A DNA stretch of 64,000 nt, from the IMG/VR virus record IMGVR_UViG_3300031952_000001, positions 62,001-126,000 of that record. One strand, written 5' to 3'. Below, one piece after another: positions 1 through 64,000 of the stretch. Below the pieces are notes generated by a model. That model was not told the DNA's origin. It saw only the letters and a list, made by a program, of their open reading frames with translations, and made no database searches. The position numbers and the translations under genes were made by a program. Positions within the stretch are counted from its first letter, which is position 1, and every line of letters begins with the position of its first letter.

Positions 1-1
1 G

Positions 2-1462
2 TTCAACCGGCCGGACGGCAGCACGGGTTTCGCTTCGGTACTCTGCCCCCTCGGCACCAACAAGTACCTTCAGGAGTCCTTGGGACGCGGTCCGTTGTTC
101 GAGCAGCCCGTGCGTTGCGCCCACTGCGAGGAGTCGCAGCGTCAGTGGGATCTCTTCAACGCCCGGTGGGAGGCTCTCGGGATCGACAAGAAGGCTCTCT
201 CGTCGGACGGCTACCGGGACATGTGCACGCGGGATCCTGTCTTGGCGGTGACGAAGAGGGCTGCGAAAGACATCGGAGCTTGGGACAAGTATTTCTTGGC
301 GATTTTCGACCACGACAAGTTCGTGGGGGCGCGTCCCTTGGGTGAGGGCGACGATCCGGCCACGCTGCACCAGGCGTGGTTCGCTCCGAAGTCGGTGCAC
401 TCGAAGCTGCTCCGGCTGTTCGATGGCGGGGCTCAGTCTGGTGGGGCTCCGCAAGGACTTCGGTTCTTCGAGAACACTCAGGGCGGATTCCCGATCATCT
501 CCATCGTGAAGGACACGAGCAAGTGCAAGAAGAACAACCTGCGGGACACGGAGTACGATGCCGTGTTCAACAATCGGTTCTTCCAGTACCCGCCCGAGTG
601 GCTCGCGTACATCCAGAACTACGCCGCGTTGGTCGATCCGACGGAGACCCTGGTTCACCTTGTCACCTACGAGGAAGGGCTCCACTACGTCAGCCAGACG
701 AAGTCCTCGGGGAACGACTACCAGCAGGCGCAGCAGCAGATGACCGGCGGGGCAGCCCCTGGTGGGATGCCTCCGGGGATGGTCGGGGCCCCACAGGGAC
801 AGCCCCCGTATGGCGCTCCTCCGGGCAGCCCTCCGGCAGCCGGTTGGGCGGGCGCGACGGGGTACCCTCCGGTCGGGAACGCCGGCCAGATGCCCATGAT
901 GCCTCCTCCGGGAATGCCCGCTGGTCTGCCCCCCGGTGCGAACCCTCTGGGGGCTCCTCCGGGACAGCCTCCGATGGGACAGCCTCAGTACGGCCAGGCC
1001 CAGCCCCCGGCGCAGCAGATGCCCTACCAGGCCCCTCCGGGCCAGGCTCCTGGGCCGGCTCCGTACCCGGGCATGGCTCCGGTTCAGCAGGCTCCGGCTC
1101 CGCAGTATCCGGCGCAGCAGCAGTACAACCCAGCTCCTGGGCAGATGCCCCAGGGAATGCCTCCAGGAGCGCCCCCAGCGGCTCAGCAGCCTCCGCAGCA
1201 GTACGGGCAGCCCCAAGGTCAGATGCCCCCGGGGACGCCCCCCATGGTCGGTGGAGCCCCTCCGCAGGGGATGCCTCCGATGGCTCCGCCGCCCCAGCAG
1301 TCGTACGGTGGGGCTCCGGTGCCGAATCAGCCGCCGGCCGTTCCCCCTCCGGGCACGGTTCCGCCGATTGGGGTGGTGCCCGGCTTCGCTCCGCCGCCGC
1401 CCGACAGGGCTCCGACGCCACCCGCTGAGGGTGCTGGTGGTCCGCCGATGCGGCAATGGTAG
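2..1462 (+). CDS. 5'-truncated protein, possibly gp32-like ssDNA-binding protein, with a long Pro/Gly/Gln/Met-rich C-terminal tail
   Basis: Frame is open from the window start. A globular N-terminal part with Cys/His residues is followed by about 250 aa of low complexity. It lies directly upstream of recA. The SSB call rests mainly on context. Confidence 0.4.
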
Positions 1463-3795
1463 GAAGGGGGCCTCTCGTGGTGAAGGACAAAGAGAAGAAG
1501 GCCGCGGAATCTGTGGTCGAGCCGGCAGTGGACATTCTCCGCAAGATCCAGGCGGAGAAGGAAAGCCAGGTGTACGGGATCCAGATGCTGGAGGGCACGA
1601 AGATCGAAAACGTGCCACGGTCTTCTTCCGGCATCTTGAGCGTCGACATCGCTCTGGGGGGTGGGTATCCCTTGGGTCGTGTCGTTGAGATCTACGGATC
1701 TGAGGCCTCCGGGAAAACGACCCTCACCCTTCATGCCATCGCAGAGGTGAATCGCAAGGGTGGGACCGCGGCGATCATCGATCTGGAGAACGCCTTGGTC
1801 CCTGCGTACGGGAAGGTGCTGGGTGTCGACTGGTCGAAGACCTTGATCTCGCAACCCGATAACGCAGAGGTCGCGCTGAACCTGGTCGAGCACCTTTGCG
1901 GCCACATGAAGTCGGGCGACATGATCGTCGTGGATTCGGTGGCTGCGCTCACCCCCGAGGCTGAGATGAGCGGGGAGATGGGGGACTCGCACATGGGTCT
2001 CCAGGCGCGGCTCATGAGCCAGGCGCTGCGGAAGCTGACGCACATCGTTTCCACCTCTGGAATCATCCTGATCTTCATCAACCAGATTCGTTGTCTCCCC
2101 TTGGATTCGTTGATATTGCGCAATGGCGCTCTTTCCCGTTTGAAGGATCTTCGGATGGGTGACGTAGTACCCTACTGTTGTGAGTCCAGCACTACCGTTC
2201 AAGGTCTTCACATCGCCGGAGTTGTTCCCGGCAAGAAGTTACAGCCAAAGAATTGCCCACCTTTTAGTCTCAGTAACTTGCATTGGCAGCCTGTCGTGGA
2301 TTGTAGGGGGCAGGTTATTAACAAGCAAGGTTCCGACATTGCAGTGGGTGATTGGCTTATTCAGCCCCTCTTGAAGAAGAGCCAGCAACTTTCTGATGCT
2401 GCCGGCTATATCGACCTTTCCGATGTGATTCAGTCGGTGGGAGAGGCGTTGCCGTCTAACGCTGCCAAAGTGCAGCTTCCAAGAATTCTTGATGAAGACC
2501 TGGCATTCTTCCTTGGGTGTTGTTACTCAGACGGAAACTTATATCAGGATGTCGATAACAGCGACTATCGTATGCAATTTACAGAGAACAGTGTTGATCG
2601 TCACACTCTGATAAAAGACTCCTGTGAGAAAGTATTTCCAGGGCTGTCTTTTGTCTCTGAGAACAAGGTGGCTCTTTACGGGAAGGCTATTTTTCTATTT
2701 CTTAAAGGTCTTGGTTGCAAAGAGCACGGGTCTGAGAAAATCATTCCAGAAAGGATACTACAATCTCGGCGCAGCGTCGTTAGGGAGTTCTTGCGTGGTT
2801 CTTTGTTTGATTCTCATGGGTTCGATAGCCATGGTTTTATTTTTACGCATGAGAATCTTGAAGCGGCTTATGAGTTTTCTAAGGTTCTGTATTACTTTGG
2901 AGTTTCTGCGGATGTTCGTGATGGGTATCTCTACATCACCGGAGCCGATGCTTTGACTTTTTCTGAAATTATAGGGTTTTCTGAACAATATAAACTAAAG
3001 AAGTCTAAGTTGTTTATTGAGACCCCCAATGCTCGCGGTAAGTATGATGTCGTGCCTTTTGAACTTTCAGAGGCCATCTTCAAGTTGATAAAGACCCTGG
3101 GGGTAAAGGGTATCTCTGGTATCCCCTATTACAATTCTTTCAAGATGTGCTTATTCAAGAGGCTTAACACTTCCAGGTTAGGGTTGATCTCGTTTTTGCG
3201 GGAGATTCAAGAGAGTCCGACGCCGTACTCTGAAATCCAGAACTTTTTGGATTTACTTAGTGATAACAGATTCTACCAGATTGAGAGCTTGGAGGATACT
3301 GAGTTCGATGCTCTGGATGTAGAGACTGGTTCAGGTCTTTTTATATCGGATAGATTCTTGACGCATAATAGCAAGATTGGTGTAGTGTTCGGCAACCCAG
3401 AGGTAACTACCGGAGGGAACGCGCTCAAGTTCTACGCCTCTCAGCGCATCGAAGTGCGTGGCGGCACCAAGCTCAAAGGCGTCGGGGAGGGCTCTCCTCC
3501 GGTGGGCCAGATCACACACATCAAGGTGGTGAAGAACAAGGTCTCTATGCCGTTCAGGAACACCGATGTGGATTTGTACTACGGCTGGGGTTTCCTCCCG
3601 GCAGCGGACATCTTCGTGACCGGGAAGCGCTACGGTGTCATCGAGGCATCCGGATCCTGGTACTCGTTCAACGGTGAGCGCCTGGGGAACGGAGAGGTCG
3701 CTGCGAAGACATTCCTCGGTCAGAACAAGGAGATGCAGGAAGCCATCAAGAAAGCGGTCCTGGAGAAGGAAAATGCACCCGCAACCGCAGGTTGA
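1456..3795 (+). CDS. recA: RecA recombinase interrupted by an intein
   Basis: Walker [10 protein letters not shown], Walker [63 protein letters not shown]. Confidence 0.97.
2092..3369 (+). mobile_element. Intein with LAGLIDADG homing endonuclease (426 aa) in RecA
   Basis: Starts CLPLDS and ends FLTHN with a +1 Ser. LAGLIDADG-like blocks [10 protein letters not shown] and [14 protein letters not shown] is visibly more AT-rich than the exteins. Confidence 0.93.
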
Positions 3796-4054
3796 GAATA
3801 GGTACCGCGAGGTCGTGCGGGCGGCCCTGGAATGCCTCGGAGACGAGCTTCTGCTGGAGGACGCGGACGTGTTGTGTGAGTACCTCGTGCTGCGCTTCTT
3901 GAAGACGTCCCCGAGGGTCACCTCGGGGTCCTCTCTGGAGGACTCGCTCGTGGAGCTTCAGGAGTTCGTCCGGAAGCTCTACCCGGTGCTCCTCACGTTC
4001 GTGTCCATGGTCAACACGTCCGCGATGCCGCGGTCGGAAAGTGCCAGAGCATGA
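3773..4054 (+). CDS. hypothetical protein
   Basis: ATG overlaps the recA end and the stop overlaps the next ATG. Confidence 0.6.
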
Positions 4055-5178
4055 AGACCATCCGGTTCATAGCGTACGGAGACATCCACCACGACCGGAA
4101 GGCCGCCCGGTGCCTCACGATGCAGGATACTCTGGGGATCGAGCAGCAGGTGCACCAGCGTGTCGCCGAGGGCAAGTTCGACTTCTCGGTGTTCGTCGGG
4201 GACCGCTACCTGAAGCGTGAGCCTGAAGATGAGATCAAGGTTACCGCGGATCGTGCGCTCGCGTACTTCCTCTCGCAGCGTCCGAACGCTCCGCACTACC
4301 ACCTCGTGGGGAACCACGACTGGACGCGGAACAACCGGTCGTGGCACACGTCGGAGTCCTTGAGGTCGGTCCCGAACCTCTTCGTTCTGGACAAGCCTGG
4401 AACGCCGTTGTTTCCCGGGCGTGAGAACGATGACTACATCATTCATGCGCTCCCTGCGGATGCTCCGTTCGACGAGAAGATCTACCAGCCTACTCACGGG
4501 AAGCCCTTCTTCAACTTGTTCCTGTTCCACGGCATCGTGAAGGGCTCGTTGATGTCGGACACCTCGTCTCGGGTGTTCGACAACGGGATCGACATCGCGC
4601 AGCTCGACCGGGACTGGTGGGACTTCGTGATCGGAGGGGACATCCACGTTCCTCAAAAGATCCCATTCACGAACACCTCAGGGGGCTACACAGGCTCCGT
4701 CTTGCAGAGGACGCGCGCAGACGCTGACAAGCCCCGCGGGTGGATCGAGGTGACGGCCGTCTGGGACGATACGAAGTGGACGGTCACTACGGAGTTCCGA
4801 GCGACACGGAACTTCTTCCACCGGGAGATCTGGCAGGTCGGTCCAGAGACCCAGTACCCGGAGATCAAGATCAACGAGACCTACATCACCGACCAGGCTG
4901 TCGAGGTGAAGCTCGTAGGGAACCGGAAGGATGTCGACCGCGTGGCGGACGATCCTCGCTGGAAGAACTACAAGGACATCATGCTCGCGAGGAGCGTCGA
5001 CATCATCCGCGAGTACAAGGTCGAGAACGAGACCGCCATCGTGGACTTCAGTACCTCCCGCGGGGTGCTCGACGACCTGACGCTCTACATGCAGAGTGGG
5101 TTCGCAAACGTTGGAGGGCTGTCGCCTGACAGGATCAGCGCGATGGTGACGAAATTGAGGGAGGTTCAGAATGGTTGA
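4051..5178 (+). CDS. SbcD/Mre11 (T4 gp47-like) metallophosphoesterase nuclease
   Basis: GDIHH, FVGD, VGNHD, FHG, GDIHVPQ and YTGS motifs; close to an SbcC-like gene. Confidence 0.88.
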   Translation: MKTIRFIAYGDIHHDRKAARCLTMQDTLGIEQQVHQRVAEGKFDFSVFVGDRYLKREPEDEIKVTADRALAYFLSQRPNAPHYHLVGNHDWTRNNRSWHTSESLRSVPNLFVLDKPGTPLFPGRENDDYIIHALPADAPFDEKIYQPTHGKPFFNLFLFHGIVKGSLMSDTSSRVFDNGIDIAQLDRDWWDFVIGGDIHVPQKIPFTNTSGGYTGSVLQRTRADADKPRGWIEVTAVWDDTKWTVTTEFRATRNFFHREIWQVGPETQYPEIKINETYITDQAVEVKLVGNRKDVDRVADDPRWKNYKDIMLARSVDIIREYKVENETAIVDFSTSRGVLDDLTLYMQSGFANVGGLSPDRISAMVTKLREVQNG

Positions 5179-5476
5179 GCCCATGAAGAAGTGGAAGATC
5201 GTTTCGGACGGAACGAGCCACGGAACCAAGATCATCAGCCCCTCGGGTGAGATGGTGGGCCTGGTTCAGAAGCTCTCCATCTTCATCGAGTGCGGGGAGC
5301 CTTTCGTGAAGGCGGACATGTCGGTCATCCTTCCGCAGCTCGACGTGGAGGTTCTGGAATCCTCGTTCTCGAACAACCTGGCGGACTGCAAGAACTGTGA
5401 TCCCGTCTGTGACAACGGAGCTGAGGCCTTGAAGCGCTTCGCGGAGTGCCATGCCGAAGGCAAGAAGGAGGGCTGA
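5171..5476 (+). CDS. hypothetical protein
   Basis: Operon-coupled ORF. Confidence 0.65.
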   Translation: MVEPMKKWKIVSDGTSHGTKIISPSGEMVGLVQKLSIFIECGEPFVKADMSVILPQLDVEVLESSFSNNLADCKNCDPVCDNGAEALKRFAECHAEGKKEG

Positions 5477-5477
5477 G

Positions 5478-6119
5478 ATGGTAGACGTCATCAAGCCGTG
5501 GGCGCGCATCGAGGACGAGTTCGACGGGAACGAGATGCTGAAACGCATCGAGCGCGCGGGGCGCACCTGCTACAAGAGCGAAGACCGAATCACCGAGGAG
5601 AGTGCTCCGGCGTTCGTGAAGAAGATCAAAGCCATGGGGCACGAGTCCGTGCTCGAACACGAGAAGGTCACCGTTCGCATCGTCTGCGACCGCGGTGTCA
5701 CTCACGAGATCGTGCGTCATCGCCTCTGCGCTTTCAGCCAAGAGTCGACGCGGTACTGCGACTACCACAAGGCCGGTGAGATCCAGGTCATCGTTCCATG
5801 TTTCTGGAGAGATCCGAGCGACCCGGCGAAGAAGATCCCGAAAGCACAGGTCTGGTACGATTCCATGCTCGCGGCCGAGAAGGCGTACAACAAGCTACGT
5901 GAGTTAGGAGCATCTCCACAAGAAGCTCGCTCGGTGCTTCCTAACAGCCTCAAGACGGAGATTGTGGTGACGGCCGACCTGCGTGAGTGGCACCACATCT
6001 TCACGCTCCGCACGTCGAAGAAGGCGCACCCGCAGATGCGGGAGATCATGATCCCCCTGCTTGCAGAGTTCAAGAGTCGTATTCCCGTCGTCTTCGACGA
6101 CATCGTGGTGGAGGACTGA
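5478..6119 (+). CDS. thyX: FAD-dependent thymidylate synthase
   Basis: GHESVLEH, HEIVRHRLCAFSQESTRY (RHRx7S), EARSVLPNS, LREWHHIFTLR, AHPQMR. Confidence 0.96.
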   Translation: MVDVIKPWARIEDEFDGNEMLKRIERAGRTCYKSEDRITEESAPAFVKKIKAMGHESVLEHEKVTVRIVCDRGVTHEIVRHRLCAFSQESTRYCDYHKAGEIQVIVPCFWRDPSDPAKKIPKAQVWYDSMLAAEKAYNKLRELGASPQEARSVLPNSLKTEIVVTADLREWHHIFTLRTSKKAHPQMREIMIPLLAEFKSRIPVVFDDIVVED

Positions 6120-6120
6120 C

Positions 6121-6306
6121 ATGGCGAAGATCGTCGAGTACGTGTGCCCGAACGAGGCCTGCTGTGGATCCACGGTTGAAGAGATCTTCAACGACACGGA
6201 GAAGCAGCCCCAGGTTCACCCCGAGGCGGAGTGCGAGCACTGCAAAGGGCCGATGACGCGCGGGGACAATATCAAGAGCAACTGCCAGGTGTGGAAGAAC
6301 GTCTGA
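6121..6306 (+). CDS. small zinc-ribbon protein (FmdB-like)
   Basis: EYVCPNEAC ... ECEHCKG. Confidence 0.55.
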   Translation: MAKIVEYVCPNEACCGSTVEEIFNDTEKQPQVHPEAECEHCKGPMTRGDNIKSNCQVWKNV

Positions 6307-8366
6307 TGCTCGTCATCAAGTCAGCGAACCCTACTGGGTTGTTTTCGTACGGCCGGTCTCCGGACATCGACGTGCAGCGTCGTGGTCTCGTCAACCTCAT
6401 CGGGGTGAACGAGGACAAGGGTGGCGACTCGAACGGCGCGGGGAAGACCTCCCTCTTCAACGCTCTCTGCGAGGTGCTCTTCGGAGACAATCCAACTGGC
6501 GTAAATGGCAACGAAGTCGTGAACCAGGTCCTCAACGAGGGCTACGCCGGCAGGGTCATTTTCTCTTCTTGGGAAGGTGTCGACTACCGGGTGACCTACT
6601 GCCGCGGGTGGAAGGAAGACTACTACCCGGTCGACAACAACACGAAGACCTCCTACAAAGGCACCGCGCTGTTCTTCGACAAGCTCGAAGGCGCTCAATG
6701 GGTCGACTGCCGCGGCGCAACGATGGCGGAGACCCGTACACTTGTTCAGGTTGCTGTGGGAGTCACCTACAGCCGGTTCCTCTCCATCTCGTATCTGAGC
6801 CACCGGGTCGGTTCGACCTTCTTGAGGGGGACGAACAAGGACCGGATGGACATCATGGCCGGCATCACGGGCGTCGAGGATTGGGACGAGATCCTGGTCT
6901 CCGCTCGGGCGAAGAAGCTCGCCGTCGGCCAGGACATCTCGTCGGTGCAGCAGCGCATCGCCTACGACGAGGGTGCTCTGGAGCAGATGCGGAGCGCTCT
7001 CTCGCAGCTGAAGAACGCCGACTGGGGGCAGGTCCTCATCAAGTGCGATCTGGACACTGCATCGGCGCAGGACCAGCTCAAGCTCGCGGAGGACCACCGG
7101 CTGAAGCTCCAGAACGAGTGGGCAGCCCGGAAGATCACCCAGACGGAGGCGTACAACCGTTCGGGCTCGGGAGTCCTTTCCCAGGAGATCTCGGATCTGT
7201 CCGTCCAGCTGAGCGACCTCAAGAACCCCATGTTCGCGGATCCCTCGCTGCCGGAGTTCGACTTGTCGTTCGCTCAGCGGGTGGAGAACAAGCGCGGCGA
7301 GCGCGACATGGCTCTCGGGGAGCTGCGCGCCCTCGTCTCCGGCAAGGACCTCCGCAGCGTGGACAAGTGCCCGACCTGCGGGGCGACCATCTCGGCCAAG
7401 GCCAAGGCCTCTATCACGGAGAAGATCACTGTACTAGAGTCCAGGGCCTCCACCCTCGAAGTGGAGCTGAAGGCGCTCACGAAGGCCAAGAATGAAGAGG
7501 AGGAGCGCATCCGACAGGCTCGGGCTCTGCGTCATCGGGAGCGGTTGCAGCAGGCCATCTCGGTAGAGGCCCAGATCGCGGAGAAGAAGGCTCTCCTGCG
7601 GCAGAGCGCGCTGGAGTACGAGCGCATCACCGGGGAGATGCAGGCCCTGGAGGTCGAGGGTCGGAAGGCCCATGAGCTGTGCACGCAGTACACTCAGAGG
7701 ATCACTCAGATCGCGGCCTACAAGGATGACGTCGAGAAGCGCCTCGGGGAGATCCAGCGTGTGGAGCACAACGTCGCAGAGCGGGAGGAGGCCATCGTGA
7801 AGTCGAAGGCCTCCATCTCCGAGGCTCTGGAAGACGTCAAGGTGCTGGAGTGGATCATCTCCAACATCCCCTACATCAAGCTGCACCGCATGTCCGTGGC
7901 GATGACTCAGCTGTCGGAGAAGGTGAACCACTACCTGTCCGAGATGGGCGACACGATCCGGGTGAACATCACCTCCTTCGAGGAGAAGAAGGCGAAGAAG
8001 GGTGCCGGCGACATCAAGGACGCGCTCAAGTCCGAGGTCAAGGTCGAGGTGGTCGACGGGGAGAAGAACATCGATCCGAGGCTCTACTCGGATGGGGAGA
8101 CCTCGAAGATCTCCAACGCGGTGATCCGCTCTCTGCACGACATCGCCGTCCAGGCGGGGCACGGGTGCAACCTCGTGCTCCTCGACGAGATCTTCTCGTT
8201 CGTGGACGCGAACAACTCGCAGAAGCTCGCGGACAGCTTCAACGACGTGAGCACCGGGACCACGTTCATCACGGACAACTCGGGTCACGTTGAGGACTTG
8301 ATGGATTTCGATGAGGTCTGGATCGCCAGGAAGACTGGCGGCGTCACAACAATCGAGGTGCGATAA
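6306..8366 (+). CDS. SbcC/Rad50 (T4 gp46-like) SMC-family ATPase
   Basis: Walker A SNGAGKTS, coiled coils with a central CPTC zinc hook, signature variant YSDGE, Walker B LVLLDE. Confidence 0.9.
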   Translation: MLVIKSANPTGLFSYGRSPDIDVQRRGLVNLIGVNEDKGGDSNGAGKTSLFNALCEVLFGDNPTGVNGNEVVNQVLNEGYAGRVIFSSWEGVDYRVTYCRGWKEDYYPVDNNTKTSYKGTALFFDKLEGAQWVDCRGATMAETRTLVQVAVGVTYSRFLSISYLSHRVGSTFLRGTNKDRMDIMAGITGVEDWDEILVSARAKKLAVGQDISSVQQRIAYDEGALEQMRSALSQLKNADWGQVLIKCDLDTASAQDQLKLAEDHRLKLQNEWAARKITQTEAYNRSGSGVLSQEISDLSVQLSDLKNPMFADPSLPEFDLSFAQRVENKRGERDMALGELRALVSGKDLRSVDKCPTCGATISAKAKASITEKITVLESRASTLEVELKALTKAKNEEEERIRQARALRHRERLQQAISVEAQIAEKKALLRQSALEYERITGEMQALEVEGRKAHELCTQYTQRITQIAAYKDDVEKRLGEIQRVEHNVAEREEAIVKSKASISEALEDVKVLEWIISNIPYIKLHRMSVAMTQLSEKVNHYLSEMGDTIRVNITSFEEKKAKKGAGDIKDALKSEVKVEVVDGEKNIDPRLYSDGETSKISNAVIRSLHDIAVQAGHGCNLVLLDEIFSFVDANNSQKLADSFNDVSTGTTFITDNSGHVEDLMDFDEVWIARKTGGVTTIEVR

Positions 8367-8854
8367 TGTCCGATCAGGAAAACGACCAGCAGATCCCTCC
8401 TCCCGCGCCCACACTGTTCGAGGTGTTCCAGCAGCTCATGGGTGAGATCCCGCTCCCGAGCCCCCTCAGGGGCATGGAGCAGACAGTGATGATCATCGGG
8501 ACCTGCGGCGGGGGTCGTGGTGTCATCGGGAGTGTGCACGACTTCCCGGAGTTCCTGAATGACGTCTGGGTTCACTACCCACTCGCCTTCGGTGAGGTCA
8601 TCCAGAGAGACCCACGAGGTCAGCCTCTGGGGGTAGCCTTCTCTGCCGGCAGGATCTTCAACACACTCTCGTTGCCGAGGATGTCTCGGTTCAATTTCGA
8701 CTACCTCACCATCTTGAAGGCCGATTCCAACAAGGACAAGGAGGCCCGTCAGATCTACGAAGACGCCATGAAGGCGTACACGGTGGACGACGCTGGTCTC
8801 ATCATGGCTCCGCCGGGAGCGCTGTCGAACCTGAAGGACCTCGGCAGGCCATGA
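8366..8854 (+). CDS. hypothetical protein
   Basis: Operon-coupled ORF. Confidence 0.7.
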   Translation: MSDQENDQQIPPPAPTLFEVFQQLMGEIPLPSPLRGMEQTVMIIGTCGGGRGVIGSVHDFPEFLNDVWVHYPLAFGEVIQRDPRGQPLGVAFSAGRIFNTLSLPRMSRFNFDYLTILKADSNKDKEARQIYEDAMKAYTVDDAGLIMAPPGALSNLKDLGRP

Positions 8855-9099
8855 GCGGTCCGGCGAGCATGGCCCGCCGGGACAAGGCGGAGAAGAAGGC
8901 GAAGCGCGTCAGGGCGAACTCGATCAAGTACCAGGTCGACAACGGCGACATCGTCTTCCTGGAGGGGCCCTACGGTGGTAAGTACGCTTCGCAGGTCTTC
9001 CAGATGGGGGTCAAAGAACGGGACTACGTGATCAACAACTTGTGGTTCACGAACGATGAGAAGGTGATGGATATTCTTCGAAAATGGATGTGTCGGTAA
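8851..9099 (+). CDS. hypothetical protein
   Basis: ATGA overlap with the previous gene. Confidence 0.65.
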   Translation: MSGPASMARRDKAEKKAKRVRANSIKYQVDNGDIVFLEGPYGGKYASQVFQMGVKERDYVINNLWFTNDEKVMDILRKWMCR

Positions 9100-9599
9100 C
9101 AGAGCCTCGTCCCATCCGGATTCCCATCGAGGAGTACCGGTTCAAGATCCCCGGCAAGCCGTGGGTGCAGAAGAACAACCTTATCATCCGGTACAAGAAC
9201 CCCCGTGCGAAGTCGGGTCCGTTCATCGGCCACTCTGCCGAGATGTCTCACGCCAGGGAGCGCCTGGCGAACGAGATGTACTCGCAGTTCCAGCGCCAAG
9301 GTGGTAAGAGACCTCTCGACTTTCATGTGGAGGTCGACTTTGTTTTCTACGTGGCAAGGGGCCACGAGCCCGATCTGGACAACCTGCCGGCCATCGTCTG
9401 TGACGCAATGCAGGGCATCCAGGTGAAGGGCGCAGCAGGGGTCAAGGTCGCATCGGTCTTGCAGAACGACATCAGCATTCGCAAAGGAACGATCCTGAAG
9501 ATCGTGGAAGGAGACATTGACTATGTCGGAGAACCTCGAACAGAAATCATCGTCCGAAGATACCTCGGTGCCTGCTGCGGAATCGCTTCTCCCAGCTGA
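9084..9599 (+). CDS. RusA-like Holliday junction resolvase
   Basis: IPGKP, PDLDN..VCDAM and QND motifs. The usual Lys after DLDN is Ala here. Confidence 0.72.
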   Translation: MDVSVTEPRPIRIPIEEYRFKIPGKPWVQKNNLIIRYKNPRAKSGPFIGHSAEMSHARERLANEMYSQFQRQGGKRPLDFHVEVDFVFYVARGHEPDLDNLPAIVCDAMQGIQVKGAAGVKVASVLQNDISIRKGTILKIVEGDIDYVGEPRTEIIVRRYLGACCGIASPS

Positions 9600-10863
9600 G
9601 GAGGCCGCGCTCGCCCCTCCCGAGGAGTCCATCATCCCCGCCGACGCGGTGAGGATCGAGACTCCGGAGGCGGACGCGATGGTCGAGGAGAAGCTCCATG
9701 AGCCCATCATTGAACCGATGGCACCGCCCTACAGGGTGGTGTTGTGGTTCAAGTACGACGAGCTTCGGGAGGCCTTCGATCAGTTCTGGAAGGAGAACTC
9801 GAAGGCCATCATCGCGAACCTCGGTCTGAAGGGGAAGAAGGGCGCGGGGGGATCCATGCCCGGTGCCCAGGGTATGGCGGAGAAGCGGCTCCCCTTGAAG
9901 GCCTTGTACCAGCAGGTGCTCGTGGGCAAGATCCGGGAAAAGGTGCCGAACATCTTCTTCCTGGAGGGGTTCGAGCTGTTCAACTTCGAAAAGGGGCAGC
10001 GCCCGCACATGGTCTCCATCGTCTACTTCTACCCGAAGCTCACGCTGAAGCAGGAGATCAACTGGGCCTGCAAGAAGCCGAAGGAGCCCTCGCGGCAGGT
10101 GCAGTTCGAGGCCCGGCTCCGGGAGTTGCAGATGCAGTTCCGGAAGCTCGAAGACGATCCGGAGGGCGCGATCACGGAGCTGAGCAACATCCAGCTGGAC
10201 GTGATCGCGAGCATCGACGGGAAGCCCTACATCAACGGGACCCTCCAGCGTGCGTGGGTGGACATCTCTAGCATCCCGAAGGATCTGTCGGCGCAGTTGA
10301 TCGGCCACAAGGTCGGTGATCTCTTCGAGTGCGACTACCTGGCGAGCCCCCGCGACACGGAGAATGCCGGGAAGACCGTGCACGCGGCGATCAAGATTCA
10401 CAACCTCCAGAAGATCATCATTCCTCCGGTGGATGACGATCTGGCGAAGGACGCGGAGTTCGATGATCTGAAGGCCTTCGAGGCGCGCTTCCATCAGGAT
10501 TTCGATGGCTATGTTCGGAACATGCACAAGTCGGTGGTCGCCGATCATGTGATCGGCCACATCGTGCAGAATTCCGTGATCCCGCCGGTTCCCCAGGGCT
10601 GGCTCGACTCCGCGATCAAGGGGATGTCCGACTACCACCTTCGGAACTTCGGTGGGAACAAGAAGGCCGCGATGAAGGCCATCGGCGCTCAAACCGAAGC
10701 GGACTTCGTGCACCGTTTCACTGGTCAGGCGTACCGTGAGATGATGCAGGATCTGGCGACTCGGAAGTACGGGGAGCTGTTCAACGTGGCCCCCGGCTCC
10801 GATGAAATGTTCGAGAGCATGCTCGACAATGTTCGGTGGGTCAACGAGGAGGAAAAACCATGA
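9523..10863 (+). CDS. tig: trigger factor homologue (FKBP-type domain plus C-terminal domain)
   Basis: LDVIASIDGKPY..AQLIGHKVGD..AGKTVHAAIKIHNL..PPVDDDLAKDAEFDDLKAF follows the trigger factor pattern. The GFRxGxxP ribosome-binding loop is not recognisable. Confidence 0.75.
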   Translation: MSENLEQKSSSEDTSVPAAESLLPAEEAALAPPEESIIPADAVRIETPEADAMVEEKLHEPIIEPMAPPYRVVLWFKYDELREAFDQFWKENSKAIIANLGLKGKKGAGGSMPGAQGMAEKRLPLKALYQQVLVGKIREKVPNIFFLEGFELFNFEKGQRPHMVSIVYFYPKLTLKQEINWACKKPKEPSRQVQFEARLRELQMQFRKLEDDPEGAITELSNIQLDVIASIDGKPYINGTLQRAWVDISSIPKDLSAQLIGHKVGDLFECDYLASPRDTENAGKTVHAAIKIHNLQKIIIPPVDDDLAKDAEFDDLKAFEARFHQDFDGYVRNMHKSVVADHVIGHIVQNSVIPPVPQGWLDSAIKGMSDYHLRNFGGNKKAAMKAIGAQTEADFVHRFTGQAYREMMQDLATRKYGELFNVAPGSDEMFESMLDNVRWVNEEEKP

Positions 10864-11297
10864 CGCAGAAGCGTAGCTGGAGGGACTGGGCGATCAACTT
10901 TGTGCGGGAGACCAATGCGTGTGTCGGTGAGGTGCCGGCCACGGGCCTCCCTACGGACATGATGACCGAGGACGAGTTCAAGATGACGGTCAGTCACTCC
11001 CACAGCGCAGAGCACTGTCCGCACTTCCTGAACGAGAGGCTGGCGATCCCCGTGTCGCCCGACCTGCGGGAGATCCGCGGGATCGATGCTTCACCGATCA
11101 CGGAGGACGACGTCGCTCGCGGGAAGAAGACCTTCGTGAAGAGCGGGGAGCCCCTCAGCGCGGTGGATCGCCTCAAGCGGGCGCTTCACACCTACGTGGA
11201 CCTCATCGAGATCAAGGAGGGTGGGCGTCTCAGCGTGCCCCAGCAGCTGATGAAGTTCGAGGTGTTCCTCCACGAGTTTTTCGACGTTAAGGGGTAG
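10860..11297 (+). CDS. hypothetical protein
   Basis: Operon-coupled ORF. Confidence 0.65.
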   Translation: MTQKRSWRDWAINFVRETNACVGEVPATGLPTDMMTEDEFKMTVSHSHSAEHCPHFLNERLAIPVSPDLREIRGIDASPITEDDVARGKKTFVKSGEPLSAVDRLKRALHTYVDLIEIKEGGRLSVPQQLMKFEVFLHEFFDVKG

Positions 11298-11307
11298 CTG
11301 ATCGGCC

Positions 11308-12270
11308 ATGAACAAGTGCGATACCCCGTACTGCCCCCGGCTGATACCTTCGGCACGCCTGAAGCGCGCGACGAAGGAGGGGTACCACTTTTGTGATCGG
11401 TGCCGGGGTGAGCACTCGTACAGGGTTCTCGTTGCGCAGACGCAACACGGCATGCCGATCAAGGAGCTGCTCCTGGAGGCCAGCTCCTTCCAGTCGGCCG
11501 GCAGCATGGCGGACTACGTCGGGGTGAGCTTCGTCACGGTCTACCACTGGATCCTGCGCTACTACGACATGTCCTTCCAGGAGTTCCGCAGGAGGTACAT
11601 CTGCAAGAAGTCGTCTCGCGGTCAGTGCTACCACCTCGACCTCGGGCGGTCGACGTACAGCCGGAACGACTACGTGGTGAAGAAGATCAAGGCCAAGAGG
11701 TTCTGCGCGTGCCTCAACGCCCTGGAGCGGAACCTGATCATGACGAACGCTCCGCTGCACGTCATGCAGTCGGTGCTCCGGGGGAAGCCCAGGATCGAGA
11801 AGATCTCGGACGATGTCTTTGCCCTCGTGCCTGATCCGATCATGTTCATCTTGGAGCGCCCGGTGTACCTCGATCTGCACCAAGGCGTTCCAGCCAAGAA
11901 GTCCAAGAAGTCCAAGAAGCGCGATCACGTACAGAAAAAGAGACTCCCTCGGGTACCCGGAACCCTGAAATTCCGTGAAAAAGTCCTCACAGCCCTGCAT
12001 GCGCTTGGGGGCTCCGCAACCGTCGATACGATACGCTTCAGCATCCTGACTTGCGAGGGTGAACACCCCCGGGCGAACAACACGAGACGCCTGCTGTACC
12101 AGCACGCCGCGCTCTTCAAGCTCTCTTCGGACGACAGCAAAGTGATCGAGCTGACGGACTTCGGGATACAGGTGGCGGAGGCGCTGATCAAGGCCTCTGA
12201 GGTGGGCGGCGGTCCCGCGGTTGTTAAGGAGGACACGAAATTTAAAAAATCGAAAGGACCTGTCGTATAG
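11308..12270 (+). CDS. putative DNA-binding regulator (Zn-finger, HTH and a wHTH-like C-terminus)
   Basis: CDTPYC..CDRC; MADYVGVSFVTVYHWI looks like an HTH; C-terminal KVLTALHALGGSATVDTI. Confidence 0.45.
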   Translation: MNKCDTPYCPRLIPSARLKRATKEGYHFCDRCRGEHSYRVLVAQTQHGMPIKELLLEASSFQSAGSMADYVGVSFVTVYHWILRYYDMSFQEFRRRYICKKSSRGQCYHLDLGRSTYSRNDYVVKKIKAKRFCACLNALERNLIMTNAPLHVMQSVLRGKPRIEKISDDVFALVPDPIMFILERPVYLDLHQGVPAKKSKKSKKRDHVQKKRLPRVPGTLKFREKVLTALHALGGSATVDTIRFSILTCEGEHPRANNTRRLLYQHAALFKLSSDDSKVIELTDFGIQVAEALIKASEVGGGPAVVKEDTKFKKSKGPVV

Positions 12271-12280
12271 TAGACTCGTC

Positions 12281-12607
12281 ATGGGACCAGTTACGGAAAA
12301 ATTTCTACTGGACTTCATGGGGCACGCGAAGGCGCTGAGCCTCTACAGAGGCAAGCGTGCTTCGAACCCAGCGGAAAATCCGTACTGGATGAACCTCCTG
12401 GAGGGTGCGGCAAAGGCGTTGACTGTTGTTGCCATCGGGACCTTGGACTGGAAGCTCGGAGCGATTTCGAAGTTGCTTGAGTCCTGGCTCGATGATAAAC
12501 GTAGGGAGTATGCGGAAACGCAGAGAAAAACTGAGTACGGTTACAACGTGAACCTGATTCAGAACGTCCCTTCGAGTGACAGCAGCTGGAGCCACACGTA
12601 CTACTAG
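12281..12607 (+). CDS. hypothetical protein
   Basis: ORF filling the gap; relatively AT-rich. Confidence 0.55.
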   Translation: MGPVTEKFLLDFMGHAKALSLYRGKRASNPAENPYWMNLLEGAAKALTVVAIGTLDWKLGAISKLLESWLDDKRREYAETQRKTEYGYNVNLIQNVPSSDSSWSHTYY

Positions 12608-12618
12608 GGTACGGAGAG

Positions 12619-13470
12619 ATGACGATGAGAACGGAACGACGCATCGCTGATCACCACGAAGATCCTCGGGTCGCTCACCACCTGTGGGCCGCTGATGAGG
12701 ACGAGGGTGGCGTTCACGTCCGTCGCAACAGACAGGAGCCTGAGATGTTCCCTGGAGAGCCGAAGACCGCGAAGACCGCGGCGACGTTGTCGCAGAAGAT
12801 TGCGGCCGAGAAGTGCGTGGCCTGCCTGGGGCTGTTCGGTGCGGATCTGGTCGACGATCCGACCCTGAACAGTGACCTCCCTGTCGGGGTCGTGGGTCGC
12901 TTCAACGCGGCAGTTCGCGATGAAGGGGCTCCGAAGGTCCGTGACTGGGACGAGCTGCGCAGGGCGTTCGGGCCCGAGAAGATCGCGCACGCCCGGAAGG
13001 CCATCGGTCGCGGGATGCAGACCCGTCTGACTTCGAAGGCGTGGAACCTCCCGTTCCTGATGACGTCGGACATCCTGGACCAGTTCCCGAGCGTCCCTCT
13101 GGAGCGGGTGGCCCAGGCGGTCGAGTTCATCCGGTCGACTCCTCCCGATAGGCGGGTAGGGTCCACGATGGACTTCATCGCGCGTCGGGTGGCGAAGATC
13201 TTCGAGGAGTACAGCGATCCGAGTTCGCGCCGGCTCGCGGTCGACGAGAAGGCTTCGGCCTACTGGCAGTCCTACTACGGCCCATTCGGCAAGGAGCTGG
13301 TCCGTGAGGTGCAGAAGCGCGTCCGCGCCGACCTCGCCGGCATCTGGCTCCGGAAGAACGGGGTCGATGAGGTGGCGGCCGAATACTGGAGGAAGTATTT
13401 CGGTGAGTACGGAGACAAGTGGGTCACCGTGGTCCCGAAGAAGCTGTCCCCCTCGAACGCCAAGCGGTAG
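12619..13470 (+). CDS. hypothetical protein with two VDExAxxYWxxY[FY]Gx[FY]G modules
   Basis: Internal repeat shared with ORF 14556..18617. Confidence 0.7.
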   Translation: MTMRTERRIADHHEDPRVAHHLWAADEDEGGVHVRRNRQEPEMFPGEPKTAKTAATLSQKIAAEKCVACLGLFGADLVDDPTLNSDLPVGVVGRFNAAVRDEGAPKVRDWDELRRAFGPEKIAHARKAIGRGMQTRLTSKAWNLPFLMTSDILDQFPSVPLERVAQAVEFIRSTPPDRRVGSTMDFIARRVAKIFEEYSDPSSRRLAVDEKASAYWQSYYGPFGKELVREVQKRVRADLAGIWLRKNGVDEVAAEYWRKYFGEYGDKWVTVVPKKLSPSNAKR

Positions 13471-13472
13471 AA

Positions 13473-13817
13473 ATGCCGCTCGAAACCCCCGAAAATTTCC
13501 AGGAAATTCTGAAAGACTTCGTAGAGAAGCACGGTACCGGCAAGGCCAAGGGCCTCTCCGAGCTGCTGGCCCTCATGAAGAAGGCCAAGGCGAAGAAGCC
13601 TCCCGCAGCTCCTGAAGAGAAGAAGCCCGAGAACGACTGTCCTGAGGACGTTGAGGACTGTTCGGACGTCGTTAGTCCCTGTTGTAACGTTCCGGTATCG
13701 ACTGTCTTTGGAACTTTGCCTTTGAAGGTCAGTTGCAGGCAGTGCGGGAAGGAATACCTGCTGGGGGTGCTCATGAGGGGCCTTCTGAGGAAGTCGAAAA
13801 CGCCTGCCGTACTTTAG
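13473..13817 (+). CDS. hypothetical zinc-finger protein
   Basis: SPCCNVP ... CRQCGK. Confidence 0.6.
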   Translation: MPLETPENFQEILKDFVEKHGTGKAKGLSELLALMKKAKAKKPPAAPEEKKPENDCPEDVEDCSDVVSPCCNVPVSTVFGTLPLKVSCRQCGKEYLLGVLMRGLLRKSKTPAVL

Positions 13818-13874
13818 AACTTGGCAAAGACCTTGTGCTAGAGTTGCCTGCGAAGCTGAGATTCTTTGTAGACA

Positions 13875-14516
13875 ATGGAGAGGAAAATGAACCCATTCGG
13901 ACGCAACGTGTGCCAGGACCTCGCGGACCTCGCTGGACAGGACGTGCACGGCATCAACATGAGCCGACTTGCGGCTCGGTACTCCCAAGCCGCTGCCGAG
14001 CGCCACGCCCGGGATGAGGCCAACCAGGAAGAGTTCAACCTGAACCTTCCGATGGTGGAGATGGTCCAGAAGAGGATCGCGGAGCAGCTCGCTGCCGAGG
14101 CGGACGAGGTCAACGGCCACCTCCCCATCGCGTCCGTCTTCGATGCCTACCAGATCGTGAAGGCGCGGAAGGACGTGGACAAGGATCCGGGTCTGCGAGC
14201 GCTGTACGGGCACCTGGAGGCGATGTGGAAGAAGAACCGCTCGGCCTCCATCTCCGCGAACAGTTACCTCCGCCTCCACGATCACTACAAGAGCCGCTAC
14301 CCCAGGTCTGCCGCGGTGGAGGTGATCGAGGAGATCGGTCACAAGGGGTACGCCACGCTGCCGCTGTCCGATCTCACTCGCATCGCGTCGACCATCGAGA
14401 GCCAGGCGGACTTCGACAAGGCGATGATCTACTACGGGCTGGGTGGGCCGGCTCCGCATCAGGTGAAGGCGCGTCGGTACATCCTCGCGCTGCTGAACGG
14501 CGAGGACGCGGAGTAG
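13875..14516 (+). CDS. hypothetical protein
   Basis: Long ORF with genome-typical codon usage. Confidence 0.75.
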   Translation: MERKMNPFGRNVCQDLADLAGQDVHGINMSRLAARYSQAAAERHARDEANQEEFNLNLPMVEMVQKRIAEQLAAEADEVNGHLPIASVFDAYQIVKARKDVDKDPGLRALYGHLEAMWKKNRSASISANSYLRLHDHYKSRYPRSAAVEVIEEIGHKGYATLPLSDLTRIASTIESQADFDKAMIYYGLGGPAPHQVKARRYILALLNGEDAE

Positions 14517-14555
14517 TTCTTGGATTTCACGTCGTAGACGAAAAGGATAAGGAAC

Positions 14556-17500
14556 ATGCCGAACACGAGGACGCAAGGACACAAGGCCGACCGGCTTCAG
14601 CCCAAGAAGGTCGCGGAAGCTCTGTACCACGACGTGCCGGTGGAGCACCGGGGGTGGTTGATCCGCATCAACTCGAAGACGGACACCATCGAGGTGTTCC
14701 CCCCCAAGGGGGACACGCGGCATCAGGCGTTCGAGACCGACCTGTGCCACCTGGATCGGGCGGTCAGGGACTTCTGCAAGCTCGCGGACATGCCGATCCC
14801 CGGGGTGAACAAGCACCCCAAGGACCAGGTCAGTGTGGGCTCGCCTTCGAAGGTCCTCGGCCCCGACTCGTCCGTGGGTGAGGGCTGGAAGAACCCGAAG
14901 ATCAACGAGCGTCCGACCGGTCTGGATCAGAAGGGCACCTCGGCTCCGAACAAGAACCTCGGCGTCGACACCTCCAGCGAGAACGTTCCCCACTTCAATC
15001 CGCAGATCACCAAGCGCCCGAAGGATCCGGTCGGCCGCGGTGGGCTCCCGGACACGAGCCTCGGCGAGGACACCTCCAGCGCTCCGACGCACTGGAGGGA
15101 CCGGATCGTGAAGGTTCAGGAGGACGGCCGTACGGGTCGTCACGAGGCGCTCCACCCGGCCCAGAAGCCCCGCCGCGGCCCCGGCCAGCTCGGGTACGGC
15201 AAGGCCCAGATGGGTGAGGAAGCCGCTCCCATGGTGGACGGCTCCGGTCCGACGGACGGCATCATGGCGCGTCGTCGTCGCGCCGACTCCGATCCCTTCG
15301 ACGTCACCCCGGTCGAGGAGCCCGGCAAGAAGCTGAACAAGGGTGAGGATCCGTCCGATCCGGACGAGGTCATCTCCACCGAGCAGGGCGAGGGCGAGGA
15401 GCTGCGGACCGAGACGGAGGGCCAGCACGACAAGGAGGGCCGCTTCACGGACTCCTTCCAGTTCCCGAAGGTCGACGCTTCCGAAGCCTACCGCCAGATG
15501 ACGGCGAAGCGGCCGAGCGCGGAGCTTCTGAAGGACATCCTGGACCCGAAGAAGTGGGCCGCGGGGAACCTGATGGACCCCGCCGGCACCTTCGACGACT
15601 CCAACGAGCTGGAGCCCCTCCCTGACGAGGACATGCCGGGTCCGGTCGAGGACTCGGACGGTGGCTACTTCGAGCCGGACGCGGACGAGCTGGTCCTGTA
15701 CATCACGAACGACAACGACCTGTACGAGCGCAACCTCATGCCCATCGTCAAGAATCTCATGCGGAAGGTGAAGAACGGCACCTTCGACGAGACCCTTTCG
15801 GTCAAGCTCTGGGGGTACCTGGCGGAGGCCGGTGCGCAGAAGTACGCCAAGGAGATGGAGGGTTCCGTCCGCCCCATGCCATGGCACAAGCTCTTCCCGA
15901 CGTCGGTGAGGCAGCAGGCCGCGCAACAGCTGGCCGAGCACTACAACCCGGCTATTCTCGCCGGGGAGTTCGGCGACGTCTGGCCGAAGGCCGGTCAGGC
16001 AGCTCTTCCCGTCGAGGCCGATGGGGACGTCGAGGGTTGCTCCGATGGCAGCGCCAAGAAGGCTGTCCCGCCTTCCGGTGTCGACCAGGGCACGTTCCAA
16101 GGTGCCGAGGATGTCCCCCCGGGTGCGATGCCTGTGAGGGGCCGCCGTCAGGCAGGTCCCCGCCTCCGCGAGAACTGGGGTGCGGCCGGCGAGTATGGCC
16201 GTGATCTCGAAGCCGAGTCCGGTGAGGAGCTGCACGCTCTGACGCTGGCGCTCGGAGGGCAGGAGGTCGACTGGACTCCGTTCCGTCCGACCATGCCAGC
16301 TGGTGGGGAGGTCGAAGAGGGCGAGGAGCAGAAGAGCACCCAGCCTGAGGGCCCGAAGGCTCAAGGTGCAGGGGTTCCGGCCCCCGCGCCGGCAGCTCCG
16401 ATGACCGCTCGGATGCGTGAGGAGGTCGCGGGGAGGGGCCTGGGTTTTTTTAGCCAACGGGCCCCCTCCAAGGATGCCAGGCTCGACCCCAACGGCTTCA
16501 TGCAGCCGGACATCCAGAAGGGGACTTGGATCATTCTCGAAGGGGACAATCATGGAGAAGTGATCCCTGCGGATCTCGTCGACATGACAGAAGTTCAGGA
16601 GATGCAGCGGGTTCTCGCTGAGGATCCGAACGAGGTCATCGATCTGAAGGGTACCGATCTCGGTCAGTACACCGAGAACAACCAGCTGTACTCCATCGAG
16701 ATCAAGGATGGCTTCGGTGCCCGCTTGAGCGCTCCGGGCTACATGGATGCGACCGAGTGGGCGGTCTTCGACACCGAAGAGGAGGCGATGGCCTACCTCG
16801 AAGAGACCTACGGTGACGACGACTTCGAGGAGGAAGAAGAGGGTGAAGAGCACCTCGCTTCTCGTACCGCAGGTCCCGCCGACTTCATCGATCCGAACGA
16901 GCCCAAGCCCCAGGGCAATCCGACGGACGAGTTCCTCCACTCCGAGGGCAACCCCCCGGTCGACGAGGGTCAGCAGATGGGTGCTGGCAGTCCGGTCAAG
17001 CAGGGTCGCCGTCGCGCTCAGATGGGGAAGGGCGTGTACGAGGTTGTCGTCGGCAATATCGGTTCAGTCTATTACGGGAGCGATGAGCAAGAAGCCCATG
17101 ATGACTTCGTGGAGTACGTGGACCAGTCCAAGAGTGGTTACGGTCGAGCAAGTGGTGAGGACGTCACACTATTCTTGGATGGAGAGATCATCGAAGAGCA
17201 TCTGGGTGAGGTGAATCCAGAAGAGCAGTCGGGGGCTGGTCTTGGAACCGGTGGTGGTCCCGAGAAGCGGGTAAACTGGACGGATGAAGGCCAGGGCCCC
17301 TACCGCAACAAGAACTCACGCCGTCAGGCCGGCGGGTTCTACGAGGACGACGAGGTACCGGCTGGCGCTGGGGGGTCTTCCCAGAGCGTTGCGGACAACT
17401 ACATCAACGGCAACTGGGAAGACGTCATCAACGCCATCCAGGGGAACGTCAAGCTGGCCTTCGATGTTCTCGAAATGCTCCCTCCGGAAGCTCACGACGA

Positions 17501-18617
17501 GTACATCGAGTTCGTGAAGAAGGTCGCCTCGAAAGAGGCGGTCGACGAGAAGGCCAAGGACTACTGGGGTGGCTACTTCGGCGAGTACGGCAAGGACCTG
17601 ACCGAGGAGAAGAAGCTCACGAAGCCGCCGTCGGGTGGGTCCAAGAAGAAGGAAGACCCGAAGGAGGCTCGTCGGCAGGCCATGCTGAGGGCTCGGAAGC
17701 TCGCCCAGGCCGCGGCCCCGATAGCCCAGCCAGCTCCTCCGGCACTGTCACCGACCAACCCTCCGGCGAGTGGCGCAGCCCCGGCCGCCCCCGGCGCTCC
17801 CGCGGCTCCCAAGCCGGCCCCAGGCGCTCCTGGAGCGGCTCCTGGAGCGGCCCCGATGACCACCAAAGCGCCTCCGAGTCCCATGCCCGCGGGCTCGGGT
17901 GACGCCGGGTTGCAGACTCTCGGCTGGACGGCCGAGGAGATCAGCCTGATGGACGAGGAGGACAAGAAGAAGATCCTCCAGATCAAGCTCTCGAAGCCGG
18001 GTTCGGGCTCCAAGCCGAAGACGCCAGGCTCTGATTCCAAGGCTCCGGCAGGTCCGGGAGGCCCTGGGGGTGGTGGCAGCGGTCCCGTAGCGCCCACCAT
18101 CCCACCGTCGCCCCTCGCGCCGACCCCGGGCAACGTTCCGGCAGGTGCGACTCCGGCCCCGGGCGCTCCGAAACCGACCGCGGCTGTTCAGCAGCGTCTC
18201 GCGGCCATGATCCTGAAGAAGGTGGAGCGCCGCCGGGCGATCCGCGCCCAGGTCACTCCGCCGGGGTCGGCCGATCCGAACATGACGCCCCCGGTGGGCA
18301 CTTCCACGGCTGCCCAGCCAGGGGCTCCGGTTGCCGGCCCTACGGCCGGTCCGGGCAAGAGCGCCCCGGGTGCTGCTGCCACTCCTCCGAAGGCTCCTCC
18401 TCCGGGCGGTGAGGGCTCCGCAGACCAGAAGGCATTCGACATCCTCCAGGCGGTGCAGCAGGCTCCCGTGTCCGCCGCGTCTCCGGAGCAGGTTCTGAGC
18501 GCGAAGGTGTCGGAATTGGCTCGACGACTGCTCACTGAAATTGGTATGACGACCAGTGATGCAAAGCAGTTGTTCGGGATCCCGTCTGACGGCGGGCTGG
18601 ACAAGCTCTTCCAGTAA
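14556..18617 (+). CDS. 1353-aa acidic/Pro-rich multi-module protein (putative virion cargo polyprotein)
   Basis: Globular-looking modules separated by RR[QR]A/KAQ junctions; Pro/Ala/Gly-rich C-terminus. Confidence 0.75.
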   Translation: MPNTRTQGHKADRLQPKKVAEALYHDVPVEHRGWLIRINSKTDTIEVFPPKGDTRHQAFETDLCHLDRAVRDFCKLADMPIPGVNKHPKDQVSVGSPSKVLGPDSSVGEGWKNPKINERPTGLDQKGTSAPNKNLGVDTSSENVPHFNPQITKRPKDPVGRGGLPDTSLGEDTSSAPTHWRDRIVKVQEDGRTGRHEALHPAQKPRRGPGQLGYGKAQMGEEAAPMVDGSGPTDGIMARRRRADSDPFDVTPVEEPGKKLNKGEDPSDPDEVISTEQGEGEELRTETEGQHDKEGRFTDSFQFPKVDASEAYRQMTAKRPSAELLKDILDPKKWAAGNLMDPAGTFDDSNELEPLPDEDMPGPVEDSDGGYFEPDADELVLYITNDNDLYERNLMPIVKNLMRKVKNGTFDETLSVKLWGYLAEAGAQKYAKEMEGSVRPMPWHKLFPTSVRQQAAQQLAEHYNPAILAGEFGDVWPKAGQAALPVEADGDVEGCSDGSAKKAVPPSGVDQGTFQGAEDVPPGAMPVRGRRQAGPRLRENWGAAGEYGRDLEAESGEELHALTLALGGQEVDWTPFRPTMPAGGEVEEGEEQKSTQPEGPKAQGAGVPAPAPAAPMTARMREEVAGRGLGFFSQRAPSKDARLDPNGFMQPDIQKGTWIILEGDNHGEVIPADLVDMTEVQEMQRVLAEDPNEVIDLKGTDLGQYTENNQLYSIEIKDGFGARLSAPGYMDATEWAVFDTEEEAMAYLEETYGDDDFEEEEEGEEHLASRTAGPADFIDPNEPKPQGNPTDEFLHSEGNPPVDEGQQMGAGSPVKQGRRRAQMGKGVYEVVVGNIGSVYYGSDEQEAHDDFVEYVDQSKSGYGRASGEDVTLFLDGEIIEEHLGEVNPEEQSGAGLGTGGGPEKRVNWTDEGQGPYRNKNSRRQAGGFYEDDEVPAGAGGSSQSVADNYINGNWEDVINAIQGNVKLAFDVLEMLPPEAHDEYIEFVKKVASKEAVDEKAKDYWGGYFGEYGKDLTEEKKLTKPPSGGSKKKEDPKEARRQAMLRARKLAQAAAPIAQPAPPALSPTNPPASGAAPAAPGAPAAPKPAPGAPGAAPGAAPMTTKAPPSPMPAGSGDAGLQTLGWTAEEISLMDEEDKKKILQIKLSKPGSGSKPKTPGSDSKAPAGPGGPGGGGSGPVAPTIPPSPLAPTPGNVPAGATPAPGAPKPTAAVQQRLAAMILKKVERRRAIRAQVTPPGSADPNMTPPVGTSTAAQPGAPVAGPTAGPGKSAPGAAATPPKAPPPGGEGSADQKAFDILQAVQQAPVSAASPEQVLSAKVSELARRLLTEIGMTTSDAKQLFGIPSDGGLDKLFQ

Positions 18618-18627
18618 AGGAGTAGTC

Positions 18628-19176
18628 ATGGAGTCATTCGTTCTTCAGAATACCGGTCGAGGGCAGATCGCCTTCATGCTCAACCCTCCAGTCCACATGG
18701 AGGAGGGGATGCCGAAACACAAGAGGCGCAAGGCTCTCCGCGAGAACGTGCAGAGCATCGTGATCCCCCAGGCCGGCTCCGTCGACCTGGTGGAGAAGAC
18801 GGGCCTCTCGGTGAAGGTCTTGCGGCAGCTGCCCGAGATCCTCACCATTCTGCGCAACCCGAACGTGCGGTGGGTCGAGGATGTGAACGCACCGACCACT
18901 CCTCCAGCCGAGCCGAAGCCTGCGCCGCTACCTCCGGTGGAAGCTCCAAAGCCAGTTCCTGTTCCGGTCGAGCCCGAGCCCGCCCGTGAGGTGGTCGTTC
19001 CGCCTCCGCCGGCTCCGGTTGTGGAAGCGCCTCCGGCTCCGGAGCCCGAGAAGGCTCCAGAGGCTCCCCCGGCAGCGATGCCGGCCGGTCTGCCTCCGGG
19101 AGCGTCCCCAGAGCCGGTTCGTACGGGCAAGACCAAGGGTGGGTACAACAAGGCAAAAGGGAACTCGAAGCCCTAG
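18628..19176 (+). CDS. hypothetical protein with Pro-rich tail
   Basis: SD AAGGAG before ATG 18628. Confidence 0.7.
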   Translation: MESFVLQNTGRGQIAFMLNPPVHMEEGMPKHKRRKALRENVQSIVIPQAGSVDLVEKTGLSVKVLRQLPEILTILRNPNVRWVEDVNAPTTPPAEPKPAPLPPVEAPKPVPVPVEPEPAREVVVPPPPAPVVEAPPAPEPEKAPEAPPAAMPAGLPPGASPEPVRTGKTKGGYNKAKGNSKP

Positions 19177-19188
19177 TGGAGGTTCCTT

Positions 19189-19800
19189 TTGCTCGTCAAG
19201 CTCAACACCCGTGCTTTCGTGGACGACTTCGGGCTCCTCGTCGAGGGGCCCGAGCCTTTCATCCACATGTACGAGTCCGGTGTCGTGCGGGTGACCTCGG
19301 GCATGAAGATCATCCCGGTCGTGAAGGTCAAAGGCCGGTGGGTGGAGAAGGACGCCAAGCTCACTTGTGAGGTGGCCGACACCCACGAGAAGAAGATCCG
19401 CGGCTTGCAGATGCACACGGCCCTGGGGCGGAACAGAGGTCTGTTCTTCCCGTACGCAGGACCCACCGACGTCACCTTCCACCAAGGCACGGTCCCCTTC
19501 CCACTCGACATCATGTTCATCCGGGAGGGTTCCGTGATCCAGATCGAGCGCAACACGAAGGTGGGCGGTTCTGATCGGTGGTCCTGCAAGGGGTGCGACA
19601 GCGTGATCGAGGTGACCGCCGGATTCTGCGAGGACAAGAAGATCAACGTAGACGATCAGCTCATCTTCTTCGCCTACTCCGATCAGGACATCCAGGCCTA
19701 CGAGGCGGACAGGGTCGCGATCCAGAACGAGGAAGTGATCAACCCGAGCGAGTGCATCGCCAGCCTGGCGAGCGCGATAGTGGGTGGTGAAATTGACTGA
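19189..19800 (+). CDS. DUF192-family domain protein
   Basis: CEVADT..IRGLQ..RGLFF..TFHQGTVPFPLDIMFI..SVIEVTAG. Confidence 0.75.
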   Translation: MLVKLNTRAFVDDFGLLVEGPEPFIHMYESGVVRVTSGMKIIPVVKVKGRWVEKDAKLTCEVADTHEKKIRGLQMHTALGRNRGLFFPYAGPTDVTFHQGTVPFPLDIMFIREGSVIQIERNTKVGGSDRWSCKGCDSVIEVTAGFCEDKKINVDDQLIFFAYSDQDIQAYEADRVAIQNEEVINPSECIASLASAIVGGEID

Positions 19801-20167
19801 CAAGCTCCCAGATACGCTGTTCGGCTACATCCTGTACTTCGACGGTTCGGTGATGCGGGCTCTCTCTGATCGCAACACCGCAGAGAGCGTCTGGGAGGCG
19901 GTGTTCTCGGCGCGGGCGAAGCCGAGATCGATCATCAAGTTCTGGAACCCACCGAACGGTGGGAAGTACACGGACATCTGGGTGGACGCGACCAAGGTGA
20001 TCGCGGTGCGTACCGCTGACGAAGAGATCTCGATAGCGCAGCCCAATCTGGAGTTGCAGCGCAGGGCCGATCAGCAGCGGCGTGAGGCCCAGCATGCAGC
20101 CCAGCGGGGCGGTCGCGTGACCATAGGGCAGGAAGCCATCCCTCATGGGGCTGGTAGAAAAAGGTAG
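19784..20167 (+). CDS. hypothetical protein
   Basis: Operon-coupled ORF. Confidence 0.6.
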   Translation: MVKLTDKLPDTLFGYILYFDGSVMRALSDRNTAESVWEAVFSARAKPRSIIKFWNPPNGGKYTDIWVDATKVIAVRTADEEISIAQPNLELQRRADQQRREAQHAAQRGGRVTIGQEAIPHGAGRKR

Positions 20168-20173
20168 GGGACG

Positions 20174-23100
20174 ATGTCGAAGTTCAACCAGCTGATGGAA
20201 AAAGAGCACGTTCGGAACCACCCGATGTTCCGAGGCTTCGATGATCGCCTCAAGGCGGCTCGCGAGAGGCTGAGCCGGAAGTCTGCCGCCCCCGATCTGA
20301 GGGACGTCTTCTCCTCCCAGAAGGCGGTGGGTCTCGGGACGAACGACCGCTCGGTGCGGGCGTACATCCAGGAGGCCGCCCTGTCGGCGCGCTCGGTGCT
20401 CGACATGTGCGAGTTCCCGATGCTGCCGCAGATCTCGTTCAACAACGTGAAGAGTGTCAAGATGGCCGCCCACGACGACAGCCAGGTCGTCGATGCGGAG
20501 ATCCTCTTCAACGTGCGCATCTGCACGAAGTCGGGAGCGATCCGGCAGGCGCTCATCCCCGTGGTCGTGTCCCGAGGCGTGGTCGTGCCGCCGTCGACCC
20601 TCATCTACGATCAGCAGATGAAGGTGATCGCGCAGAGCACCATCGACGAGATCGTCCAGCGGAACACCTCCTACCAGCTGCCGCCGATGCGCCGGATGTA
20701 CGATCCGCCGCTGCGCGGCGAGGAGCTGGATCGCGCCGCGTCCGAGCGGAACACGCTGGGCTGGATGCCGCGCGAGGTGGTCACGGACGGGATGGGGATC
20801 CGGCACAGCCGGCGTGAGGCCGCCTTCGAGTCCTACGCAATGAGTCTCACGGGCCAGGACCAGACCAACCCAGGCACGCCGAGCAGCCTGGCCGGTCAGC
20901 CTCCGGCCGGCGTCACGCAGAGTGACGCCACGCAGCTCTCGAACCCTGCGACGGATCCAACCATGGCTGGTGTTCCCGGTGGGGAGAAGACCCCCTACGG
21001 CCAGTACGCCGAGTCGGGGAGCGCGACGGACAGCTTGTACCGGCAGATCCTGGCGCAGCCGACGATCATGCAGCAGGTCCAGGACATCCTGACCCCCTCG
21101 CGGGAGACCCTCATTGACAACATCTCGCAGATGATCAGTCCGATGATGTCGGTGCTCGGTCTCCGGACGGAAGATGTCGAGTGGGACTTCCTGCTCGACG
21201 ACCTGAAGGCCGGGCTCGGCGGGACGACCGCCTCGAAGATCGGCAAGGCCGAGGTCCGCAAGGTCGCGCTCATGATCGCCGAGTACGCGACCGGCCGGCG
21301 CAGGTTCGGCCGGAGGCGGGCGGCAGCTGACACTGCGACCGCGCTCGCTGAGATGACGACCTACCTCCAGAGCGCGCAGGACACCTTCAAGCCGGACGAG
21401 CTGGCCTACTACCAGCAGATCGCGCAGGAGGCCCAGTCCGCGCTCCAGGGCGGCGACGAGCAGACGGCGAGGGACCTCCTGGTGGAGCTGGAGAACGCCT
21501 TCTCCTTCACCGACGTCCCGCAGGAGCAGGAGGTCCCGACCGACTACTGGCAGACCTTCACTGCGAACTGCAAGAAGCTCGCGCAGCAAACCAACCTCGT
21601 GAAGGAGCTGGAGGTCGACGAGGACGACAACCGGCCGATGAAGCGGTACATGCCGGCCGGGTACGATCTCGTGCTCGAAGACATGGTCAAGGCGGAAGAG
21701 GGCGGGCTGGACACGTTCCCGCGGCCGTACTCGCACATCGAGCGGAACTACATCCTCCGCAGGTACCCGACCTGCTCCCGGGACAAGTGGCTGCCGCACC
21801 TCATCAACGACGGCTTCGCGCTGAACCCGTACGGCAAGGGCCCGAACCGTGGTCGGCCGGTGCGGGAGGGCTCGAAGAAGGCAGGGCAAGCTCCCAACAT
21901 CATCGCCAACCTGGGGGATGTGAACTACATCGATTACGGCGGCCTCCTCATCGTGGACAACGGGGGTGGCCCGCAGGGCTGGCTTATCGAGGTGGACGAT
22001 TCCGACAGTGGTGGTGGTTGGCAGTGGGAGAAGACCGCGAAGTGGATGCTCTACAGGTTCGACATCGAGAAGTTCAAGATCGCCACCGACGAAAGCGGTT
22101 CGTATCTGGTTCCTGACTCCTACCAGCCCGAGTGGGGCCCCGCGTCGAAGTACGAGGAGTGGTTCGCGGACAAGCTGGGCGACGTAGCCGGTAGCTCGGG
22201 GTTGCCTGACCAGGACTTGATCTCAGATCTGACTTCAGATGATCCTGTGGTGCGCGGCGGGGCCTACAGAGAAATCATCGGCTACTTCGGTGCTCACGAG
22301 TTTGATTCGTACCCGGAGACGTACAACGCCAAGGAGATTCATGCGCTCTTTGGCGAGGAGTACCACGGCGGCGAAGACGAAGAGCTGGAAGAGGAGCCCG
22401 AGGAAGGCTTCGGCGAGGAGCCCGAGGCCCCCATCGAGCCCAAGCTCTCGCGGTCGGCTCAGATGGACGACGAGGGCGAGGAAGAGTCCTGGGAGCCGAA
22501 CGTCCGGGCGAAGAAGGACCTCAGGACTTCCGATGGAGACCGCATCAAGGCGGGCACCGGAGGGTTCCTGATGTGGGCTCGGGGGGACATGATCGAAGTG
22601 CTGGTCCCGCCCTCGATCCAGGACTCCTTCAAGCGGGAGGACTGGGAGGACATCGGTCCGGTGTCTCCGCGGTCCGCTCAGAACGAACCGTACCCGGGGA
22701 TGGCTGTTTCTATGGCTGTGGGCCAGGCCAAGCAATCCGGGGGCTCCGAAGAGGATGCGCTTCGGATTGCCCTGGAGAGCCCCGTGCTGAAAGGGGTACC
22801 TCGGGATCAGGTTGCCGAGATGATCCGTAAGGAGTGGTCCTGGGAGCCGAAATCTTCCACCCCTTCGACGGGGGGTCCTGGTTCCTTGGACGACGAGTTC
22901 GAGGAAGAGGATGAGATCGATCCGAACCTCAACCCCGTCATCTATCTCGACAACATGGATCACGAAGATGGGATGGTCACGGTGCACATCGCTGACCCCC
23001 GCGCAGGGGAGTTCGCGGAGAATGATCAGAGCATCCAGGGCTCCAACTGGGAGTCCGATGGTCCGGACTTCGCGTACGCGATCATCATGGACTCCCCGAC

Positions 23101-23203
23101 GCTCGTGGAAGACCTGAAGAAGGACGGGTACAACGTCAACGACGACGAATACTACCCGATGACAGCAGAGGAGCTTCAAGCTCTCGACCCCATGAACAGG
23201 TAG
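20174..23203 (+). CDS. 1009-aa multi-module acidic protein (putative virion cargo polyprotein)
   Basis: Junctions RREAA, RRRAAA, KKLAQ and RSAQ (twice). Confidence 0.75.
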   Translation: MSKFNQLMEKEHVRNHPMFRGFDDRLKAARERLSRKSAAPDLRDVFSSQKAVGLGTNDRSVRAYIQEAALSARSVLDMCEFPMLPQISFNNVKSVKMAAHDDSQVVDAEILFNVRICTKSGAIRQALIPVVVSRGVVVPPSTLIYDQQMKVIAQSTIDEIVQRNTSYQLPPMRRMYDPPLRGEELDRAASERNTLGWMPREVVTDGMGIRHSRREAAFESYAMSLTGQDQTNPGTPSSLAGQPPAGVTQSDATQLSNPATDPTMAGVPGGEKTPYGQYAESGSATDSLYRQILAQPTIMQQVQDILTPSRETLIDNISQMISPMMSVLGLRTEDVEWDFLLDDLKAGLGGTTASKIGKAEVRKVALMIAEYATGRRRFGRRRAAADTATALAEMTTYLQSAQDTFKPDELAYYQQIAQEAQSALQGGDEQTARDLLVELENAFSFTDVPQEQEVPTDYWQTFTANCKKLAQQTNLVKELEVDEDDNRPMKRYMPAGYDLVLEDMVKAEEGGLDTFPRPYSHIERNYILRRYPTCSRDKWLPHLINDGFALNPYGKGPNRGRPVREGSKKAGQAPNIIANLGDVNYIDYGGLLIVDNGGGPQGWLIEVDDSDSGGGWQWEKTAKWMLYRFDIEKFKIATDESGSYLVPDSYQPEWGPASKYEEWFADKLGDVAGSSGLPDQDLISDLTSDDPVVRGGAYREIIGYFGAHEFDSYPETYNAKEIHALFGEEYHGGEDEELEEEPEEGFGEEPEAPIEPKLSRSAQMDDEGEEESWEPNVRAKKDLRTSDGDRIKAGTGGFLMWARGDMIEVLVPPSIQDSFKREDWEDIGPVSPRSAQNEPYPGMAVSMAVGQAKQSGGSEEDALRIALESPVLKGVPRDQVAEMIRKEWSWEPKSSTPSTGGPGSLDDEFEEEDEIDPNLNPVIYLDNMDHEDGMVTVHIADPRAGEFAENDQSIQGSNWESDGPDFAYAIIMDSPTLVEDLKKDGYNVNDDEYYPMTAEELQALDPMNR

Positions 23204-23206
23204 GTC

Positions 23207-23464
23207 ATGAAGCTCGGCCTCAACAGCGCTGCTCTGAGACGGGTCGCCCAGGCTCTTCGCTTGGGCCAGGCCGCCGAGCAGCAAGGCCTCGATTGGAGGG
23301 ACCTCCAGGACCTCTCCGTCGAGGTCACCGCCGCGGTCGAGCAGCAGGACCTGCGCCGGCTCATGGAGGCCGTCGAGGACATGACGAGCCTCATACTCTC
23401 CAACATCCAGATGCCGGCGGAGACGGACGTCAGCGGGGCCTTCCCTCGTACAGGGAGCAGGTAG
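23207..23464 (+). CDS. small protein with the shared N-terminal leader
   Basis: MKLGLNSAALRRVAQ. Confidence 0.65.
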   Translation: MKLGLNSAALRRVAQALRLGQAAEQQGLDWRDLQDLSVEVTAAVEQQDLRRLMEAVEDMTSLILSNIQMPAETDVSGAFPRTGSR

Positions 23465-24502
23465 ATGCTCTCTATCGGCATTCAGGATCAGGGTCTTTTT
23501 CGTCTTGCGCGGAAGATGGGGATGGGGTTCCTCGCGGATCCGCCGATCCCCTACGGTGAGAAGTACAAGGGCGTCATCGAGTATCCAGGCTTCCACACGA
23601 CCAAGGACTTCGACATCGCAGCTGCCTACGCCGGCCAGAGGGTGTACTACTCGTACACGAGCCAGGACGAGGACGGCACCCACTACGTCACGGACTACCC
23701 CGTGGTCGTGGCGCTCAACATGGCCGGGCACCACGCTGTGACCGACTACGACGCCATCGAGATGGTGAAGCCGGGGCTCATGACCGCCCTGGGTGAGATC
23801 GTGAAGGGCGGGTACGGCGAAGACGGCCTGACGGAAGACTCTACCGATGATGAGATCCGGAATGCTGCCGACCACTACACGGAGATGGCAGGCGATTCCG
23901 AGAGGGATCAGCAGGACGATCCCATAGGGTACATCACGGAGGATGCGTTCTCTCACTTCGGGAATGCCCTTTGCATGATCCAGGAGGACGAGAGGTTCCC
24001 GGATGCCGTGCGCCTCTTCATGCAGACCGGGGAGTTCCCGGACGAGCTTCTGATCGAGGCGACGAATCAGTTCCGCTACGAAGAGGATGTGAATGAGAAG
24101 CGTGTCGTAGGTGTCTGGTACCTGACCCCCATGGCAGGGGAGGCCGTTACCTATGACGCTCAAGAGACCGACGAAGGGGATGAGAACAGCGAAGTTTCTA
24201 TCGATTCTCGGTGGCCTGGGTTCGATGTGCCTTTCGAAGATGACCTGATGGGAGGGATGGAGAGTTTCAACTCTCAGCAGGTCTACGAAGGTGAGGCTTC
24301 TGGGATCCAGGAGGAAGGCCCCCAGCTCCCTCTGTTCACTCCTGAGCAGCTCCCGCCACCAGAGCCTGACATCCAGTACCACGGGACCACATACCTGAGA
24401 CTCCTTCAGGCGGCCCCCTTCTTGGCTGATATACTGCCGGTACCTCCAAGCCCTCCGTTCCGAGCGGAGGAGCAGGAGATGTCCCAGGCGGTTGGAGAGT
24501 AG
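23465..24502 (+). CDS. putative circularly permuted ADP-ribosyltransferase-fold protein with the shared leader
   Basis: GFHTTKDFDIAAAYA near the N-terminus and YHGTT near the C-terminus. Confidence 0.45.
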   Translation: MLSIGIQDQGLFRLARKMGMGFLADPPIPYGEKYKGVIEYPGFHTTKDFDIAAAYAGQRVYYSYTSQDEDGTHYVTDYPVVVALNMAGHHAVTDYDAIEMVKPGLMTALGEIVKGGYGEDGLTEDSTDDEIRNAADHYTEMAGDSERDQQDDPIGYITEDAFSHFGNALCMIQEDERFPDAVRLFMQTGEFPDELLIEATNQFRYEEDVNEKRVVGVWYLTPMAGEAVTYDAQETDEGDENSEVSIDSRWPGFDVPFEDDLMGGMESFNSQQVYEGEASGIQEEGPQLPLFTPEQLPPPEPDIQYHGTTYLRLLQAAPFLADILPVPPSPPFRAEEQEMSQAVGE

Positions 24503-24503
24503 A

Positions 24504-25928
24504 ATGAGCACCGATTCCTTCACGACCATGATCCGCGGGTTCGACGTGACGGTCGAAGCCGCTGAGTCCTCGGATACCTACAAGGTCCACGTCGTCGAGG
24601 GTGGCGGTGTTCCCTGGACGGTGGAGCTTCCGATCAACCTGGAGAACTTCGAAGGTCAGGAAGATGATGACGTCGATGGTTCCAACGAGCTGCTGACCCT
24701 GGTGGCCGAGGCGGCTGTGGACTTGTTCGAATCTTCCCGCGATACCCTGGGGCAGGGTGCCGGTGCGTTGGAGGTTGCTGCAATGAAGAAGACTCAAGGT
24801 ACGATCACGGCGTGCGGCAGCGAGTGGCAGGACTACTACCTCCAGCTCAAGGGCACCACCTTCGAGGGCAAGGCCGAGGAGCTGGTCAAGCAGTGGCTCG
24901 ACCTCAACCTCAACGAGCCCGAGTGGGAGGACAAGACCAAGGACCTCCGCAAGGAGAAGCAGAAGCTCATCTACGAGCTGAACCTGCTGGAGCTGGAGCT
25001 GCTCAAGAACAGCCCCGAGCAGCAGATGCTCATCATCATGGCGGGTCGCAAGAGGGCCTACCTGAACGACATCGAGATCCCACTCTACCTGGACATCTTT
25101 GCAGGTAGCCCGCAGGAGGCCGAGGCCGTCAACATCATGAAGGGGATCCTCGACATCGACGAGCGCATCCAGAGCACCAACGACACCTGCGAGGGGTGGG
25201 ACGAGCACTGGAAGCAGGTGGAGTCCATAGAGATGCAGCTCCAGGACCTCATCCTCACCTCGGTGCAGGAGCACGCGATCCACACCCCCTCGGGCGCAGC
25301 CGGCGCTCCGAACATGGCGAACGACATCGCCGAGCTGATGGAGGGGATCGATCTGCACGCGCCGCTGTCGGCTCGCAAGAGGGCACAGCTGCTGGCTGAC
25401 GACGGGTTCGAGAGCGTAGAGCGGTTCGGTCCGGACGAGAGTGCCGATCCCTATGAGGATGGATACCAGGCGGGTCTGAAAGGATCTTCTCCTGCGGACA
25501 ACCCCTACCGTGGCGATTCTGGGGGTTTCGATCAGTGGGTGGAAGGCCTCAACGACGCGAGAAGCAAGAAGCGGTCTCGCCGCGCCTTCGAGGAGTTCGA
25601 AACTGCCGAGGACCGCGAGACCGAGGGCGGCGAGATCCGGCACGACCTCGACACCGGCTGCATCGACCCCGAGGACTACAAGTTCGAGCCGAACCAGAAG
25701 GTGACGCTCAACAAGAAGCTGGAACTCATGATCGGCGGCGGCGTGCCCAAGGACTACGCCAAGGGCACCTCGTGCGTGGTCGAGTCTCGCTACGACGGCG
25801 AGGGAGACTTCTACTACGTCCGCTTCGAGGACGGCCAGATGGCCCGAGTCCTCTTCAGCGACCTCACGGGAGGGAAGAAGAAAGAGTCCTCTTTCTTCGG
25901 CTACATGGAAGGCCTGCTGGAGGCGTAG
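24504..25928 (+). CDS. acidic multi-module hypothetical protein
   Basis: Long ORF; RKRAQ junction; SH3/KOW-like C-terminal segment. Confidence 0.7.
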   Translation: MSTDSFTTMIRGFDVTVEAAESSDTYKVHVVEGGGVPWTVELPINLENFEGQEDDDVDGSNELLTLVAEAAVDLFESSRDTLGQGAGALEVAAMKKTQGTITACGSEWQDYYLQLKGTTFEGKAEELVKQWLDLNLNEPEWEDKTKDLRKEKQKLIYELNLLELELLKNSPEQQMLIIMAGRKRAYLNDIEIPLYLDIFAGSPQEAEAVNIMKGILDIDERIQSTNDTCEGWDEHWKQVESIEMQLQDLILTSVQEHAIHTPSGAAGAPNMANDIAELMEGIDLHAPLSARKRAQLLADDGFESVERFGPDESADPYEDGYQAGLKGSSPADNPYRGDSGGFDQWVEGLNDARSKKRSRRAFEEFETAEDRETEGGEIRHDLDTGCIDPEDYKFEPNQKVTLNKKLELMIGGGVPKDYAKGTSCVVESRYDGEGDFYYVRFEDGQMARVLFSDLTGGKKKESSFFGYMEGLLEA

Positions 25929-25929
25929 C

Positions 25930-26244
25930 ATGCTGGCGTTCGGCATCACCGACTCTGGGCTCCTTCGTCTGTCGCAGCTCTTGGCTCCTGCCGCGGAGCA
26001 GGAGAGTGCTCAAAACCCTCAAGTCGAGATCTACTGGTGGGAGGAGGACAACCCCCTCGAAGGCGGTTGGGTCTGGCACTTCGTAGGGGTAGACGAGCTT
26101 GTACATCCCATCGAAGGCAAGCTGGGCAAGAATCCTTCTGCGGATGACGAGGACCTGAAGTTCGAAGCCACCATGGATCCGGAGTTTCCTGGCGGCGACG
26201 TTCGGTTCGTGGTAGACCGGGACAACACTCCGATCTTCGGGTAG
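25930..26244 (+). CDS. small protein with the shared N-terminal leader
   Basis: MLAFGITDSGLLRLSQ. Confidence 0.65.
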   Translation: MLAFGITDSGLLRLSQLLAPAAEQESAQNPQVEIYWWEEDNPLEGGWVWHFVGVDELVHPIEGKLGKNPSADDEDLKFEATMDPEFPGGDVRFVVDRDNTPIFG

Positions 26245-26250
26245 GACACC

Positions 26251-26466
26251 ATGACGAGACACTTCATAGGACTCCTGATCGTGACCGCCTTCTTGACCCT
26301 CCTGTTCTTCCACGGCTGCACCAACCCCATGGTGCCCCTCGTGCAGGCGAAGTACCCCGAGTGCCAGCTCATCTCCTACGACGAGCTGGGCGGGGGCTAC
26401 CTCGAAGCGAAGCTCCAGTGTGGCCCCGTGATCAAGGTCGTCAAGATGCGGGATAGTCGCCAGTAG
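26251..26466 (+). CDS. putative lipoprotein
   Basis: Hydrophobic N-terminus ending FFHG-C. Confidence 0.5.
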   Translation: MTRHFIGLLIVTAFLTLLFFHGCTNPMVPLVQAKYPECQLISYDELGGGYLEAKLQCGPVIKVVKMRDSRQ

Positions 26467-26469
26467 ACA

Positions 26470-26865
26470 ATGTTCGAGACCTACCAGCTGGACCAGCGGC
26501 AGTCCCTCCCTTTGGAGTCCAAGATCCGCCTGGCGATGATGCGCATCAAGGCTTGGCACGATCACTGGGACGGCGAGGGCCTGGTGGTCGTCGACAACGG
26601 CTCCTTGGCCTCAAAGGTACTTGTACACTTGTCCAGTGAGTTGGACCCGGGCATCCCGAGCATCTACCCCAACGACAGGTCTCCCGCCTACCACCCTATC
26701 GTGCCTTTCATGGTGGGTGGCGACCTGGAGAGCAAGAGGGATTGGCTGAAGAACGGATGCAACTCCCTGGGCTCTGAATGCCCTCAGTGCCGGCCGCTCA
26801 GTGTGTGGCTGGACGAAGACATCCACAAGTACGTTGTCGAAGTCATGGGGAAATCGGACGTGTGA
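26470..26865 (+). CDS. internally deleted PAPS-reductase-family-like protein
   Basis: N-terminal QRQSLPLESKI..RIKAW and C-terminal GCN..RPLSVWLDEDI; SGGKDS is degenerate. Confidence 0.5.
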   Translation: MFETYQLDQRQSLPLESKIRLAMMRIKAWHDHWDGEGLVVVDNGSLASKVLVHLSSELDPGIPSIYPNDRSPAYHPIVPFMVGGDLESKRDWLKNGCNSLGSECPQCRPLSVWLDEDIHKYVVEVMGKSDV

Positions 26866-26869
26866 CCTC

Positions 26870-26898
26870 TTGACATCCTGCTTAGGCATGTTTATATT
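26870..26898 (+). promoter_or_regulatory. sigma70-type promoter
   Basis: TTGACA-N17-TATATT. Confidence 0.7.
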
Positions 26899-26938
26899 GC
26901 GAAGGCAGGGGCATCATGCCCGGGAAGAGAGGGACGAG

Positions 26939-27406
26939 ATGGCACGGAAGGTGAAAGTCGAGATCAGCGAGGACGGGAAGGTTCTGGAGTCGGCGGTAGC
27001 GCTCAGCTGGATGGCGTTCCTGAACGGGAAGTGGACGAAGGAGCGCCCGGAGCGTCCGGGCAAGTACGTCATTGCCAACCGGGCCGGCCGGGTCACGGGC
27101 GAGGTGTTCGTCTTCTACGACGCCGAGACCAAGGAGCTGACGGCGCGGGTGCGCGACGGCGCGCTGTGCACGATCAAGGAGCTGGACGGGGAGCACATCT
27201 GGTGGTGGTCCCGGGCCATGCCCCAGCTGATGCCGGCCGCGGTGCCGAGGAAGCTGGGAGAGCGCGTGACCGAGGAAGACGTGTTCGGCACGCCCTCGGA
27301 GATCGAGAACCACCGCAAGTGGCTCCAGCAGCGCGAGAAGAACTACCGGGAGTCCGGGAGATCGCACCTGGTGGCCGTTCCGGAGGCGGGTCCTGAACTC
27401 AATTAG
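26939..27406 (+). CDS. hypothetical protein
   Basis: Follows the promoter; SD GAGAGGG. Confidence 0.7.
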   Translation: MARKVKVEISEDGKVLESAVALSWMAFLNGKWTKERPERPGKYVIANRAGRVTGEVFVFYDAETKELTARVRDGALCTIKELDGEHIWWWSRAMPQLMPAAVPRKLGERVTEEDVFGTPSEIENHRKWLQQREKNYRESGRSHLVAVPEAGPELN

Positions 27407-27432
27407 ACAGCTCGGCCCGCTCGACTTCTATG

Positions 27433-27546
27433 GGGTCCTGCGGTTGGAGACGGCTCCGACGCTGTTCTACCCGCCGTACGCCGCAGGACCCTCACCACAG
27501 ACCTGCCACAAGTTCGTGTATGCTATACACCCACATTACGGGTGGG
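27433..27546 (+). ncRNA. candidate structured RNA or leader
   Basis: Perfect 11-bp stem 27433-27443/27481-27491 plus two further hairpins in a 190-nt intergenic gap. Confidence 0.35.
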
Positions 27547-27600
27547 CGAGTGATAGCCCTCCCGAGAAGAGCACCTTCAAACAAGAGGAGAAGAAGATCG

Positions 27601-27786
27601 ATGGGGAAGCAGATAACTCACGAAAGTCGTCCCACCGGTCCGCGGGCCGCTAAGATCGCGTGGACCTACTTTGAGAGCACCTACGGGATGCCGCCGATGC
27701 AGCTGCACTTCGACGTGATGGCTCGTCAGTGGGTGGGGACGTACGAAGACGAGGAGCACAGGATGCCGGCTGAGGAGCCGGCCTGA
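27601..27786 (+). CDS. hypothetical protein
   Basis: SD GAGGAG upstream. Confidence 0.55.
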   Translation: MGKQITHESRPTGPRAAKIAWTYFESTYGMPPMQLHFDVMARQWVGTYEDEEHRMPAEEPA

Positions 27787-27793
27787 GGGGCAC

Positions 27794-28015
27794 ATGCAAA
27801 AAGGCACTTCCCATCAGACGATCTACTTGCTGACCTTCGAGGAGGTCATCGAACTCATCAAGGCGCACATCGAGGAGCAGGAGAAGAAGCCTCTCAGCGT
27901 ACCCTTGAACGTGAACATCAACCCCGACAAGAAGATGTTCGAGGTCACCGAGGGGGTCCGCCTCATCAAGATCGATGGGCCCTCTCAGATGTCAGGTGGG
28001 GGGAATCTCAACTGA
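27794..28015 (+). CDS. hypothetical protein
   Basis: Operon-coupled ORF. Confidence 0.6.
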   Translation: MQKGTSHQTIYLLTFEEVIELIKAHIEEQEKKPLSVPLNVNINPDKKMFEVTEGVRLIKIDGPSQMSGGGNLN

Positions 28016-28350
28016 TGCACCCTGGTGAGGCACGGGTCGGAGGGTTCGTGTACTTCCCCGTCGAGGGCACTCGGGACGGGGAGGCCGTGGTCCGCATCGC
28101 CCGTGCTCAGGTCGAGTGCATCATCTTCCCGGGCACCACGAACGAGAGCTACAGCCTGATCGAGCTGTCGTCGGAGGGCAAGTCCAAGGCCTACGAGCTG
28201 AAGCCGGCGGACTGCTACTCGACCGCCGAGGCCGCCCGGAAGGATCAGATCCTGGGGATCTACGTCGAGCTGGAGGTTCTGCGGAGCAAGCTCCAGGCAC
28301 TCGGGGACCACTCCCTGACCGATAGTCGCTGGGGCAGGAGGGGCCAATGA
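28015..28350 (+). CDS. hypothetical protein
   Basis: Operon-coupled ORF. Confidence 0.6.
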   Translation: MHPGEARVGGFVYFPVEGTRDGEAVVRIARAQVECIIFPGTTNESYSLIELSSEGKSKAYELKPADCYSTAEAARKDQILGIYVELEVLRSKLQALGDHSLTDSRWGRRGQ

Positions 28351-28480
28351 CCTACAATCTCGTTCTTCTGGGTGTGGTATTGATCATCCTGGGCCGCTGG
28401 GTGTACATTACATTCAGCCACACCCACCGCATGCGCCTGGCCTTGCTGGGCCTGGAGGAAGCACTGGAGAGGAGCGCACT

Positions 28481-29023
28481 TTGGGACAACTCTACAAGCC
28501 ATTCTGGAAAGTCGATCACTACGACGCTCATGACATCCCCGAGGGAGCCGCTTTCTGTATCGAAGGCTTCCGACGGCGGATCCGATTCGAGGTCGAAGGT
28601 GGTTCGTCTGGTGCGAGCATCCGGATCATCGAATCGAAGCTGAAGAAGAAGGTCCCCGATCCGGTCTTCTTCTGGCAGGTCGGCAAGGGCGTTCGTCACG
28701 AGATGCCTGAGCTGGCGGTGGTCCGTTTCAAGATCGATCCGCTCGTGGCCTGCATGCTGATGATGACGGGCCCGTTCGCCGTTCTGGAGTTCTACCGAAG
28801 GCAGAGCCCGAAGAAGGGCAAGGACGTCGTGGTCTCCACAACGGGTCCGGGAGACCAGGGGGTCCTTCTCGCGATCCCGTACCACAAGGGCTTCAAGACC
28901 ATCCGGTCTATGGCCTGGTGCCTGGACGACCCCAGGCTCGATGCCGTCGAGAAGGAAGTCAAGAAGGGGAAGACCTGGAAGCCGGTCGAGCAGCCGGATC
29001 CGTTCGTCTTCGTGGAGGACTGA
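28481..29023 (+). CDS. hypothetical protein
   Basis: TTG start after GAGGAG; overlaps ORF 28347..28643. Confidence 0.6.
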   Translation: MGQLYKPFWKVDHYDAHDIPEGAAFCIEGFRRRIRFEVEGGSSGASIRIIESKLKKKVPDPVFFWQVGKGVRHEMPELAVVRFKIDPLVACMLMMTGPFAVLEFYRRQSPKKGKDVVVSTTGPGDQGVLLAIPYHKGFKTIRSMAWCLDDPRLDAVEKEVKKGKTWKPVEQPDPFVFVED

Positions 29024-29024
29024 C

Positions 29025-29228
29025 ATGGCAAAGTGCGCGCAGTGTGGCAAGGAGTTTCCCTGGTACCAGCTGTTCCCCAGGAAGAAGGACGGACGGGACA
29101 TCTGTACAGTATGCAGGACACCCCCGATCCGGAGCCAGAAGGAGATCAGAGTCTCCCCACGGAGGCAGATGACTCAGGCGGACGTCGACCTTCAGGTGCT
29201 CGCCAACGAGATGGACAGGGAGGCGTAG
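29025..29228 (+). CDS. small zinc-finger protein
   Basis: CAQC ... CTVC. Confidence 0.6.
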   Translation: MAKCAQCGKEFPWYQLFPRKKDGRDICTVCRTPPIRSQKEIRVSPRRQMTQADVDLQVLANEMDREA

Positions 29229-29483
29229 ATGGAAGAGGCTTACGCAGAAGACAGTGCTCCGGAGCCCGAGAACTCCACCCCCATGATCCGTCAAGTCATC
29301 GACTGTCCGCGGTGTAACCGCCGCGGTCTGATGGAGGTCCCGGACATCCAGGACTGGGCGGAGTACACCTGCCTGAAGTGCGGGTACACCGTGAAGGAGC
29401 ACTCGTGGAGTGCTCGGGACGCCGTCCGCAGGCTGGTCAAGGCGGTCCACGATCAGGCCCGCAAGAACAGGATCTCCGCATGA
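29229..29483 (+). CDS. small zinc-finger protein
   Basis: CPRC ... CLKC. Confidence 0.6.
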   Translation: MEEAYAEDSAPEPENSTPMIRQVIDCPRCNRRGLMEVPDIQDWAEYTCLKCGYTVKEHSWSARDAVRRLVKAVHDQARKNRISA

Positions 29484-29761
29484 GCGACGAGCACAACCTT
29501 GCGGTGCCGTTCACGGTGCGCTGCGGGCACCTGGTCTGCGCGTTCAAGAGCCCCAAGGTCGGCCGTTTGGTCCTGTGCGAGCACTACAGCCACCGCAGCA
29601 AGCAGATCGGGCACTGCTCCCTTACAGGGGAGCGCCTCATCGTGAGGGCGAACCTCGATGGAATCCCTATAGCGAAGCGCGGCTGGAGGTGCCTGGAGGG
29701 TGAGCACCTCTGGGAGAAACTTCAGAGTTCCGACTTCGCCAGTGATACAGTAGCTCCCTGA
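29480..29761 (+). CDS. small Cys/His-rich protein
   Basis: ATGA overlap with the previous gene. Confidence 0.55.
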   Translation: MSDEHNLAVPFTVRCGHLVCAFKSPKVGRLVLCEHYSHRSKQIGHCSLTGERLIVRANLDGIPIAKRGWRCLEGEHLWEKLQSSDFASDTVAP

Positions 29762-29769
29762 AAGAGAGG

Positions 29770-30288
29770 ATGACGACCATGCCGAAGAAGAAGACCACCA
29801 TACCGCCGGACGGGCCCGATCTCACGCCGGTTGTAGAGACCCCAGCTCCGGTTCTGCACGAGAGGAACTACCCCAGGGGGCCCGCCTTCATGCGGGTCAA
29901 CGTGAAGGTCCTAGCGGAGGACGGTGAGACGCTCCTCCGCACCGAGGTCTGCGATGTCTATCTGGAGTGCGACTGCTCCTACAAGGAGTCCGAGCTGGAG
30001 GCTATTGGCAGTTCTGCTGAAGCCGCTCGCTTCTTCGTGTGGAGCACGGGTTTGGACAAGCTGATTGCCCCCCCTGAAGGGACCCACCCGGAGCAGACTC
30101 TCAAGGCCATTCAGCGGCAGACGATCCGAGTTCCTGTTCCCGGGGAGGCCATCTCCTTGGAGGAGGCTCGAAGGCGGGATCTCGGCAATGAGGACTTCAG
30201 CCCGCGCTTTGCGAAGCGTAAGGATGACATGGAGTCTCATAAGAGGCCCAAGCCAGCCCCCAACCCGTTCATCCCACCCGCAGAATAG
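29770..30288 (+). CDS. hypothetical protein
   Basis: SD GAGAGG. Confidence 0.6.
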   Translation: MTTMPKKKTTIPPDGPDLTPVVETPAPVLHERNYPRGPAFMRVNVKVLAEDGETLLRTEVCDVYLECDCSYKESELEAIGSSAEAARFFVWSTGLDKLIAPPEGTHPEQTLKAIQRQTIRVPVPGEAISLEEARRRDLGNEDFSPRFAKRKDDMESHKRPKPAPNPFIPPAE

Positions 30289-30291
30289 CCC

Positions 30292-30319
30292 TTGACAGCC
30301 GGAATCTCATGTATATATT
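30292..30319 (+). promoter_or_regulatory. sigma70-type promoter
   Basis: TTGACA-N16-TATATT. Confidence 0.7.
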
Positions 30320-30341
30320 AGAGGTGGCTAGGAGGGACACC

Positions 30342-30893
30342 ATGAGAACCATTTTTCTTGCCTGTATCGCGATTGGATCGTGCCTGTTCGTGGACTCTTT
30401 GGATGCCCAGTGCTGCCGGGTCCAGCTGGCTGTGAGCGGCCAGAACCAGAACGTGGTCGGGATCATCGTCGGCATGTCGGAGGCCAACGCCACGCCCGGC
30501 AAGGTCGTGGCTGTGGCAGAGGGTGCGGCCAAAGGGGCAACGTGCGTCGACTACACGTTCCTGAAGGACGCGCGGGGCAAGATGACCGAGTGCAAGTACG
30601 ACTGCTACCTCATCTTCGGAGGGGCCGTCTGCCGGGAGAACATCTGCGACTACGTGATCTGTAATGAGCCACTTGGTAGCTATTGCTCAAACCCAACGGG
30701 CCCGAATCCCGGGAAGTTGCTCACGATGGCGAGCGGCGGCATCTGCGATCCGACCGGAGATTTCGCCCCGATTCCCGGGGAGTGCTACTACCCGGAGATC
30801 GAGATCGACTGCGGGAGCGCTGAGGCCTGCGTGACTGTTGGTTGGGGGAGAGACTTCTGTCGGGTTCTTCCACCGAAGAAAGATCGTCGGTAG
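30342..30893 (+). CDS. secreted Cys-rich protein
   Basis: Signal peptide ending SLDA-Q; 14 Cys in the mature part. Confidence 0.6.
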   Translation: MRTIFLACIAIGSCLFVDSLDAQCCRVQLAVSGQNQNVVGIIVGMSEANATPGKVVAVAEGAAKGATCVDYTFLKDARGKMTECKYDCYLIFGGAVCRENICDYVICNEPLGSYCSNPTGPNPGKLLTMASGGICDPTGDFAPIPGECYYPEIEIDCGSAEACVTVGWGRDFCRVLPPKKDRR

Positions 30894-30984
30894 GGATGAG
30901 GGCGCTCTCGCCTGGTTCAGAGACGTCCCCCCTGAGCTTGGGAGTGCCTTCTTCCGTGCCGACGACGAAGGGTTGAGGATCTGC

Positions 30985-31683
30985 ATGGCTAAAAACATTG
31001 CGAAGGGCGGCCGAGACAACTACCCAACACCCCAGATCTACGCGGACTGGGCCATCGAGCGGGCACTCGGGCTGATGCCTGGCACTCCGAACCCCGTCCT
31101 TGGCTTGGAGCCCGGGTGTGGAGCCACGGCACCCTTCCTGTCGGCCTTGGTCGACCAAGCTCCTGCGAGGGGTGTCGGGGTCGAGTCGGAGGTCTGGGTG
31201 CCGAAGCTCTCCGCCGTGACGGGGGAGAACCTGAAGATCCGGATGGGGACCGACTTCTTGGACCCCTCGTGCGATCACCTCTGGATGCCGGAGCCCGACA
31301 CGAAGTTTTTCCTCATCGCGACGAACCCTCCCTTCTCTCTCTGCGAGGAGTTCATGGACAAGTCCCTGAGGCTCCTGCACCCGATGGGGGTCATGGTGTT
31401 CCTGCTCCGCATGGCGATCATGGGTTCAAAGAAGCGGCTGGACTTCTGGAAGAAGCACATGCCTCTGGAGATCGCCCACTTCGTCCGCAGGATCAGCTTC
31501 GACGGCACGAGCACGGACTACGCCGAGTATGCCTGCTTCTTCTGGGCCGGCGAGGAGCTGGAGGACATGTGGCACCGCCACCGCGGCAGCTGCTCGACAG
31601 CGTTCTATCTGGTGAACAATGTGATGGAGAGTGTCAACGAGAAGGGCTGCCTGGAGGAGATCGGGGCACCACCGTTTGTATGA
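30985..31683 (+). CDS. N6-adenine DNA methyltransferase (orphan)
   Basis: DNYPTP, LEPGCG (SAM-binding), TNPPF (catalytic), YACFFW. Confidence 0.85.
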   Translation: MAKNIAKGGRDNYPTPQIYADWAIERALGLMPGTPNPVLGLEPGCGATAPFLSALVDQAPARGVGVESEVWVPKLSAVTGENLKIRMGTDFLDPSCDHLWMPEPDTKFFLIATNPPFSLCEEFMDKSLRLLHPMGVMVFLLRMAIMGSKKRLDFWKKHMPLEIAHFVRRISFDGTSTDYAEYACFFWAGEELEDMWHRHRGSCSTAFYLVNNVMESVNEKGCLEEIGAPPFV

Positions 31684-31701
31684 GAAACCATAGGAGGAAA
31701 C

Positions 31702-31989
31702 ATGTCAGTTGAAGCGTTGGGGAAGAAGAAGATCGAAGAGATCATCCAGCTGCGAAGCAAGGGCAAGACGATCTCGGAGACGGCGTGGACGCTCGGGATC
31801 GCCCCGTGGCATGTCGCGTACATCTCCAGGTTCCTGAAGCTGTGCGTGACGGCCGAGGAGTTCCAGTGGATCGAGGAGGAGGCCGAGGCCAACAACTTCG
31901 GCACGGTGGGCGAGTTCGTCATGGACGTGTTCAACCGGACCTACGAGGAGTTCTACAAGAAGGCTCCGCGCAAGAAGAAGTCCGCCTGA
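31702..31989 (+). CDS. small HTH protein
   Basis: LRSKGKTISETAWTLGI. Confidence 0.55.
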   Translation: MSVEALGKKKIEEIIQLRSKGKTISETAWTLGIAPWHVAYISRFLKLCVTAEEFQWIEEEAEANNFGTVGEFVMDVFNRTYEEFYKKAPRKKKSA

Positions 31990-32708
31990 TGGGAAAGAAG
32001 GCCGCCAAGAGAGACCCTTCTGTAGTTGTTGGGTATGTGCGGGTTTCGATGGACCGTCAGAAACTAGGACCTGTGGTCCAGAGAAAGATTCTGGCTGGGT
32101 GGTGCGTCTTGCGAGGTTTGCATCTTGCTGCGGTATTTACGGACAAGGGTGTTTCTGGAGGGCTCCAGGTAGACCAGAGACCAGGGTTACAAGAGGCCCT
32201 CGTTGCGGTACGGGCTTATAATGCTGGCACCCTTCTTGTTGCTAGCCGGGATCGTCTTTCCCGCGACATCGTAACTGCTACGATGATTGAGAGAGGCTTG
32301 AATCGTTCGGGCACCTCTATTGTATCAGCAGATGGCCTTGGCAACGGAGACAGCCCTGCGGAGGTGTTCATTCGTACGGTTGTGAATGGCATGGCGCAGT
32401 ATGGACGTGCTGTTATATCTGAAAGAACCCGCGCCGCTCTGAGATTGAAGGTCTCTCGTGGAGAGAAGACGGGTGGTGCCGCCCCTTATGGATACCAGTT
32501 AGCAAGAGACGAAATTCATCTCGTTCAAATGAAGGAGGAGATGAAAGTAATTGCGAGGATACAAAAACTTCATAAAGAGGGGCTTTCGATTCGAAGAATT
32601 GCAGACTTACTGACTGAAGAAGAGACTCCTAGTCGAGGACATCGGTGGCATCGTACCACGGTTGAGCGTTTGCTCAACCGAGACGATAGGAAGAGGGATG
32701 GTGCCTGA
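31989..32708 (+). CDS. serine recombinase (resolvase catalytic domain plus short recombinase/HTH domain)
   Basis: GYVRVS, DKGVSG, RPGL, SRDRLSR, ISERTRAAL, GGAAPYGY; AT-richer DNA. Confidence 0.88.
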   Translation: MGKKAAKRDPSVVVGYVRVSMDRQKLGPVVQRKILAGWCVLRGLHLAAVFTDKGVSGGLQVDQRPGLQEALVAVRAYNAGTLLVASRDRLSRDIVTATMIERGLNRSGTSIVSADGLGNGDSPAEVFIRTVVNGMAQYGRAVISERTRAALRLKVSRGEKTGGAAPYGYQLARDEIHLVQMKEEMKVIARIQKLHKEGLSIRRIADLLTEEETPSRGHRWHRTTVERLLNRDDRKRDGA

Positions 32709-33076
32709 TGGACAAGCCTCCCGTCACCTACGACAAGCCTCTCTGGAGGCAGCTCGACCCCGAGCGTGCGAAGGCCTACGATGCCCTCCCGGAGGAGCAG
32801 CGGCAGAAGCTCAACGAGGCGGCTGCGAAGACCTTGGAGACCTCCGTCTTCGATGTCCTCGATCCCGACTTCTTCGGCGACGAGGAGGTCGACGACGAGA
32901 ACGACGAGAACACCTTCCAGTGCTCGGAGTGCGGAGACGATGATCCGTCCTCTCTCAAGAACTGCGAGGTGTGCGGGGGTTTGATCTGTCCCACATGTAG
33001 GTCTACGAACCGCCTTCGCGTCTTATGCACCGGATGCGATCCAGACTGCCTGGACTCATGCAGGGATAACGATTAG
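32708..33076 (+). CDS. acidic Cys-rich hypothetical protein
   Basis: Several CxxC motifs. Confidence 0.6.
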   Translation: MDKPPVTYDKPLWRQLDPERAKAYDALPEEQRQKLNEAAAKTLETSVFDVLDPDFFGDEEVDDENDENTFQCSECGDDDPSSLKNCEVCGGLICPTCRSTNRLRVLCTGCDPDCLDSCRDND

Positions 33077-33182
33077 TCTTTTCGGTGGAGTCTGTCGGGT
33101 GTAGGGGCTTCTAGCTCAAAATTTCCGAGAAGCTCGAAGGGTGTGGTATGATCCCCGGTACCGTTATGGAGAGGAGGTTTGG

Positions 33183-34334
33183 ATGTTACCTAGAATTCTC
33201 ATAACGTTCGTTCTGTTCGGGATGGCGTCGTTGACGGTCAGCGAAGCCGCATTGAGCGAGGCCGCTCCCGACGCGCCGTCCGGGCTGACGGCCGAGGAGC
33301 AGACCACCTTTGAGTCGATGATCGAGCAGGTGAACGTCACCGAGGCCGTGGAGGAGCCAGGAAACGAGGAGGAGAGCGCTGAGGCAGTGGTATTGGAGGG
33401 CCTGGAGCCCGTCGTGGTGCCCGACAGCGTGAACGTGACCTTGGAGACTGTGTGGGAGAAGTCCCCGGACGACATGCCCCTCCTGGACCGGCTGGTGAAG
33501 GGTGTCCTGAGGGCCCGGACCCTCCCGTTCGAGAAAGACAAGGATGGGAAGAAGAAGCCTCCGAAGTTCTACTGGGAGAGTGGCGGGGTGCCGATCCCCG
33601 AGGAAGAGATGATCCCGCTGGCGACTCAGTGGGCCGCAACCTTCCTGGCTTCTGTGGAGGAGGTGAAGAAGCACACCGGTATCCAGCTCCCTCTCTGGGG
33701 AGCCTTTGCGACCCTGGCGAACGAGGGTGGCTTCTACGGGTGCAGTCTGAACTTCGAGGCCCGCAAGTGGGCATCCACGCACTCCTGCAAGAAGCTGACG
33801 ACCGAGACCTGGCACGGGAAGACCGTGCGACGGAAGATCGAGACGAAGCTCGTCGACAAGTTCCGCCAGACCTACACATGTGAGGAAGTGTGGGACATTA
33901 TCCACGACCCCCACTACAAGGACGCCAAGGTCGAGGTGAAGGGTCGGGACGGCAAGATGAAGTGGGTGAAGCTCGCGAACAAGGCCGACGGCGGTCCCTG
34001 GCAACAGAGGTTCAGTGTCAAGACGATGACCCGGGAGCGGTTCGATCTGCTCATGTCCATGCAGCCGGGGGTGTACATCGGCGCGGAGGAGATGGCCCGT
34101 AGGTCAATATCCTACATGCCTCGGTTCAAGGCCAAGGAGCCCCACCCAAGGCCTTGGATGCTCTGGCCGGGTTGGAACCCTTACACGAGCAGGGCGTTCT
34201 CGTACGATTCCAAGATCACGATGATAGCTCGTCTCCTCGGGGCCAGAAAGACCGAGATCGAGCGGGGGGCCTTGGTACCCGACCCCAGGGAGAAGCGCCG
34301 GCAAGAGTACGAGGCTCGGAAGGCCCAGCACTAA
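33183..34334 (+). CDS. exported protein, possibly lysozyme/SLT-like
   Basis: Signal peptide; ATLANEGGF (possible catalytic Glu) and DGGPWQ resemble SLT motifs I and II. Confidence 0.35.
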   Translation: MLPRILITFVLFGMASLTVSEAALSEAAPDAPSGLTAEEQTTFESMIEQVNVTEAVEEPGNEEESAEAVVLEGLEPVVVPDSVNVTLETVWEKSPDDMPLLDRLVKGVLRARTLPFEKDKDGKKKPPKFYWESGGVPIPEEEMIPLATQWAATFLASVEEVKKHTGIQLPLWGAFATLANEGGFYGCSLNFEARKWASTHSCKKLTTETWHGKTVRRKIETKLVDKFRQTYTCEEVWDIIHDPHYKDAKVEVKGRDGKMKWVKLANKADGGPWQQRFSVKTMTRERFDLLMSMQPGVYIGAEEMARRSISYMPRFKAKEPHPRPWMLWPGWNPYTSRAFSYDSKITMIARLLGARKTEIERGALVPDPREKRRQEYEARKAQH

Positions 34335-34408
34335 CTTTAGAAATCCTCCGCCTCTCAGTGCTATACTCTGGCGGGTTATCAATCTAACAGAACGCAGCGG
34401 GACAGAAC

Positions 34409-35593
34409 ATGATCCGCACCTGCAAAGTGAAGCTCGGTCGTGCGCCAAAACAGGAGGCGAAGCTCACTTACGTTTTGGGTCTCTGTTGTGACCTCTACAA
34501 CGCAGCTCTCCAGCAGCGACGGGATGCCTGGGCTAAGCAGAAGGTCTCGCTTTCGTACTATGCGCAGACCAAGGAACTCACTCAGCTCCGTGCAGATGAT
34601 GAGGAGTACCGGCGGCTGCCGGCTCAGATGACTCGCATGACGTCACTATACCGCGTAGATAGGGCCTTTCAGGGGTTTTGCGGACGGTGTAGACGCGGTG
34701 AGAATCCCGGCTTCCCTCGGTTCCGCAGCCGAGATCGTTTCTCTACTTTGATGTTCTCTACGCAGGATTGGCGCATCAAGGGCAAGAGCCTGATATTGAA
34801 GAACGATGCAGATCCTATTGTCTTGCAAATGCGTAACACGATTCATCATGAGGGCCAGATCAAAGGTCTTCGTGTTGTCCGAAGTGCAACGCGATGGTGG
34901 GCGCATTTTCTTGTGGATGTAGGCCCTACCCCAGCTGTAAAGAAGTCCGATCACGGCGTCGGGATCGACGTTGGTCTTCGAACTTTCGCGACTCTGTCCG
35001 ACGGTAACGTCGTCGAACATCCGCGGTTCTTGAAGCAGAGCCTGGAGCAGCTGAAGTCGGTCCAGCAGGAGCTGAGCCGGAAGAAGAGGGGCTCCAAGAA
35101 CCGCGCGAAGGCGAAGCTCGTCGTCGCGCGGGTACACGAGAAGATCGCGAATCGTCGTCGAGACTTCGTACATCAGACCGTGTCCTCCTTGGTGAAGAAG
35201 TACGACGGGTTTGCGCTGGAGAAGCTCGACGTTTGCGCCATGACAAGCACGGAGCGCAAAGTCGAGGGTTTGGACAAGAAGCAATCTCGTGGTCTCCGAA
35301 GGGGGATCATGGACTCTGGCTGGTCTCTGTTCGGTGCACACCTGGCCTCCAAAGCGGAAGAAGCTGGGCTGCCGGTTGTGCACGTCGATCCGAAAGGCAC
35401 TTCGCAGAGATGTTCGGCTTGCGGAACCATAGTGCGAAAAACACTTCGGGACCGTGTGCACGAATGCTTTGCCTGTGGTCTCGTGCTGGATCGGGATGAG
35501 AACGCAGCCAGGAACATCTACGACCTGGGGCTCAGGTCGGCGTCCGGAAGCGCAGCAACAGCTAGTTGTGCTGAAGGCGCGGAGGTTCTGTGA
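34409..35593 (+). CDS. tnpB: TnpB RNA-guided endonuclease (IS200/IS605 family), no TnpA
   Basis: LYNAAL, PRFRS, RuvC residues GIDVG, FALEKL and DRDENAARNI, zinc finger CSAC/CFAC. Confidence 0.93.
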   Translation: MIRTCKVKLGRAPKQEAKLTYVLGLCCDLYNAALQQRRDAWAKQKVSLSYYAQTKELTQLRADDEEYRRLPAQMTRMTSLYRVDRAFQGFCGRCRRGENPGFPRFRSRDRFSTLMFSTQDWRIKGKSLILKNDADPIVLQMRNTIHHEGQIKGLRVVRSATRWWAHFLVDVGPTPAVKKSDHGVGIDVGLRTFATLSDGNVVEHPRFLKQSLEQLKSVQQELSRKKRGSKNRAKAKLVVARVHEKIANRRRDFVHQTVSSLVKKYDGFALEKLDVCAMTSTERKVEGLDKKQSRGLRRGIMDSGWSLFGAHLASKAEEAGLPVVHVDPKGTSQRCSACGTIVRKTLRDRVHECFACGLVLDRDENAARNIYDLGLRSASGSAATASCAEGAEVL

Positions 35594-35603
35594 AATGGGA
35601 ACT

Positions 35604-36119
35604 ATGTCTCGCGTGTACAAAGGGATCTCTGGTTCAGCTCTCGGTCGGGTGGCTTCTGCCATGGGGTTGTCCACACGCACTTTCCGCCGAGGTCGCGTTG
35701 CCCATCGGATCACGGCGATGGGGGACCCCGAGCTGACGGAGCTGGGAGGGAACGGGGTCAACCTGACCATCCGCTCCGCCGAGCACCCCGAGTTCCCGCC
35801 GCTCAACCCCAACCAGGTGGACATGCCGAACCCCAGGGATCACTACGTCGTCGTGGAGGACACGGCGAACGGTCCGTGGGTCACGGCCGGCGGTATCATG
35901 GTCTCCGTGTACCAGGTGGAAGACGACGGGACAATCGTTCAGGAGATCCCAGGGGACTTCGCCCCCGAGTACGACGACTACCTGGAGACCATGGAAGAGC
36001 CTGTAGGCCAGGGTGAGGACTGGGCGCGGGTTCTCGACTACTTCAACCTGGACGTGGCCGACATCGACCGCTGGAAGAACGAGGTTCTGGACAGCCTCAA
36101 GACGGGGCGGAGCTTTTAA
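35604..36119 (+). CDS. acidic protein with the shared leader
   Basis: MSRVYKGISGSALGRVA (an alternative ATG lies at 35595). Confidence 0.65.
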   Translation: MSRVYKGISGSALGRVASAMGLSTRTFRRGRVAHRITAMGDPELTELGGNGVNLTIRSAEHPEFPPLNPNQVDMPNPRDHYVVVEDTANGPWVTAGGIMVSVYQVEDDGTIVQEIPGDFAPEYDDYLETMEEPVGQGEDWARVLDYFNLDVADIDRWKNEVLDSLKTGRSF

Positions 36120-36216
36120 GAACCCCAGGCAAGGTCGAGTAAACTGGTGGTCCATGCAGCTGACAGCGAAATCATCTCGAAAGACGGCCCGTCCGTACGG
36201 CGGTAGGCGGAAGCAC

Positions 36217-36783
36217 ATGAATCGATACCAGGAAACCCTTTGCAAGTACGCTCAAGATCTGTCAACGGAGACCGTCACTCCAAGCTCCCAGACCGACTCC
36301 TCGACGATGGATCCCTCCCAGCTCCAGCCGGGGCAGCCGGTCTACTCCCCCGAGGGCAAGGAGTTCGTGGTCCTGAACAACCCCGCGGGGGAGTCGCAGA
36401 AGGTGGTCATGCCTTCGGATCAGCAGGGTTCACAGCTCCCGCAAGGGGTGACGACCCTTGACGATACTGAGCTGTCGACGGAGTACACACTCTCATCCCC
36501 CTCTACCGAGACAAAGATCCAGTCCTCTCGCAAGAGGGCCGCGGAGCACATGAACCTGCCGTCCGGGTACGCGAAGAGCATCTCGACCGGCGAGGGCAAG
36601 AAGACGGAGACGGCCGGCCTGAGGATCGGACAAGAGGGCTACGTCGACATCATGACCTCGATCCAGGACATGGTCGAGGCCGGGTACGACACGGTCGACG
36701 TGGTCTTGAACATTGGCGAGCTGTACCCCCGGGACCTCGGTGAAAGGGTCCTGGAGGAAGCTCGCGAAAGAGGGATACTCTGA
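36217..36783 (+). CDS. hypothetical protein
   Basis: RKRAA junction; acidic. Confidence 0.65.
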   Translation: MNRYQETLCKYAQDLSTETVTPSSQTDSSTMDPSQLQPGQPVYSPEGKEFVVLNNPAGESQKVVMPSDQQGSQLPQGVTTLDDTELSTEYTLSSPSTETKIQSSRKRAAEHMNLPSGYAKSISTGEGKKTETAGLRIGQEGYVDIMTSIQDMVEAGYDTVDVVLNIGELYPRDLGERVLEEARERGIL

Positions 36784-37256
36784 TGCGTAAAGGGATCTCG
36801 GATCAAGGGCTGAAGAGACTTTCCGCTGCCGTCAGGAAGAACGGCTGGAATCCTGCGAACCCCCACTGGGATCCTTCCAAGGAGCCTTCCAAAGAGCAGT
36901 GGAAAGAGATCGACGAGGGCCGTCGGAAGAACGCTCCGCCTGAGCCGGGGGAGGGGAAGGGGCATCTCTCTCAAGGTTCTACTATTCGTCTTGAGAGCGG
37001 AGACTTTGGGTGGGACTTCCTCATCGTCAACGAGGACACTGGAGAAGACATTCTCATCCAGACGGACTGGGACTACCCCGGGGTTGCGACTACGTTCGGG
37101 TGGCCTGGTCACGAGCACGATTCTACCGATGGAACCATCGACTGTCCCGAATGTGGCAAGAGCGCGATGGAAATGATCAACGAAGCCCGGGAGTGGCTCA
37201 GTGATCACATTGGGGACGTTGCCGAGGACCCTGGGTACTTCGGCGGGGACGAGTAG
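36783..37256 (+). CDS. acidic protein with the shared leader
   Basis: MRKGISDQGLKRLSA. Confidence 0.7.
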   Translation: MRKGISDQGLKRLSAAVRKNGWNPANPHWDPSKEPSKEQWKEIDEGRRKNAPPEPGEGKGHLSQGSTIRLESGDFGWDFLIVNEDTGEDILIQTDWDYPGVATTFGWPGHEHDSTDGTIDCPECGKSAMEMINEAREWLSDHIGDVAEDPGYFGGDE

Positions 37257-37270
37257 GAAGGAACTTCAAG

Positions 37271-38932
37271 ATGCGTAAAGGCATTGTGGACGATGGGTAC
37301 GGCAGGATCGCTGGGAGCGTTCTGAAGAAGACTGCCTTGATGGAGGACGAGTACGCCCAGGATCTCGCTGAGAAGCTCGTCGGCAACTGGCAGAAGTTCG
37401 AGTCGTTCGGGTGGGGCAGCCAGCCCGAGGAGAACCCGGAGAACTGGACCATCGTCTACACCTCGAACAGGGACTCGGGGCTCACCGATCAGGCGAACGC
37501 TGCGGCCATCGAGGAGATCATGGGCCAGTTCCCCGAGGACCAGGTCGTGGCGGAGAGCCACGGGCACTGGGCTGTCGGTCATGTGGACGGCTACTCGATC
37601 CGTGTGTACGAGCCCGACGGTACCCTCACCCCGGCGTTCAAGGCGTGGTCTGAGATCCAGACGTCCTTGGAGAACTACCCTGTTCTCGATGAGAGCAAAT
37701 ACTCTGAGATGGAGTACGAAGCCTCTCTCAAAAACTGTGCGCAGGCTGTCGCGCACTACATGAACCGCCATCCCGACGAGAGGGTGCAGGACTTCTACAC
37801 GGATGCGGATGATGAGCAGCTTGGGGCGGAGTTCTACCAGTGGGCTTCCGATTCAGGGGTCGACACTTCCAGCAGCGACGATCAAGGGTACTACCCTGAC
37901 GACAGCGACATCGAGGAGTGGGTTCAGGAGGTCATCGTCCCAAAGCTCCGTGCGTGGGAGCCCGGTGAGGAAGGCTACGAAGAACCCGATCCCCTCGCGG
38001 AGGGCTTCGCCACGGGTCCCGTGCCCGTAGACCCCCGACAGACCTCGCTCCCCTTCAAGGGTGGCCGGCGCAGGGCCCAGGCAGCCCCACAGCTCCCCTC
38101 GGACGAGGAGGAGCTGAACCCCGACGAGATGGAGGAGATGTCCCCTACGCCGGAGCAGCAGGGCCTGGAGAAGTTCGACTGGAACGACTACATCTGGGGT
38201 CCGTTCCGCAAGAAGCCCGGTCTGCGTCTCAGGGCCCAGATGAGCACTCAGGACGACGCCATCGTACGGATGGTCGAGCAGGAGGATGCCCGTCTGGTGA
38301 AGTACCGCGGCGGGTTCGCACTCGTTCCGGTCGACGGTTACGCCTATCCGGTCGATCAGGCCGGCGCGGAGCTGGCGCTCGCTCACGGGGCCGAGGACTA
38401 CACCCAGCCGAAGCAGAAGGCTGGTGCAAGGGAGGTAGGAATGTACAAAGGGGTTCCGGACGAGGGCCTGGAGAGGCTCGCAAGGATCTTCAAGGCGCAG
38501 TCGGATCCGGGCGTGAGCCCCGCCGGCCCGCTTCCCGGTGATGAGGATCTGGACGAGGCCGAGTCCGAGGGGGAGGCCGAGGAGCGCGGAGAGATGATCT
38601 CCCCCGAGCAAGCTCTGTCAAAGGCGAAGGAGCTGTGGGACGAGGACACCGCGGCGCACATCGTCTCTGCCCAGGGTCAGAAGGGGTACGATGCCTGGTT
38701 CATTGAGGCCGAAGTCTTCGTCCCGAGCGAGGAGATGGCGGACTTCCTTCAGTTCATCGAAGCTCCGGGTCTGGAGGAGTGGAAGGACGCTCTGTACGAG
38801 GCTTACGACGATCAGCCCGGTGTCGAGGGCAACCCTGGTCGGTGGGCTCATACTAGCTCCGTGAGCAACGTCATCGAGGAGAGCAACGGCATCAGGTTCA
38901 CGCTGACCTACAGCGCGTTCATGGACATCTGA
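37271..38932 (+). CDS. multi-module acidic protein with the shared leader and an internal second leader/start at 38441
   Basis: MRKGIVDDGYGRIA; RRRAQ and RLRAQ junctions; internal MYKGVPDEGLERLA. Confidence 0.75.
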   Translation: MRKGIVDDGYGRIAGSVLKKTALMEDEYAQDLAEKLVGNWQKFESFGWGSQPEENPENWTIVYTSNRDSGLTDQANAAAIEEIMGQFPEDQVVAESHGHWAVGHVDGYSIRVYEPDGTLTPAFKAWSEIQTSLENYPVLDESKYSEMEYEASLKNCAQAVAHYMNRHPDERVQDFYTDADDEQLGAEFYQWASDSGVDTSSSDDQGYYPDDSDIEEWVQEVIVPKLRAWEPGEEGYEEPDPLAEGFATGPVPVDPRQTSLPFKGGRRRAQAAPQLPSDEEELNPDEMEEMSPTPEQQGLEKFDWNDYIWGPFRKKPGLRLRAQMSTQDDAIVRMVEQEDARLVKYRGGFALVPVDGYAYPVDQAGAELALAHGAEDYTQPKQKAGAREVGMYKGVPDEGLERLARIFKAQSDPGVSPAGPLPGDEDLDEAESEGEAEERGEMISPEQALSKAKELWDEDTAAHIVSAQGQKGYDAWFIEAEVFVPSEEMADFLQFIEAPGLEEWKDALYEAYDDQPGVEGNPGRWAHTSSVSNVIEESNGIRFTLTYSAFMDI

Positions 38933-38942
38933 GGAGTCGATC

Positions 38943-39260
38943 ATGAAGATGCACAGAGGCGTTTCGGACGAGGGGCTGAGAAGGGTTGCCCTGAGCCTCA
39001 CGGACGAACCCGCCTACATCCCGGACATCCAGCCCGACACCCGGGAGGAGGACTTCAGCGACATCCAGGAGGGCTTGGAGCGGTACGAAGAGTACCTGCG
39101 GGCCTCCTTGGCAGCGATCCAGACCATCGATTTCGAGGCTATCGAGGGGGCTGCGAACGGTTCGAACCCCAGGACGCTGACCGAAGCCATCAGGGCTCTC
39201 AGAGAGAGTTCTGAAGGGATGCAAGGTCTCCTGCACAACATCGACGTTTTCGGAGCCTAA
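38943..39260 (+). CDS. acidic protein with the shared leader
   Basis: MKMHRGVSDEGLRRVA. Confidence 0.7.
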   Translation: MKMHRGVSDEGLRRVALSLTDEPAYIPDIQPDTREEDFSDIQEGLERYEEYLRASLAAIQTIDFEAIEGAANGSNPRTLTEAIRALRESSEGMQGLLHNIDVFGA

Positions 39261-39275
39261 GATCTATCTAACCTC

Positions 39276-39304
39276 TTGACATCTCGCTCATCCAGCCCTA
39301 TATA
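39276..39304 (+). promoter_or_regulatory. promoter for the tmRNA/tRNA cluster
   Basis: TTGACA-N17-TATATA about 40 nt upstream of tmRNA. Confidence 0.55.
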
Positions 39305-39344
39305 GGTAGCTGCTCCGCTCATTGACAATTCGGTAGTCTATCAT

Positions 39345-39713
39345 GGGCCGGAAAGGTTTCGACAGCGGATGTGACGGTGTTCACTGCGTGTACCGCTTGT
39401 AAGTCAGCGGTTTAAAACGACTTTCAACAGACAAATGCCGATGCAGATGTCATCCCCTTCCCGAAGATGGCCGTTCCGTCGCTCCAGCGAGAGGCGGCTT
39501 AGGGAACGTCGGACGTGCGAGGTGCTCGTAACTCGCACGGCCGGCGCAATTCGAGACGAGCAACCCACGGTTTGACAGGTCGCACCGAGAAGCAGCCTGG
39601 ACCCTGGGAGTGCAGTCGTGCGGCACTCTCTGAGACCTTCAGCGCGACCACACACGTAACGAAGTGAACGCTCGACTCTACTGGACGGGGTTTCGATACC
39701 CCCCGGTCCACCA
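39345..39713 (+). ncRNA. ssrA: tmRNA (transfer-messenger RNA)
   Basis: 5' GGGCCGGAAAGGTTTCGAC; 3' GACGGGGTTTCGATACCCC-CCGGTCC-ACCA; acceptor stem with G3.U wobble; tag ORF 39437-39502 reads ADADVIPFPKMAVPSLQREAA*. Confidence 0.92.
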
Positions 39714-39733
39714 CTAATGTACAGAGGTGTGTA

Positions 39734-40105
39734 ATGTCCTATAAAAACGAAGACGAACAGAGAGCCTATCAGAAGGCATGGGTGAAGAAGCGCAGGGCCG
39801 ACTGGATCAGGTCTCATGGGTTGTGCTCGAAGTGCGGATCTTCTGAGAAGCTGAATGTCCATCATGTGGACAAGAAGCAGAAAGTGGACCACAAAGTGTG
39901 GTCGTGGAGTGAAGTTCGTCGTGAGGAGGAATTGAGCAAGTGCGTGGTTCTTTGCGTTGCATGTCATGCCCGCCTTCATGGAGACGAAGTTCCGGAACCA
40001 CCCCATGGCACGATGATTCGGTACAAGAGCAAACGGCATCCGTGCAGGTGTGTTCTCTGTAGAGAAGCCAATACAGCCTACGAGAGTGTTCGTAGACCTC
40101 GATGA
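39734..40105 (+). CDS. HNH endonuclease
   Basis: CSKC..NVHHVD..CVVLCVACHARLH; AT-richer DNA. Confidence 0.85.
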   Translation: MSYKNEDEQRAYQKAWVKKRRADWIRSHGLCSKCGSSEKLNVHHVDKKQKVDHKVWSWSEVRREEELSKCVVLCVACHARLHGDEVPEPPHGTMIRYKSKRHPCRCVLCREANTAYESVRRPR

Positions 40106-40192
40106 TTTCGTTGTTGGCAGCAGCAGGTCAAAGGCTCGGTAACGTCGTGCGCTCACAGGACGGGTCAAGAAGGGACGCACGGGACCAATCAT

Positions 40193-40264
40193 TGCGGGGT
40201 GGTCAAGTGGCAAGACACCAGGTTCATACCCTGGAGACCGTGGGTTCGAATCCCATCCCCGCTA
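40193..40264 (+). tRNA. tRNA-Met (CAT), 1:72 mismatch
   Basis: Anticodon arm CCAGG-TTCATAC-CCTGG; T arm GTGGG-TTCGAAT-CCCAT; CCA not encoded. Confidence 0.9.
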
Positions 40265-40267
40265 CTA

Positions 40268-40415
40268 GGCCGACCAGTCCGAGGGGTGAGGTTGTGCAGT
40301 TCCGTCTCACTGCACAGGGTGACCGGTTTCCGGGAACCCGTGGAAGAGGGGCTCTGGGTCCAGAGTGAACGGATGTGACCTGGGTATGCCGTGTAGGGCT
40401 GGTTGGCCTTTTTTT
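40268..40415 (+). ncRNA. unassigned structured RNA closed by a 13-bp stem and followed by a T-tract
   Basis: GGCCGACCAGTCC (40268-40280) pairs with GGGCTGGTTGGCC (40396-40408); three internal hairpins. Confidence 0.55.
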
Positions 40416-40433
40416 AATACCGAGGTGATTGTC

Positions 40434-41045
40434 ATGGTGCATTCTCTACGAGAACAGGCCGTCACCCTTCGAGAGAAGGGTCTTTCTTATTCCGAGATAA
40501 GAGATCGTCTAGGCATCGCAAGAAGTACCCTTAGCTACATGCTGAAAGATATTGTTCTTACGGAAAAACAGAAGAAACGATTAGAAAAGAAGAAGAAAGA
40601 CGGACAGAAAGTTTTGCGGGCTTGGTCCGAGACTCAACCTCCAGAGGTCCTAGCAGCTGTTAGCTCCCGTGGAGGGAAAGTGTGCCAGGAGCGTCATTCG
40701 GAGGCTCTTCGTAAGCACTTGTCCTTGGGTTGGAAGGCTGCCATGCTGACTTATCGAAAGGATGAGCTGCCTATTAAAATTTCTTTAGAAAAAATCTATA
40801 ATAGAGTTTTTTCCAAAGAACTGATAGGTAGGCGGGCCATAGACTTCGCATGTAAAGATCTTCTTATAGAACACACATCAGACCCCACCCACGGAGTGTT
40901 TGATCTCGTTAGGAGGTTTGAAGACGTTGTTTCTGATCCTCGCAAGAAGATAGCCTATCTGGATGTTTCCAAAATAGGTCCTTCTACTAGGAAACGGTTG
41001 GAGAACCTCGGCGTCCTGGTTTTAGATTTTCGGGCACTGGCCTAA
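40434..41045 (+). CDS. HTH plus PD-(D/E)xK-like putative homing endonuclease
   Basis: LREKGLSYSEIRDRLGIARSTLS; IDFACKDLLIE; AT-rich; stop codon lies inside tRNA-Pro. Confidence 0.5.
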   Translation: MVHSLREQAVTLREKGLSYSEIRDRLGIARSTLSYMLKDIVLTEKQKKRLEKKKKDGQKVLRAWSETQPPEVLAAVSSRGGKVCQERHSEALRKHLSLGWKAAMLTYRKDELPIKISLEKIYNRVFSKELIGRRAIDFACKDLLIEHTSDPTHGVFDLVRRFEDVVSDPRKKIAYLDVSKIGPSTRKRLENLGVLVLDFRALA

Positions 41046-41104
41046 CCTGGTAAGGCACATGCTTTGGGTGCATGGGATTCAGGGTTCAAATCCCTGGTGT
41101 CCGA
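41031..41104 (+). tRNA. tRNA-Pro (TGG)
   Basis: Acceptor CGGGCAC/GTGTCCG; anticodon arm CATGC-TTTGGGT-GCATG; T arm CAGGG-TTCAAAT-CCCTG. Confidence 0.93.
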
Positions 41105-41136
41105 CCCAAATGATCTCAAACCGCTCATTTTCCCTC

Positions 41137-41164
41137 TTGACAACCTCCCTCTAGTGGATAGACT
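41137..41164 (+). promoter_or_regulatory. early-type promoter
   Basis: TTGACA-N16-TAGACT. Confidence 0.65.
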
Positions 41165-41185
41165 GTGCCCGAGTAGGAGGTCCTC

Positions 41186-41416
41186 ATGAAGAACTTCGTC
41201 GTGGTGGTGTGGGCCTTTGGGAGCGGAGCGAAGGTGAAGTTCCACTTCATCTCCGAAGAGCACCCGGTCAAGGCCATCATCAAGGGCGTCGAGACGCCTG
41301 ACGTGTGGGACGACATGCTCGCGGAGTACCCCTGCACCGATGAGGGGCTGGAGCAGCTGATCTCGTACTACAGCGACGGCGATGTCATGGTGGCTGCGTC
41401 CGAGCTGCCGCACTGA
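41186..41416 (+). CDS. hypothetical protein
   Basis: SD AGGAGG. Confidence 0.7.
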   Translation: MKNFVVVVWAFGSGAKVKFHFISEEHPVKAIIKGVETPDVWDDMLAEYPCTDEGLEQLISYYSDGDVMVAASELPH

Positions 41417-41422
41417 GGGCTC

Positions 41423-41896
41423 ATGAGCTACGAAGGGTACATAGTCTACTACTGCGAGAACGGCCACAAGGTCGACATCAGGGACTGCTACGAAGGGGGC
41501 GACGAGGATCTTGTCTGTGAGGTCTGTGGATCGAAGGAGATGGTTAGGGACCACGTCGATCAGACGAACGGCTGCTGCTGCTCGCAGATTCCCGAGAAGT
41601 TCCGTCCGTGTCCTTGCCACGAGAAGGACCTGAAGCAGCTCGGGTGGGACTCGTTCGAGTGCAACTACTGCAAAGGGGGTGGTATTGCAGAGCGCATCAT
41701 TCACTACTACCCTGAGGACTGCGAGTGCAAGGGTGGGGATCCTGCGTGTCGCAAGTGCCACGGCACGGGGCAGAAGCACGAGCCCTCTACTTGGGATAAC
41801 ACTACGCACTGTACGCCTTGTAGGGGCACAGGGAAGCTCTGGGAAGAGCGTTACGACATCACCCCTCTGAGGAGAGGGAAGAAGGACACGAGGTAG
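41423..41896 (+). CDS. protein with DnaJ-type CxxCxGxG zinc-finger repeats
   Basis: CNYCKGGG, CRKCHGTG, CTPCRGTG. Confidence 0.65.
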   Translation: MSYEGYIVYYCENGHKVDIRDCYEGGDEDLVCEVCGSKEMVRDHVDQTNGCCCSQIPEKFRPCPCHEKDLKQLGWDSFECNYCKGGGIAERIIHYYPEDCECKGGDPACRKCHGTGQKHEPSTWDNTTHCTPCRGTGKLWEERYDITPLRRGKKDTR

Positions 41897-41899
41897 ACC

Positions 41900-42370
41900 A
41901 TGGAGAAGAATCAGCGTCAGTGCGACATCCTGAACACCCAGACGGGCAAGTGGGAGCCGGCGGAGTTCGAGGCCATCAAGAGGGGGTCGGTCTTCCGGCT
42001 GTTCGATCCCCCCGGTCCCGGGCGCGTCGAGTTCGGCGTTCCGAACCTCGCGCTCGCGGACGCCACGAAGACCTCCGAGGGGGTCGGCACCGTGAACTGC
42101 GAGCAGCTCAACTGGACGGGGGATGACTCCCCCACGCCTGTCGACTTCGCCACGGTCATCCGTGAGCTGAAGGCGTTCCCGGGGAAGAAGTTCCGCAGGG
42201 CCGGCTGGAACGGCAAGGGTATGTGGATCGCCCTCCAGAAGCCGGACGTGAACTCGAAGATGACCCTGCCGTACATCTTCATGAAGACCGCCCAAGGCGA
42301 TCTCGTTCCGTGGCTCGCCAGCCAGACGGACATGCTCGGAGAGGACTACGAAGAGGTCATCGAGCCCTAG
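41900..42370 (+). CDS. DUF2829 / Tad2-like anti-defence sponge domain fused to an unknown N-terminal domain
   Basis: DFATVI..GKKFRRAGWNGKGMWI..PYIFMKTAQGDLVPWLASQTDMLGEDY. Confidence 0.75.
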   Translation: MEKNQRQCDILNTQTGKWEPAEFEAIKRGSVFRLFDPPGPGRVEFGVPNLALADATKTSEGVGTVNCEQLNWTGDDSPTPVDFATVIRELKAFPGKKFRRAGWNGKGMWIALQKPDVNSKMTLPYIFMKTAQGDLVPWLASQTDMLGEDYEEVIEP

Positions 42371-42423
42371 AGATCTTGTGATAGGATCTCCCTCACCATT
42401 CTCTGCCCAAAGGGAGGCATCCA

Positions 42424-43146
42424 ATGCGTCTCATACACGTCAGCGATCTGCACATCAAGGCCCTCCCGAGGGAGAACAAGGCGGTCCGCGAAAAGCTGCA
42501 CGGGGCTCTAAAGCTCGTCGGCTCGACCGATAAGCTCGTCATCACGGGCGACATCACCGACGATGGCTTGGAGAGCCAGTACGCACAAGCCTTGGAGATG
42601 CTCCTGCCGTTCAAGGGGCGCATCGTCATGTGCCCGGGGAACCACGACTACGGTCTCCTGGGCTCCTTCTTCGATGTCAAGTCCGCGAGGCGCTGGTACC
42701 GGCTCTGCGAGGATCTGGAGGTCCACGACCTCACCGAGCTGAAGGTCGACGGGTTCGTGGTCGGGCAGATCCTGGCTCTGGACACTTGTCTGGGTCACGG
42801 AAGCATCATCGATTTCTCCCAGGGCCGGGTTGGGTTCTGGCAGCGGCGTGAGCTGAAGAAGTTCCTCGCGCGGACGTACAAGAGCCGGATGGTCAGCATC
42901 GTCATCATGCACCACACTCCCTTCTACGCGGAGTGGTTCTGCCGTCTCCAGGACGCCAAGAAGTTCTTCGATACGGTGCTCGGCCAGGCGGACTACGTCC
43001 TGATGGGTCACGAGCACAAGGAGAAGCGATCCCACTACCCGATGAAGGAGCCCGAGGAGAGAGCCATCACGCAGTTCTACTGTGCAGGTGCCTTGTTCCA
43101 GGACAAGACCAGCCCCACCATCATCCATCTGCACGACGCTCGATGA
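42424..43146 (+). CDS. calcineurin-like metallophosphoesterase (CpdA/Icc-like)
   Basis: SDLH, TGDITD, PGNHD, MHH, GHEH. Confidence 0.85.
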   Translation: MRLIHVSDLHIKALPRENKAVREKLHGALKLVGSTDKLVITGDITDDGLESQYAQALEMLLPFKGRIVMCPGNHDYGLLGSFFDVKSARRWYRLCEDLEVHDLTELKVDGFVVGQILALDTCLGHGSIIDFSQGRVGFWQRRELKKFLARTYKSRMVSIVIMHHTPFYAEWFCRLQDAKKFFDTVLGQADYVLMGHEHKEKRSHYPMKEPEERAITQFYCAGALFQDKTSPTIIHLHDAR

Positions 43147-43153
43147 TTGCCTC

Positions 43154-43181
43154 TTGACTTTCCCCCAGGCATACCTATAGT
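43154..43181 (+). promoter_or_regulatory. early-type promoter
   Basis: TTGACT-N16-TATAGT. Confidence 0.7.
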
Positions 43182-43224
43182 GTGAAACCTAGCTGCGTAT
43201 AGCTACAACATCCGGAGGGACGAG

Positions 43225-43800
43225 ATGAACGAGAAGACGGGGAAGACCGAGAAGGCCGAAGAGAAGGTGATCGCTGCCAAGTCCGAGGGCTCGCCCAAGG
43301 CTACCCTGGGGGATGTCGCGGAGGTGGTGCCGCTGAAGCATCTGGAGGCAGAGAAAGATCTGCACGCGATCACTCTCAACCTCTTGAAGAAGGCCGAGAC
43401 CGAGCTGGCGGCGGCGAAGTCCATCGTGTCCGACCGGGACGAGGTGATCAAGGCTCACGACAAGATCTTTCGCGAAGTCGAAGACATCCGCAACCTGGCG
43501 GTCAAGGAGACCTGCGAGGCGAAGAGCAAGCTCGTGGTCGCCAACAAGGTCATCGAGAGCCTGAAGACGGACATTGAGAACCTCAAGCTCGACGTGGAGA
43601 GGAGGAGGAGCAAGGTCAAGCTGGCTACGGCGATGGCGGTGGAGTACCGGAGAGAGTCCGCGAAGCTGCACGCCCGGCTCACCTCCGAGGGCATCCCGCT
43701 GGAGCCGCTGTCCGAGGAGCCCGTTCTCGACGAGGAGGAGTACCCCGTCGAGGAGGGCACGATGCCGGTGCTAGAGGCCCAGGTAGTCGTGCCCGAGTAG
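43225..43800 (+). CDS. coiled-coil protein
   Basis: Heptad-rich K/E sequence. Confidence 0.7.
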   Translation: MNEKTGKTEKAEEKVIAAKSEGSPKATLGDVAEVVPLKHLEAEKDLHAITLNLLKKAETELAAAKSIVSDRDEVIKAHDKIFREVEDIRNLAVKETCEAKSKLVVANKVIESLKTDIENLKLDVERRRSKVKLATAMAVEYRRESAKLHARLTSEGIPLEPLSEEPVLDEEEYPVEEGTMPVLEAQVVVPE

Positions 43801-43803
43801 CCG

Positions 43804-44037
43804 GTGATCCACCTCAAGGAACAGCTCTCCCCGAAGAAGGGTGGCGAGGACTCCTGGATCTGCGGCCGGTGCTTCTTCTGCGGGGCCCCAACACGCTACT
43901 GGCACGAGAAGACCTCGACCCCGGTGTGCCTGCCATGTGGCAATAAGCGCCTCGTGGTGGAGCTGCCAGAGCCCTCAGAACCGATCCAGAGGTTGAAGCC
44001 GCAGGAGCGGCTCAAGGAGCGTCGAAAGACCTCTTGA
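43804..44037 (+). CDS. small zinc-finger protein
   Basis: CFFC ... CLPC. Confidence 0.5.
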   Translation: MIHLKEQLSPKKGGEDSWICGRCFFCGAPTRYWHEKTSTPVCLPCGNKRLVVELPEPSEPIQRLKPQERLKERRKTS

Positions 44038-44061
44038 CTTCTCAACAGGGCTGGCTATAGT
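44034..44061 (+). promoter_or_regulatory. early-type promoter
   Basis: TTGACT-N16-TATAGT. Confidence 0.7.
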
Positions 44062-44083
44062 TCGGAGAGAGCATGGAGGAATC

Positions 44084-44362
44084 ATGACGACCAAGTACGA
44101 GGAGGCGCAGAAGCGCGTCACCGAGAAGAACCCTTGCGGGCTGACTCTGAGGCAGCGTCTGAAGGTTTGGTTCTGGGGGACGCGAGTGGGTGTTGCCCTC
44201 CATGCTCTGATGGGCAGGCCCACGGCGTACAAGCTGACCGTTCAAGGCACCTTGTGCCTCAAGTCGAACTCTTTGATAGTAGGCTGTAGGATCTACCCTC
44301 CGCTAGACCTCCCGAGGCTGATCGGCCCTACTTCGGAGTGCATGGAGCTTCGCCGTGGCTGA
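44084..44362 (+). CDS. hypothetical protein
   Basis: SD GGAG downstream of the promoter. Confidence 0.6.
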   Translation: MTTKYEEAQKRVTEKNPCGLTLRQRLKVWFWGTRVGVALHALMGRPTAYKLTVQGTLCLKSNSLIVGCRIYPPLDLPRLIGPTSECMELRRG

Positions 44363-44771
44363 GGTGTGCCCACTCTGCGGGGAGAACCTGGAGCCTGGGG
44401 GTGCAGCTCGCCGGGCTGGATGGAAGGTCTGCACCCACCACCGCATTCTGATCATGGCTTCGAAGTACGAGACCCGGTGCAACGAGTGCATGGGCCGGAT
44501 CATGCTGGGCGAGGAGATCCTGCTCTGGAAGGATGGCGAGGGTGGGAGCTGGGTGGTGCTGCACAAGAAGGAGCGCTGCAAAGGCGCAGTGAACTTCGTG
44601 GAGAACGCCCCTGCCGGTCCCTGGGCCACGCTGTACCTGGTTCCAGGAGCACCGACCGAGGTCGTGAAGGCGGCCTACCGTGCGCTGGCGCAGAAGTACC
44701 ATCCCGACCACGGAGGAGACACAGCCAAGATGCAGGCGCTCAATGCGGCGATGGGGAAGCTGGTGAAGTAG
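44355..44771 (+). CDS. zinc-finger plus C-terminal J-domain protein
   Basis: CPLC/CNEC; LYLVPGAPTEVVKAAYRALAQKYHPDHGG (HPD motif). Confidence 0.8.
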   Translation: MAEVCPLCGENLEPGGAARRAGWKVCTHHRILIMASKYETRCNECMGRIMLGEEILLWKDGEGGSWVVLHKKERCKGAVNFVENAPAGPWATLYLVPGAPTEVVKAAYRALAQKYHPDHGGDTAKMQALNAAMGKLVK

Positions 44772-44987
44772 ATGGACAAGCCGAAGACCCAGGTCGAGGA
44801 AGCCAAGGAGCAGATCAATGCGCTCGTGCACGAAGCACTCGGTCTCGATCCTGCTTTGAATCCCTACGCAGAGGTGGGTAAGGTTTTGGCTGACAACTAC
44901 ATCGCTCGGCGGGATGCGTATCGGAAGTTCCAGGAAGATCTGCACAAGATTTTCAATAAGATGGGGATCCCCGAGGAGAAGAAGTAG
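44772..44987 (+). CDS. hypothetical protein
   Basis: Operon-coupled ORF. Confidence 0.6.
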   Translation: MDKPKTQVEEAKEQINALVHEALGLDPALNPYAEVGKVLADNYIARRDAYRKFQEDLHKIFNKMGIPEEKK

Positions 44988-45416
44988 ATGTCGATCATCT
45001 GGGTATTCACTATCGCGTGCATCATCCTCTTCGGTGGAGGCTTCATCTGGGGCTTTGTCGTGCGTGGTTGGGAGGTGAAGAAGCTGGAGAAGAAGTACGA
45101 TGACTACTTCCAGCTCTCCATTGCGCGCATGTGTGATACCGACGATGAACTGCATTGCTACCGTGAGGACGCCGTTCGACTCTGGAACGAGGTCATCAAG
45201 TACGACAAGACCATCCCGTCGAGAGGACAGGTCTGGATCGACAAGGCGACGTCACGAAGCGGCAGGCCGCGTTCACAGGTGGAAGTCATTTGCGCGTTAC
45301 TGGATTGGATGAGAGAGGGAGTGGACGAATACGTTTGTTCCGAGCCAAGGTATATTGGCTCAATTCCTCCGAGGGTTGAGCTACCCTGTACACCTAAAAA
45401 GAAGGAGGCGAAATGA
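44988..45416 (+). CDS. membrane-anchored hypothetical protein
   Basis: N-terminal transmembrane helix. Confidence 0.6.
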   Translation: MSIIWVFTIACIILFGGGFIWGFVVRGWEVKKLEKKYDDYFQLSIARMCDTDDELHCYREDAVRLWNEVIKYDKTIPSRGQVWIDKATSRSGRPRSQVEVICALLDWMREGVDEYVCSEPRYIGSIPPRVELPCTPKKKEAK

Positions 45417-45697
45417 AGCCGTACACCTGGAAAAAGATCGCAGAGGCGTCGAAGGCGGAGAAGAAGCTCATCGTCGAAACGTACGGGTTGCTCGGGGCGG
45501 TCGCCATCGAGCTATCTCATGCGATGACTGGCGCTTTGCTGGTGGACAGCATGACGGCTTGCGCGGTTCACAAGCATCTTCGCCTCTGCGGACTCTGTGT
45601 ATTCGAAACTCAGAGTTGCGACTATGAAGGCGCGAGGAAGAACAACTGGATCAAGTGGTACGCCGAGCTGCACAAGGCCTCCAGGAAGAAGAAGTGA
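45413..45697 (+). CDS. hypothetical protein
   Basis: ATGA overlap. Confidence 0.6.
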   Translation: MKPYTWKKIAEASKAEKKLIVETYGLLGAVAIELSHAMTGALLVDSMTACAVHKHLRLCGLCVFETQSCDYEGARKNNWIKWYAELHKASRKKK

Positions 45698-46494
45698 GCA
45701 CCGACCGGCGCAAAGCCCTGATCGAGAAGATCCGCCTCCTCTTCAACAGAGCGGAGCGCGCGGTCATCGATGCAGACGACCCAGCTTCCGTAGACCATGA
45801 AGCTCAGCTCGCGCTGGAGACGGCGCGTCGGCTGATGCTCCAACACGGCATCGAGGAGTCGGAGCTGGAGGGTACCACCGTCCGTCGAGGAACCCCTGCC
45901 GAAGGCAGCGCTTTGACGGTTACATTGTCAATGTCCAAGCCGGCGAAGTGGGTGCTGTCCCTGGCGGTCGTCATCGCGGACTACTTCTCATGCAAGGCGA
46001 TCTACATCCCAGCCACGAAGAAGCTGAAGGGTGAGATCATCTTCTGCGGTGTCAACATAGGCATCGAGGCCTCCGCGTATGCCTTCGACTCCGTCCTGAA
46101 CCAGATCCGGGTGCTCTCCAAGAAGTACAAAGTGGACAATCGGAGTTGGGAATACTCTAGGCTCCTGCAACTCCGCTTCCGCACCTGGGAGGAGTACAGG
46201 GCCAAGGCCAAGTCCGAATACTGCTTCGGCATCGTGGTGGGGCTCAACGCTCGGCTGGAGGAACTGCGAAAGCAGGAAGCCGCTACTCCCGAGGACGCGC
46301 CCACCACGGCGTTGGCGATCTCGTACTCGACGGTCGCGGATGAGATCGCGCTGATGGTTGATCCCGATCTGTCGGAGTTACTACCTCCACCTCCGATGTG
46401 GACGGGGAACAAGCACCTCCAGGCCGGGATAGAAGACTCGAAGGATGTCCATATCACCCGGGGGCTCGGGGCTCCTGAGGAGGAGACCAAGTGA
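45694..46494 (+). CDS. DUF2786-like domain protein
   Basis: LIEKIRLL..HEAQLALETARRLMLQHGI. Confidence 0.65.
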   Translation: MSTDRRKALIEKIRLLFNRAERAVIDADDPASVDHEAQLALETARRLMLQHGIEESELEGTTVRRGTPAEGSALTVTLSMSKPAKWVLSLAVVIADYFSCKAIYIPATKKLKGEIIFCGVNIGIEASAYAFDSVLNQIRVLSKKYKVDNRSWEYSRLLQLRFRTWEEYRAKAKSEYCFGIVVGLNARLEELRKQEAATPEDAPTTALAISYSTVADEIALMVDPDLSELLPPPPMWTGNKHLQAGIEDSKDVHITRGLGAPEEETK

Positions 46495-46871
46495 AGTTCC
46501 GAGTCCTCAAGCCGGTGGCCTCCGAGTGGGTCGAGTCCGAGGGATCCGTCGAGGACGCCATCCAAGGCCATCATGCAGACGCTCCGGAGAACTTCGCTCA
46601 CGGTGACGGCAGCACGTACCGGATTTATCTCTCCGAGGAAGAGAGCACTGAGGATGTTCGCGAGATCATGAGCTTGAGGCTCTACGAGACCGAGGACGGG
46701 CAGAAGCTCATCTCGACCATCTACCACACAGGGATCTTCCGACAGGGTGGTTTCAAGGACAAGCCTCTAAGAGACCGTACCATTCAGAAGATCTGTGAGG
46801 AGTTGGGTACGACACGAGAGAAGCTGTTCGCTCGTAACCCTGGAGAAGAAAAATACAGGTGGTCGAAATGA
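46491..46871 (+). CDS. hypothetical protein
   Basis: GTGA overlap. Confidence 0.6.
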   Translation: MKFRVLKPVASEWVESEGSVEDAIQGHHADAPENFAHGDGSTYRIYLSEEESTEDVREIMSLRLYETEDGQKLISTIYHTGIFRQGGFKDKPLRDRTIQKICEELGTTREKLFARNPGEEKYRWSK

Positions 46872-47449
46872 ATGCTCTCCTTCTCATCCTGGCCTTCGCC
46901 CTGTTCCAGCCCACCGACACGGTGGTCTTCGTGGGGGACAGCATCACGGCCGGGTACTACCCTGAGATCGCGGCCAAGGCCTTGCACACGCCGCTGTACC
47001 GGTACGCGGTGCAGGGGGCACGGATCAAGCGGATCCACAAGCTGGTCGACAAGGCGCTCGCGAGGAGGCCCACCTACGTGGTGCTGTACGCCGGTCTCAA
47101 CGACTGCGCGGATGCGAATTCGGATCCCTACATCGTCTTCAACAGGCTTGAACGTCTGGTGCGGAAGATCGAGTTCTCAGACTCGACGCCCGTCGTAGTG
47201 AAGCACCACGGATGGTTCGGGGAGCCGAAGTCGTGGCATGGTTCTGCCTGCTCGTACCTGCTCAACTCGATGATGGAGTCGCGCTGGGAGGGCTACATCC
47301 GCATGGTCGACACCCGGTATCTCGCGGACCAGGAAGACACCCTGCTCAAGGAGTACGACGCCGGGGATGGGCTACACCTCAACTACCGGGGTCACAAGGC
47401 TCTTGCCGAGATGGTGGTCGACGAGCTGAGGAAGAAGGGTGGCAGGTAG
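46868..47449 (+). CDS. SGNH/GDSL hydrolase with signal peptide
   Basis: FVGDSIT, GARI, AGLND, DGLHLN. Confidence 0.85.
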   Translation: MNALLLILAFALFQPTDTVVFVGDSITAGYYPEIAAKALHTPLYRYAVQGARIKRIHKLVDKALARRPTYVVLYAGLNDCADANSDPYIVFNRLERLVRKIEFSDSTPVVVKHHGWFGEPKSWHGSACSYLLNSMMESRWEGYIRMVDTRYLADQEDTLLKEYDAGDGLHLNYRGHKALAEMVVDELRKKGGR

Positions 47450-47699
47450 TTTGGAACTGGATTGCTTCAACCTTGATCGTCTTGTAGTCCTGGAGTACCT
47501 CTGGAGGAATAGAGGTGAATGGCGTACGGGCTTTTCTGTGGTCACCTGGTGGCAGTCCAGGTGCCTCATGAAGCACATGACCGGCTCTAACGGTGAGCGC
47601 CCCATTTTCCCTGGGTGTTGGCTCGTACGGATTCACTCTGATCCTCACATAGAGTGCTGGCCTGCTTCGGAGCGCTTCTTTCGGAAGCATGCTGCATAA
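47439..47699 (+). CDS. hypothetical protein
   Basis: Short ORF filling the gap before a promoter. Confidence 0.4.
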   Translation: MAGSLELDCFNLDRLVVLEYLWRNRGEWRTGFSVVTWWQSRCLMKHMTGSNGERPIFPGCWLVRIHSDPHIECWPASERFFRKHAA

Positions 47700-47713
47700 G
47701 GGGTTGAGAGGTC

Positions 47714-47741
47714 TTGACACTTCGCAAGTGATGGTTAGATT
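47714..47741 (+). promoter_or_regulatory. early-type promoter
   Basis: TTGACA-N16-TAGATT. Confidence 0.7.
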
Positions 47742-47758
47742 GGCCGTGGAGGGTTCAG

Positions 47759-48073
47759 ATGGTTAAAGCTGCGGGCAGGATGCACGGGTCCTTCGAGGAG
47801 CGGATGTTGAACAACCTGGAGAAGAGCACCAAGAAGAAGCGGTCGGGTGGGAAGCTCACGCGACAGCAGGTGATCCGCGCGCTGAAACGTCTCGAACGGG
47901 GCTGGCCCGAAGACCTATGGATCTTCGCAGCGGATTCGCAGTTGCATTTGATGGAGAAAAAAGACGGCTCCCACGCAATGACGGACAAGGAATCTCATTG
48001 GGGGGAGGGCGTCGATAGAGTGTTCATAGTTGATAGTTTTGATGGCATCGACGCTTCTGGAGGAGACTGGTAA
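47759..48073 (+). CDS. hypothetical protein
   Basis: First gene after the promoter. Confidence 0.6.
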   Translation: MVKAAGRMHGSFEERMLNNLEKSTKKKRSGGKLTRQQVIRALKRLERGWPEDLWIFAADSQLHLMEKKDGSHAMTDKESHWGEGVDRVFIVDSFDGIDASGGDW

Positions 48074-48075
48074 CC

Positions 48076-48990
48076 ATGCGTGAGGCCTTCATCACAGGCA
48101 AGGATTTCAAGAGGGATGCTCTTGAGATCATCGAGCGGTGCAACGAGATCCTGAACGAGTTCGCCGCTCAGGGCATAGACCTGTCCTTGCGCGGTCTCTA
48201 CTACAGGCTCGTCGCCCGGGGGTACATCCCCAACACCGACCAGAGCTACAAGCGCATCGGCAACATCGTGAGCGATGCTCGGCTCGCCGGCCTGATCGAC
48301 TGGGACCGCATCATCGACCGCGTCCGCGAGACCGTGACCCCGTCGCACTGGGAGAGCCCGGCCGAGATCGTTCGGGTAGCTGCCCGGCAGTTCGCCATCG
48401 ATAAGTGGGAGAACCAGCCGACACGGGTCGAGGTGATCGCTGAGAAGGATGCTGTTTCCAGCATCTTGGAGCCGGTGTGCCGCGAGCTGGACATCCCATA
48501 CACCGCGAACCGTGGGTACGCCTCCTCGTCCTTGATGTACCAGCGGGGCAAGGCCCTCGGGAAGATCCTGCGTGGAAGCCTGGAGAGGGGCGGTGGTCAG
48601 CACGTCCTGGTGCTCTACTTCGGCGACCACGATCCGAGTGGACTCGATATGGACAGGGACGTCGAGGATCGCCTTAGGCAGTTCGCGAAAACCAGTCAAT
48701 GCACTCACGAGCTGAAGGTGGTTCGGCTCGCGCTGACCTGGCCGCAGATCGAGGAGTACGAGCCCCCGGCGAACCCGGCCAAAGTCACAGACTCTCGCGC
48801 TGCCTCGTACATCACTCGGCATGGCGACGAGTCGTGGGAGCTGGACGCTCTGGACCCCATAGTCCTGAGTAATCTGGTGCGGAAGCACGTCCTGGAGGTC
48901 CGGGACGAGGAGCTGTGGGACGAGGCCGTAGAGCGCGAAAACGAGATGCGCAGCAAGCTGGGTGCAGCCATCGAGGCCATGGAGGACTAG
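48076..48990 (+). CDS. Topo VI-A/Spo11-like (Mini-A type) wHTH-Toprim protein
   Basis: LSLRGLYYRL (candidate catalytic Tyr), VIAEKDA, YFGDHDPSG, WELDAL. Confidence 0.7.
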   Translation: MREAFITGKDFKRDALEIIERCNEILNEFAAQGIDLSLRGLYYRLVARGYIPNTDQSYKRIGNIVSDARLAGLIDWDRIIDRVRETVTPSHWESPAEIVRVAARQFAIDKWENQPTRVEVIAEKDAVSSILEPVCRELDIPYTANRGYASSSLMYQRGKALGKILRGSLERGGGQHVLVLYFGDHDPSGLDMDRDVEDRLRQFAKTSQCTHELKVVRLALTWPQIEEYEPPANPAKVTDSRAASYITRHGDESWELDALDPIVLSNLVRKHVLEVRDEELWDEAVERENEMRSKLGAAIEAMED

Positions 48991-48991
48991 G

Positions 48992-49417
48992 ATGAGCCAC
49001 CCCGACGAACCGAGGTTCAACTACCCGCCGTGCCCTACTTGCGGAGGTAAGCAGGTTCGCATGAGCGCAACCGTTGCCAATCCGATCTGCCCGGTCTGCA
49101 TGCTCGACCAGGCCAAGTTCAAGGCTCTCGGAATCCCCAAGGAGGTTCTCGAAGAGGATACCCCGGCAGCGATTGCCCGAGAGTACGAGCAAAGGAAGGG
49201 TAGGATGCCCGTCTACCTGGAAGTCAAGCGCATCACCATCGTCCGCTCCGGGACGGACAAGGTGATCCTGCATGTCGGTCTCCCTGAGGGCTGCTACCCG
49301 TTCAAGGGGGATGCCTCGGTGACCATGGACGTGGCGCAGGGAAACGGAGTGGCCTACTGCCTGGATCACTTCCCTGGCGTACCCATCGAGGATCTGACTC
49401 ATCTGAAGGAGGGCTAA
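48992..49417 (+). CDS. zinc-finger hypothetical protein
   Basis: CPTC ... CPVC. Confidence 0.6.
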   Translation: MSHPDEPRFNYPPCPTCGGKQVRMSATVANPICPVCMLDQAKFKALGIPKEVLEEDTPAAIAREYEQRKGRMPVYLEVKRITIVRSGTDKVILHVGLPEGCYPFKGDASVTMDVAQGNGVAYCLDHFPGVPIEDLTHLKEG

Positions 49418-49418
49418 G

Positions 49419-49769
49419 ATGTCGAACGTGTTGATTCTCGAAGCGTCTGTGATCAAGGAGCACCTCAAGGACTTCAAGGGCGATCTGAAGGAGAAGCTGC
49501 GCTTCGCGATGCAGGAAGCTCACAAGGGTGTGGTCGGCATCGCGATCCTCTCTCCCGACGAGAAGTTCCGGGCTGCGGTCGCGGCTACGATCCTGGCCTC
49601 CGAGGGTGAGGAGAAGGAGCGCCTGGAGTGGGAGTCGAAGTGCCTCCAAGCCTTGTCCGCCGGGATAAGTGGCCTTCCGGTGAACATAGGGTTCGTTCTG
49701 GAGGAGGGTACATCACGGGGGTGGGAGCCTCTGGGCTTCCTGGCTCTCTGGAGAGAGGTGGTGGGGTAG
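49419..49769 (+). CDS. hypothetical protein
   Basis: Operon-coupled ORF. Confidence 0.6.
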   Translation: MSNVLILEASVIKEHLKDFKGDLKEKLRFAMQEAHKGVVGIAILSPDEKFRAAVAATILASEGEEKERLEWESKCLQALSAGISGLPVNIGFVLEEGTSRGWEPLGFLALWREVVG

Positions 49770-49771
49770 GC

Positions 49772-49954
49772 ATGGAAAAAGACTGCACCCACTGCAAGCC
49801 CAGCGTCTGCCCTCTCTGCCAGGGCTGGGGTGAGGTACGCGATCCCAACCGAGCCGCAGGGCTCCAAGGCTCCTACCAGACGGACAAGAAGGTGGTCTGC
49901 CCGGCGTGTACCGGTACCGGAGTTGTCTGGCCTCCGTGTTCAGAAGGATGTTAG
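49772..49954 (+). CDS. DnaJ-type zinc-finger mini-protein
   Basis: CPLCQGWG, CPACTGTG. Confidence 0.6.
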   Translation: MEKDCTHCKPSVCPLCQGWGEVRDPNRAAGLQGSYQTDKKVVCPACTGTGVVWPPCSEGC

Positions 49955-49962
49955 ATCACCTC

Positions 49963-49990
49963 TTGACTCACTGAGTAGTATGGTTACATT
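49963..49990 (+). promoter_or_regulatory. early-type promoter
   Basis: TTGACT-N16-TACATT. Confidence 0.75.
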
Positions 49991-50021
49991 GGGGTTGTGG
50001 CCGAGTGCAAGGAGGTCTGCG

Positions 50022-50420
50022 GTGGCTGAGATGTTCGATATTGAGGATGTTGTGCCCTCCACGCCGGAGGAGCTTCGCCGTCAGGAGATCGACGAGCTGA
50101 AGGCTGGCTGGGCCTCGGACCCTTGTTTCGACATCGAGGATACCGAGGGCTTCGAGGATGTCCGAGAGGAGCTGGACAGCTTCCGTGTCGAGATGGAATA
50201 CAAGTGGGCGGAAGAGAAGGAAACCAGGCTCCGCCATTTGGCAAAGAAGTTCGGGTTCAACCTCGTAGGGGATGGGTTGTATGAGGGGGACACCCCCACC
50301 CACGTCATCCCCAGGATGTTCGCTTCGGAAATGGAGAAGCTCCTCGACCGCATCAATGGTCTGGAGGACAGGCTCGAACGGGTTGAGAACAGGATCGACG
50401 GTATAGAGGGGAACGACTAG
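50022..50420 (+). CDS. acidic hypothetical protein
   Basis: SD GGAGGT before GTG. Confidence 0.6.
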   Translation: MAEMFDIEDVVPSTPEELRRQEIDELKAGWASDPCFDIEDTEGFEDVREELDSFRVEMEYKWAEEKETRLRHLAKKFGFNLVGDGLYEGDTPTHVIPRMFASEMEKLLDRINGLEDRLERVENRIDGIEGND

Positions 50421-50687
50421 ATGGGCACGAACTACTACATCGGTGACCTCACGGTAGATGATGACGAGGATGACCCCAAGTTCCACATCGGGAAGGTGTG
50501 TACCCTTCATGAAGGACGGCTGCACTTCGTCTGGGCGCAGCGGATGACCAAGGCCCTCAAGGCTCGGATCGCGGAGAAGGGGGTCCTTGATGACTGCGGT
50601 AGGCGCTACAACGAAGCGGAGTTCCGTGACGTGCTCAACGATTGCCACACTTCCGACTTCAATAGTGCCGGCAAGAAGTTCTGCTGA
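50421..50687 (+). CDS. hypothetical protein
   Basis: MGTNYY..FHIGK start; operon-coupled. Confidence 0.65.
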   Translation: MGTNYYIGDLTVDDDEDDPKFHIGKVCTLHEGRLHFVWAQRMTKALKARIAEKGVLDDCGRRYNEAEFRDVLNDCHTSDFNSAGKKFC

Positions 50688-50753
50688 CCTCTTGACTTCC
50701 TAACAAACAGTGGCTATATAGTTCAGCAGGGCTCGCACTATCAAGGAGAGGGC

Positions 50754-51530
50754 ATGGCAACGAAGAAAAAGACGACCAAGAAGGACAAGGGGTTGCTCTC
50801 GGAGATCCTGCGGGATGACCGGGACAAGGAGATCGAGGTCCTGAAGGAGGAGGTCGAGCGGGTGAGCCTCGCCAACTTGGATCTCGACCGACGCCTCCAG
50901 TCCATGACGGGAGCCTGGACCGTCAGCAATCAAGATCGGCGTCAGGAGTGCGAAGACCACACCGCGGCCTTGCGCCGGCTCAACACCAACCACGCCGAGG
51001 CGACCCAGAAGAACCAGGAGCTGCTGGACTCCAAGAACCGAGAGATCGCCAAGCTGAGGGAGCGCATCAAGGCGTACGAGAGCTGGGTGAGCAGCATCCG
51101 GAGGCTGGACCTTATGATGCTCCCGGCGGAGTCGGCTCTCTCCCACACGGACATGTCGTTGAGCCTGCTCATTTCGTCTCTGAAGGGTGCGACCTTGGAG
51201 CAGGCGATGCAGGATCTCGGGTACATCGAGACGGTGTTCGGCTTCGAGGCTCCCAGGACCTCCAAGTTCATCGTTCATCTCACGAAGACGGACGGGCTCT
51301 ACAAGAGCGTGGAGGGATCGCAGCGTCAGCCTTCCTCGACCCAGATCTACGCGATCAAGGAGTTGCGCCAACATCTCAATATCGGGCTGAAGGACGCCAA
51401 GGAGATCACGGACACCCTCTACGAGGGGAAGCCCAGCGAGATCGAGTTCTCCAGCCGCGAGGGCGCGGAGAAGGTGGCGGAAGCCCTGCGGATCTGCGGG
51501 TACTTCTACGTCGCCATCATCGAGAGGTAG
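50754..51530 (+). CDS. coiled-coil protein with a C-terminal ribosomal protein bL12 (L7/L12) CTD-like domain
   Basis: IYAIKELRQHLNIGLKDAKEITD..SREGAEKVAEALR. Confidence 0.65.
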   Translation: MATKKKTTKKDKGLLSEILRDDRDKEIEVLKEEVERVSLANLDLDRRLQSMTGAWTVSNQDRRQECEDHTAALRRLNTNHAEATQKNQELLDSKNREIAKLRERIKAYESWVSSIRRLDLMMLPAESALSHTDMSLSLLISSLKGATLEQAMQDLGYIETVFGFEAPRTSKFIVHLTKTDGLYKSVEGSQRQPSSTQIYAIKELRQHLNIGLKDAKEITDTLYEGKPSEIEFSSREGAEKVAEALRICGYFYVAIIER

Positions 51531-51533
51531 GAC

Positions 51534-52364
51534 ATGCTCAAGAAGATAGTACCCATCGAGCGTTCGCAGAAAGGCGGACTCCCCGGGGAGACTGTCGAGC
51601 GTCACCCGTCGTTCGGGCTGGTGGGGTTGTTCAAGACCTGCGGATCTCAGCCGCTCTTCGGGAGCCCGTTGGAGGTCAACAACGGCTACGTCACCATCAA
51701 GATCAGCCACGGGGAGAAGATCCACTCGGGGCACGGGTACGACCGGTACTTCCCCCGCAACACCGTCGTCGAGGTCATGATCAGCGAGGCCCAGTTCGCT
51801 CAGCTCATCACGAGCTGGAACTCGGGCGAGGGCGTTCCCTGCACGTTCGACTTCATCGCCCCTGGTGGCGAGGGAAGCGTGCCGGGCTGGCCGGACGACG
51901 ACTACGTCTCCGACACCGAGCAGGTCCGCAACGAGTTCAAGGACCGGATCTCCGACGTGAAGAAGAAGGTCGAGACCGCGATCACCTCGATGAACGCGAT
52001 CCTGGGGAAGAAGGGCGCGCTCACGATTGCGGAGAAGGATTCGATCCGAGAGGGCATGATCGCCCTCTCCCGGCTCCTCGACGACTCCGCCCCCTTCATG
52101 GCCGAGCAGTTCGTCGAGGTGACCGAGAAGGTCGTCCAGAAGGCCATGACCGAGATCGATGCCTTCGTCACCAAGGTCGCCGTCCACACGGGCCTGGAGA
52201 GCCTGAAGAAGATGGAGGTCTCGGGGCTGAAGCTCGCGGATGGTAGCACACCGAAGAGACTCTCGACGGGGGATCTGGAACTCGATGAGAACCTCATGTA
52301 CAGGCACGTCGACAAGGTCACGTCCGCCGATCCCGAGCAGGGCTGGGAGGACGACGATGCGTGA
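51534..52364 (+). CDS. hypothetical protein
   Basis: Long ORF with typical codon usage. Confidence 0.7.
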   Translation: MLKKIVPIERSQKGGLPGETVERHPSFGLVGLFKTCGSQPLFGSPLEVNNGYVTIKISHGEKIHSGHGYDRYFPRNTVVEVMISEAQFAQLITSWNSGEGVPCTFDFIAPGGEGSVPGWPDDDYVSDTEQVRNEFKDRISDVKKKVETAITSMNAILGKKGALTIAEKDSIREGMIALSRLLDDSAPFMAEQFVEVTEKVVQKAMTEIDAFVTKVAVHTGLESLKKMEVSGLKLADGSTPKRLSTGDLELDENLMYRHVDKVTSADPEQGWEDDDA

Positions 52365-52719
52365 CGAACGGAAGTGTAGCTGCGGCGGGATCGACATCGG
52401 GGTCGGTGTGATGCACGAGCCGATCTGCGAGCTGAATGACGCGGGGTGGATACACAAGCTGGAAGAGGACATCAGAGACCTAGAGGGTAGGGGTAGTTCC
52501 GGTCGAACCGTCTTCATCGTCTCTCGCCACAAGTGCACGACTCCGGACGGTGACCACCTCTTCGAGATCCAAGGTGTGTTCACCTCCGAGGAGAAGGCCA
52601 TCGCGGCTTGCCGTGACGAGAACTACGGCTACGGACCCGAGGTGCTCGACCAGGAGCTTCCGCACGAGAGCACTCCCTGGCCGGGCTACGTTTACCCGCA
52701 CGCGCCCAAGGTCGATTAG
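52357..52719 (+). CDS. hypothetical protein
   Basis: Overlaps the previous stop. Confidence 0.6.
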   Translation: MRDERKCSCGGIDIGVGVMHEPICELNDAGWIHKLEEDIRDLEGRGSSGRTVFIVSRHKCTTPDGDHLFEIQGVFTSEEKAIAACRDENYGYGPEVLDQELPHESTPWPGYVYPHAPKVD

Positions 52720-52722
52720 CAC

Positions 52723-52750
52723 TTGACAGCGCCTCCCAGGTGGTTACATT
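52723..52750 (+). promoter_or_regulatory. early-type promoter driving a non-coding transcript
   Basis: TTGACA-N16-TACATT. Confidence 0.75.
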
Positions 52751-52755
52751 TAACA

Positions 52756-52917
52756 CTGAACGGAGCGCAGAGACATCACGCTCCAACAGGACCAGGGCAC
52801 CTGTTCAGAATGCCCTAAGGGCTTCGGCCCTGTCACTGAGGAGGCCGGAATAGTCACCCGGCCACTACCCTCGGCCCCTGGCGGTGTTCTCCTTGTCGCC
52901 GCCGGGGGCCATTTTTA
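52756..52917 (+). ncRNA. unassigned ~160-nt structured RNA with a possible pseudoknot and its own terminator
   Basis: Five helices, a C(UUCG)G tetraloop, no ORF between promoter and terminator. Confidence 0.6.
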
Positions 52918-52918
52918 T
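52873..52918 (+). terminator. intrinsic terminator
   Basis: 12-bp stem GGCCCCTGGCGG/CCGCCGGGGGCC followed by ATTTTTAT. Confidence 0.7.
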
Positions 52919-52932
52919 GAATCCAAAGTCCG

Positions 52933-53430
52933 ATGTGGTATAAAAAGGCCATGCGCGGCATCCCCCCAGAAGGTTTCGTCCGTCTCGCCAGGTTCGTGGC
53001 GCAGCTCGACGAACAGCTCTCGATAGAGTGGACGTCGCCGGATCTCTCCGACGAGGTGGATGAGTACACAGAGAACCCTTGGAACCAGGTGTACATGAAA
53101 GGCAGGGGGATCGAGCTGGGGAGCGCCGACGAGGTGATCGAGTTCCTGAGCACCGGAGCCATGACCCCATTCTCCGCTGATCAGCTCCCCCAAGTCGAGA
53201 ACGTGACCTTGGGTGGGGAAGCCTTTGCCTCTGAGATAGAAGATCCTGGATACCGGGAGTCCTTCGACTCGATGGAGGAGGAGCTGTCGACGAAGGGGTC
53301 CATCACCCTCCCGGCTCCGATCCTGTTGAAGCTCGGGGGTGCCTACTACTGCTTTGCGGGAAACCGGCGGATCAACCTGGCCTTCAAGTATGATCTCCCC
53401 TTGGAGGTCTGGCTCGTTGAGGTTCCATGA
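52933..53430 (+). CDS. acidic protein, possibly ParB/Srx-like fold
   Basis: PAPILL..YYCFAGNRRINLA. Confidence 0.4.
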   Translation: MWYKKAMRGIPPEGFVRLARFVAQLDEQLSIEWTSPDLSDEVDEYTENPWNQVYMKGRGIELGSADEVIEFLSTGAMTPFSADQLPQVENVTLGGEAFASEIEDPGYRESFDSMEEELSTKGSITLPAPILLKLGGAYYCFAGNRRINLAFKYDLPLEVWLVEVP

Positions 53431-53612
53431 ACCGCGAGGATGATGATCCCACTCGTCCGATTACGTTAATCCCCAGACCCCGCTGCGCCAAGCCTCCAGA
53501 GTCCCCCTGCGCCTTCAAGGACGAGGAGGGGTTCTGCTCTAAAAGATATACCACTTGCCGATGGAAAGCTCTCTCGAACCCTCCATCTAGGTCGAAACGC
53601 GATCAATCCTGA
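53427..53612 (+). CDS. small Cys-rich hypothetical protein
   Basis: ATGA overlap; last + strand gene before the strand switch. Confidence 0.45.
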   Translation: MNREDDDPTRPITLIPRPRCAKPPESPCAFKDEEGFCSKRYTTCRWKALSNPPSRSKRDQS

Positions 53613-53697
53613 GCCCTCCAGGAGCCGTTCTAAGGCCCTGCCGGCGTTCAGGCTGTCCGAGTGCGGGTTTTTGGTCGAAAGGCTTAGAGGGGCTGCG

Positions 53698-53907
53698 TCA
53701 GGAGTTCCTGTGCCGGGTAGCGTTGTACTCCTCCCAAGCGGTCGAGAATTCTGAGTAGTTTTCCCAGACTGCGTAGAGGTGGCCGCACTTGGGGCAGAAC
53801 TTGTTCTGATCTTCGGGCTTGGTCCAGAAAGACGAGTGCGGACCCGGGTGATCTTCCCAATGGTATCCGCAACTTAGACAGCGGAGCTTGGCGAGCTTCT
53901 CCTTCAA
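53698..53907 (-). CDS. small zinc-ribbon protein
   Basis: CLSC ... CPKC; SD GGAGG before TTG. Confidence 0.65.
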   Translation of the reverse strand: MKEKLAKLRCLSCGYHWEDHPGPHSSFWTKPEDQNKFCPKCGHLYAVWENYSEFSTAWEEYNATRHRNS

Positions 53908-53916
53908 GGACCTCCC

Positions 53917-54228
53917 TCAGTGCCCGTAATTGAAGCCGTACCTGAACCTTCGAATCTTGTCACCGTCTTCGTGGTCTGTGAACGTGAACTCACGTCCAAA
54001 GCTGCCTCAACAGCCCTCGGCGGCGATCTCCTTGTAGGCCTCCATCTCTTTCTCGTTCCCCACCTCCGCGAGGCGAAAGTGGCTGGTGCACGCATAGCCC
54101 TCCCGGTGGACCTTGGCGATCCGGGCGGTTAAGAAGTCCGCGAGCTTTGGGTTCTTGTACCGCTTGAAGATCCACTCCCAGGTGGGACCGAGGTAGGAGT
54201 CCCGGTCGAAGCTCTCCTTGCGGCTCAT
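53917..54228 (-). CDS. candidate selenoprotein (UGA at 54009-54007 read as Sec; ...AEGC-U-GSF...GFNYGH)
   Basis: Reading through the TGA gives 29 more sense codons ending at the next gene's SD; a SECIS-like hairpin follows the UGA. Confidence 0.65.
53976..54001 (-). promoter_or_regulatory. bacterial SECIS-like hairpin
   Basis: mRNA UGA-GGCAGCUUU-GGACGUG-AGUU-CACGUUC: 7-bp stem, apical loop 16 nt after the UGA, G at loop position 2. Confidence 0.55.
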
Positions 54229-54231
54229 GGT

Positions 54232-54426
54232 TTAGACCTTCTCATCGCCGGGAACCGCCACGCCCGCCTTGATGATCTCCAGGCAACGTTCGTAGGTGCA
54301 CCTCTGGAGTCCGCAACAGAACGTGCACCAAGGGTTCCTCGAAACCTCCTTGGATCTGTAGCGGCAGGTCTTGGCCTCTTTCCGCCAGTCCAGGACAGCC
54401 TTGCCGTACTTTCGTTTCGGGATCAT
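54232..54426 (-). CDS. small Cys-rich protein
   Basis: Operon-coupled ORF. Confidence 0.55.
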   Translation of the reverse strand: MIPKRKYGKAVLDWRKEAKTCRYRSKEVSRNPWCTFCCGLQRCTYERCLEIIKAGVAVPGDEKV

Positions 54427-54429
54427 CGT

Positions 54430-55038
54430 TCACCTCACTTGGCCCCTGCCGGTACCGTTGCAGTCGGGGCAGGTCGTGTACCCCGGAGTCACGCAGCATT
54501 CGATCCCCGGGAGAGATGCTCCTTGCGCCCCGTAGGCCTGTCCGCTTCCCTTGCATCGAGGACAGCTCCGGTAGTAGACGTCGAGGTCCTCATCGCCCAG
54601 CTCTTCCCGTAGCCGCGCGTTTTCGGTTTCCAGGGAGGCCAGTGACTTCTCACCGAGCCGAGCTGCCGCCTGGAGCGCCTCGATTCGGGATTCCCGGAGA
54701 CGCATTCCCGCTATGGCAGAATTGAGTTCTCTTTGGGCGAGTTCCAGAGAGAGGCTGATCTCTGCCGTCATCGCACGCGCAGCGGCGAGGACGTGCTCCG
54801 CAGCCTCACCGATAGTCTCGTTGTCGTCCGCCGCCAGCGCAGACCGGGCTTCCTCGATCTGCGTTTTGCAAGCCATGAGGTCATCGAAGACGAGGTCCCG
54901 CTCCTCTTGGATCTGCTTGATCTCGGCCTTGTACTGGGCCTCGATCTCGTGGATCGCGATCCACACCCGACCTTGAGGGACGGTTGTGCCGTACAGAAGA
55001 TCCGTGATCCTGTTTCTGATCTCGTTGAGGTCCATCAT
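54430..55038 (-). CDS. coiled-coil protein with a C-terminal DnaJ-type zinc finger
   Basis: CPRCKGSG, CPDCNGTG. Confidence 0.7.
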   Translation of the reverse strand: MMDLNEIRNRITDLLYGTTVPQGRVWIAIHEIEAQYKAEIKQIQEERDLVFDDLMACKTQIEEARSALAADDNETIGEAAEHVLAAARAMTAEISLSLELAQRELNSAIAGMRLRESRIEALQAAARLGEKSLASLETENARLREELGDEDLDVYYRSCPRCKGSGQAYGAQGASLPGIECCVTPGYTTCPDCNGTGRGQVR

Positions 55039-55289
55039 CCCACCTTCTTTGCCTTGCCCCAGCAGTCGTCACACAGTTCGAAAAGCTCGTCGTCGCACCC
55101 GTAGCACCACCCGACCGTGCGCCCACAACCCGGGCACACGAACGTCCCGCCGCAGTCGTGGCCCCCGGGCCGGAACCTGCCCTTCTTGTCCCTCTCGGGC
55201 GGGACGAACGGGGTGAGCAGGTAGCGTCGATAGTAGCAGCCCGGCTGATGAATGGCTTGAGGCACTAGCCGTTTCCCTTCTCCATCAAT
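55035..55289 (-). CDS. small Cys-rich protein (start uncertain)
   Basis: CPGC..WCYGC..LCDDC; 3' part of track ORF 55035..55445. Confidence 0.45.
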   Translation of the reverse strand: MDGEGKRLVPQAIHQPGCYYRRYLLTPFVPPERDKKGRFRPGGHDCGGTFVCPGCGRTVGWCYGCDDELFELCDDCWGKAKKVG

Positions 55290-55572
55290 CCACCTCCTTC
55301 GGCACCGTGCGGAACGCCTCGCAGAAGTTCTCGTAATCGACCGTGTTGTCGCCCGTACCGCTCGGGAGCTGCCGCAGCCGGTTGATGGCGTCCTCGAACG
55401 TCGTGGTGTACGAGCACCACTCGTCGTAGAGGCGCACGACACCATCCTTCATGAGATCCTCGGTGCAGCAGACGCAGGTCGGCCCCATGTCACCGAACCC
55501 CATCCCCACCCTGTTGAGCTGCCGCGTTAGTTCGTCCCGGAGCTTCTCTCGCTGCGATCTGATTTCTCCCAC
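55285..55572 (-). CDS. hypothetical protein
   Basis: Operon-coupled ORF. Confidence 0.6.
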   Translation of the reverse strand: MGEIRSQREKLRDELTRQLNRVGMGFGDMGPTCVCCTEDLMKDGVVRLYDEWCSYTTTFEDAINRLRQLPSGTGDNTVDYENFCEAFRTVPKEVD

Positions 55573-55581
55573 AGTGCCCTC

Positions 55582-55767
55582 CTACAGATCCAGCAGCTCG
55601 TCGAGGGCTGCCTTCACGTCCGGGTGCTTCGGGCACTCGGGGTTGAAACAGGCCTTGCCGGTCGGCTCGTTCGGATCGAGCCCCTTCTCGGAGCACTCCT
55701 TGGCCGTGTAGGCATCCCGGATGTAGAGCGTCGTCAGCTTCCCTCCGCAGCGGTCACAGTTCTTCAT
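55582..55767 (-). CDS. small zinc-finger protein
   Basis: CDRC ... CFNPEC. Confidence 0.6.
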   Translation of the reverse strand: MKNCDRCGGKLTTLYIRDAYTAKECSEKGLDPNEPTGKACFNPECPKHPDVKAALDELLDL

Positions 55768-55770
55768 GGT

Positions 55771-55992
55771 CTACTCCTCGTCCTCGTGATTGTCGCCGTA
55801 GCGGTCCTCATCGTATTCATCGTCATCGGGACCCTCATCGTCATCGGGACCCTCATCGTCATCGGGACCCTCATCGTCATCGGGACCCTCATCGTCATCG
55901 GGACCCTCATCGTCATCGGGACCCTCATCGTCATCGGGGCCCTCATCGTCATCGGGGCCCTCATCGTCATCGGGACGTTTGTAGATGTCCAT
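55771..55992 (-). CDS. 73-aa hyper-acidic repeat protein (PDDDEG)x8-PDDDEY
   Basis: SD AGGAG; first gene after promoter 56040-56067. Confidence 0.7.
   Translation of the reverse strand: MDIYKRPDDDEGPDDDEGPDDDEGPDDDEGPDDDEGPDDDEGPDDDEGPDDDEGPDDDEYDEDRYGDNHEDEE
55813..55974. repeat. 18-bp tandem repeat (8 full copies plus 1 degenerate)
   Basis: Unit [AG]CCCTCATCGTCATCGGG, head to tail with no spacers. Confidence 0.97.
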
Positions 55993-56039
55993 GATCTTCT
56001 CCTTGTTCAGCGAGGGTCAGCTCGCTTCTCCTACTTGGG

Positions 56040-56067
56040 AATATAACTACTATAGTGAGGCTGTCAA
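56040..56067 (-). promoter_or_regulatory. early-type promoter
   Basis: TTGACA-N16-TATATT. Confidence 0.75.
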
Positions 56068-56070
56068 GAG

Positions 56071-56340
56071 CTAACCGCAGAAATCCTGCATGAACTTCGA
56101 GCGCCTCGAAGCGTAGGCTTGCGCTAGCTCGTACACGTAAGCATTTGCGTACTCGGGACCGTGCTTGTCTGTGAGGAGTTTTCTCAGTTGGTTCAGTGCC
56201 GTGGAGACGGAGTCACTCCCGGAGAACGACCGCGCCATGAGCATCATGAAGACCTTGAATTCCGGGGGCACATTGACCCCGGGAGACTTTACGACCGGCT
56301 CACTTGGTCTTGTGGAGTCGGTCAAGCAGGGCTTTTTCAT
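56071..56340 (-). CDS. hypothetical protein
   Basis: ORF ends just before a promoter. Confidence 0.5.
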   Translation of the reverse strand: MKKPCLTDSTRPSEPVVKSPGVNVPPEFKVFMMLMARSFSGSDSVSTALNQLRKLLTDKHGPEYANAYVYELAQAYASRRSKFMQDFCG

Positions 56341-56608
56341 CCTTCAGTTCCTCCGGTGTCGGGACGTGGCAAGTGCGCCTATACGTGTTCAAATTGCAGT
56401 TGCAACCCGCGCCGAATGCGAGATAGAATTTCATACGCTCTTTCACCTTCGTATCGGGCTCTTCGACGTACTTTCCGCACACCCACCGAGTGCCGTCCCA
56501 CAAGAGGTGCGGGCACCCGTGCCACGCTGCCCAATCTTCGAGCTGGTAGAAACTGCACGGACTTTTGCGGCAACAAAATCCGCAACCTATACACTCGTTC
56601 GATTTCAT
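56300..56608 (-). CDS. YkgJ-like cysteine-cluster protein
   Basis: CIGCGFCCRKSPC..CPHL..CGKY. Confidence 0.6.
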   Translation of the reverse strand: MKSNECIGCGFCCRKSPCSFYQLEDWAAWHGCPHLLWDGTRWVCGKYVEEPDTKVKERMKFYLAFGAGCNCNLNTYRRTCHVPTPEELKDEKALLDRLHKTK

Positions 56609-56844
56609 TCTTGCACTTCGACTTCATACTCTTCTATGATGTGGGCGTTGATAAGAACCCATGCCGTACTTCTGATATCCGACGAACCCCGGCGGAGGTA
56701 ATATTCTCTAACCCAACGGAATGCCGGAGCCCATTGTCCGTCTATGAGTGCGAGCTGGCAGTCGTCGGGGAGCCCGAGCTTCTCTGCTCTTTCTAAGAGG
56801 TCGTCTCCTTGGACGATACGGTGCATCTTGACTTTCAAAGTCAC
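56605..56844 (-). CDS. hypothetical protein
   Basis: Overlap-coupled ORF. Confidence 0.55.
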   Translation of the reverse strand: MTLKVKMHRIVQGDDLLERAEKLGLPDDCQLALIDGQWAPAFRWVREYYLRRGSSDIRSTAWVLINAHIIEEYEVEVQE

Positions 56845-56999
56845 TTTGCTCTCGTCGGCTGGAGGTTGAGGACGTCACCCAATTTCGGCAACCAGGATCG
56901 TACCCTCTTCTCGACCGGCTCTACCGGCTCGATCTCCTCGACCAGCTCTTCGAGCGCCAGCTTGTCACTCTTCGCACGTCGTTTCTTCTCGGTGTCCAC
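56841..56999 (-). CDS. 52-aa hypothetical protein (not in the ORF track)
   Basis: SD AGGAGG, GTG start, MDTEKKRRAK...; follows promoter 57017-57044. Confidence 0.55.
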   Translation of the reverse strand: MDTEKKRRAKSDKLALEELVEEIEPVEPVEKRVRSWLPKLGDVLNLQPTRAK

Positions 57000-57016
57000 G
57001 CTGTCCTCCTACCTGG

Positions 57017-57044
57017 AATGTAACCACTCGGGAGAGGCTGTCAA
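57017..57044 (-). promoter_or_regulatory. early-type promoter
   Basis: TTGACA-N16-TACATT. Confidence 0.8.
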
Positions 57045-57050
57045 GGGCTA

Positions 57051-57272
57051 CTACCAGGAAAGAATACCCACCTTGCGCGTGCCCTCTCCGTCACTCACGT
57101 CGTCCATTGGGAATCCGTCATTTACCCAGCCTTTATCGGACTCCCTACGAAGGCTCTGTACCTCACAGGAATGCTTCCCTGCATGACCGGCTTTCCGTGT
57201 GCAATAGAACTCCACGAGGGCATCGGGGCCTATCGATGCATTCTTTACGAATTGGTCGCGGCACAGTTTCAT
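57051..57272 (-). CDS. hypothetical protein
   Basis: Operon-coupled ORF. Confidence 0.5.
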   Translation of the reverse strand: MKLCRDQFVKNASIGPDALVEFYCTRKAGHAGKHSCEVQSLRRESDKGWVNDGFPMDDVSDGEGTRKVGILSW

Positions 57273-57514
57273 TTCAGCCCCCTATCTGCCCCGACGAACA
57301 GACCCATTGCTGCCGCCATGACCAGCCGCGCGTTGGCTCGCTTCTTGTCCTTCTCGTGCCACACCTTCCGCTGGGATTCCTTCTCCTCTTCGGTCAGGCC
57401 CTCCCACCACTTGCGCGCGTCTTCTCTCTTGGCCTCCTCGGCGGCGGCCTTGCGCGCGATGCTCTGAGCTGCACGCTCCTCTCGGGTTGCCGCTCGACGT
57501 CGCGCCTCGCCCAT
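57269..57514 (-). CDS. basic hypothetical protein
   Basis: MGEARRR start; operon-coupled. Confidence 0.6.
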   Translation of the reverse strand: MGEARRRAATREERAAQSIARKAAAEEAKREDARKWWEGLTEEEKESQRKVWHEKDKKRANARLVMAAAMGLFVGADRGLK

Positions 57515-57518
57515 CGGT

Positions 57519-57794
57519 CTACCTCACCGCGTTGCCGGTCTTCGTGAACCGGACCTTCTCCAGAGCCACGAGCACGTCTCCCAGCTCCCGCCGGGCCATC
57601 TCCATGACGCGGATCGCCTCGGCTACCTGCGCCTCGTCGGTCGCGCCCTCGTCGAACGTGTCCTTGACCTCCCGGGCGATGAAGAGTGCCAGCGTGTCCC
57701 CCAGGCTGCCCTCGTCGCCTTCCTCGAAGGACGCCTTCACCAGCCCGTCCGGGTATCCCTCGTCCACGATCTCGATCAGCTTGTTCAGGTCCAT
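57519..57794 (-). CDS. acidic hypothetical protein
   Basis: SD AGGAG; follows a promoter. Confidence 0.7.
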   Translation of the reverse strand: MDLNKLIEIVDEGYPDGLVKASFEEGDEGSLGDTLALFIAREVKDTFDEGATDEAQVAEAIRVMEMARRELGDVLVALEKVRFTKTGNAVR

Positions 57795-57843
57795 GTTCGT
57801 CTCCTTGTTCAGTGCGAGTAGTCACCCCGCATTTCCTTCTACC

Positions 57844-57871
57844 AATGTAACCATGCCTGTCGGGGAGTCAA
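57844..57871 (-). promoter_or_regulatory. early-type promoter with a leader hairpin (loop GTGACTA)
   Basis: TTGACT-N16-TACATT; hairpin at 57814-57830. Confidence 0.8.
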
Positions 57872-57889
57872 GGGCCGGGTCGGTCGATT

Positions 57890-58642
57890 CTACTGTCCCT
57901 CGTAGGAGTACATCTCGGCCTCGGAAGCGAGGTTCGAACGGAACTCCTCGCGCTTCTCGTCGATGGCCTCGACGACCTTCTCCTCGAACTCCTCGGGAGT
58001 GAGCCCCTGCTCGACGTAGCTCTCGGTCAGCTCGGTGTACCACCAAGCCTCGTCGGCTACGGGGTCGGGGCACTGGAGATCTTTCTTGTCCCTCTCGGCG
58101 TTCTCCTTGGCCTCCGCGCGCAGTCGGGTCATGACCTCTTCGGTCAGCTCCTTCAGGTGCACGTCGTCGATGTCGAGTGTCTCCAGGGCCTCCTCCCGCC
58201 AGGTGTCCTCGTCGAAGTCCCTGTCGGTGCCGTCCAGGCTGTCCGCGCATTCCCGGCACCCGTCCGCCCGCTCCTGGAGCATCTCGCCCGTGCTGCCCTG
58301 CTGGAGCCCTTCGGGCATGTTGTTCAGCTTCTCCTCGCAGTCGTCCGCGAGCGAGTTGTACTCTTCCACGAGGTTCTCGATCTCGCTCACCAGCTCGTCC
58401 AGATCCGTGATGTTCGTCAGCTCGGACACCCGGTCGTTCAGATCGTAGACCTGCGACAGGAACTCCGAGTTCGTCTTGTCCGACGCCTTGAAGTCGCAAT
58501 CCCCATGGGTGCAACGGATCTTCCGACCACCGAACTTGATCTTGAGCCACCGGTAGGGATCGCCCTTTCTGATTTCGACCCCGCACTTCCCGCAGGTGCC
58601 CTGGTCCTTCTGAGCCTTCGCGACGTGGTTGATCTTCGGCAT
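57890..58642 (-). CDS. zinc-finger plus acidic coiled-coil protein
   Basis: CGKC..CTHGDC; very acidic C-terminal half. Confidence 0.75.
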   Translation of the reverse strand: MPKINHVAKAQKDQGTCGKCGVEIRKGDPYRWLKIKFGGRKIRCTHGDCDFKASDKTNSEFLSQVYDLNDRVSELTNITDLDELVSEIENLVEEYNSLADDCEEKLNNMPEGLQQGSTGEMLQERADGCRECADSLDGTDRDFDEDTWREEALETLDIDDVHLKELTEEVMTRLRAEAKENAERDKKDLQCPDPVADEAWWYTELTESYVEQGLTPEEFEEKVVEAIDEKREEFRSNLASEAEMYSYEGQ

Positions 58643-58643
58643 C

Positions 58644-58856
58644 TCAATCCTCCTCCGGCTCTCCCGCTACCGGCAACCCGAACAAGAATCCCGGACCGTT
58701 GCCTTCCTCATCGCGCGACACCTCGATGACGAACTCCTCACCCTCCTTGGTTCGCACGGTGAACCGGGGGAACTCCGCACCCCCGTCCACATCCACAATC
58801 GTCGCCCCTTCGAGCTGGGCATAGTACCTCTTGTAGAACTCGCTCCTGCGGTGCAT
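58644..58856 (-). CDS. hypothetical protein
   Basis: SD GGAGG; follows a promoter. Confidence 0.65.
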   Translation of the reverse strand: MHRRSEFYKRYYAQLEGATIVDVDGGAEFPRFTVRTKEGEEFVIEVSRDEEGNGPGFLFGLPVAGEPEED

Positions 58857-58890
58857 CTCAGTCCTCCAGGTTCTCTTCTTGCCTACCCCT

Positions 58891-58918
58891 AATGTAACCA
58901 TCCCTAGCAGGGAGTCAA
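58891..58918 (-). promoter_or_regulatory. early-type promoter
   Basis: TTGACT-N16-TACATT. Confidence 0.8.
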
Positions 58919-58922
58919 GGGG

Positions 58923-59159
58923 CTATTTGTACTTCGTGGTGAGGGCGCGGAGCGCCTCCTGCCCACACAGGGAGATCCGGCTCGCCCACATGCCGACCAG
59001 GCTCTCGGCGGCGCTCGCCGCGTGCTGTAGGTAGGTCGCCTCGTCGTATGCCTCTATGTACCGATCCTCTTCGGTCGTCGCCGCGAGCGCCCTGTCGTGT
59101 GCGAGACGCGCCCGCTCCCGGTACATCTCATACGTCTCCTCGTGCGTCGTGACGGGCAT
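58923..59159 (-). CDS. hypothetical protein
   Basis: SD GGAGG before MPVTT. Confidence 0.55.
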   Translation of the reverse strand: MPVTTHEETYEMYRERARLAHDRALAATTEEDRYIEAYDEATYLQHAASAAESLVGMWASRISLCGQEALRALTTKYK

Positions 59160-59160
59160 C

Positions 59161-59373
59161 TCAGTCCTCCTCGCCGCTCTCGACGATGTCTTCGATGCGG
59201 AAGGTGGCGGTCCACTCCTTGCCGCAGTCGTGGCACTCGACGGTGACCTTCTTGACGTCGTCCTCGTCGGCACTGTCCTCGACCGTGTGCTCCCAGGTGT
59301 TGTACTTCCCGCAGTACGGGCACTTCGATCCGCCGCTCGCCAGGCACTCGTCTTTGAAGTTCATCTTCAACAT
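59161..59373 (-). CDS. small zinc-ribbon protein
   Basis: CPYC ... CHDC. Confidence 0.65.
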   Translation of the reverse strand: MLKMNFKDECLASGGSKCPYCGKYNTWEHTVEDSADEDDVKKVTVECHDCGKEWTATFRIEDIVESGEED

Positions 59374-59392
59374 GTTCGTTTCTCCTGCTTGG

Positions 59393-59420
59393 AATGTAAC
59401 CACTAGGGAGAGACTGTCAA
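59393..59420 (-). promoter_or_regulatory. early-type promoter
   Basis: TTGACA-N16-TACATT. Confidence 0.8.
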
Positions 59421-59605
59421 GAGGTGTGGTTCTTAATCTCTTCTACCGCCCACAACCTGTCGAGGAGGTCATCCTCGTACTGTGGATCTTCATGGATCTC
59501 GGATTCGCCCTTCTCGGCTTTGTATCGGGCTTTGTTTGCGTCTTCGGCTTCGACGAGGACACGCTGCCGCCAGATCTCCTTTTTCGTCACTATGAAGAGT
59601 GGCAC
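59417..59605 (-). CDS. hypothetical protein
   Basis: GTG start; 3' part of track ORF 59417..60175. Confidence 0.5.
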   Translation of the reverse strand: MPLFIVTKKEIWRQRVLVEAEDANKARYKAEKGESEIHEDPQYEDDLLDRLWAVEEIKNHTS

Positions 59606-59823
59606 TAGACGCCCGTCTCCAGGTGCTCTTCCTGGTTCGGATCGTCCTCTTCGAGGGCGAACTGCGCATCCTTCAAGAGATCGAGGGCGGCCTTGAGTGC
59701 CTCGTCGGCGCACTGGGTAGAGTTGTCCTCGACCTTGAGCCCGTCCCGGACCTCGTCGAGCTTCTGAGACAGCCTCCAGATCTTGTCCGCGAGCATCTGC
59801 CTGTCGGTCATCGGCTTGCCCAT
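59605..59823 (-). CDS. acidic hypothetical protein
   Basis: Operon-coupled ORF. Confidence 0.6.
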   Translation of the reverse strand: MGKPMTDRQMLADKIWRLSQKLDEVRDGLKVEDNSTQCADEALKAALDLLKDAQFALEEDDPNQEEHLETGV

Positions 59824-59832
59824 GACGCCCTC

Positions 59833-60384
59833 CTACCTCTCCGTGAAGACGACCTTCGAAGTCTTCTTCTGCTTGGCCTTGTTCGGGGTCGTGAGGACGA
59901 ACTCCTTGCCTCTCCTCTTGAATGTCATCCCGTCCTCGAAGGGCATCTCGGTGCGGAGCATCCCGGTCTTGCCCGTGCCCTTGGGGTCGTCTCCCGCCGT
60001 CCACATGGACGTGAGGGTGAACTTCTGGTCGTGCAGGGTGTCGCCCATCTGCCTCGGGATGCCGTAGACGCCGCGCACGGATGAATCCCTCTTGTACGTG
60101 AACCGCACGGCGAACCCCGTTCGCAGGTGGAAGAGCACCGCGTTGATCCTGTCGGCGGTCGTCTTCGTGATCCACCCGCCGGAATTCACCACGACCGACA
60201 TGACCGCGTAACCCGCCTTGTTCAGGTACAGCTTCACGACGTCCGTCGTGTGGTACCGGACCGCGATCATGAGCCCCTCGTTCTCCAGGCCGAGAACCTC
60301 GACCTTCGTCACCTTGGGGTAGCCCCCCAGAGCCCGCCGGATCTCCTTCTTCAGCTCGTTCGCGACCTTCATTCTCGCGTCCAT
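59833..60384 (-). CDS. hypothetical protein
   Basis: SD GGGAGG; VRYHTTDVV..NSGGWITKTTADRIN. Confidence 0.7.
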   Translation of the reverse strand: MDARMKVANELKKEIRRALGGYPKVTKVEVLGLENEGLMIAVRYHTTDVVKLYLNKAGYAVMSVVVNSGGWITKTTADRINAVLFHLRTGFAVRFTYKRDSSVRGVYGIPRQMGDTLHDQKFTLTSMWTAGDDPKGTGKTGMLRTEMPFEDGMTFKRRGKEFVLTTPNKAKQKKTSKVVFTER

Positions 60385-60418
60385 GATGTCCCTCCCGTTG
60401 TTCTTCTCGCCTATCCCC

Positions 60419-60446
60419 AATGTAACCATCGGGGAGCGGCTGTCAA
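60419..60446 (-). promoter_or_regulatory. early-type promoter (copy 1 of a duplicated cassette)
   Basis: TTGACA-N16-TACATT, identical to 60729-60756. Confidence 0.8.
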
Positions 60447-60449
60447 GTG

Positions 60450-60695
60450 CTACTCGTCGAGATCGTTCCCCTCGTCATCGAGACTGAGGAACTCGGGGTC
60501 GGAACCCTGCGCGATAAGCTCTTTCACCATTTCCGGCCCGGTGAGGCATTCCTCTTTCTCTCGCCGAACCACCCCGGAAGCCTCACCTTCGGAGATCTCG
60601 TGCGCGATACTGCTCAGGTTGCTCCTGGTGAAAGGGCCTTCGGTCAACACCTCGACCATGTAGGTCGTTTTGTAGAACTTGCGGTCGCTCGCCAT
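60450..60695 (-). CDS. acidic protein, paralogue of 62278..62532
   Basis: RKFYK..IAHEISEG..SGVV..KELIAQGSDPEF. Confidence 0.75.
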   Translation of the reverse strand: MASDRKFYKTTYMVEVLTEGPFTRSNLSSIAHEISEGEASGVVRREKEECLTGPEMVKELIAQGSDPEFLSLDDEGNDLDE

Positions 60696-60728
60696 GTTGT
60701 CCTCCCGTTGTTCTCTTTGCCTACCCCC

Positions 60729-60756
60729 AATGTAACCATCGGGGAGCGGCTGTCAA
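60729..60756 (-). promoter_or_regulatory. early-type promoter (copy 2 of the duplicated cassette)
   Basis: TTGACA-N16-TACATT. Confidence 0.8.
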
Positions 60757-60759
60757 GTG

Positions 60760-61251
60760 CTAGGCGGCGCGTTTCCTCGACAGCTCCATCCCGTACAGCT
60801 CAAGCCACGACGTGAGGCACTCCAGGCTGGTCGTGGACGCGGCGCATTCCCGCGCGATGGTCTTACAGGTGTCGTCGTCCAGGTTCTTCCCGGAGTCGTC
60901 TAGGAGCTTCCCCAAGGGGTCCGGGTCGTTCATGTCCACGATCCAGTAGTGACCGTCGAGCGTGTCTTTGCACGCCGCTAGATCGTCATGAAGGTTCGAA
61001 CCGGTGATCTGCTCGATTCCGTCCCGGAGCGTACCGCGCTCGTGGGTGCCCGGATTGGACCCTTCCCACAGGTCGTTGATCTGATCGTACAGCTCGGCCC
61101 ACCGGGCGTCGAACGCCTGTCGCTGCTCGGCCTCGGCCTGGCGCTTCTCACGCTCGGCCTTGCGGCGCTCGTCGGCGATCCGCCGCTCCTCGTCGCGGCG
61201 AAGCTCCTCGGCCCGGTCCAGCTCGATCTGGGCTTTCGTTCGGCGTGCCAT
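60760..61251 (-). CDS. hypothetical protein
   Basis: Operon-coupled ORF. Confidence 0.65.
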   Translation of the reverse strand: MARRTKAQIELDRAEELRRDEERRIADERRKAEREKRQAEAEQRQAFDARWAELYDQINDLWEGSNPGTHERGTLRDGIEQITGSNLHDDLAACKDTLDGHYWIVDMNDPDPLGKLLDDSGKNLDDDTCKTIARECAASTTSLECLTSWLELYGMELSRKRAA

Positions 61252-61252
61252 G

Positions 61253-61705
61253 CTAGGCCCCCTTCTCGACCGGCTTTCCGACCAGACAATCCCATGTCTC
61301 GGAGTTGCAGACGAGGTACTCGATGTGCTCCTCCATGACCTCTTCGTAAAGCCTCTGCGCCTCTTCGGGGTCGTCTGCCTTGGGGCGCGGCTCGACCGTG
61401 TAGGGGTGCCCCTTGATCCTGCCGTCGAAGTATTCGACGCGCGGCTCCTCGCGGTTCGCTTCCCGGAGGTACTCGTCCACCGCTTCCAGCTCTTCGTCGG
61501 TCAGGTCGCGCGTCGTGGTGAACGTGTGGCCGATGTAGTAGCACTCCTTGTTCGCTTGGAACGAGCAAATATGCACGTCCAGGTTCGCGTCGAAGAGGTG
61601 CGCCGAGAAGATCCGGTCCACACCGTCCGGGATGCCGTTGTAGAACTCCGTCTCATCGTCGATGAAGATCCGCAGATCCATCGGGATTTTCGTCTTCTCG
61701 TCCAT
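61253..61705 (-). CDS. acidic hypothetical protein
   Basis: SD AGGAG; follows a promoter. Confidence 0.7.
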   Translation of the reverse strand: MDEKTKIPMDLRIFIDDETEFYNGIPDGVDRIFSAHLFDANLDVHICSFQANKECYYIGHTFTTTRDLTDEELEAVDEYLREANREEPRVEYFDGRIKGHPYTVEPRPKADDPEEAQRLYEEVMEEHIEYLVCNSETWDCLVGKPVEKGA

Positions 61706-61752
61706 CGGGTTCTCCTTGTCGTTGCCGGCGGGTAGTCATCCCGCCTATCCCC

Positions 61753-61780
61753 AATGTAACCACCCCTAGCGGGCTGTCAA
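61753..61780 (-). promoter_or_regulatory. early-type promoter with a leader hairpin (loop ATGACTA)
   Basis: TTGACA-N16-TACATT; hairpin at 61728-61744. Confidence 0.8.
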
Positions 61781-61796
61781 GGGGTTGCGCGGTCTT

Positions 61797-62051
61797 TTAG
61801 TCCCCGTACAGGTGATTGAGCCGCTTGACGGCTGACTTCGACAGGCGACCGTTCCGCGCCGCGAAAGACCTCTCGTCGGGCCACAGATCGTCTGCGTAGA
61901 TGTCGAAATCGGAATCCCAACACGCGCGAATGAGCTTGATCGTCTCCTCGACCGAGAGATCGTCGAACACCTCCTCGTTCGTGGAATTCGCCACCTCGAC
62001 GAGCCGACGAAGGAACTCGATCCCGGTTTCTTCCTGTTTCTTCTCGGTCAT
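61797..62051 (-). CDS. hypothetical protein
   Basis: SD GGAGGG. Confidence 0.65.
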   Translation of the reverse strand: MTEKKQEETGIEFLRRLVEVANSTNEEVFDDLSVEETIKLIRACWDSDFDIYADDLWPDERSFAARNGRLSKSAVKRLNHLYGD

Positions 62052-62060
62052 GTTGCCCTC

Positions 62061-62276
62061 CTAGTCGCCCTCGTCGGGGAGCGGAATGCCGCCGATCTCG
62101 AAGTAGGACACGGCGAGCACCTTCCCGTTCCCGTTGTCGAACTCGGTGCACATCTTGGGGTTGTAGCCCTCGGGTGCGACGATGATCAGGTTCAGCCCAC
62201 CTTCGTCGACTCCGATCACGTCGTCCCCGTCCCACCCGGACAAGTACATTCGAAGCTCTTTCACCGTGCACGCCAT
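62061..62276 (-). CDS. hypothetical protein
   Basis: SD GGAGG. Confidence 0.6.
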   Translation of the reverse strand: MACTVKELRMYLSGWDGDDVIGVDEGGLNLIIVAPEGYNPKMCTEFDNGNGKVLAVSYFEIGGIPLPDEGD

Positions 62277-62277
62277 C

Positions 62278-62532
62278 TCAGACCTCCTCGGTATCTTCGC
62301 CGTTCTCGGTTATCTGGAAGAACTCGGGATCGGACCCCTGCGCGACCAGCTCTTTCGCCATTTTAGAGGCGGTCAGGATCTTTTCCCCTTCGTCGATGAC
62401 GACCCCTGAACAGTGGCCCTCGCTCATCTCGTAAGCGATGGTTTCCAGGCTCAGATCGTCTCGAAGCGGCTCCTCACTCAGAAGCTCGATCTTGTAGGTC
62501 CGCTTGTAGAACTTGCGTTTGCTCTTCGCCAT
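62278..62532 (-). CDS. acidic protein, paralogue of 60450..60695
   Basis: RKFYK..IAYEMSEG..SGVV..KELVAQGSDPEF. Confidence 0.75.
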   Translation of the reverse strand: MAKSKRKFYKRTYKIELLSEEPLRDDLSLETIAYEMSEGHCSGVVIDEGEKILTASKMAKELVAQGSDPEFFQITENGEDTEEV

Positions 62533-62541
62533 GTCGTCCTC

Positions 62542-62760
62542 CTAGTCGTCCTCGTCGTCGAGGGGGGAGAGCTGACCGACGATCTCTGCGATCCAACGCA
62601 GACCCCCATTATCCGCGAGATATTCGAATTGCCCCTCGGGGCCGCTGTTGTTGATCGTCGCAGCCTCTTCGTTTTTGAGATCGCGCACGTACTCGTCGAG
62701 CGCGCCCTCGGATAGTTTCAGAGCCCGCTGTCGCAGAGCTTCTTTTCTGTCGTTGTTCAT
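62542..62760 (-). CDS. hypothetical protein
   Basis: SD AGGAG; follows a promoter. Confidence 0.65.
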   Translation of the reverse strand: MNNDRKEALRQRALKLSEGALDEYVRDLKNEEAATINNSGPEGQFEYLADNGGLRWIAEIVGQLSPLDDEDD

Positions 62761-62805
62761 CGTCTTCTCCTTGTTGTGAGTCGGGTAGTCATCCCGCCTT
62801 GCCCC

Positions 62806-62866
62806 AATGTAACACAGGCAAATCGGCGGTCAAGGGGCTTGACTCTCTTTTCCCGGTGGTTACATT
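62806..62866. promoter_or_regulatory. back-to-back divergent promoter pair
   Basis: Minus strand TTGACC-N16-TACATT (62833-62806); plus strand TTGACT-N16-TACATT (62839-62866). Confidence 0.8.
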
Positions 62867-62905
62867 TCCCGCTAGGCAGGGCAACGACCAAACGAGGAGG
62901 ACGAC

Positions 62906-63349
62906 ATGGCGGTCAACTGGACAGCGAAACCGGTTCTCACGGACGAGATGGACGAGGGTTTCCGTGTGGTAACGGTGGACGGGGTCAAGCTCAAGTGGTC
63001 GGGCACGCTAGACGTCCCGGATCTAGGAGAGCAAATCCACGTCACGTTCAACGGGTTCGGTCGTGGGTTCGTGCGCGGCTACTGCTACATGGACGGGTTC
63101 GCCGCGCTGCTCGTCGAGCCGGAGAAGTTGCCCGATTGGTACGTCAAGCAGTCAAAGACAACGCACTACAAGCCGGAAATGCCCATGAAGATCATCACCG
63201 TCTTCGGAATCGAATTCAAGACCGTAGATGATCCCTTCCGGTGCCGGTACGACGACTGCTCGAAGGGATACCCGGTCGCCACGGACGACGAACACGTAAC
63301 TTGCCCCGCGTGTCGGAAGGATATGGGCCTGCCTCCCTTGACAGCCTGA
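62906..63349 (+). CDS. hypothetical protein with a C-terminal zinc ribbon
   Basis: SD GAGGAGG; CRYDDC..CPAC. Confidence 0.7.
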   Translation: MAVNWTAKPVLTDEMDEGFRVVTVDGVKLKWSGTLDVPDLGEQIHVTFNGFGRGFVRGYCYMDGFAALLVEPEKLPDWYVKQSKTTHYKPEMPMKIITVFGIEFKTVDDPFRCRYDDCSKGYPVATDDEHVTCPACRKDMGLPPLTA

Positions 63350-63365
63350 AACCGGTGGTTACATT
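63338..63365 (+). promoter_or_regulatory. early-type promoter
   Basis: TTGACA-N16-TACATT. Confidence 0.8.
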
Positions 63366-63399
63366 GGGTAGCAGGGACAGCGAACAACGGGAGGGCAAC

Positions 63400-63639
63400 A
63401 TGGCAACACAGGTCATCGTGAAGAAAAAGAAGTTGTCGGACGGTTCCGAGGTGTTCAACGTTGTGCTCGTGTTCCCCCTTGGTGGTCGTGTGACGTGCCA
63501 CATGGACAGCGAGAAGTCGGCGGAAGATCTGGAATTCCAGTTCAACCGGATTTTCGATCCTGAGAAGACCGGGATACCCACCTTCGGGAAGGCGAACGGG
63601 ATCATCGAAATTTGGGTCGACGGCGACGACTTCAAGTAG
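63400..63639 (+). CDS. hypothetical protein
   Basis: SD GGGAGGG. Confidence 0.65.
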   Translation: MATQVIVKKKKLSDGSEVFNVVLVFPLGGRVTCHMDSEKSAEDLEFQFNRIFDPEKTGIPTFGKANGIIEIWVDGDDFK

Positions 63640-63645
63640 AAGCCC

Positions 63646-63673
63646 TTGACAGCCTGAAACCGGTAGTTACATT
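63646..63673 (+). promoter_or_regulatory. early-type promoter
   Basis: TTGACA-N16-TACATT; spacer nearly identical to that of 63338. Confidence 0.8.
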
Positions 63674-63709
63674 CCCAGCCAGGGGAAACGAACAACCGAG
63701 GAGGACCGC

Positions 63710-64000
63710 ATGAGCATCGGGGAGAAGGGCACGCTTCCGGCCGAAGTCGTCAACGATATGAAGAAGTCGGCACTCATGGGCGGCATGGTGCCCAAGTCGT
63801 TCGTCGAGTACCACCTGGCGCTCGCCAAGCGGGCGCTTCCGGCCCTGGTGAGCCGGTTCAGGGTCGAGATCGTGACGACGTTCGTCAAGTCGGGCGGGTG
63901 GTTCGACGGCATGAACAACCTGCGCGCGATCCTTCGGAAGTCGGACAACACGCTTCTGGAGATCGTGTGGTACGCATCGGACGGATCGGGCTACTGGATG
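63710..64000 (+). CDS. hypothetical protein, 3'-truncated by the window edge
   Basis: SD GAGGAGG; frame MSIGEKG... is open to the end. Confidence 0.65.
   Translation, partial: MSIGEKGTLPAEVVNDMKKSALMGGMVPKSFVEYHLALAKRALPALVSRFRVEIVTTFVKSGGWFDGMNNLRAILRKSDNTLLEIVWYASDGSGYWM

What the first reader, a model, noticed from the sequence alone, without database searches (positions are those of the whole stretch)
9523..10863. Phage-encoded trigger factor lacking the ribosome-binding signature
Seen: FKBP and C-terminal domain motifs of trigger factor, but LGLKGKKGAGGSMPG where GFRxGxxP is expected. Known: that loop docks TF on uL23. Inference: a ribosome-independent chaperone for phage proteins, or one retargeted to modified ribosomes. 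It sits at the end of the repair operon.
Basis: partly seen in the sequence, partly recalled or inferred. Interest (0 to 1): 0.62.

Follow-up and report, generated by a model that had tools for sequence, protein, structure and literature searches.

The report
Phage trigger factor with remodelled docking loop
A roughly 212-kb uncultured sediment phage carries its own diverged copy of the bacterial chaperone trigger factor, in which the motif that normally docks it on the ribosome is replaced by a different lysine/glycine-rich loop that is the best-conserved part of the protein, so the docking site looks re-specified rather than lost.

Summary
Window 9523-10863 (+) encodes a 446-aa protein with all three trigger-factor (TF) domains. 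TIGR00115 matches at E=8e-24 but scores 84 bits against a 180-bit cutoff, and Pfam finds nothing. Full-length TFs are the top PDB fold hits. Where GFRxGxxP should sit, between helices a1 and a2, the protein has LKGKKGAGGSMP, and no alignment register restores the signature. The genome is a phage (IMG/VR record, portal gene). What is new here: the gene is not a recent host pick-up. It belongs to a clade of about 60 sequence clusters (at 50% identity), none with the signature. In every locus examined (contigs 57-212 kb, GC 35-60%) it sits in the block RecA-SbcD-SbcC-(RusA)-TF. The replacement loop [YIVL]-K-G-[KR]-K-x-K-G-G is the most conserved segment of the family, while PPIase pocket residues are lost. 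I therefore read it as a phage-owned TF-type holdase whose docking tip was re-specified. Ribosome independence is not shown, and a basic loop could still bind the exit site. No phage-encoded exit-site ribosomal proteins were found, and the gene is not at the end of its operon. Verdict: new variant of a known kind, of moderate to high interest.

The parts
9523..10863 (+). Phage trigger-factor-like gene (446 aa plus stop), P0001
   Evidence: ORF; TIGR00115 E=8e-24; full-length TF fold matches
9508..9513 (+). Shine-Dalgarno AAGGAG, 9 nt before the ATG at 9523
   Evidence: sequence read; supports the ATG at 9523 over the TTG at 9517 and the database's GTG at 9568
9523..9696 (+). Acidic disordered N-terminal extension (residues 1-58, net charge -12, pI 4.05) with the conserved motifs MSENxE..SSEDTS and ESIIPxDAV; canonical TF has no such extension
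   Evidence: (pLDDT <50)
9697..10047 (+). N-domain (residues 59-175) with the fold of the TF ribosome-binding domain
   Evidence: domain-only model pLDDT 93.8; top PDB hits are TF ribosome-binding domains 1oms, 2aar, 1p9y, 3gty, 2mlx
9820..9864 (+). Remodelled signature loop LGLKGKKGAGGSMPG (residues 100-114); family consensus [YIVL]-K-G-[KR]-K-x-K-G-G; replaces GFRxGxxP
   Evidence: alignments; conservation
10159..10422 (+). FKBP-fold domain (residues 213-300) with a degenerate PPIase pocket (E. coli E178/F198/Y221/F233 correspond to I237/L255/P276/A288)
   Evidence: VIA Z 10-11.7 to SlyD, FKBPs and TF PPIase domains; residue mapping; no Pfam FKBP_C hit
10423..10860 (+). C-terminal TF substrate-binding domain (residues 301-446), about 40 aa shorter at the C-terminus than typical TF
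9084..9599 (+). RusA-like Holliday-junction resolvase; its 3' end overlaps the TF gene by 77 nt, and it directly precedes the TF gene in six of the eight group-A loci compared
10836..11297 (+). Downstream 153-aa ORF of unknown function that overlaps the TF gene's 3' end by 28 nt; conserved in the high-GC relatives
1456..8366 (+). Upstream conserved block: RecA/UvsX (1456-3795), SbcD (4051-5178), ThyX (5451-6119), SbcC (6231-8366)
   Evidence: synteny

Best explanation
The gene encodes a phage-owned, ATP-independent chaperone of the trigger-factor type. It is an ancient core gene of a clade of large uncultured phages, co-transcribed with the recombination and replication genes (RecA, SbcCD, RusA).

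Shown: it keeps TF's three-domain build, namely the N-terminal docking domain, the FKBP 'head' and the C-terminal substrate-binding body.

Shown: the uL23-docking signature GFRxGxxP is replaced by a longer Lys/Gly-rich loop ([YIVL]-K-G-[KR]-K-x-K-G-G). That loop is under the strongest purifying selection in the protein, while the PPIase pocket has lost most of its key residues.

Inferred: the protein works as a holdase or foldase for newly made phage proteins. This genome has many very large proteins and intein-bearing proteins. The basic loop and its two flanking helices are still a docking surface, most likely for the acidic ribosomal exit site (23S rRNA domain III, uL23, uL29) in an altered, host-general binding mode. 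PPIase catalysis is weak or absent. The acidic N-terminal tail, with its conserved short motifs, may modulate or add to that docking.
For: Homology and architecture.

Phage origin: IMG/VR virus record, 212 kb, CheckV completeness 100%; portal protein phrog_16240 at E=6e-63; UvsX, SbcCD and RusA PHROG hits.

Core-gene status: the same gene order appears in L001-L003, L039, L040, L042 and L045, at GC 35-60%, on contigs of 57-205 kb. The deeper group B (P0087) also follows ThyX-SbcD-SbcC.

Family size and coherence: 63 representative clusters at E<=1e-30, none with the signature. In the ML tree, group A is one branch with SH-aLRT 100, and groups A, B and the intermediates split from the canonical TFs at 100, apart from one long-branch canonical row (P0141) that falls on the non-canonical side.

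The loop is the functional hot spot: six of 13 invariant columns in subgroup A4 are Y-K-G-K-(K)-x-(K)-G-G; K103, K106, K108, G109 and G110 are 76-90% conserved across 59 representatives; the loop segment has the highest information content, and window 85-129 ranks first, p=0.005.

PPIase decay: the position matching Y221 is a gap in 36 of 59 sequences, F233 becomes A, S or V, and F198 becomes L, I or V. The key residues are taken from PMC9527764.

Precedent that a variant signature does not by itself mean loss of ribosome association: algal TIG1. The FRK residues are the ones needed for ribosome binding in E. coli (PMC11725819), and a hydrophobic-plus-basic pair persists here.
Against: There is no direct evidence of ribosome binding. 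F44 has no aromatic counterpart in most members, and G47 and P50 are lost. The isolated N-domain matches TF ribosome-binding domains only modestly (Z about 5, rmsd about 4 A), so the surface is substantially changed. About 8-10 of the 59 group-A members have a shorter basic loop without the GG pair (P0012, P0018, P0021, P0029, P0030, P0044, P0059, P0069). The tight, ancient linkage to DNA recombination genes is not what a general translation chaperone predicts. The host is unknown. Chaperone activity itself is inferred from homology.
Confidence: 0.5

Rival explanations
1. It is a ribosome-independent, dedicated chaperone or assembly factor. The N-domain and its K/G loop have been re-used to bind a conserved phage partner or nucleic acid, for example DNA or the neighbouring recombination machinery (RecA/UvsX, SbcCD, RusA), rather than the ribosome. 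This is.
For: The canonical signature is absent in every family member. The gene is locked into the RecA-SbcD-SbcC-RusA block across phages of 35-60% GC, and even in the deeper group B. A Lys/Gly-rich loop is a generic binder of polyanions. From general knowledge, TF-like proteins dedicated to a single client exist (PceT/RdhT). Also from general knowledge, TF can act off the ribosome in assembly (the T. maritima TF-S7 complex, PDB 3gty, which is among the fold hits).
Against: Known ribosome-independent TF-like chaperones have dropped the N-domain altogether, whereas here it is retained and is the most conserved region. A partner conserved over such a broad phage clade and range of host GC would have to be a core phage protein, and none has been identified. 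Gene-order conservation in phage replication modules often reflects shared timing of expression rather than physical interaction.
Confidence: 0.3
2. It is a host-takeover factor. The protein occupies the ribosomal exit site, or dimerises with host TF through its N-domain, to displace or neutralise host TF or SRP, biasing protein biogenesis towards phage needs rather than acting mainly as a chaperone.
For: The TF N-domain is both the ribosome-docking element and the dimerisation element in E. coli (PMC5722895 abstract). The altered loop could give a different affinity or binding mode. The phage also carries other translation-related genes (a tmRNA and two tRNAs).
Against: The complete substrate-binding C-domain and the FKBP head are conserved over the whole family, which an inhibitor would not need. 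No evidence of competition was obtained.
Confidence: 0.12
3. It is a recently captured, decaying host tig gene (an auxiliary gene or assembly contaminant) with no specific function.
For: Some database 'phage' records carry ordinary tig genes that look like contamination, such as UNVERIFIED_ORG records.
Against: The ORF is intact. Identity to any bacterial TF is 22-30% over long alignments. Synteny is conserved in at least eight viral contigs. The family forms a separate clade with a long stem branch, SH-aLRT 100. Its novel loop is strongly conserved.
Confidence: 0.02

Closest known systems
Bacterial trigger factor (Tig; TIGR00115 / COG0544; E. coli TF, PDB 1w26, 2vrh)
   Same: Same three-domain order and folds: an N-terminal ribosome-binding-domain fold, an FKBP head and a C-terminal body with arms. 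The alignment is collinear over model residues 59-442 against TF residues 1-421. The E120 and Y129 positions in helix a2 are shared with many TFs.
   Different: No GFRxGxxP signature; instead a Lys/Gly loop with a 5-residue insertion. PPIase key residues are mostly replaced. There is an acidic N-terminal extension of about 58 aa and a C-terminus about 40 aa shorter. The protein scores 84 bits against the 180-bit equivalog cutoff and has no Pfam hits. It sits in a phage recombination module, not next to clpP-clpX.
Phage-context canonical TFs (P0116-type; phrog_26774, labelled 'unknown function')
   Same: Encoded in phage-like replication contexts. P0116 lies next to a phrog_405 DNA polymerase. 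They share N-domain features such as 'TPY' and a conserved Trp.
   Different: They keep GFRKGKIP and hit all three Pfam TF domains. In the ML tree they group with bacterial TFs, not with the K/G-loop clade.
Group B phage TF-like proteins ('TKGG[FY]R' loop; P0078, P0087, P0099 and others)
   Same: They occupy the same position after ThyX-SbcD-SbcC in a viral-type contig, are non-canonical at the signature, and are sister to group A in the tree.
   Different: The loop solution differs: G-[FY]-R is kept, with no xGxxP and no KGKKxKGG.
Chloroplast TIG1 of green algae (PDB 7zgi)
   Same: The signature is degenerate and the PPIase key residues are substituted, with activity about 100-fold lower; ribosome association is reported as preserved in the chloroplast ortholog (PMC9527764). 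7zgi is among the top fold hits.
   Different: It is organellar rather than viral. TIG1 keeps the first Gly and the last Pro of the motif, and its uL23 co-varies. Here the partner is unknown and no phage uL23 exists.
TF-like dedicated chaperones PceT/RdhT of organohalide respirers (from general knowledge, not tested here)
   Same: TF-derived and not dependent on the canonical ribosome signature.
   Different: Those proteins lack the N-terminal domain entirely. Here the N-domain is present and is the most conserved part.

Membership tests
Trigger factor (Tig, TIGR00115 equivalog) | Three-domain architecture N(RBD)-FKBP-C with TF-specific folds | tested here: met
   Foldseek top eight hits are full-length TFs, E 3e-16 to 5e-11; VIA Z=14.8 over model 59..442 against 1w26 1..421; N-domain alone hits TF ribosome-binding domains first
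Trigger factor (Tig, TIGR00115 equivalog) | Score at or above the curated equivalog cutoff (180.2 bits), or Pfam Trigger_N, FKBP_C and Trigger_C hits | tested here: not met
   84.2 bits, covering profile positions 72-368 only; zero Pfam hits at E<=10; some homologs carry only PF05698
Trigger factor (Tig, TIGR00115 equivalog) | GFRxGxxP ribosome-binding signature between helices a1 and a2 | tested here: not met
   LKGKKGAGGSMP at the homologous position; the pattern is absent from all group-A members
Trigger factor (Tig, TIGR00115 equivalog) | FKBP PPIase key residues (E. coli E178, I195, F198, Y221, F233; PMC9527764) | tested here: not met
   I237, I251, L255, P276, A288 in P0001; the Y221 column is a gap in 36 of 59 sequences and F233 becomes A, S or V across the family
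Trigger factor (Tig, TIGR00115 equivalog) | Binding to uL23/uL29/23S rRNA at the ribosomal exit | not testable with these tools
   The one complex prediction (N-domain against E. coli uL23) returned no verdict; this needs co-sedimentation, cross-linking or cryo-EM
Trigger factor (Tig, TIGR00115 equivalog) | Typical bacterial context (tig next to clpP-clpX; PMC7804408 abstract) | tested here: not met
   The gene lies between RusA and an unknown ORF in a phage RecA-SbcCD block
K/G-loop phage TF-like clade (group A, defined here) | Loop [YIVL]-K-G-[KR]-K-x-K-G-G, position after SbcC and (usually) RusA on large viral contigs, and a single branch in the tree | tested here: met
N-domain-less TF-like chaperones (PceT/RdhT type) | [quoted passage not shown] | tested here: not met
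   The N-domain is present and confidently folded

The most novel reading that the evidence does not exclude
The Lys/Gly loop, perhaps together with the conserved acidic N-terminal peptide, defines a new docking mode for a trigger-factor chaperone. One possibility is a different footprint on the ribosome that lets a phage-private chaperone coexist with or outcompete host TF and SRP across many hosts. Another is a switch of the TF docking domain from the ribosome to DNA or the recombination machinery, which would make this the first TF-derived chaperone built into a viral DNA-repair and replication module.
Probability: 0.25. Interest if true: 0.8.

Novelty: new variant of a known kind. Interest (0 to 1): 0.58.

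Why it matters
Trigger factor is the textbook ribosome-docked chaperone, and its GFRxGxxP loop is treated as defining. This work finds a sizeable, previously undescribed viral clade that keeps the whole TF machine but has swapped the docking loop for a different one that is just as constrained. That gives a natural experiment on what the TF N-domain tip really needs in order to work. It adds a co-translational-type chaperone to the list of phage-encoded proteostasis factors, alongside GroES- and GroEL-like proteins. It also raises a concrete, testable question: do large phages bring their own ribosome-associated chaperone, or have they redeployed TF to another target? My literature searches found no description of it. 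Databases label relatives either 'trigger factor' by automatic COG transfer or 'unknown function' (phrog_26774).

Tried and rejected
- Pfam scan of the protein: no hit even at E<=10, so family assignment had to come from NCBIfam, PDB profiles and folds.
- tblastn of the protein against 50,697 phage records: no match even at E<=10. No cultured phage has this variant. SbcC finds only about 25%-identical relatives, so the clade has no close cultured member.
- Terminase_6N and Phage_capsid Pfam models in the whole genome: no hits. Phage identity rests on the IMG/VR and CheckV record, the portal and the replication genes.
- Complex prediction of the N-domain (59-175) with E. coli uL23: score 0.01, no verdict. 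This is neither support nor evidence against binding.
- Promoter and terminator scan of 3800-14600: counts equal to shuffled sequence, so it is uninformative.
- Scan of 185,579 prokaryote species genomes with family patterns: only canonical TFs, 22-30% identical over long alignments. This gave no prophage copy and no host clue. The patterns were specific to the close subfamily, so absence holds only for that subfamily.
- Sequencing-run search: 16 holders, 15 of them labelled sediment or freshwater-sediment metagenomes, and none on record as RNA. Expression could not be assessed, and read laying was not used.
- BLAST of the N-terminal tail and of the whole protein against the phage's own ORFs: no paralog and no shared tail.
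- The first broad alignment (A3) was too divergent for locus search, so I split it into A4 and A5.
- 'Phage' records with ordinary tig, such as the UNVERIFIED_ORG Staphylococcus phage record, were judged likely contamination and not used.
- The idea that the first 127 nt recurring at genome position 210,615 marks a terminal overlap was rejected, because the repeat is internal, 1.37 kb from the end.
- The costly exhaustive protein search was used once, because the novelty claim depended on how far the family extends.
Full report
**1. What is at the coordinates**

Window 9517/9523..10863 (+) is an intact ORF. I take the ATG at 9523 as the start. An AAGGAG Shine-Dalgarno sequence lies 9 nt upstream. 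The N-terminus from this ATG (MSENxE..SSEDTS) is conserved in homologs that are only 41-50% identical. Database gene calls (P0002, P0003) start at an internal GTG and lose that motif. The product, P0001, is 446 aa long.

**2. It is a trigger factor homolog**

- **Sequence searches:** Pfam finds nothing, even at E<=10. NCBIfam TIGR00115 (tig) matches at E=8e-24, but at 84 bits against a 180-bit cutoff, and only over profile positions 72-368, downstream of the signature region. phmmer finds E. coli TF (1w26) at E=1e-4. A 10-sequence family profile raises this to about 1e-15 for V. cholerae and E. coli TF.
- **Full-length fold:** An AlphaFold2 model built from the family alignment is confident (pLDDT 82.8), apart from residues 1-58 and the loop at about 101-112. 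Its top eight Foldseek PDB hits are full-length TFs, E=3e-16 to 5e-11. VIA-align maps model 59..442 collinearly onto E. coli TF 1..421 (Z=14.8) and maps the FKBP head at Z=10-11.7.
- **N-domain alone:** The N-domain, folded with 56 family sequences, is very confident (pLDDT 93.8). Its best matches are all TF ribosome-binding domains. These are the top nine Foldseek hits, including ribosome-bound 2aar, and the top three of 48,161 chains by VIA. The scores are modest, however: Z 5.1-5.4, with 101-103 of 120 residues aligned at rmsd about 4 A. The fold is therefore the same, but clearly remodelled.
- **Independent check:** ESM Atlas features also point to TF clusters, at 0.94.

**3. The signature loop**

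The segment L100-G114 (LGLKGKKGAGGSMPG) lies between helices 78-100 and 113-122, the same topological place as GFRxGxxP.

- MAFFT aligns canonical PGFRKGK-----VP with LKG-KKGAGGSMPGA, which deletes the Phe and inserts 5 residues.
- HMMER aligns Mycoplasma TF IKGFRKGKVPP with the family's ikgkkgkGGkl, which turns Phe into Lys.
- A third register would pair G101-L102-K103 with G43-F44-R45.

No register preserves G47 and P50 together. In every register a basic residue sits at the R45 position, and a hydrophobic residue ([VYIL]102, in 51 of 59 sequences) lies next to it.

**4. It is a phage gene**

- The genome is a single IMG/VR virus record of 211,982 bp with 59.8% GC and CheckV completeness of 100%.
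- A 1,429-aa ORF matches a phage portal (phrog_16240, E=6e-63), with intein-like inserts.
- The window carries UvsX-like RecA, SbcD, ThyX, SbcC and RusA, a topoisomerase, a serine recombinase and a transposase, a tmRNA and two tRNAs.
- Six of the seven largest ORFs have no PHROG match, and the nearest cultured relatives of SbcC are only about 25% identical. This is a very novel lineage.
- The DNA is found in sediment metagenomes.

**5. The wider family (new in this work)**

The word search found 11 relatives, on contigs of up to 205 kb. The exhaustive profile search found 4,766 TF-superfamily hits, with a distinct top tier of 63 representatives at E<=1e-30. I sorted all full-length hits by the loop:

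- **Group A:** about 59 full-length representatives, none with the canonical motif. Most carry [YIVL]-K-G-[KR]-K-x-K-G-G. About 8-10 have a shorter basic loop.
- **Group B:** a TKGG[FY]R loop.
- **Intermediates:** for example P0082, with GFKKGKGGTP.
- **Canonical TFs:** these include some in phage-like contexts. P0116 carries GFRKGKIP, has all three Pfam domains, lies next to a phrog_405 DNA polymerase and matches phrog_26774 at 3e-50.

A maximum-likelihood tree (IQ-TREE quick search, SH-aLRT support, midpoint root for drawing only) puts group A on one branch (100). It separates groups A, B and the intermediates from the canonical TFs (100), apart from one long-branch canonical row (P0141) that falls on the non-canonical side. 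The phage-context canonical TFs sit beside the bacterial ones. An NJ tree agrees.

**6. Conserved context**

In eight viral contigs carrying group-A genes (57-212 kb, GC 35-60%) the order is RecA-SbcD-SbcC-...-(RusA)-TF-d320-d283-d132-d213-d1353. The TF start overlaps the RusA end in five of the six loci where RusA directly precedes it. A group-B gene also follows ThyX-SbcD-SbcC. The gene is thus an old core gene of a large-phage clade, not a recent auxiliary gene. It is also not at the end of its operon, because a 153-aa ORF overlaps its 3' end and the block continues. No member of the close subfamily occurs in 185,579 prokaryote species genomes.

**7. Where selection acts**

- Across 59 group-A representatives, the loop has the highest mean information content of any segment (2.47 bits).
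- The 45-residue window 85-129, which covers the loop and its flanking helices, ranks first of all sliding windows (Mann-Whitney p=0.005 against the rest).
- 12 of the 30 most conserved columns fall in that window.
- In subgroup A4, six of the 13 invariant columns are loop residues.
- The locus-search tool independently chose the loop as its search pattern for both subgroups.
- By contrast, the PPIase key residues named for E. coli TF (E178, I195, F198, Y221, F233; PMC9527764) correspond to I237, I251, L255, P276 and A288. Across the family, the Y221 column is mostly a gap and F233 is A, S or V.

**8. Interpretation**

These facts argue against a decayed docking site and for a re-specified one. 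What it docks to is not shown.

For the ribosome:
- The whole ribosome-binding-domain fold is kept.
- A hydrophobic-plus-basic pair and strong positive charge are retained (net +4 to +10 over the region).
- The TF contact surface includes 23S rRNA.
- The FRK residues are the ones needed for binding in E. coli.
- Algal TIG1 shows that a variant motif does not by itself mean loss of ribosome association.
- A ribosomal target would explain conservation across hosts of very different GC content.

Against the ribosome:
- There is no aromatic equivalent of F44 in most members.
- The N-domain geometry is changed.
- The linkage to recombination genes is striking.

The one complex prediction gave no verdict and is not used as evidence.

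**9. Unexplained extras**

The acidic, disordered N-terminal extension (58 aa, net charge -12) has short motifs conserved across group A. The M-[ST]-E-N-x-E-x-[KN]-S-x-S-E-D start is kept even where the gene does not overlap its upstream neighbour. It has no counterpart in canonical TF. It may modulate the basic loop or bind a partner.

**10. Verdict**

- **Observation:** confirmed.
partly supported. Phage TF and missing signature: yes. Ribosome independence: not shown, and in my view less likely than re-specified docking.
- **Novelty:** a new variant of a known kind. This is a coherent viral TF clade with a replaced, highly constrained docking loop and a degenerate PPIase site. It was undescribed in the literature I could search.
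- **Confidence:** about 0.9 that this is a functional phage TF-type protein, and about 0.5 for the full mechanism as stated.

Noticed in passing
window 39345-39713 (+): Phage-encoded tmRNA (ARAGORN tag peptide ADADVIPFPKMAVPSLQREAA; Rfam RF00023, 82.3 bits, full length), followed by tRNA-Met(CAT) at 40193-40265 and tRNA-Pro(TGG) at 41030-41108. Together with the TF-like gene, this suggests the phage intervenes in translation and protein quality control.
   Followed up: partly
window 1456-3795 (+): The RecA/UvsX ORF is 779 aa. The RecA core (residues 39-212) and RecA_C (719-771) are split by an insert of about 500 aa, probably an intein. Relatives in L001, L003, L040, L042 and L045 are 331-344 aa and lack it.
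   Followed up: partly
genome 198745-203034 (L010): The portal gene (phrog_16240, E=6e-63, matched in three stretches) is 1,429 aa. It also gives extra hits to ribonucleotide reductase, endonuclease, helicase and polymerase PHROGs, which is typical of intein or homing-endonuclease inserts.
   Followed up: no
window 31785-32708 and 34409-35593 (+): A serine recombinase/invertase (phrog_95/125) and an IS-type transposase (phrog_506, E=2e-87) sit inside the phage genome, next to a dip in GC content (window 32-36 kb).
   Followed up: no
window 14556-18617, 20174-23203; genome L004-L009: Very large ORFs (823-1,588 aa) have no PHROG or Pfam match. The 1,353-aa ORF is conserved in shorter form (785-798 aa) downstream of the TF block in L040 and L045.
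   Followed up: no
window 9523-9567; database proteins P0002, P0003: Public gene calls for this protein and its 80%-identical relative start at an internal GTG (9568). This cuts off the conserved MSENxE..SSEDTS N-terminal motif.
   Followed up: yes
L036 6001-7287 (P0087) and relatives P0078, P0083, P0099 and others: A second non-canonical phage TF-like group with a 'TKGG[FY]R' loop, also placed directly after ThyX-SbcD-SbcC, on a contig with 37% GC that also carries DnaE.
   Followed up: partly
L046 3418-4716 (P0116): A TF with the canonical signature and all three Pfam domains sits in a phage-like context, with a nucleotide-kinase-like gene upstream and a phrog_405 DNA polymerase downstream. 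phrog_26774, labelled 'unknown function', is in fact a trigger-factor family.
   Followed up: partly
genome 1-127 and 210615-210741: An exact 127-nt direct repeat links the start of the genome record and a site 1.37 kb from its end. It is not a simple terminal overlap.
   Followed up: partly
phage-collection records OR844993.1, CAKLQH020000005.1 and MT83xxxx 'Bacteriophage sp.': Several deposited 'phage' records carry ordinary tig-like genes. At least one is flagged UNVERIFIED_ORG and is unannotated, so these are likely bacterial contamination rather than true phage TFs.
   Followed up: partly

Follow-up and report, generated by a model that had tools for sequence, protein, structure and literature searches.

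The large open reading frames (ORFs) of the window, i.e., the whole stretch of 64,000 nucleotides analysed here, repeatedly contain short junctions in which a basic residue is followed closely by alanine and, in many cases, by glutamine. The question raised by this locus is whether these junctions are cleavage sites in polyproteins, as proposed in the first-pass annotation, which had a head protease cut after alanine and release small effector domains injected together with the DNA. The phage itself is known only from metagenomes. All of the junctions quoted in that annotation were recovered within positions 12619-38932 (Table 1): GKAQ, RRRAQ, RKLAQ, IRAQ and two copies of RRQAG (one of them at 16143) in the 1353-aa ORF; RREAA, RRRAAA, KKLAQ and two copies of RSAQ in the 1009-aa ORF; RKRAQ in the 478-aa ORF; RKRAA at about 36529; and RRRAQ, RLRAQ and FKAQ in the 553-aa ORF. 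The junction motif is real, and its consensus can be refined to [S/A/G]-[K/R]-x-A-Q plus acidic residues downstream. However, RRRAAA (residues 380-385 of the 1009-aa ORF) is conserved and lies within a folded domain, where the model is moderately confident, and is probably no joint. What had been taken for one block is interrupted between 26 and 36 kb by ~10 kb of unrelated genes devoid of the motif, which code for a methyltransferase, for a serine recombinase and for TnpB.

Table 1. Features of the junction-bearing gene cluster, in positions of the window.
Feature	Coordinates	Strand	Remarks
283-aa ORF, head of the cluster	12619..13470	+	two YWxxYFGxYG motifs, one RVAQ
213-aa ORF	13875..14516	+	homologous (tblastn) to Rctr197k_034, the N-terminus of the L004 large protein and part of the L001 797-aa protein
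1353-aa carrier	14556..18617	+	N-terminal, middle and C-terminal parts conserved; K/R-x-A-Q joints border variable cassettes
KAQ (K at 15201)	15201..15209	+	within the invariant GKAQMGEE joint
RRRAQ joint, 1353-aa ORF	17007..17021	+	N-terminal flank of a ~100-aa cassette
RRQAG joint, 1353-aa ORF	17319..17333	+	C-terminal flank of the same cassette
RKLAQ, 1353-aa ORF	17694..17708	+	Ala-Gln invariant in the family
IRAQ, 1353-aa ORF	18240..18251	+	Gln invariant in the family
182-aa ORF	18628..19176	+	by position and size only: ~200-aa gene at the same place in syntenic clusters of relatives
DUF192 protein	19189..19800	+	Pfam 2e-19; the 1009-aa-like gene follows directly in every case (synteny, five genomes)
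127-aa ORF with REAQ	19784..20167	+	~100-aa gene at this place in two relatives
1009-aa carrier	20174..23203	+	folded domains 1-210, 281-445 and 490-555, then variable cassettes
KKLAQ joint	21572..21586	+	low-confidence linker; conserved in the 1009-aa family
RSAQ joint (LSRSAQ-MDDE)	22451..22462	+	kept in relatives with different neighbouring modules
RSAQ joint	22670..22681	+	immediately ahead of residues 841-890, a small helical domain modelled with confidence
345-aa acidic ORF	23465..24502	+	N-terminal leader MxxGIxDxGLxRL
478-aa ORF	24492..25928	+	RKRAQ at 25374-25388; in distant relatives, 1009-aa-like proteins carry its C-terminal module as a fusion
104-aa ORF	25930..26244	+	leader-bearing
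157-aa ORF	36783..37256	+	leader-bearing
553-aa ORF	37271..38932	+	three joints; one relative has an extra cassette at joint 1 and another module past joint 3
RRRAQ joint, 553-aa ORF	38066..38080	+	80-aa cassette here in L094, between two RRRAQ copies
RLRAQ joint, 553-aa ORF	38225..38239	+	
Internal leader copy MYKGVPDEGLERLARIFKAQ	38441..38500	+	strong ribosome-binding site ahead; FKAQ joint (38489) at the end
105-aa ORF	38943..39260	+	leader-bearing

With respect to its frequency, [RK]x0-2AQ occurs 20 times between 12619 and 38932, versus 8.6 expected from shuffling whole proteins and 9.4 from local shuffling over 60 residues, and none of 500 shuffles reached 20, whereas the remaining window stays at expectation (9 observed, 8.6 expected). 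The enrichment over background anticipated in the first-pass annotation was thus found. The four large ORFs account for 14 sites (4.0-4.7 expected), and AQM occurs four times in the window (0.4 expected). Since the motif was defined post hoc on the same data, independent sequences weigh more. In 154 representatives of the 1009-aa family, the motif occurs 431 times, with 115 expected; for [KR]xAQ, the count across 169 proteins related to the two largest ORFs is 357, against 56 expected (6.4x). An unbiased scan of the relatives ranks AQ first among over-represented dipeptides (z = 19) and RxA and KxA first among gapped pairs, CxC excepted; in the sequence logo, 49% of the AQ sites have K/R two places before the alanine, and acidic residues follow. 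Control motifs remain at 1.0-1.2x expectation in the relatives: [VLI]xAS is not enriched, and the recurring motif is not of the P3-x-Glu type ([LI]xE 1.19x, [SAG]xE 1.02x). In the relative L005, four adjacent proteins possess 26 sites (about 4 expected) and the neighbouring genes about none; in L001 and L004, as in L005, the motif is confined to the gene cluster. The joint motif is a conserved protein-level signal at module joints: many different codons are in use and the copies show synonymous differences, which places selection at the level of the amino acids and not of the DNA.

These proteins have a biased composition, and the motif could be regarded as a by-product of low complexity rich in Ala, Gln and Arg, or the methionine after Ala-Gln as an internal translation start. 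Both proposals are highly improbable: composition is rejected by shuffling, whether local or global, by the rest of the window as a control and by the 169 independent proteins and, even though one internal methionine (38441) has a strong ribosome-binding site, starts at Ala-Gln-Met were discarded, no ribosome-binding sequence occurring ahead of any of the four AQM sites.

Depending on the relative, the multi-module chains differ in architecture, as seen from alignments and from the sharing of cassettes, which are common to both carrier families. Residues 822-925 of the 1353-aa ORF form a cassette between RRRAQ and RRQAG that is absent in P0013; the two RRRAQ copies flanking the 80-aa insert of the L094 relative of the 553-aa ORF differ at synonymous sites; and the module past FKAQ is swapped between these two proteins. 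Homology breakpoints derived from BLAST fall within 12 aa of the motif in 17-23% of cases, versus a background of 8.9%; they replaced an automatic, noisy analysis of gap boundaries on MAFFT alignments, where the excess near the motif was only modest, which is counted against the reading preferred below. Such exchanges would also be expected of a motif that is never cut, serving as a linker or boundary signature kept by recombinational cassette exchange, or as a short binding motif (e.g., for DNA, scaffold or portal), with the chains remaining intact: gain and loss of cassettes map exactly to the motif, breakpoints are enriched close to it, and the single RRRAQ of the window resembles a hybrid of the two L094 copies, as from a crossover within the joint. 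We nevertheless consider an uncut motif unlikely, in view of the selection on amino acids indicated by the synonymous differences, of the joints that are kept where no cassette varies (the invariant GKAQM, and sites near residues 35-40 of the 1009-aa-like proteins), and of the combination of a fixed Ala-Gln, basic residues before, acidic residues after and disordered linkers, which is typical of protease sites. In the alignment of the 1353-aa family, GKAQMGEE, A1050-Q1051 and Q1232 are invariant. The YW motif of the 283-aa ORF also recurs in the 1353-aa ORF and its relatives.

The AlphaFold2 model of the 1009-aa ORF places most joints in segments with pLDDT <50 between domains with pLDDT >90; the model of the 553-aa ORF, for which two sequences were available, was of insufficient quality. 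The carrier family comprises 282 representatives at 50% identity, for which Pfam and PHROGs offer no family, and known domains were recognised in almost none of the cassettes: scanning 71 family members with Pfam returned only DUF5661 (two) and KOW (one). Nucleotide and protein searches with the large ORFs gave no match in cultured phages, only distant members of the carrier family reaching Virus Rctr197k. The ESM Atlas search provided no lead, and Foldseek retrieved for the 1009-aa model no PDB match and a sole viral one, probably Rctr197k_043. A catalytic role of the conserved carrier domains was rejected, no invariant set of Ser, His and Cys being left across 78 sequences. No peptidase family, and no chymotrypsin-like (3C-like) protease of the kind that cuts polyproteins after Gln, was detected among the 84 ORFs of the window or in the carrier families.

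The prohead protease that the first-pass annotation expected elsewhere in the genome is indeed present. The 211,982-bp contig to which the window belongs possesses a head module, reached via the conserved capsid protein (>500 clusters at 90% identity) and consisting of a portal, a MuF-like protein, a protease, a scaffold-like protein and the major capsid protein. The protease, a head maturation protease of the T4 gp21 and phiKZ gp175 kind located at about 204.7-205.6 kb (L068 5966-6874), ~120 kb from the cluster, matches phrog_18299 (E = 5e-30) and shares ~30% identity with proteins annotated as prohead proteases in phages of Erwinia, Gordonia, Rhodococcus and Mycobacterium. The adjoining scaffold-like protein carries a joint, REALxRRAQ-E, conserved in the closest relatives and falling exactly where a variable region borders a conserved one. 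The gene after the portal (L068 4335-5393), MuF-like by position and a Cys motif only and devoid of a family match, has KTAQD at residue 50 of its product. Two sites occur in the portal (0.5 expected), which has intein inserts, and one of the two may lie in such an insert; in L011, no motif site was found in the terminase, and the portal is at chance. The N-terminal region of the major capsid protein lacks a conserved [KR]xAQ and, being too variable, was not retained to test the motif independently. Both internal [KR]xAQ sites of this protein sit in the folded core, and the motif alone therefore does not imply cutting. Terminase, portal and capsid protein, with no accessible motif or with numbers at or near chance, count against a simple head-module reading.

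The location of the cluster differs among genomes. Its order (1353-aa-like protein, DUF192 protein, 1009-aa-like protein) is conserved, and in Virus Rctr197k and L005/L011 it lies directly upstream of TerL and the portal. However, it adjoins the terminase in only two of the five genomes examined, and not in L001, L004 or the window genome, where it occurs among replication genes ~120 kb from the head genes, and where walking outward from the window along contigs met only replication genes and small genes; this counts against a simple head-module reading. The stretch followed along the L005 contig did not extend to its protease or capsid gene. Moreover, motif enrichment is weak in Rctr197k, which has the clearest head-module context, and this counts against cutting by the head protease. 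The setting among replication genes would suit cutting in the cytoplasm by another protease (a host enzyme, the DUF192 protein or a PhageMetallopep protein), with products that stay inside the cell unpackaged, and so would the preference of known gp21-like proteases for cutting after Glu rather than Ala-Gln. In this respect, the gene of that metallopeptidase-like protein (PF18894; L003 6862-7554) is found ~1 kb ahead of the first position of the window, and DUF192 is the invariable neighbour of the carriers, embedded in L005 in a protein with five joints. The PF18894 gene is flanked, however, by a clamp-loader-like gene and RecA, and a literature search found neither a function nor any known catalytic activity for DUF192. 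Taking into account the proximity of terminase and portal in two relatives and the conserved joint of the scaffold-like protein next to the head protease, cytoplasmic cutting appears quite unlikely.

The best reading of the locus, to which we assign a probability of about 0.5 on the basis of sequence comparison, is that of head-associated polyproteins processed by a protease. The proposal of the first-pass annotation is thus retained in part: the conserved joint signal, the protease in the contig, the adjacency of terminase and portal in two relatives and the scaffold joint speak for it, but the cluster's place among replication genes in its own genome does not. According to this reading, the 1353-, 1009-, 553- and 478-aa ORFs would be carriers of an uncultured jumbo-phage clade, in which small, mostly acidic modules are strung on conserved carrier domains, each module bounded by [S/A/G]-[K/R]-x-A-Q and then acidic residues. 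The joints would most likely be cleavage sites for the phage's own T4 gp21-like head maturation protease: carriers would enter the prohead, be cut into separate pieces as the head assembles, and the pieces would be delivered with the DNA. A cut between Ala and Gln is possible, K/R-x-A fitting the P3-x-P1 register of the protease superfamily; equally possible is cutting behind Gln, which closely resembles the Glu used by known relatives. All characterised relatives of the protease cut after Glu and not at Ala-Gln, which is counted against the reading.

Among known systems, the closest terms of comparison are internal head proteins and ejection proteins that serve as substrates of gp21-type prohead proteases, e.g., T4 IPI-III and Alt, the inner-body proteins of phiKZ and 201phi2-1, and gp53/gp54 of SPN3US, whose protease gp245 cuts after A-X-E (P3-P2-P1) to trim propeptides of ejection proteins, sometimes at several sites within one propeptide (PMC10052503). 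Like these substrates, the carriers coexist with a homologous protease, comprise several large acidic proteins with a recurring short motif and several sites per precursor (PMC10052503), and have an N-terminal segment which, terminating at a joint, resembles a propeptide. In contrast, their motif is K/R-x-A-Q, not L/I-x-E or A/S/G-x-E; the joints separate exchangeable cassettes and would not just remove propeptides; and the carriers belong to new families that match nothing in Pfam or PHROGs. Herpesvirus assemblin, which belongs to the same protease superfamily, cleaves its maturation and release sites at [V/L]-x-A followed by Ser. If the cut falls between Ala and Gln, the joints would share with assemblin sites the P3-x-P1 register, alanine in the P1 position and a fixed residue following it, but would differ by a basic P3, by Gln after the cut, and by substrates that are cassette carriers and not just protease and scaffold. 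The carriers also resemble the MuF or SPP1 gp7 fusions with toxins or effectors by their conserved carrier domain, variable C-terminal cargo and head-module context in relatives, but show no Phage_Mu_F match; a separate MuF-like gene, with a weak Pfam Phage_Mu_F match, follows the portal in L011 (14460-16364). Finally, polyvalent proteins are likewise large, highly variable and multi-modular, and located near packaging genes in some genomes, with release of modules by proteolysis proposed (Iyer et al. 2017, PMC5512222). A 2H phosphoesterase module, of a domain type listed for them (PMC5512222), occurs in one relative only. Unlike the polyvalent proteins described there, the carriers lack an embedded peptidase, and the hallmark domains (zincin-like peptidase, ADP-ribosyltransferase, PBECR, ArdC and MuF fusion) were not detected in them; for the defined junction motif present here, no counterpart was found in the excerpts of that account that were searched (PMC5512222).

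To judge from the genes and their relatives, K/R-x-A-Q is most likely a new signature of cleavage, in a form of virion-protein processing that is itself already known. It is a more tentative idea, which we hold to be doubtful, that a widespread uncultured jumbo-phage clade uses a cassette system for virion-delivered proteins, in which K/R-x-A-Q would act both as a gp21-type cut site with a new specificity and as a joint for gain and loss, the modules then making up a large, untapped reservoir of proteins injected for host takeover or anti-defence. Should the joints be cut, the gp21/assemblin protease family would acquire a new specificity, and a simple sequence rule would become available by which processed proteins of the virion could be found within a large clade of uncultured phages. 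Hundreds of large unannotated proteins would then be divisible into discrete candidate functional modules for expression and testing, e.g., against bacterial defence, and the cluster would represent a clear case of polyprotein-style organisation combined with cassette exchange in a DNA phage.

Motifs made of a basic residue followed, after zero to two positions, by Ala-Gln recur in the proteins encoded at 12619-38932, a block that the first-pass annotation had read as coding for polyproteins cut by a protease at [RK]xxA-Q junctions. All the examples it quoted were found in place, and comparison with the rest of the window located the enrichment in this block alone: [RK]x0-2AQ occurs 20 times there, versus 8.6 (whole-protein shuffle) or 9.4 (local shuffle) expected, none of 500 shuffles reaching 20, whereas outside the block 9 occurrences are counted for 8.6 expected. 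The four carriers, i.e., the large ORFs of 1353, 1009, 553 and 478 residues, contain 14 occurrences for 4-4.7 expected. Since the codons vary between the sites, and since four of the sites are followed by a Met that no ribosome-binding sequence precedes, the signal resides in the protein; the latter result also rules out the motif as a mark of internal translation starts.

The observation is confirmed, and is much stronger in related sequences than in the window. Fifteen relatives were detected for the 1353-aa ORF, and the 1009-aa family comprises 282 representatives (50% clustering) in a library of 1.8 billion proteins, 154 of which display 431 motifs for 115 expected. An unbiased scan of the carrier relatives gave AQ as the most over-represented dipeptide (z ~19) and ranked RxA and KxA on top of the one-gap pairs after CxC, with 357 occurrences of [KR]xAQ for 56 expected. 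Once a conserved site inside the N-terminal domain had been removed, 49% of the AQ sites possess a basic residue (K or R) at the second position ahead of Ala; at the third, Ser, Arg or Ala is favoured, and Asp/Glu are enriched after the joint. Composition or chance as the source of the motif is rejected by the window shuffles, the 154 family representatives and the unbiased scan.

In alignments, the motif sits at the flanks of variable cassettes. The 1353-aa ORF harbours an insert of ~100 residues bounded by GRRRAQ on one side and SRRQAG on the other, where its closest relative shows a single RRQAG, and a 1732-aa relative contains several extra cassettes, each with RRxAQ at its bounds. In the 1009-aa family, modules that differ between relatives are separated by LSRSAQ-MDDE, RRVAQ-MDDE, RRNAQ-MSED, SKTAQ-QD and similar joints, and many members exhibit K-[RH]-A-Q near residues 35-40, where the window protein has RKSAA. 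The homologue of the 553-aa ORF in L094, a 205-kb relative, carries an 80-residue cassette exactly at the RRRAQ joint, with RRRAQ on both flanks, and an unrelated module replaces the one downstream of FKAQ. Cassettes are common to both carrier families, and 17 distant relatives have 1009-aa-like proteins fused to the C-terminal module of the 478-aa ORF. Of the BLAST homology breakpoints, 17-23% lie no more than 12 residues from a motif versus 8.9% for random positions, the excess being weaker in a cruder gap-based boundary count. That the motif is an uncut boundary or a recombination signature, a reading supported by the hybrid-looking RRRAQ joint of the window compared with the L094 copies, is unlikely: joint copies have diverged synonymously, the two RRRAQ of L094 differing at four such positions, and some joints are conserved where nothing varies. 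GKAQMGEE is invariant in the 1353-aa family.

AlphaFold2 modelling of the 1009-aa ORF gave confident domains at 1-210, 281-445, 490-555 and 841-890, and the joints at ~216, 470, 568, 762 and 835 lie in segments of pLDDT <50. RRRAAA, at residues 380-385 within a conserved and moderately confident segment, is probably structural.

Other repeated elements occur in these ORFs. A leader, MxxGIxDxGLxRL, opens five of them, and a sixth copy inside the 553-aa ORF is preceded by a strong ribosome-binding site, so that this ORF either represents two paralogues fused in frame or possesses an internal start; L094 keeps this copy together with its Met. The conserved AVDxxAxxYWxxYFG[ED]YGK, which may serve as a docking motif, is also found in cluster proteins of distant relatives (Rctr197k_036, L001, L004).

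The window spans positions 62,001-126,000 of a metagenomic contig of 211,982 bp (JGI 3300031952, Ga0315294_10000012), has a G+C content of ~60%, and has no close relative among the cultured phages searched at the nucleotide and protein levels. DNA-metabolism genes recognised around the finding code for RecA/UvsX, SbcCD, ThyX, a topoisomerase-like protein, a methyltransferase, and a serine recombinase with TnpB. The interval is not a single block: motif-bearing ORFs occupy 12.6-26.2 kb and 36.8-39.3 kb, and unrelated, mobile genes lie in between, where the methyltransferase and what looks like an IS607-type insertion split it. A bulk Pfam scan of the 84 window ORFs matched a Thoeris anti-defence Tad2-like domain in one of them and, in others, DnaJ, GDSL lipase and DUF7168/DUF2786.

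Features of the window, of its contig (L003, L068) and of Virus Rctr197k (L008)
Feature	Sequence	Position	Strand	Remarks
RecA/UvsX gene	window	1456-3795	+	intein insert with LAGLIDADG-like block; Cys after host sequence FINQIR; THN at insert end; G+C down to 0.50 across insert
283-aa ORF	window	12619-13470		two AVDxxAxxYWxxYFG[ED]YGK
1353-aa ORF, residues ~100-180	window	14850-15100		three tandem P-x-G-L-[DP]-x-x-LG-x-D-[ST]-S repeats, conserved across family
1353-aa ORF	window	~17538-17609		one AVDxxAxxYWxxYFG[ED]YGK
Leader-bearing ORFs	window	starts 23465, 25930, 36783, 37271, 38943
Internal leader, 553-aa ORF	window	38441
Methyltransferase	window	30838-31683
Serine recombinase	window	31785-32708	+	two small ORFs before TnpB
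TnpB / Cas12f-like gene	window	34409-35593	+
GDSL lipase	window	46859-47449
Small-ORF block	window	53698-62760	-	~20 ORFs; GC and AT skew reversed; no matches in family searches; probably early genes
PhageMetallopep (PF18894) protein	L003	6862-7554		~1 kb upstream of window start, between clamp-loader-like gene and RecA
Portal	L068	49-4338 (contig ~198.7-203.0 kb)		intein and LAGLIDADG inserts, likewise in the L005/L011 portal
352-aa protein	L068			KTAQ-D at residue 50; judged MuF-like by position and Cys motif only
Head maturation protease	L068	5966-6874 (contig ~204.7-205.6 kb)		302 aa; phrog_18299, E = 5e-30
Scaffold-like protein	L068			724 aa; C-terminus matches C-terminal part of Rctr197k protease fusion
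263-aa protein	L068
Capsid protein	L068
Two annotated CRISPR arrays	L008	10803-12317, 19281-19535		beside transposase-like genes

The motif is restricted to a conserved cluster coding for 1353-aa-like, ~200-aa, DUF192, ~100-aa and 1009-aa-like proteins. Five genomes contain this cluster or, at a minimum, its DUF192 and 1009-aa-like genes. At one locus (L005), four adjacent proteins, one of them with a 2H phosphoesterase domain, comprise 26 sites for ~4 expected, and the downstream genes almost none. In the distant relative Virus Rctr197k, the large terminase gene comes directly after the 1009-aa-like gene, ahead of those for a 2175-aa protein, the portal, a protease-scaffold fusion and the major capsid protein; in L005/L011, the large terminase lies within 2 kb after the cluster, and beyond it come an intein-bearing portal gene and one for a MuF-like protein. 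In L001, L004 and the genome of the window, no head genes adjoin the cluster.

A prohead protease was sought elsewhere in the genome and found in the head module (198.7-212 kb of the contig, L068), which was located via the capsid protein, highly conserved in the clade. The protease shares ~30% identity with gp21-type proteases of Erwinia Y3-like jumbo phages, cluster C mycobacteriophages and Rhodococcus phage E3. The neighbouring scaffold-like protein displays REAL-RRRAQ-EQ at residue 276, exactly where its variable low-complexity part joins the conserved part; xRRAQ or IRAQ occurs there in the four closest relatives covering the region and is absent from more distant ones. The interpretation of the first-pass annotation is partly supported, with a head protease present and a circumstantial link to head assembly. 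Other results do not fit this link: the L011 terminase has no motif site and the L011 portal is at chance, the L068 portal has two sites for 0.5 expected but contains intein inserts, the two sites of the L068 capsid protein lie in its folded core, and enrichment in Rctr197k is only weak. No conserved site occurs in the N-terminal region of the clade's capsid protein, and the motifs of the protease's known relatives ([LI]xE, [SAG]xE, [VLI]xAS) are not enriched in the carrier relatives. Cytoplasmic processing by another protease, for which the PhageMetallopep protein is a possible candidate and the always-linked DUF192 protein another, is rather improbable.

Cutting of the joints by the phage head protease is the best reading of these sequences: the carriers would be incorporated in the prohead, to be divided up there afterwards. 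A cut between K/R-x-A and Q, matching the P3-x-P1 form of the protease superfamily, is possible, and the position after Ala put forward in the first-pass annotation is plausible. Herpesvirus assemblin cuts V/L-x-A before S, which this register resembles. Cleavage could also occur after Gln, the usual Glu being replaced by its amide. The division of internal and ejection proteins in the prohead has precedents in T4, phiKZ and SPN3US. In SPN3US, cleavage by the protease takes place behind A-X-E (P3-P2-P1), and one propeptide is sometimes cut at several such sites (PMC10052503). We infer cleavage, packaging and effector function alike. That the cassettes may be effectors, as the first-pass annotation proposed, is suggested only by analogy with the polyvalent-protein concept (PMC5512222) and by the one 2H phosphoesterase module, carried by a single relative. 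The concept is already known; the novelty lies in the motif, in the carrier families and in the way the cassettes are organised.

Follow-up and report, generated by a model that had tools for sequence, protein, structure and literature searches.

Analysis of the window, the whole stretch of 64,000 nucleotides studied here from a 212-kb phage contig, revealed nine copies of a peptide of about 20 residues, referred to below as the tag. All copies were on the plus strand and directly behind a Met, and they followed the pattern M-x(0-5)-[KR]-G-[IV]-x-D-x-G-[LF]-x-R-[LIV]-[AS]. This core was followed by x-x-hydrophobic-[KR], commonly with an A/G-Q ending. The tagged genes and their untagged neighbours were as follows:

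14556..18617, plus strand: untagged gene for a 1353-aa multi-module protein, upstream of the first tag island on the same strand, intergenic gaps short or nil
20174..23203, plus strand: untagged gene for a 1009-aa acidic protein, directly upstream of gene A
23207..23464, plus strand: tagged gene A, 85 aa; tag MKLGLNSAALRRVAQALRLGQ, divergent (D to S, G to A), 23.6 bits with the profile HMM
23465..24502, plus strand: tagged gene B, 345 aa; tag MLSIGIQDQGLFRLARK in front of a well-folded domain; found by pattern and HMM
24492..25928, plus strand: untagged gene for a 478-aa protein between B and C, its start overlapping the stop of B
25930..26244, plus strand: tagged gene C, 104 aa; tag MLAFGITDSGLLRLSQ; pattern and HMM
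35604..36119, plus strand: tagged gene D, 171 aa; tag MSRVYKGISGSALGRVAS; pattern and HMM
36783..37256, plus strand: tagged gene E, 157 aa; tag MRKGISDQGLKRLSAAVRK, HMM 28.6 bits
37271..38932, plus strand: tagged gene F, 553 aa; N-terminal tag MRKGIVDDGYGRIAGS; pattern and HMM
38441..38932, plus strand: F2, an internal second tag MYKGVPDEGLERLARIFKAQ with a 140-aa module, in frame inside F at residue 391 of 553
38943..39260, plus strand: tagged gene G, 105 aa; tag MKMHRGVSDEGLRRVALS; pattern and HMM
52951..53430, plus strand: tagged gene H, 159 aa; tag MRGIPPEGFVRLARFVAQ, the ninth copy; loose pattern, HMM 25.5 bits

The strict consensus gave eight matches in the six-frame translation of the window, all on the plus strand and 2-6 residues past a Met, compared with a mean of 0.02 and a maximum of one in 100 dinucleotide shuffles. 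The ninth copy, MRGIPPEGFVRLA at 52951, was found with a looser pattern and a profile HMM, and the JGI gene call for H began at the Met of the tag. Over the window, the nine copies scored 23-29 bits with the profile HMM and the remainder 4.4 bits or less, a clean separation, with one tag unit per module and no tandem arrays. Membership of the leucine-rich repeats (RNI-like) was excluded, since each module held a single unit without arrays and the leucine-rich repeat proteins were false positives of the profile search. All eight leader peptides quoted in an earlier note on this DNA were present at their coordinates. Its count of eight leader proteins was revised, because there were nine copies and the one at 38441 was not a gene of its own but lay in frame inside the ORF 37271-38932.

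Four positions of the tag (G, D, G, R) were invariant across unrelated cargos. Many tags ended in [KR]-[AG]-Q, with [AG]-Q missing from four of the nine window tags (B, D, E, and G). Beyond the tag, the tag-borne proteins of the window showed no mutual similarity by BLASTP (E<0.05), and the cargos were acidic, with a D+E content of 0.19-0.24 against a window mean of 0.17 and net charges from -6 to -50; the earlier description of the downstream sequences as unrelated and acidic was therefore borne out.

Gene F consisted of a tag, a phrog_4313 domain (3e-11) common to Streptomyces phage hypothetical proteins, an RRRAQ linker, and the second tag with its module. The sequence AAGGGAGGT, a strong ribosome-binding site, was located 6 nt upstream of the F2 ATG, and the F2 tag was kept in frame in five relatives. 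F2 is a second module or possibly an internal translation start, with no separate ORF. Among the neighbours, the 1009-aa gene ended close to the first island, with gene A starting 4 nt past its stop, and it adjoined the tag island by synteny in the 192-kb relative L056 too. Residues 357-475 of the 1353-aa protein (nt 15624-15980) were homologous to a domain that was tag-borne in low-GC relatives, with 47% identity (E 6e-29) to tagged protein 2 of L051. Nothing was returned for either of these two neighbours from Pfam, PHROGs, phage tblastn, or the ESM Atlas. Arg-rich RR[RQ]A[QG] linkers were found at module borders of the neighbouring proteins, three of them in the 1353-aa protein, and also in a scaffold-like protein of the contig, while the 478-aa protein carried an RKRAQ linker and a weak RMF-like stretch.

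Protein-level conservation and modular use of the tag

The invariant Gly was encoded by four codons and the invariant Arg likewise by four, and third-position identity at identical residues was 0.39. The DNA alignment of the start regions was 43% identical with four invariant columns, no upstream DNA motif was shared by the tagged genes, and no mRNA structure was found at the tagged starts (Z-scores of -1.5 to +1.5). The same peptide was present in related phages across a GC content of 0.35-0.62. By these sequence measures, the selection that conserves the tag acts at the protein level. The artefact that the earlier note had weighed against its own reading, a DNA repeat or ribosome-binding site with synonymous sites conserved above amino acids, was excluded by the mixed codons, the third-position identity, and the poorly conserved start regions, and mRNA structure was excluded as an explanation by the Z-scores.

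The tag was borne by unrelated families, including DUF7249, DUF5661, DUF5662, and others. The Pfam matches began behind it, from residue 23 for DUF7249 and residue 22 for DUF5662, and DUF5661 proteins existed both with and without the tag. String searches of the literature gave no result for the motif or for any of DUF5661, DUF5662, and DUF7249. Close relatives differed by gains, losses, and exchanges of cargo that fell exactly at the boundary of the tag, and four of the nine rearrangements relative to a 90%-identical phage began or ended within a tag. The whole of gene B was missing from this 90%-identical relative. A 320-bp module was inserted directly behind the tag of A in a relative; the C-terminal module of the 1009-aa protein resembled this module by eye. 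Synteny with a relative broke at 25977, 16 codons into C, where the relative had an extra 450-bp module. Gene E was missing from a relative through a tag-to-tag indel, which began at the ATG of E (36783) and ended 9 nt beyond that of F (37280). The F2 cargo past tag codon 20 was swapped in a relative for a phrog_15314-type module, and the G-type tag bore two other unrelated cargos in the relatives L019 and L025, which made three cargos in all. The tag of D was identical in relatives, with synonymous nucleotide differences only, and a TnpB element was inserted directly upstream of D in this genome alone. The internal tag copies (F2 and P0089) were located at module borders.

The family of B was examined in 52 homologs, of which 50 were aligned. 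The tag was present in 16 of the 50 (the window copy counted), the others being untagged or differently extended, and the Met was kept at the junction. In divergent B homologs, conservation of the tag core (0.54) exceeded that of the folded domain (0.46), despite the flexibility predicted for the tag by AF2. In the AF2 model of B (pLDDT 87), residues 1-6 of the tag were disordered and residues 8-17 formed a low-confidence helix, placed, with low confidence, off the folded body. The fold of B gave no significant Foldseek match (best E 1.1 in PDB and 0.25 in BFVD). The ESM Atlas offered ART-PolyVal as a lead (score 0.86), and an assignment of B as an ADP-ribosyltransferase was left unconfirmed, since Pfam gave no match and the Foldseek values remained insignificant despite the quality of the model. 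A ParB_N lead among the cargos reached 20.6 bits, below the cut-off.

The reading of the tag as a modular addressing peptide is well supported by these comparisons. The earlier note had proposed modular addressing for packaging. Its first half stood, the signal being protein-level, N-terminal, bolt-on, and exchanged at its boundary; the capsid destination is circumstantial, drawn from the neck/tail gene context and the head maturation protease.

Distribution and virion gene context

The tag marked a clade of contractile-tailed phages of about 150-210 kb with one common neck and tail gene module. The motif scan of the whole genome suggested earlier covered about 62% of the 212-kb contig (up to 17.8 kb, 56-155 kb, and from 196 kb on) and yielded at least two more tagged genes outside the window. 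To the right of the window, at 126-155 kb, the genes found were all small and unannotated, and no other tag was present among them. In this genome, the genes for the tail terminator, sheath, and tube were directly preceded by a tagged DUF5661 gene and by a gene with a degenerate tag. Tagged genes lay within 10 kb upstream of the terminator in 17 of 33 clade loci, in all cases co-oriented with it, and a low-GC relative had six tagged genes in a 5-kb part of the neck/tail virion gene block.

The contig encoded a head maturation protease (phrog_18299, 9e-30), a major head protein (phrog_2522, 1e-56; HK97-type by PHROG family only), a 724-aa scaffold-like protein, and a separate PhageMetallopep peptidase. 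No tag was found on the portal, protease, scaffold-like protein, or major head protein (maximum 6.3 bits), and about 6 kb separated the nearest tagged gene from the gene of the major head protein. The main tag islands of the window were downstream of replication/recombination genes, outside the head module. In one member of the clade, a homolog of the major vault protein was encoded 8 kb from a tagged gene; the window held no such homolog.

Among 50,697 phage records, one cargo domain was the only relative found, and no convincing tag copy was found in the genomes of 185,579 bacterial and archaeal species. The 14 pattern matches in these genomes were about the number expected by chance, mostly internal or low-scoring, and none formed an array; the best was an isolated 66-aa ORF with 18.8 bits. 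A host sorting signal was therefore excluded, and the tag belonged to a phage system. Taken together, the tag was present, selected at the protein level, modular, clade-wide, and partly encoded within virion gene blocks.

Possible destinations of the tagged proteins

The best explanation, which we hold at a little under an even chance, is that the tag loads proteins into the virion, as the T4 capsid-targeting sequence does. The tag would be a portable docking peptide, with a flexible start and then a short basic amphipathic helix, apart from the fold of its cargo. It would bind a conserved component of the virion assembly machinery of the clade, and because of this proposed docking the tagged proteins would enter the particle, with the interior of the head as the likeliest place, and be delivered with the DNA into the next host. 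The cargos would be small, acidic accessory proteins of fast turnover, plausibly for host takeover or anti-defence, together with the conserved DUF5661 protein from the neck gene block. The virion destination, the receptor, and any removal of the tag by the head protease are all inferred. Candidate cleavage sites were the [KR]-[AG]-Q tag ends, absent from four of the nine window tags as described above, and the RR[RQ]A[QG] linkers of the neighbours. No conserved cleavage motif was found behind the tag, and none was recognised as common to the tags and the propeptide of the major head protein. Several observations point against virion loading, namely the islands outside the head module, the untagged head core, the acidic cargos, and the cleavage motif that was not found. 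The internal proteins of T4, in contrast, are basic, and packed DNA accommodates acidic proteins less readily. The internal copies (F2 and P0089) would suit a strictly N-terminal signal only if translation also begins at internal starts.

The packaging of phage effectors is an established concept (PMC5512222, PMC3012670). The tag resembled the capsid-targeting sequence of T4 (IPI/II/III and Alt) in being a short N-terminal peptide common to otherwise unrelated proteins, in being kept while the cargo set was hypervariable between close relatives, and in occurring with a head maturation protease and a scaffold-type head. It differed in being longer and helix-forming with an invariant G...G..R, in lacking an evident protease site, in its acidic cargos and internal copies, and in the location of most tagged genes outside the head module. 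No T4 internal-protein family was found among the PHROG and Pfam matches at E<=0.1. The Dar proteins of P1 (DarB, DdrB, and others) are anti-defence proteins, partly processed, whose N-terminal region is needed for incorporation into the head (PMC9024508, PMC5512222). These are likewise accessory proteins loaded through N-terminal determinants (the loading being proposed here), but in P1 they form a hierarchy of large proteins without a common short motif, whereas here one motif occurred on at least 10 small proteins. In Family 2 encapsulins, an N-terminal cargo-loading motif, LARLANEFFS, on a flexible terminus docks cargo inside an HK97-fold shell (PMC8049743). Its core, L-x-R-L-A-x-x-F, resembled G-L-x-R-L-A-x-x-F in several tags by eye over about five residues, too few to score, and no homology is claimed; the encapsulin cargo genes adjoin the shell gene, in contrast to the distance of about 6 kb here.

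Iyer et al. in 2017 reportedly described polyvalent proteins and MuF-fusion effectors of phages. The logic of many conflict domains delivered with the DNA is similar (delivery here being proposed), a domain tag-borne in one lineage was embedded in the 1353-aa multi-module protein, and the ART and ParB_N cargo leads, weak and unconfirmed, point the same way. The tagged proteins differed in being mostly single modules, with a short peptide in place of a fused anchor domain; no MuF, portal fusion, or other anchor domain was found in the tagged or the neighbouring large proteins. In PVC/eCIS, a disordered, poorly conserved N-terminal signal of about 50 aa loads diverse payloads into a particle derived from a contractile tail. 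The tagged genes beside the terminator, sheath, and tube genes recall this arrangement, but the lumen of a phage tail tube is filled by the tape measure protein.

A rather unlikely alternative is that the tag docks on a common hub outside the virion, either a phage or host protein (a chaperone or a replication or transcription machine) or a compartment built by the phage, and gathers accessory proteins in the infected cell. Both window islands followed a replication/recombination module, acidity is shared with many cytoplasmic DNA-mimic and inhibitor proteins, the head core proteins were untagged, and the vault-protein homolog near a tagged gene makes non-capsid shells conceivable. However, such a hub does not predict the recurrent, co-oriented tagged genes in the neck/tail block of the clade, no candidate hub was found, and the vault-protein homolog was found in a single lineage and was absent from the window.

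It is improbable that the tag is an element of self-association or folding, such as an oligomerisation helix or cap, that serves each protein's own function and carries no address. The short amphipathic helix of the AF2 model and the resemblance to one RNI-type repeat unit (xTDxGLxRLA), the source of false positives in the profile search, would fit such an element. Nevertheless, the tag was set off the folded body of B, if with low confidence, family members fold and persist without it, it occurred as a single unit and never as a repeat array, and in a generic helix G, D, G, and R would not stay constant from one unrelated cargo to another. Similarly slight is the chance that the tag is a shared regulatory N-terminus, a recognition site for proteolysis or degradation or a processing signal, governing when the gene set is active. 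The head protease and the separate PhageMetallopep peptidase, the [KR]-[AG]-Q endings, the linkers at the module borders of neighbours, and the internal tags at module borders are consistent with this, but B, D, E, and G lack [AG]-Q, a common cleavage motif was not found, and a degron would leave the placement in the virion block unexplained. Finally, a DNA-level recombination site or cassette junction for accessory genes with an incidental peptide is very improbable: breakpoints coincided with tags and four tags of the 192-kb relative shared a near-identical, sharp-edged 48-nt segment, but the tag DNA was only about 52% identical across lineages and paralogs with key residues invariant and codons mixed, the near-identical copies differed synonymously only, and the peptide persisted from GC 0.35 to 0.62. 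Recombination at the tag looks like a by-product.

To our knowledge, transferable short targeting peptides for phage particles have been described in a few model phages only (T4 and P1), where they are poorly conserved. The motif of the tag is sharply defined and strongly selected at the protein level, clade-wide in uncultured giant phages and carried by at least 12 unrelated families, with gene-cassette exchange centred on a peptide-coding boundary. With it, accessory proteins that are candidates for co-injection or co-localisation can be listed by sequence from metagenomes, and, if confirmed, it would be a compact tag for putting proteins into phage capsids. Loading into the virion may further represent an independently evolved, clade-wide code, which we regard as a real prospect at somewhat less than even: one 20-residue peptide read by one conserved head/neck component would suffice to bring arbitrary proteins into particles of about 150-210 kb for co-injection, giving each phage an exchangeable arsenal of at least 10 pre-made effectors. 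If this code is true, the tag would be a natural and portable device for protein delivery whose conservation and spread far exceed those of the T4 capsid-targeting sequence; if the destination is not the virion, the tag would still point to a hub new to giant-phage biology.

Tag copies and the level of their conservation

The 64-kb window, translated in six frames and searched with the consensus of the earlier note as a regular expression, gave exactly eight matches, against a chance expectation of 0.02 (mean of 100 dinucleotide-preserving shuffles). All eight were on the plus strand and began 2-6 residues past a Met, and the eight peptides quoted in that note were each found where it had placed them. 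A ninth copy of the ~20-residue tag, MRGIPPEGFVRLA, was recovered at 52951 with a looser pattern, and the JGI gene call on the contig began at its Met. A profile HMM built from the tag copies scored the nine at 23-29 bits and the rest of the window at 4.4 bits or less. The copy at 38441, counted by the note among eight leader-bearing proteins, was no gene of its own but was internal to gene F. The nine copies were located as follows.

Gene A: 23207-23464, plus strand, tagged
Gene B: 23465-24502, plus strand, tagged
Gene C: 25930-26244, plus strand, tagged
Gene D: 35604-36119, plus strand, tagged
Gene E: 36783-37256, plus strand, tagged
Gene F: 37271-38932, plus strand, tagged
Internal tag of F: 38441, plus strand, residue 391 of the 553-aa ORF 37271-38932, in frame, no intervening stop
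Gene G: 38943-39260, plus strand, tagged
Gene H: 52951-53430, plus strand, tagged

The ATG at 38441 was preceded by AAGGGAGGT at 6 nt, and the in-frame internal arrangement was kept in five relatives. The cargos, the protein parts after the tag, were unrelated and acidic as had been proposed, with no BLASTP similarity among them at E<0.05, a D+E fraction of 0.19-0.24 (window-wide mean 0.17) and net charges of -6 to -50.

The tag consisted of Met, 0-5 residues and [KR]-G-[IV]-x-D-x-G-[LF]-x-R-[LIV]-[AS]-x-x-hydrophobic-[KR], often ending in A/G-Q, and the cargo began ~20-22 residues from the start. Its conservation was at the protein level, not at that of DNA or RNA. When the stretches from 60 nt before to 90 nt after each of the nine starts were aligned, identity was 43% with only four invariant columns, and no shared upstream DNA element was found beyond purine-rich ribosome-binding sites. 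In a set of 15 tags spanning several lineages, four codons encoded the invariant Gly (GGC, GGG, GGA and GGT) and four, from both codon families, the invariant Arg (AGG, CGG, CGT and AGA). Third-position identity at identical residues was 0.39 among the window paralogs, and synonymous sites were thus not more conserved than amino acids, the pattern by which the note's reading would have failed. Folding of six start regions revealed no RNA structure (z-scores -1.5 to +1.5). In the AlphaFold2 model of the gene B protein (50 homologs), the body was confident (mean pLDDT 87, pTM 0.85), whereas residues 1-6 of the tag were disordered and residues 8-17 formed a short helix (pLDDT ~54) detached from the fold, which in this model is the usual picture for peptides that fold upon partner binding.

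Cargo exchange and attachment to independent families

A ~90%-identical relative differed from the window by nine larger rearrangements in the 23-39.3 kb interval, and four of these started or stopped within a tag.

Gene A: module inserted 53 nt into the gene
Gene C: module inserted 47 nt into the gene
Gene E: gained or lost, from its own ATG to 9 nt past the ATG of F
Internal tag of F: cargo replaced 61 nt into the tag

Because tag-coding DNA made up only ~3% of this region, chance did not explain the coincidence. The whole of gene B was also missing from this relative. The tag MKMHRGVSDEGL bore three unrelated cargos in three relatives, and a syntenic 192-kb relative (~50% protein identity) had a near-tandem run of eight tagged genes. 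In four of them, the tags shared a near-identical 48-nt segment with sharp edges, in which all differences were synonymous, indicating that recombination occurs at the tag and that the peptide stays under selection.

Comparison of protein families likewise indicated that the tag is an N-terminal extension bolted onto otherwise independent families. The Pfam domains DUF7249 and DUF5662 started at residues 23 and 22 of two tagged proteins, respectively, and DUF5661 occurred both with the tag (protein P0099; contig gene 5977-6687) and without it (locus L051). A domain of F was also present, untagged, in Streptomyces phages. In a widespread small domain, only two members had the tag, the others having a membrane anchor or nothing; the same domain was embedded at residues 357-475 of the untagged 1353-aa protein (14556-18617). 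Of 52 B homologs, 50 were aligned, and 16 of the 50 had the tag (B itself and 15 homologs). The untagged ones had a different helix, a direct start at a conserved M-x-F-L-A-x-P-P motif or extra N-terminal domains. A Met was retained at the tag-body junction of the tagged ones, which suggests that an older start codon lay there before the tag was placed in front of it. In divergent B pairs, the 11-residue tag core was 54% identical and the folded domain 46%. The B family (alignment A5) had the invariant motifs GFHTT, QxRY and YHGTT. No structural relative of the B model was detectable in PDB or BFVD, and the family could represent a novel fold or an enzyme that has diverged strongly; ESM Atlas pointed to ADP-ribosyltransferases, an unconfirmed lead.

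Genomic setting and distribution

The two tag islands (23.2-26.2 kb and 35.6-39.3 kb) shared their strand with the unannotated genes for the 1353-aa and 1009-aa (20174-23203) proteins, with short or no intergenic gaps, downstream of a replication/recombination module encoding PolA, clamp loader, RecA with an inserted sequence, SbcCD and ThyX. Elsewhere on the source contig, tagged genes stood among the structural genes, in this order.

1. Portal, 1429 aa, with insertions
2. 352-aa protein
3. Head maturation protease (phrog_18299, 9e-30)
4. Scaffold-like protein, 724 aa
5. 257-aa protein
6. Major head protein (phrog_2522, 1e-56)
7. About ten small or unannotated genes and an HNH endonuclease; several with membrane-spanning N-termini; weak holin match (phrog_1299, E 0.0026)
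8. 342-aa protein
9. 164-aa protein, degenerate tag MKKGITPEAAQRL
10. 236-aa protein, canonical tag MRRNAGGITDDGFSRLASFVQAK, then DUF5661
11. Tail terminator, sheath, tube

In the 10 kb upstream of the terminator, 17 of 33 clade loci had at least one tagged gene (HMM score 12 bits or more), always co-oriented with the terminator. The adjoining DUF5661 gene bore the tag, intact or degenerate, in most of the lineages in which this gene was found, and a low-GC 5-kb contig held these structural genes with six tagged ones around them. The related Virus Rctr197k had the same structural genes and no tagged genes at these positions. The portal, protease, scaffold-like protein and major head protein were untagged.

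Several other features of the window and its phage were observed.

1429-3795: RecA gene, interrupted by a ~500-residue insertion that suggests an intein; RecA N-terminal domain at residues 48-221, RecA_C at residues 728-780
31785-32708: serine recombinase (Resolvase 2e-26), missing from the close relative; 31991-32703 without counterpart
34368-35612: IS605-type TnpB (ORF 34409-35593; OrfB_IS605 1e-29, Cas12f1-like TNB domain 7e-21) immediately upstream of D; missing from the 90%-identical relative, hence recently inserted
39345-39713: tmRNA directly downstream of the second island (Rfam 82 bits; predicted tag peptide ends REAA)
39734-40105: HNH-like ORF between the RNA genes
40193-40265 and 41030-41108: tRNA-Met and tRNA-Pro
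55771-55992, minus strand: 73-aa ORF, largely DDDEGP repeats, 62% D+E
Locus L097, 2529-6818: the portal gene, also with endonuclease-like insertions

The source contig (IMGVR_UViG_3300031952_000001, Ga0315294_10000012) was viral and 211,982 bp long, with the window at positions 62,001-126,000. A search of 50,697 deposited phage genomes returned no nucleotide relatives of the window. With a degenerate DNA pattern specific to one tag subtype, IMG/VR gave 6 matching stretches, spread over 4 contigs, a metagenome collection gave 24, and 185,579 prokaryotic species, each represented by one genome, gave 14. The last were about the chance number, internal or low-scoring, and none was in an array. The matches were then rescored with the HMM, and all copies confirmed in this way were on phage-like contigs, namely close relatives of the source phage, 146-192-kb phages with GC about 0.60 and contigs with GC 0.35-0.40. 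Among 1.84 billion representative proteins, a search with the tag profile gave 17 hits at E<=0.001, of which twelve were true tags (each at residue 1-4, or a second copy inside the protein) and five were LRR or low-complexity repeats. A neck and tail module was common to all tag-bearing phages. Its 382-aa protein (model pLDDT 81.5) matched structures of phage necks and tail terminators (phage 812 neck, E 7e-7; T4 gp15 also listed), and its family alignment retrieved 33 viral loci, including the source contig, the close relative and the 146-, 188- and 192-kb phages. By this shared module and these loci, the tag is a trait of one clade of ~150-210-kb contractile-tailed phages. The 146-kb member (contig Ga0180437_10000153; locus L053, 1-1943) encoded an unexpected vault-like shell protein, a major-vault-protein homolog (MVP_shoulder 2e-26, Vault_3 1e-9, both above Pfam cut-offs), whose gene was succeeded by DUF6166 and DUF7352 genes and lay ~8 kb ahead of a tagged one; no such homolog was found in the window.

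Putative destination of the tagged proteins

On these data, the tag is a portable N-terminal docking peptide that acts at the protein level. In the most economical reading, which we favor tentatively, at somewhat under even chances, the tag would dock on a conserved component of virion assembly, and tagged proteins would thereby be incorporated into the particle and delivered along with the DNA. T4 capsid-targeting sequences and P1 Dar proteins are precedents, and injected effector domains are a general theme (PMC3012670, PMC9024508, PMC5512222). Placement in the virion block, the head protease and the cargo domain shared with the giant multi-module protein argue for virion loading. Against it are the main islands outside the head module, the absence of the tag from the four head proteins, the acidic cargos and the lack of a common cleavage motif.

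Docking to a non-virion hub or compartment, where the tag would serve the same docking role, is a less probable destination; the islands outside the head module speak for it and the virion-block genes against it. Self-association or folding through the tag helix is improbable; the helix is predicted in B, detached from the fold. A processing or degradation signal is equally doubtful. A side lead on processing was the motif R[RK][RQK]A[QG], with six occurrences in ~150 kb of coding sequence examined; for RR[RQK]A[QG], 4 were observed in the window and 0.1 expected from shuffles. The sites were confined to the following proteins.

16143, 17007 and 17319: 1353-aa protein
25374: 478-aa protein between B and C (24492-25928)
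38066: F
Locus L074, 189: scaffold-like protein of the close relative, adjoining its major head protein gene

The relative's F contained an inserted module flanked by two such motifs. On these six occurrences, the motif may be a shared protease processing site of head-associated proteins. A stand-alone PhageMetallopep (PF18894) peptidase, encoded inside the replication module ~1 kb left of the window (contig 60317-61009; locus L054, 4267-4959), is a candidate processing enzyme for multi-module proteins. A purely DNA-level cassette junction, suggested by the breakpoints within tags, is very improbable given the conservation of the peptide.

The tag core L-x-R-L-A-x-x-F resembled LARLANEFFS, the N-terminal motif by which Family 2 encapsulin cargo is loaded, a match too short to evaluate. 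Literature string searches found no published description of the tag motif. The tag was like the T4-type capsid-targeting sequence in every sequence-testable feature. It is not homologous to it, no internal-protein family having been hit in PHROGs or Pfam. Experimentally, such a sequence is defined by virion presence, sufficiency for loading and cleavage. These comparisons indicate an independently evolved, unusually well conserved, clade-wide N-terminal tag with a putative destination in the virion.
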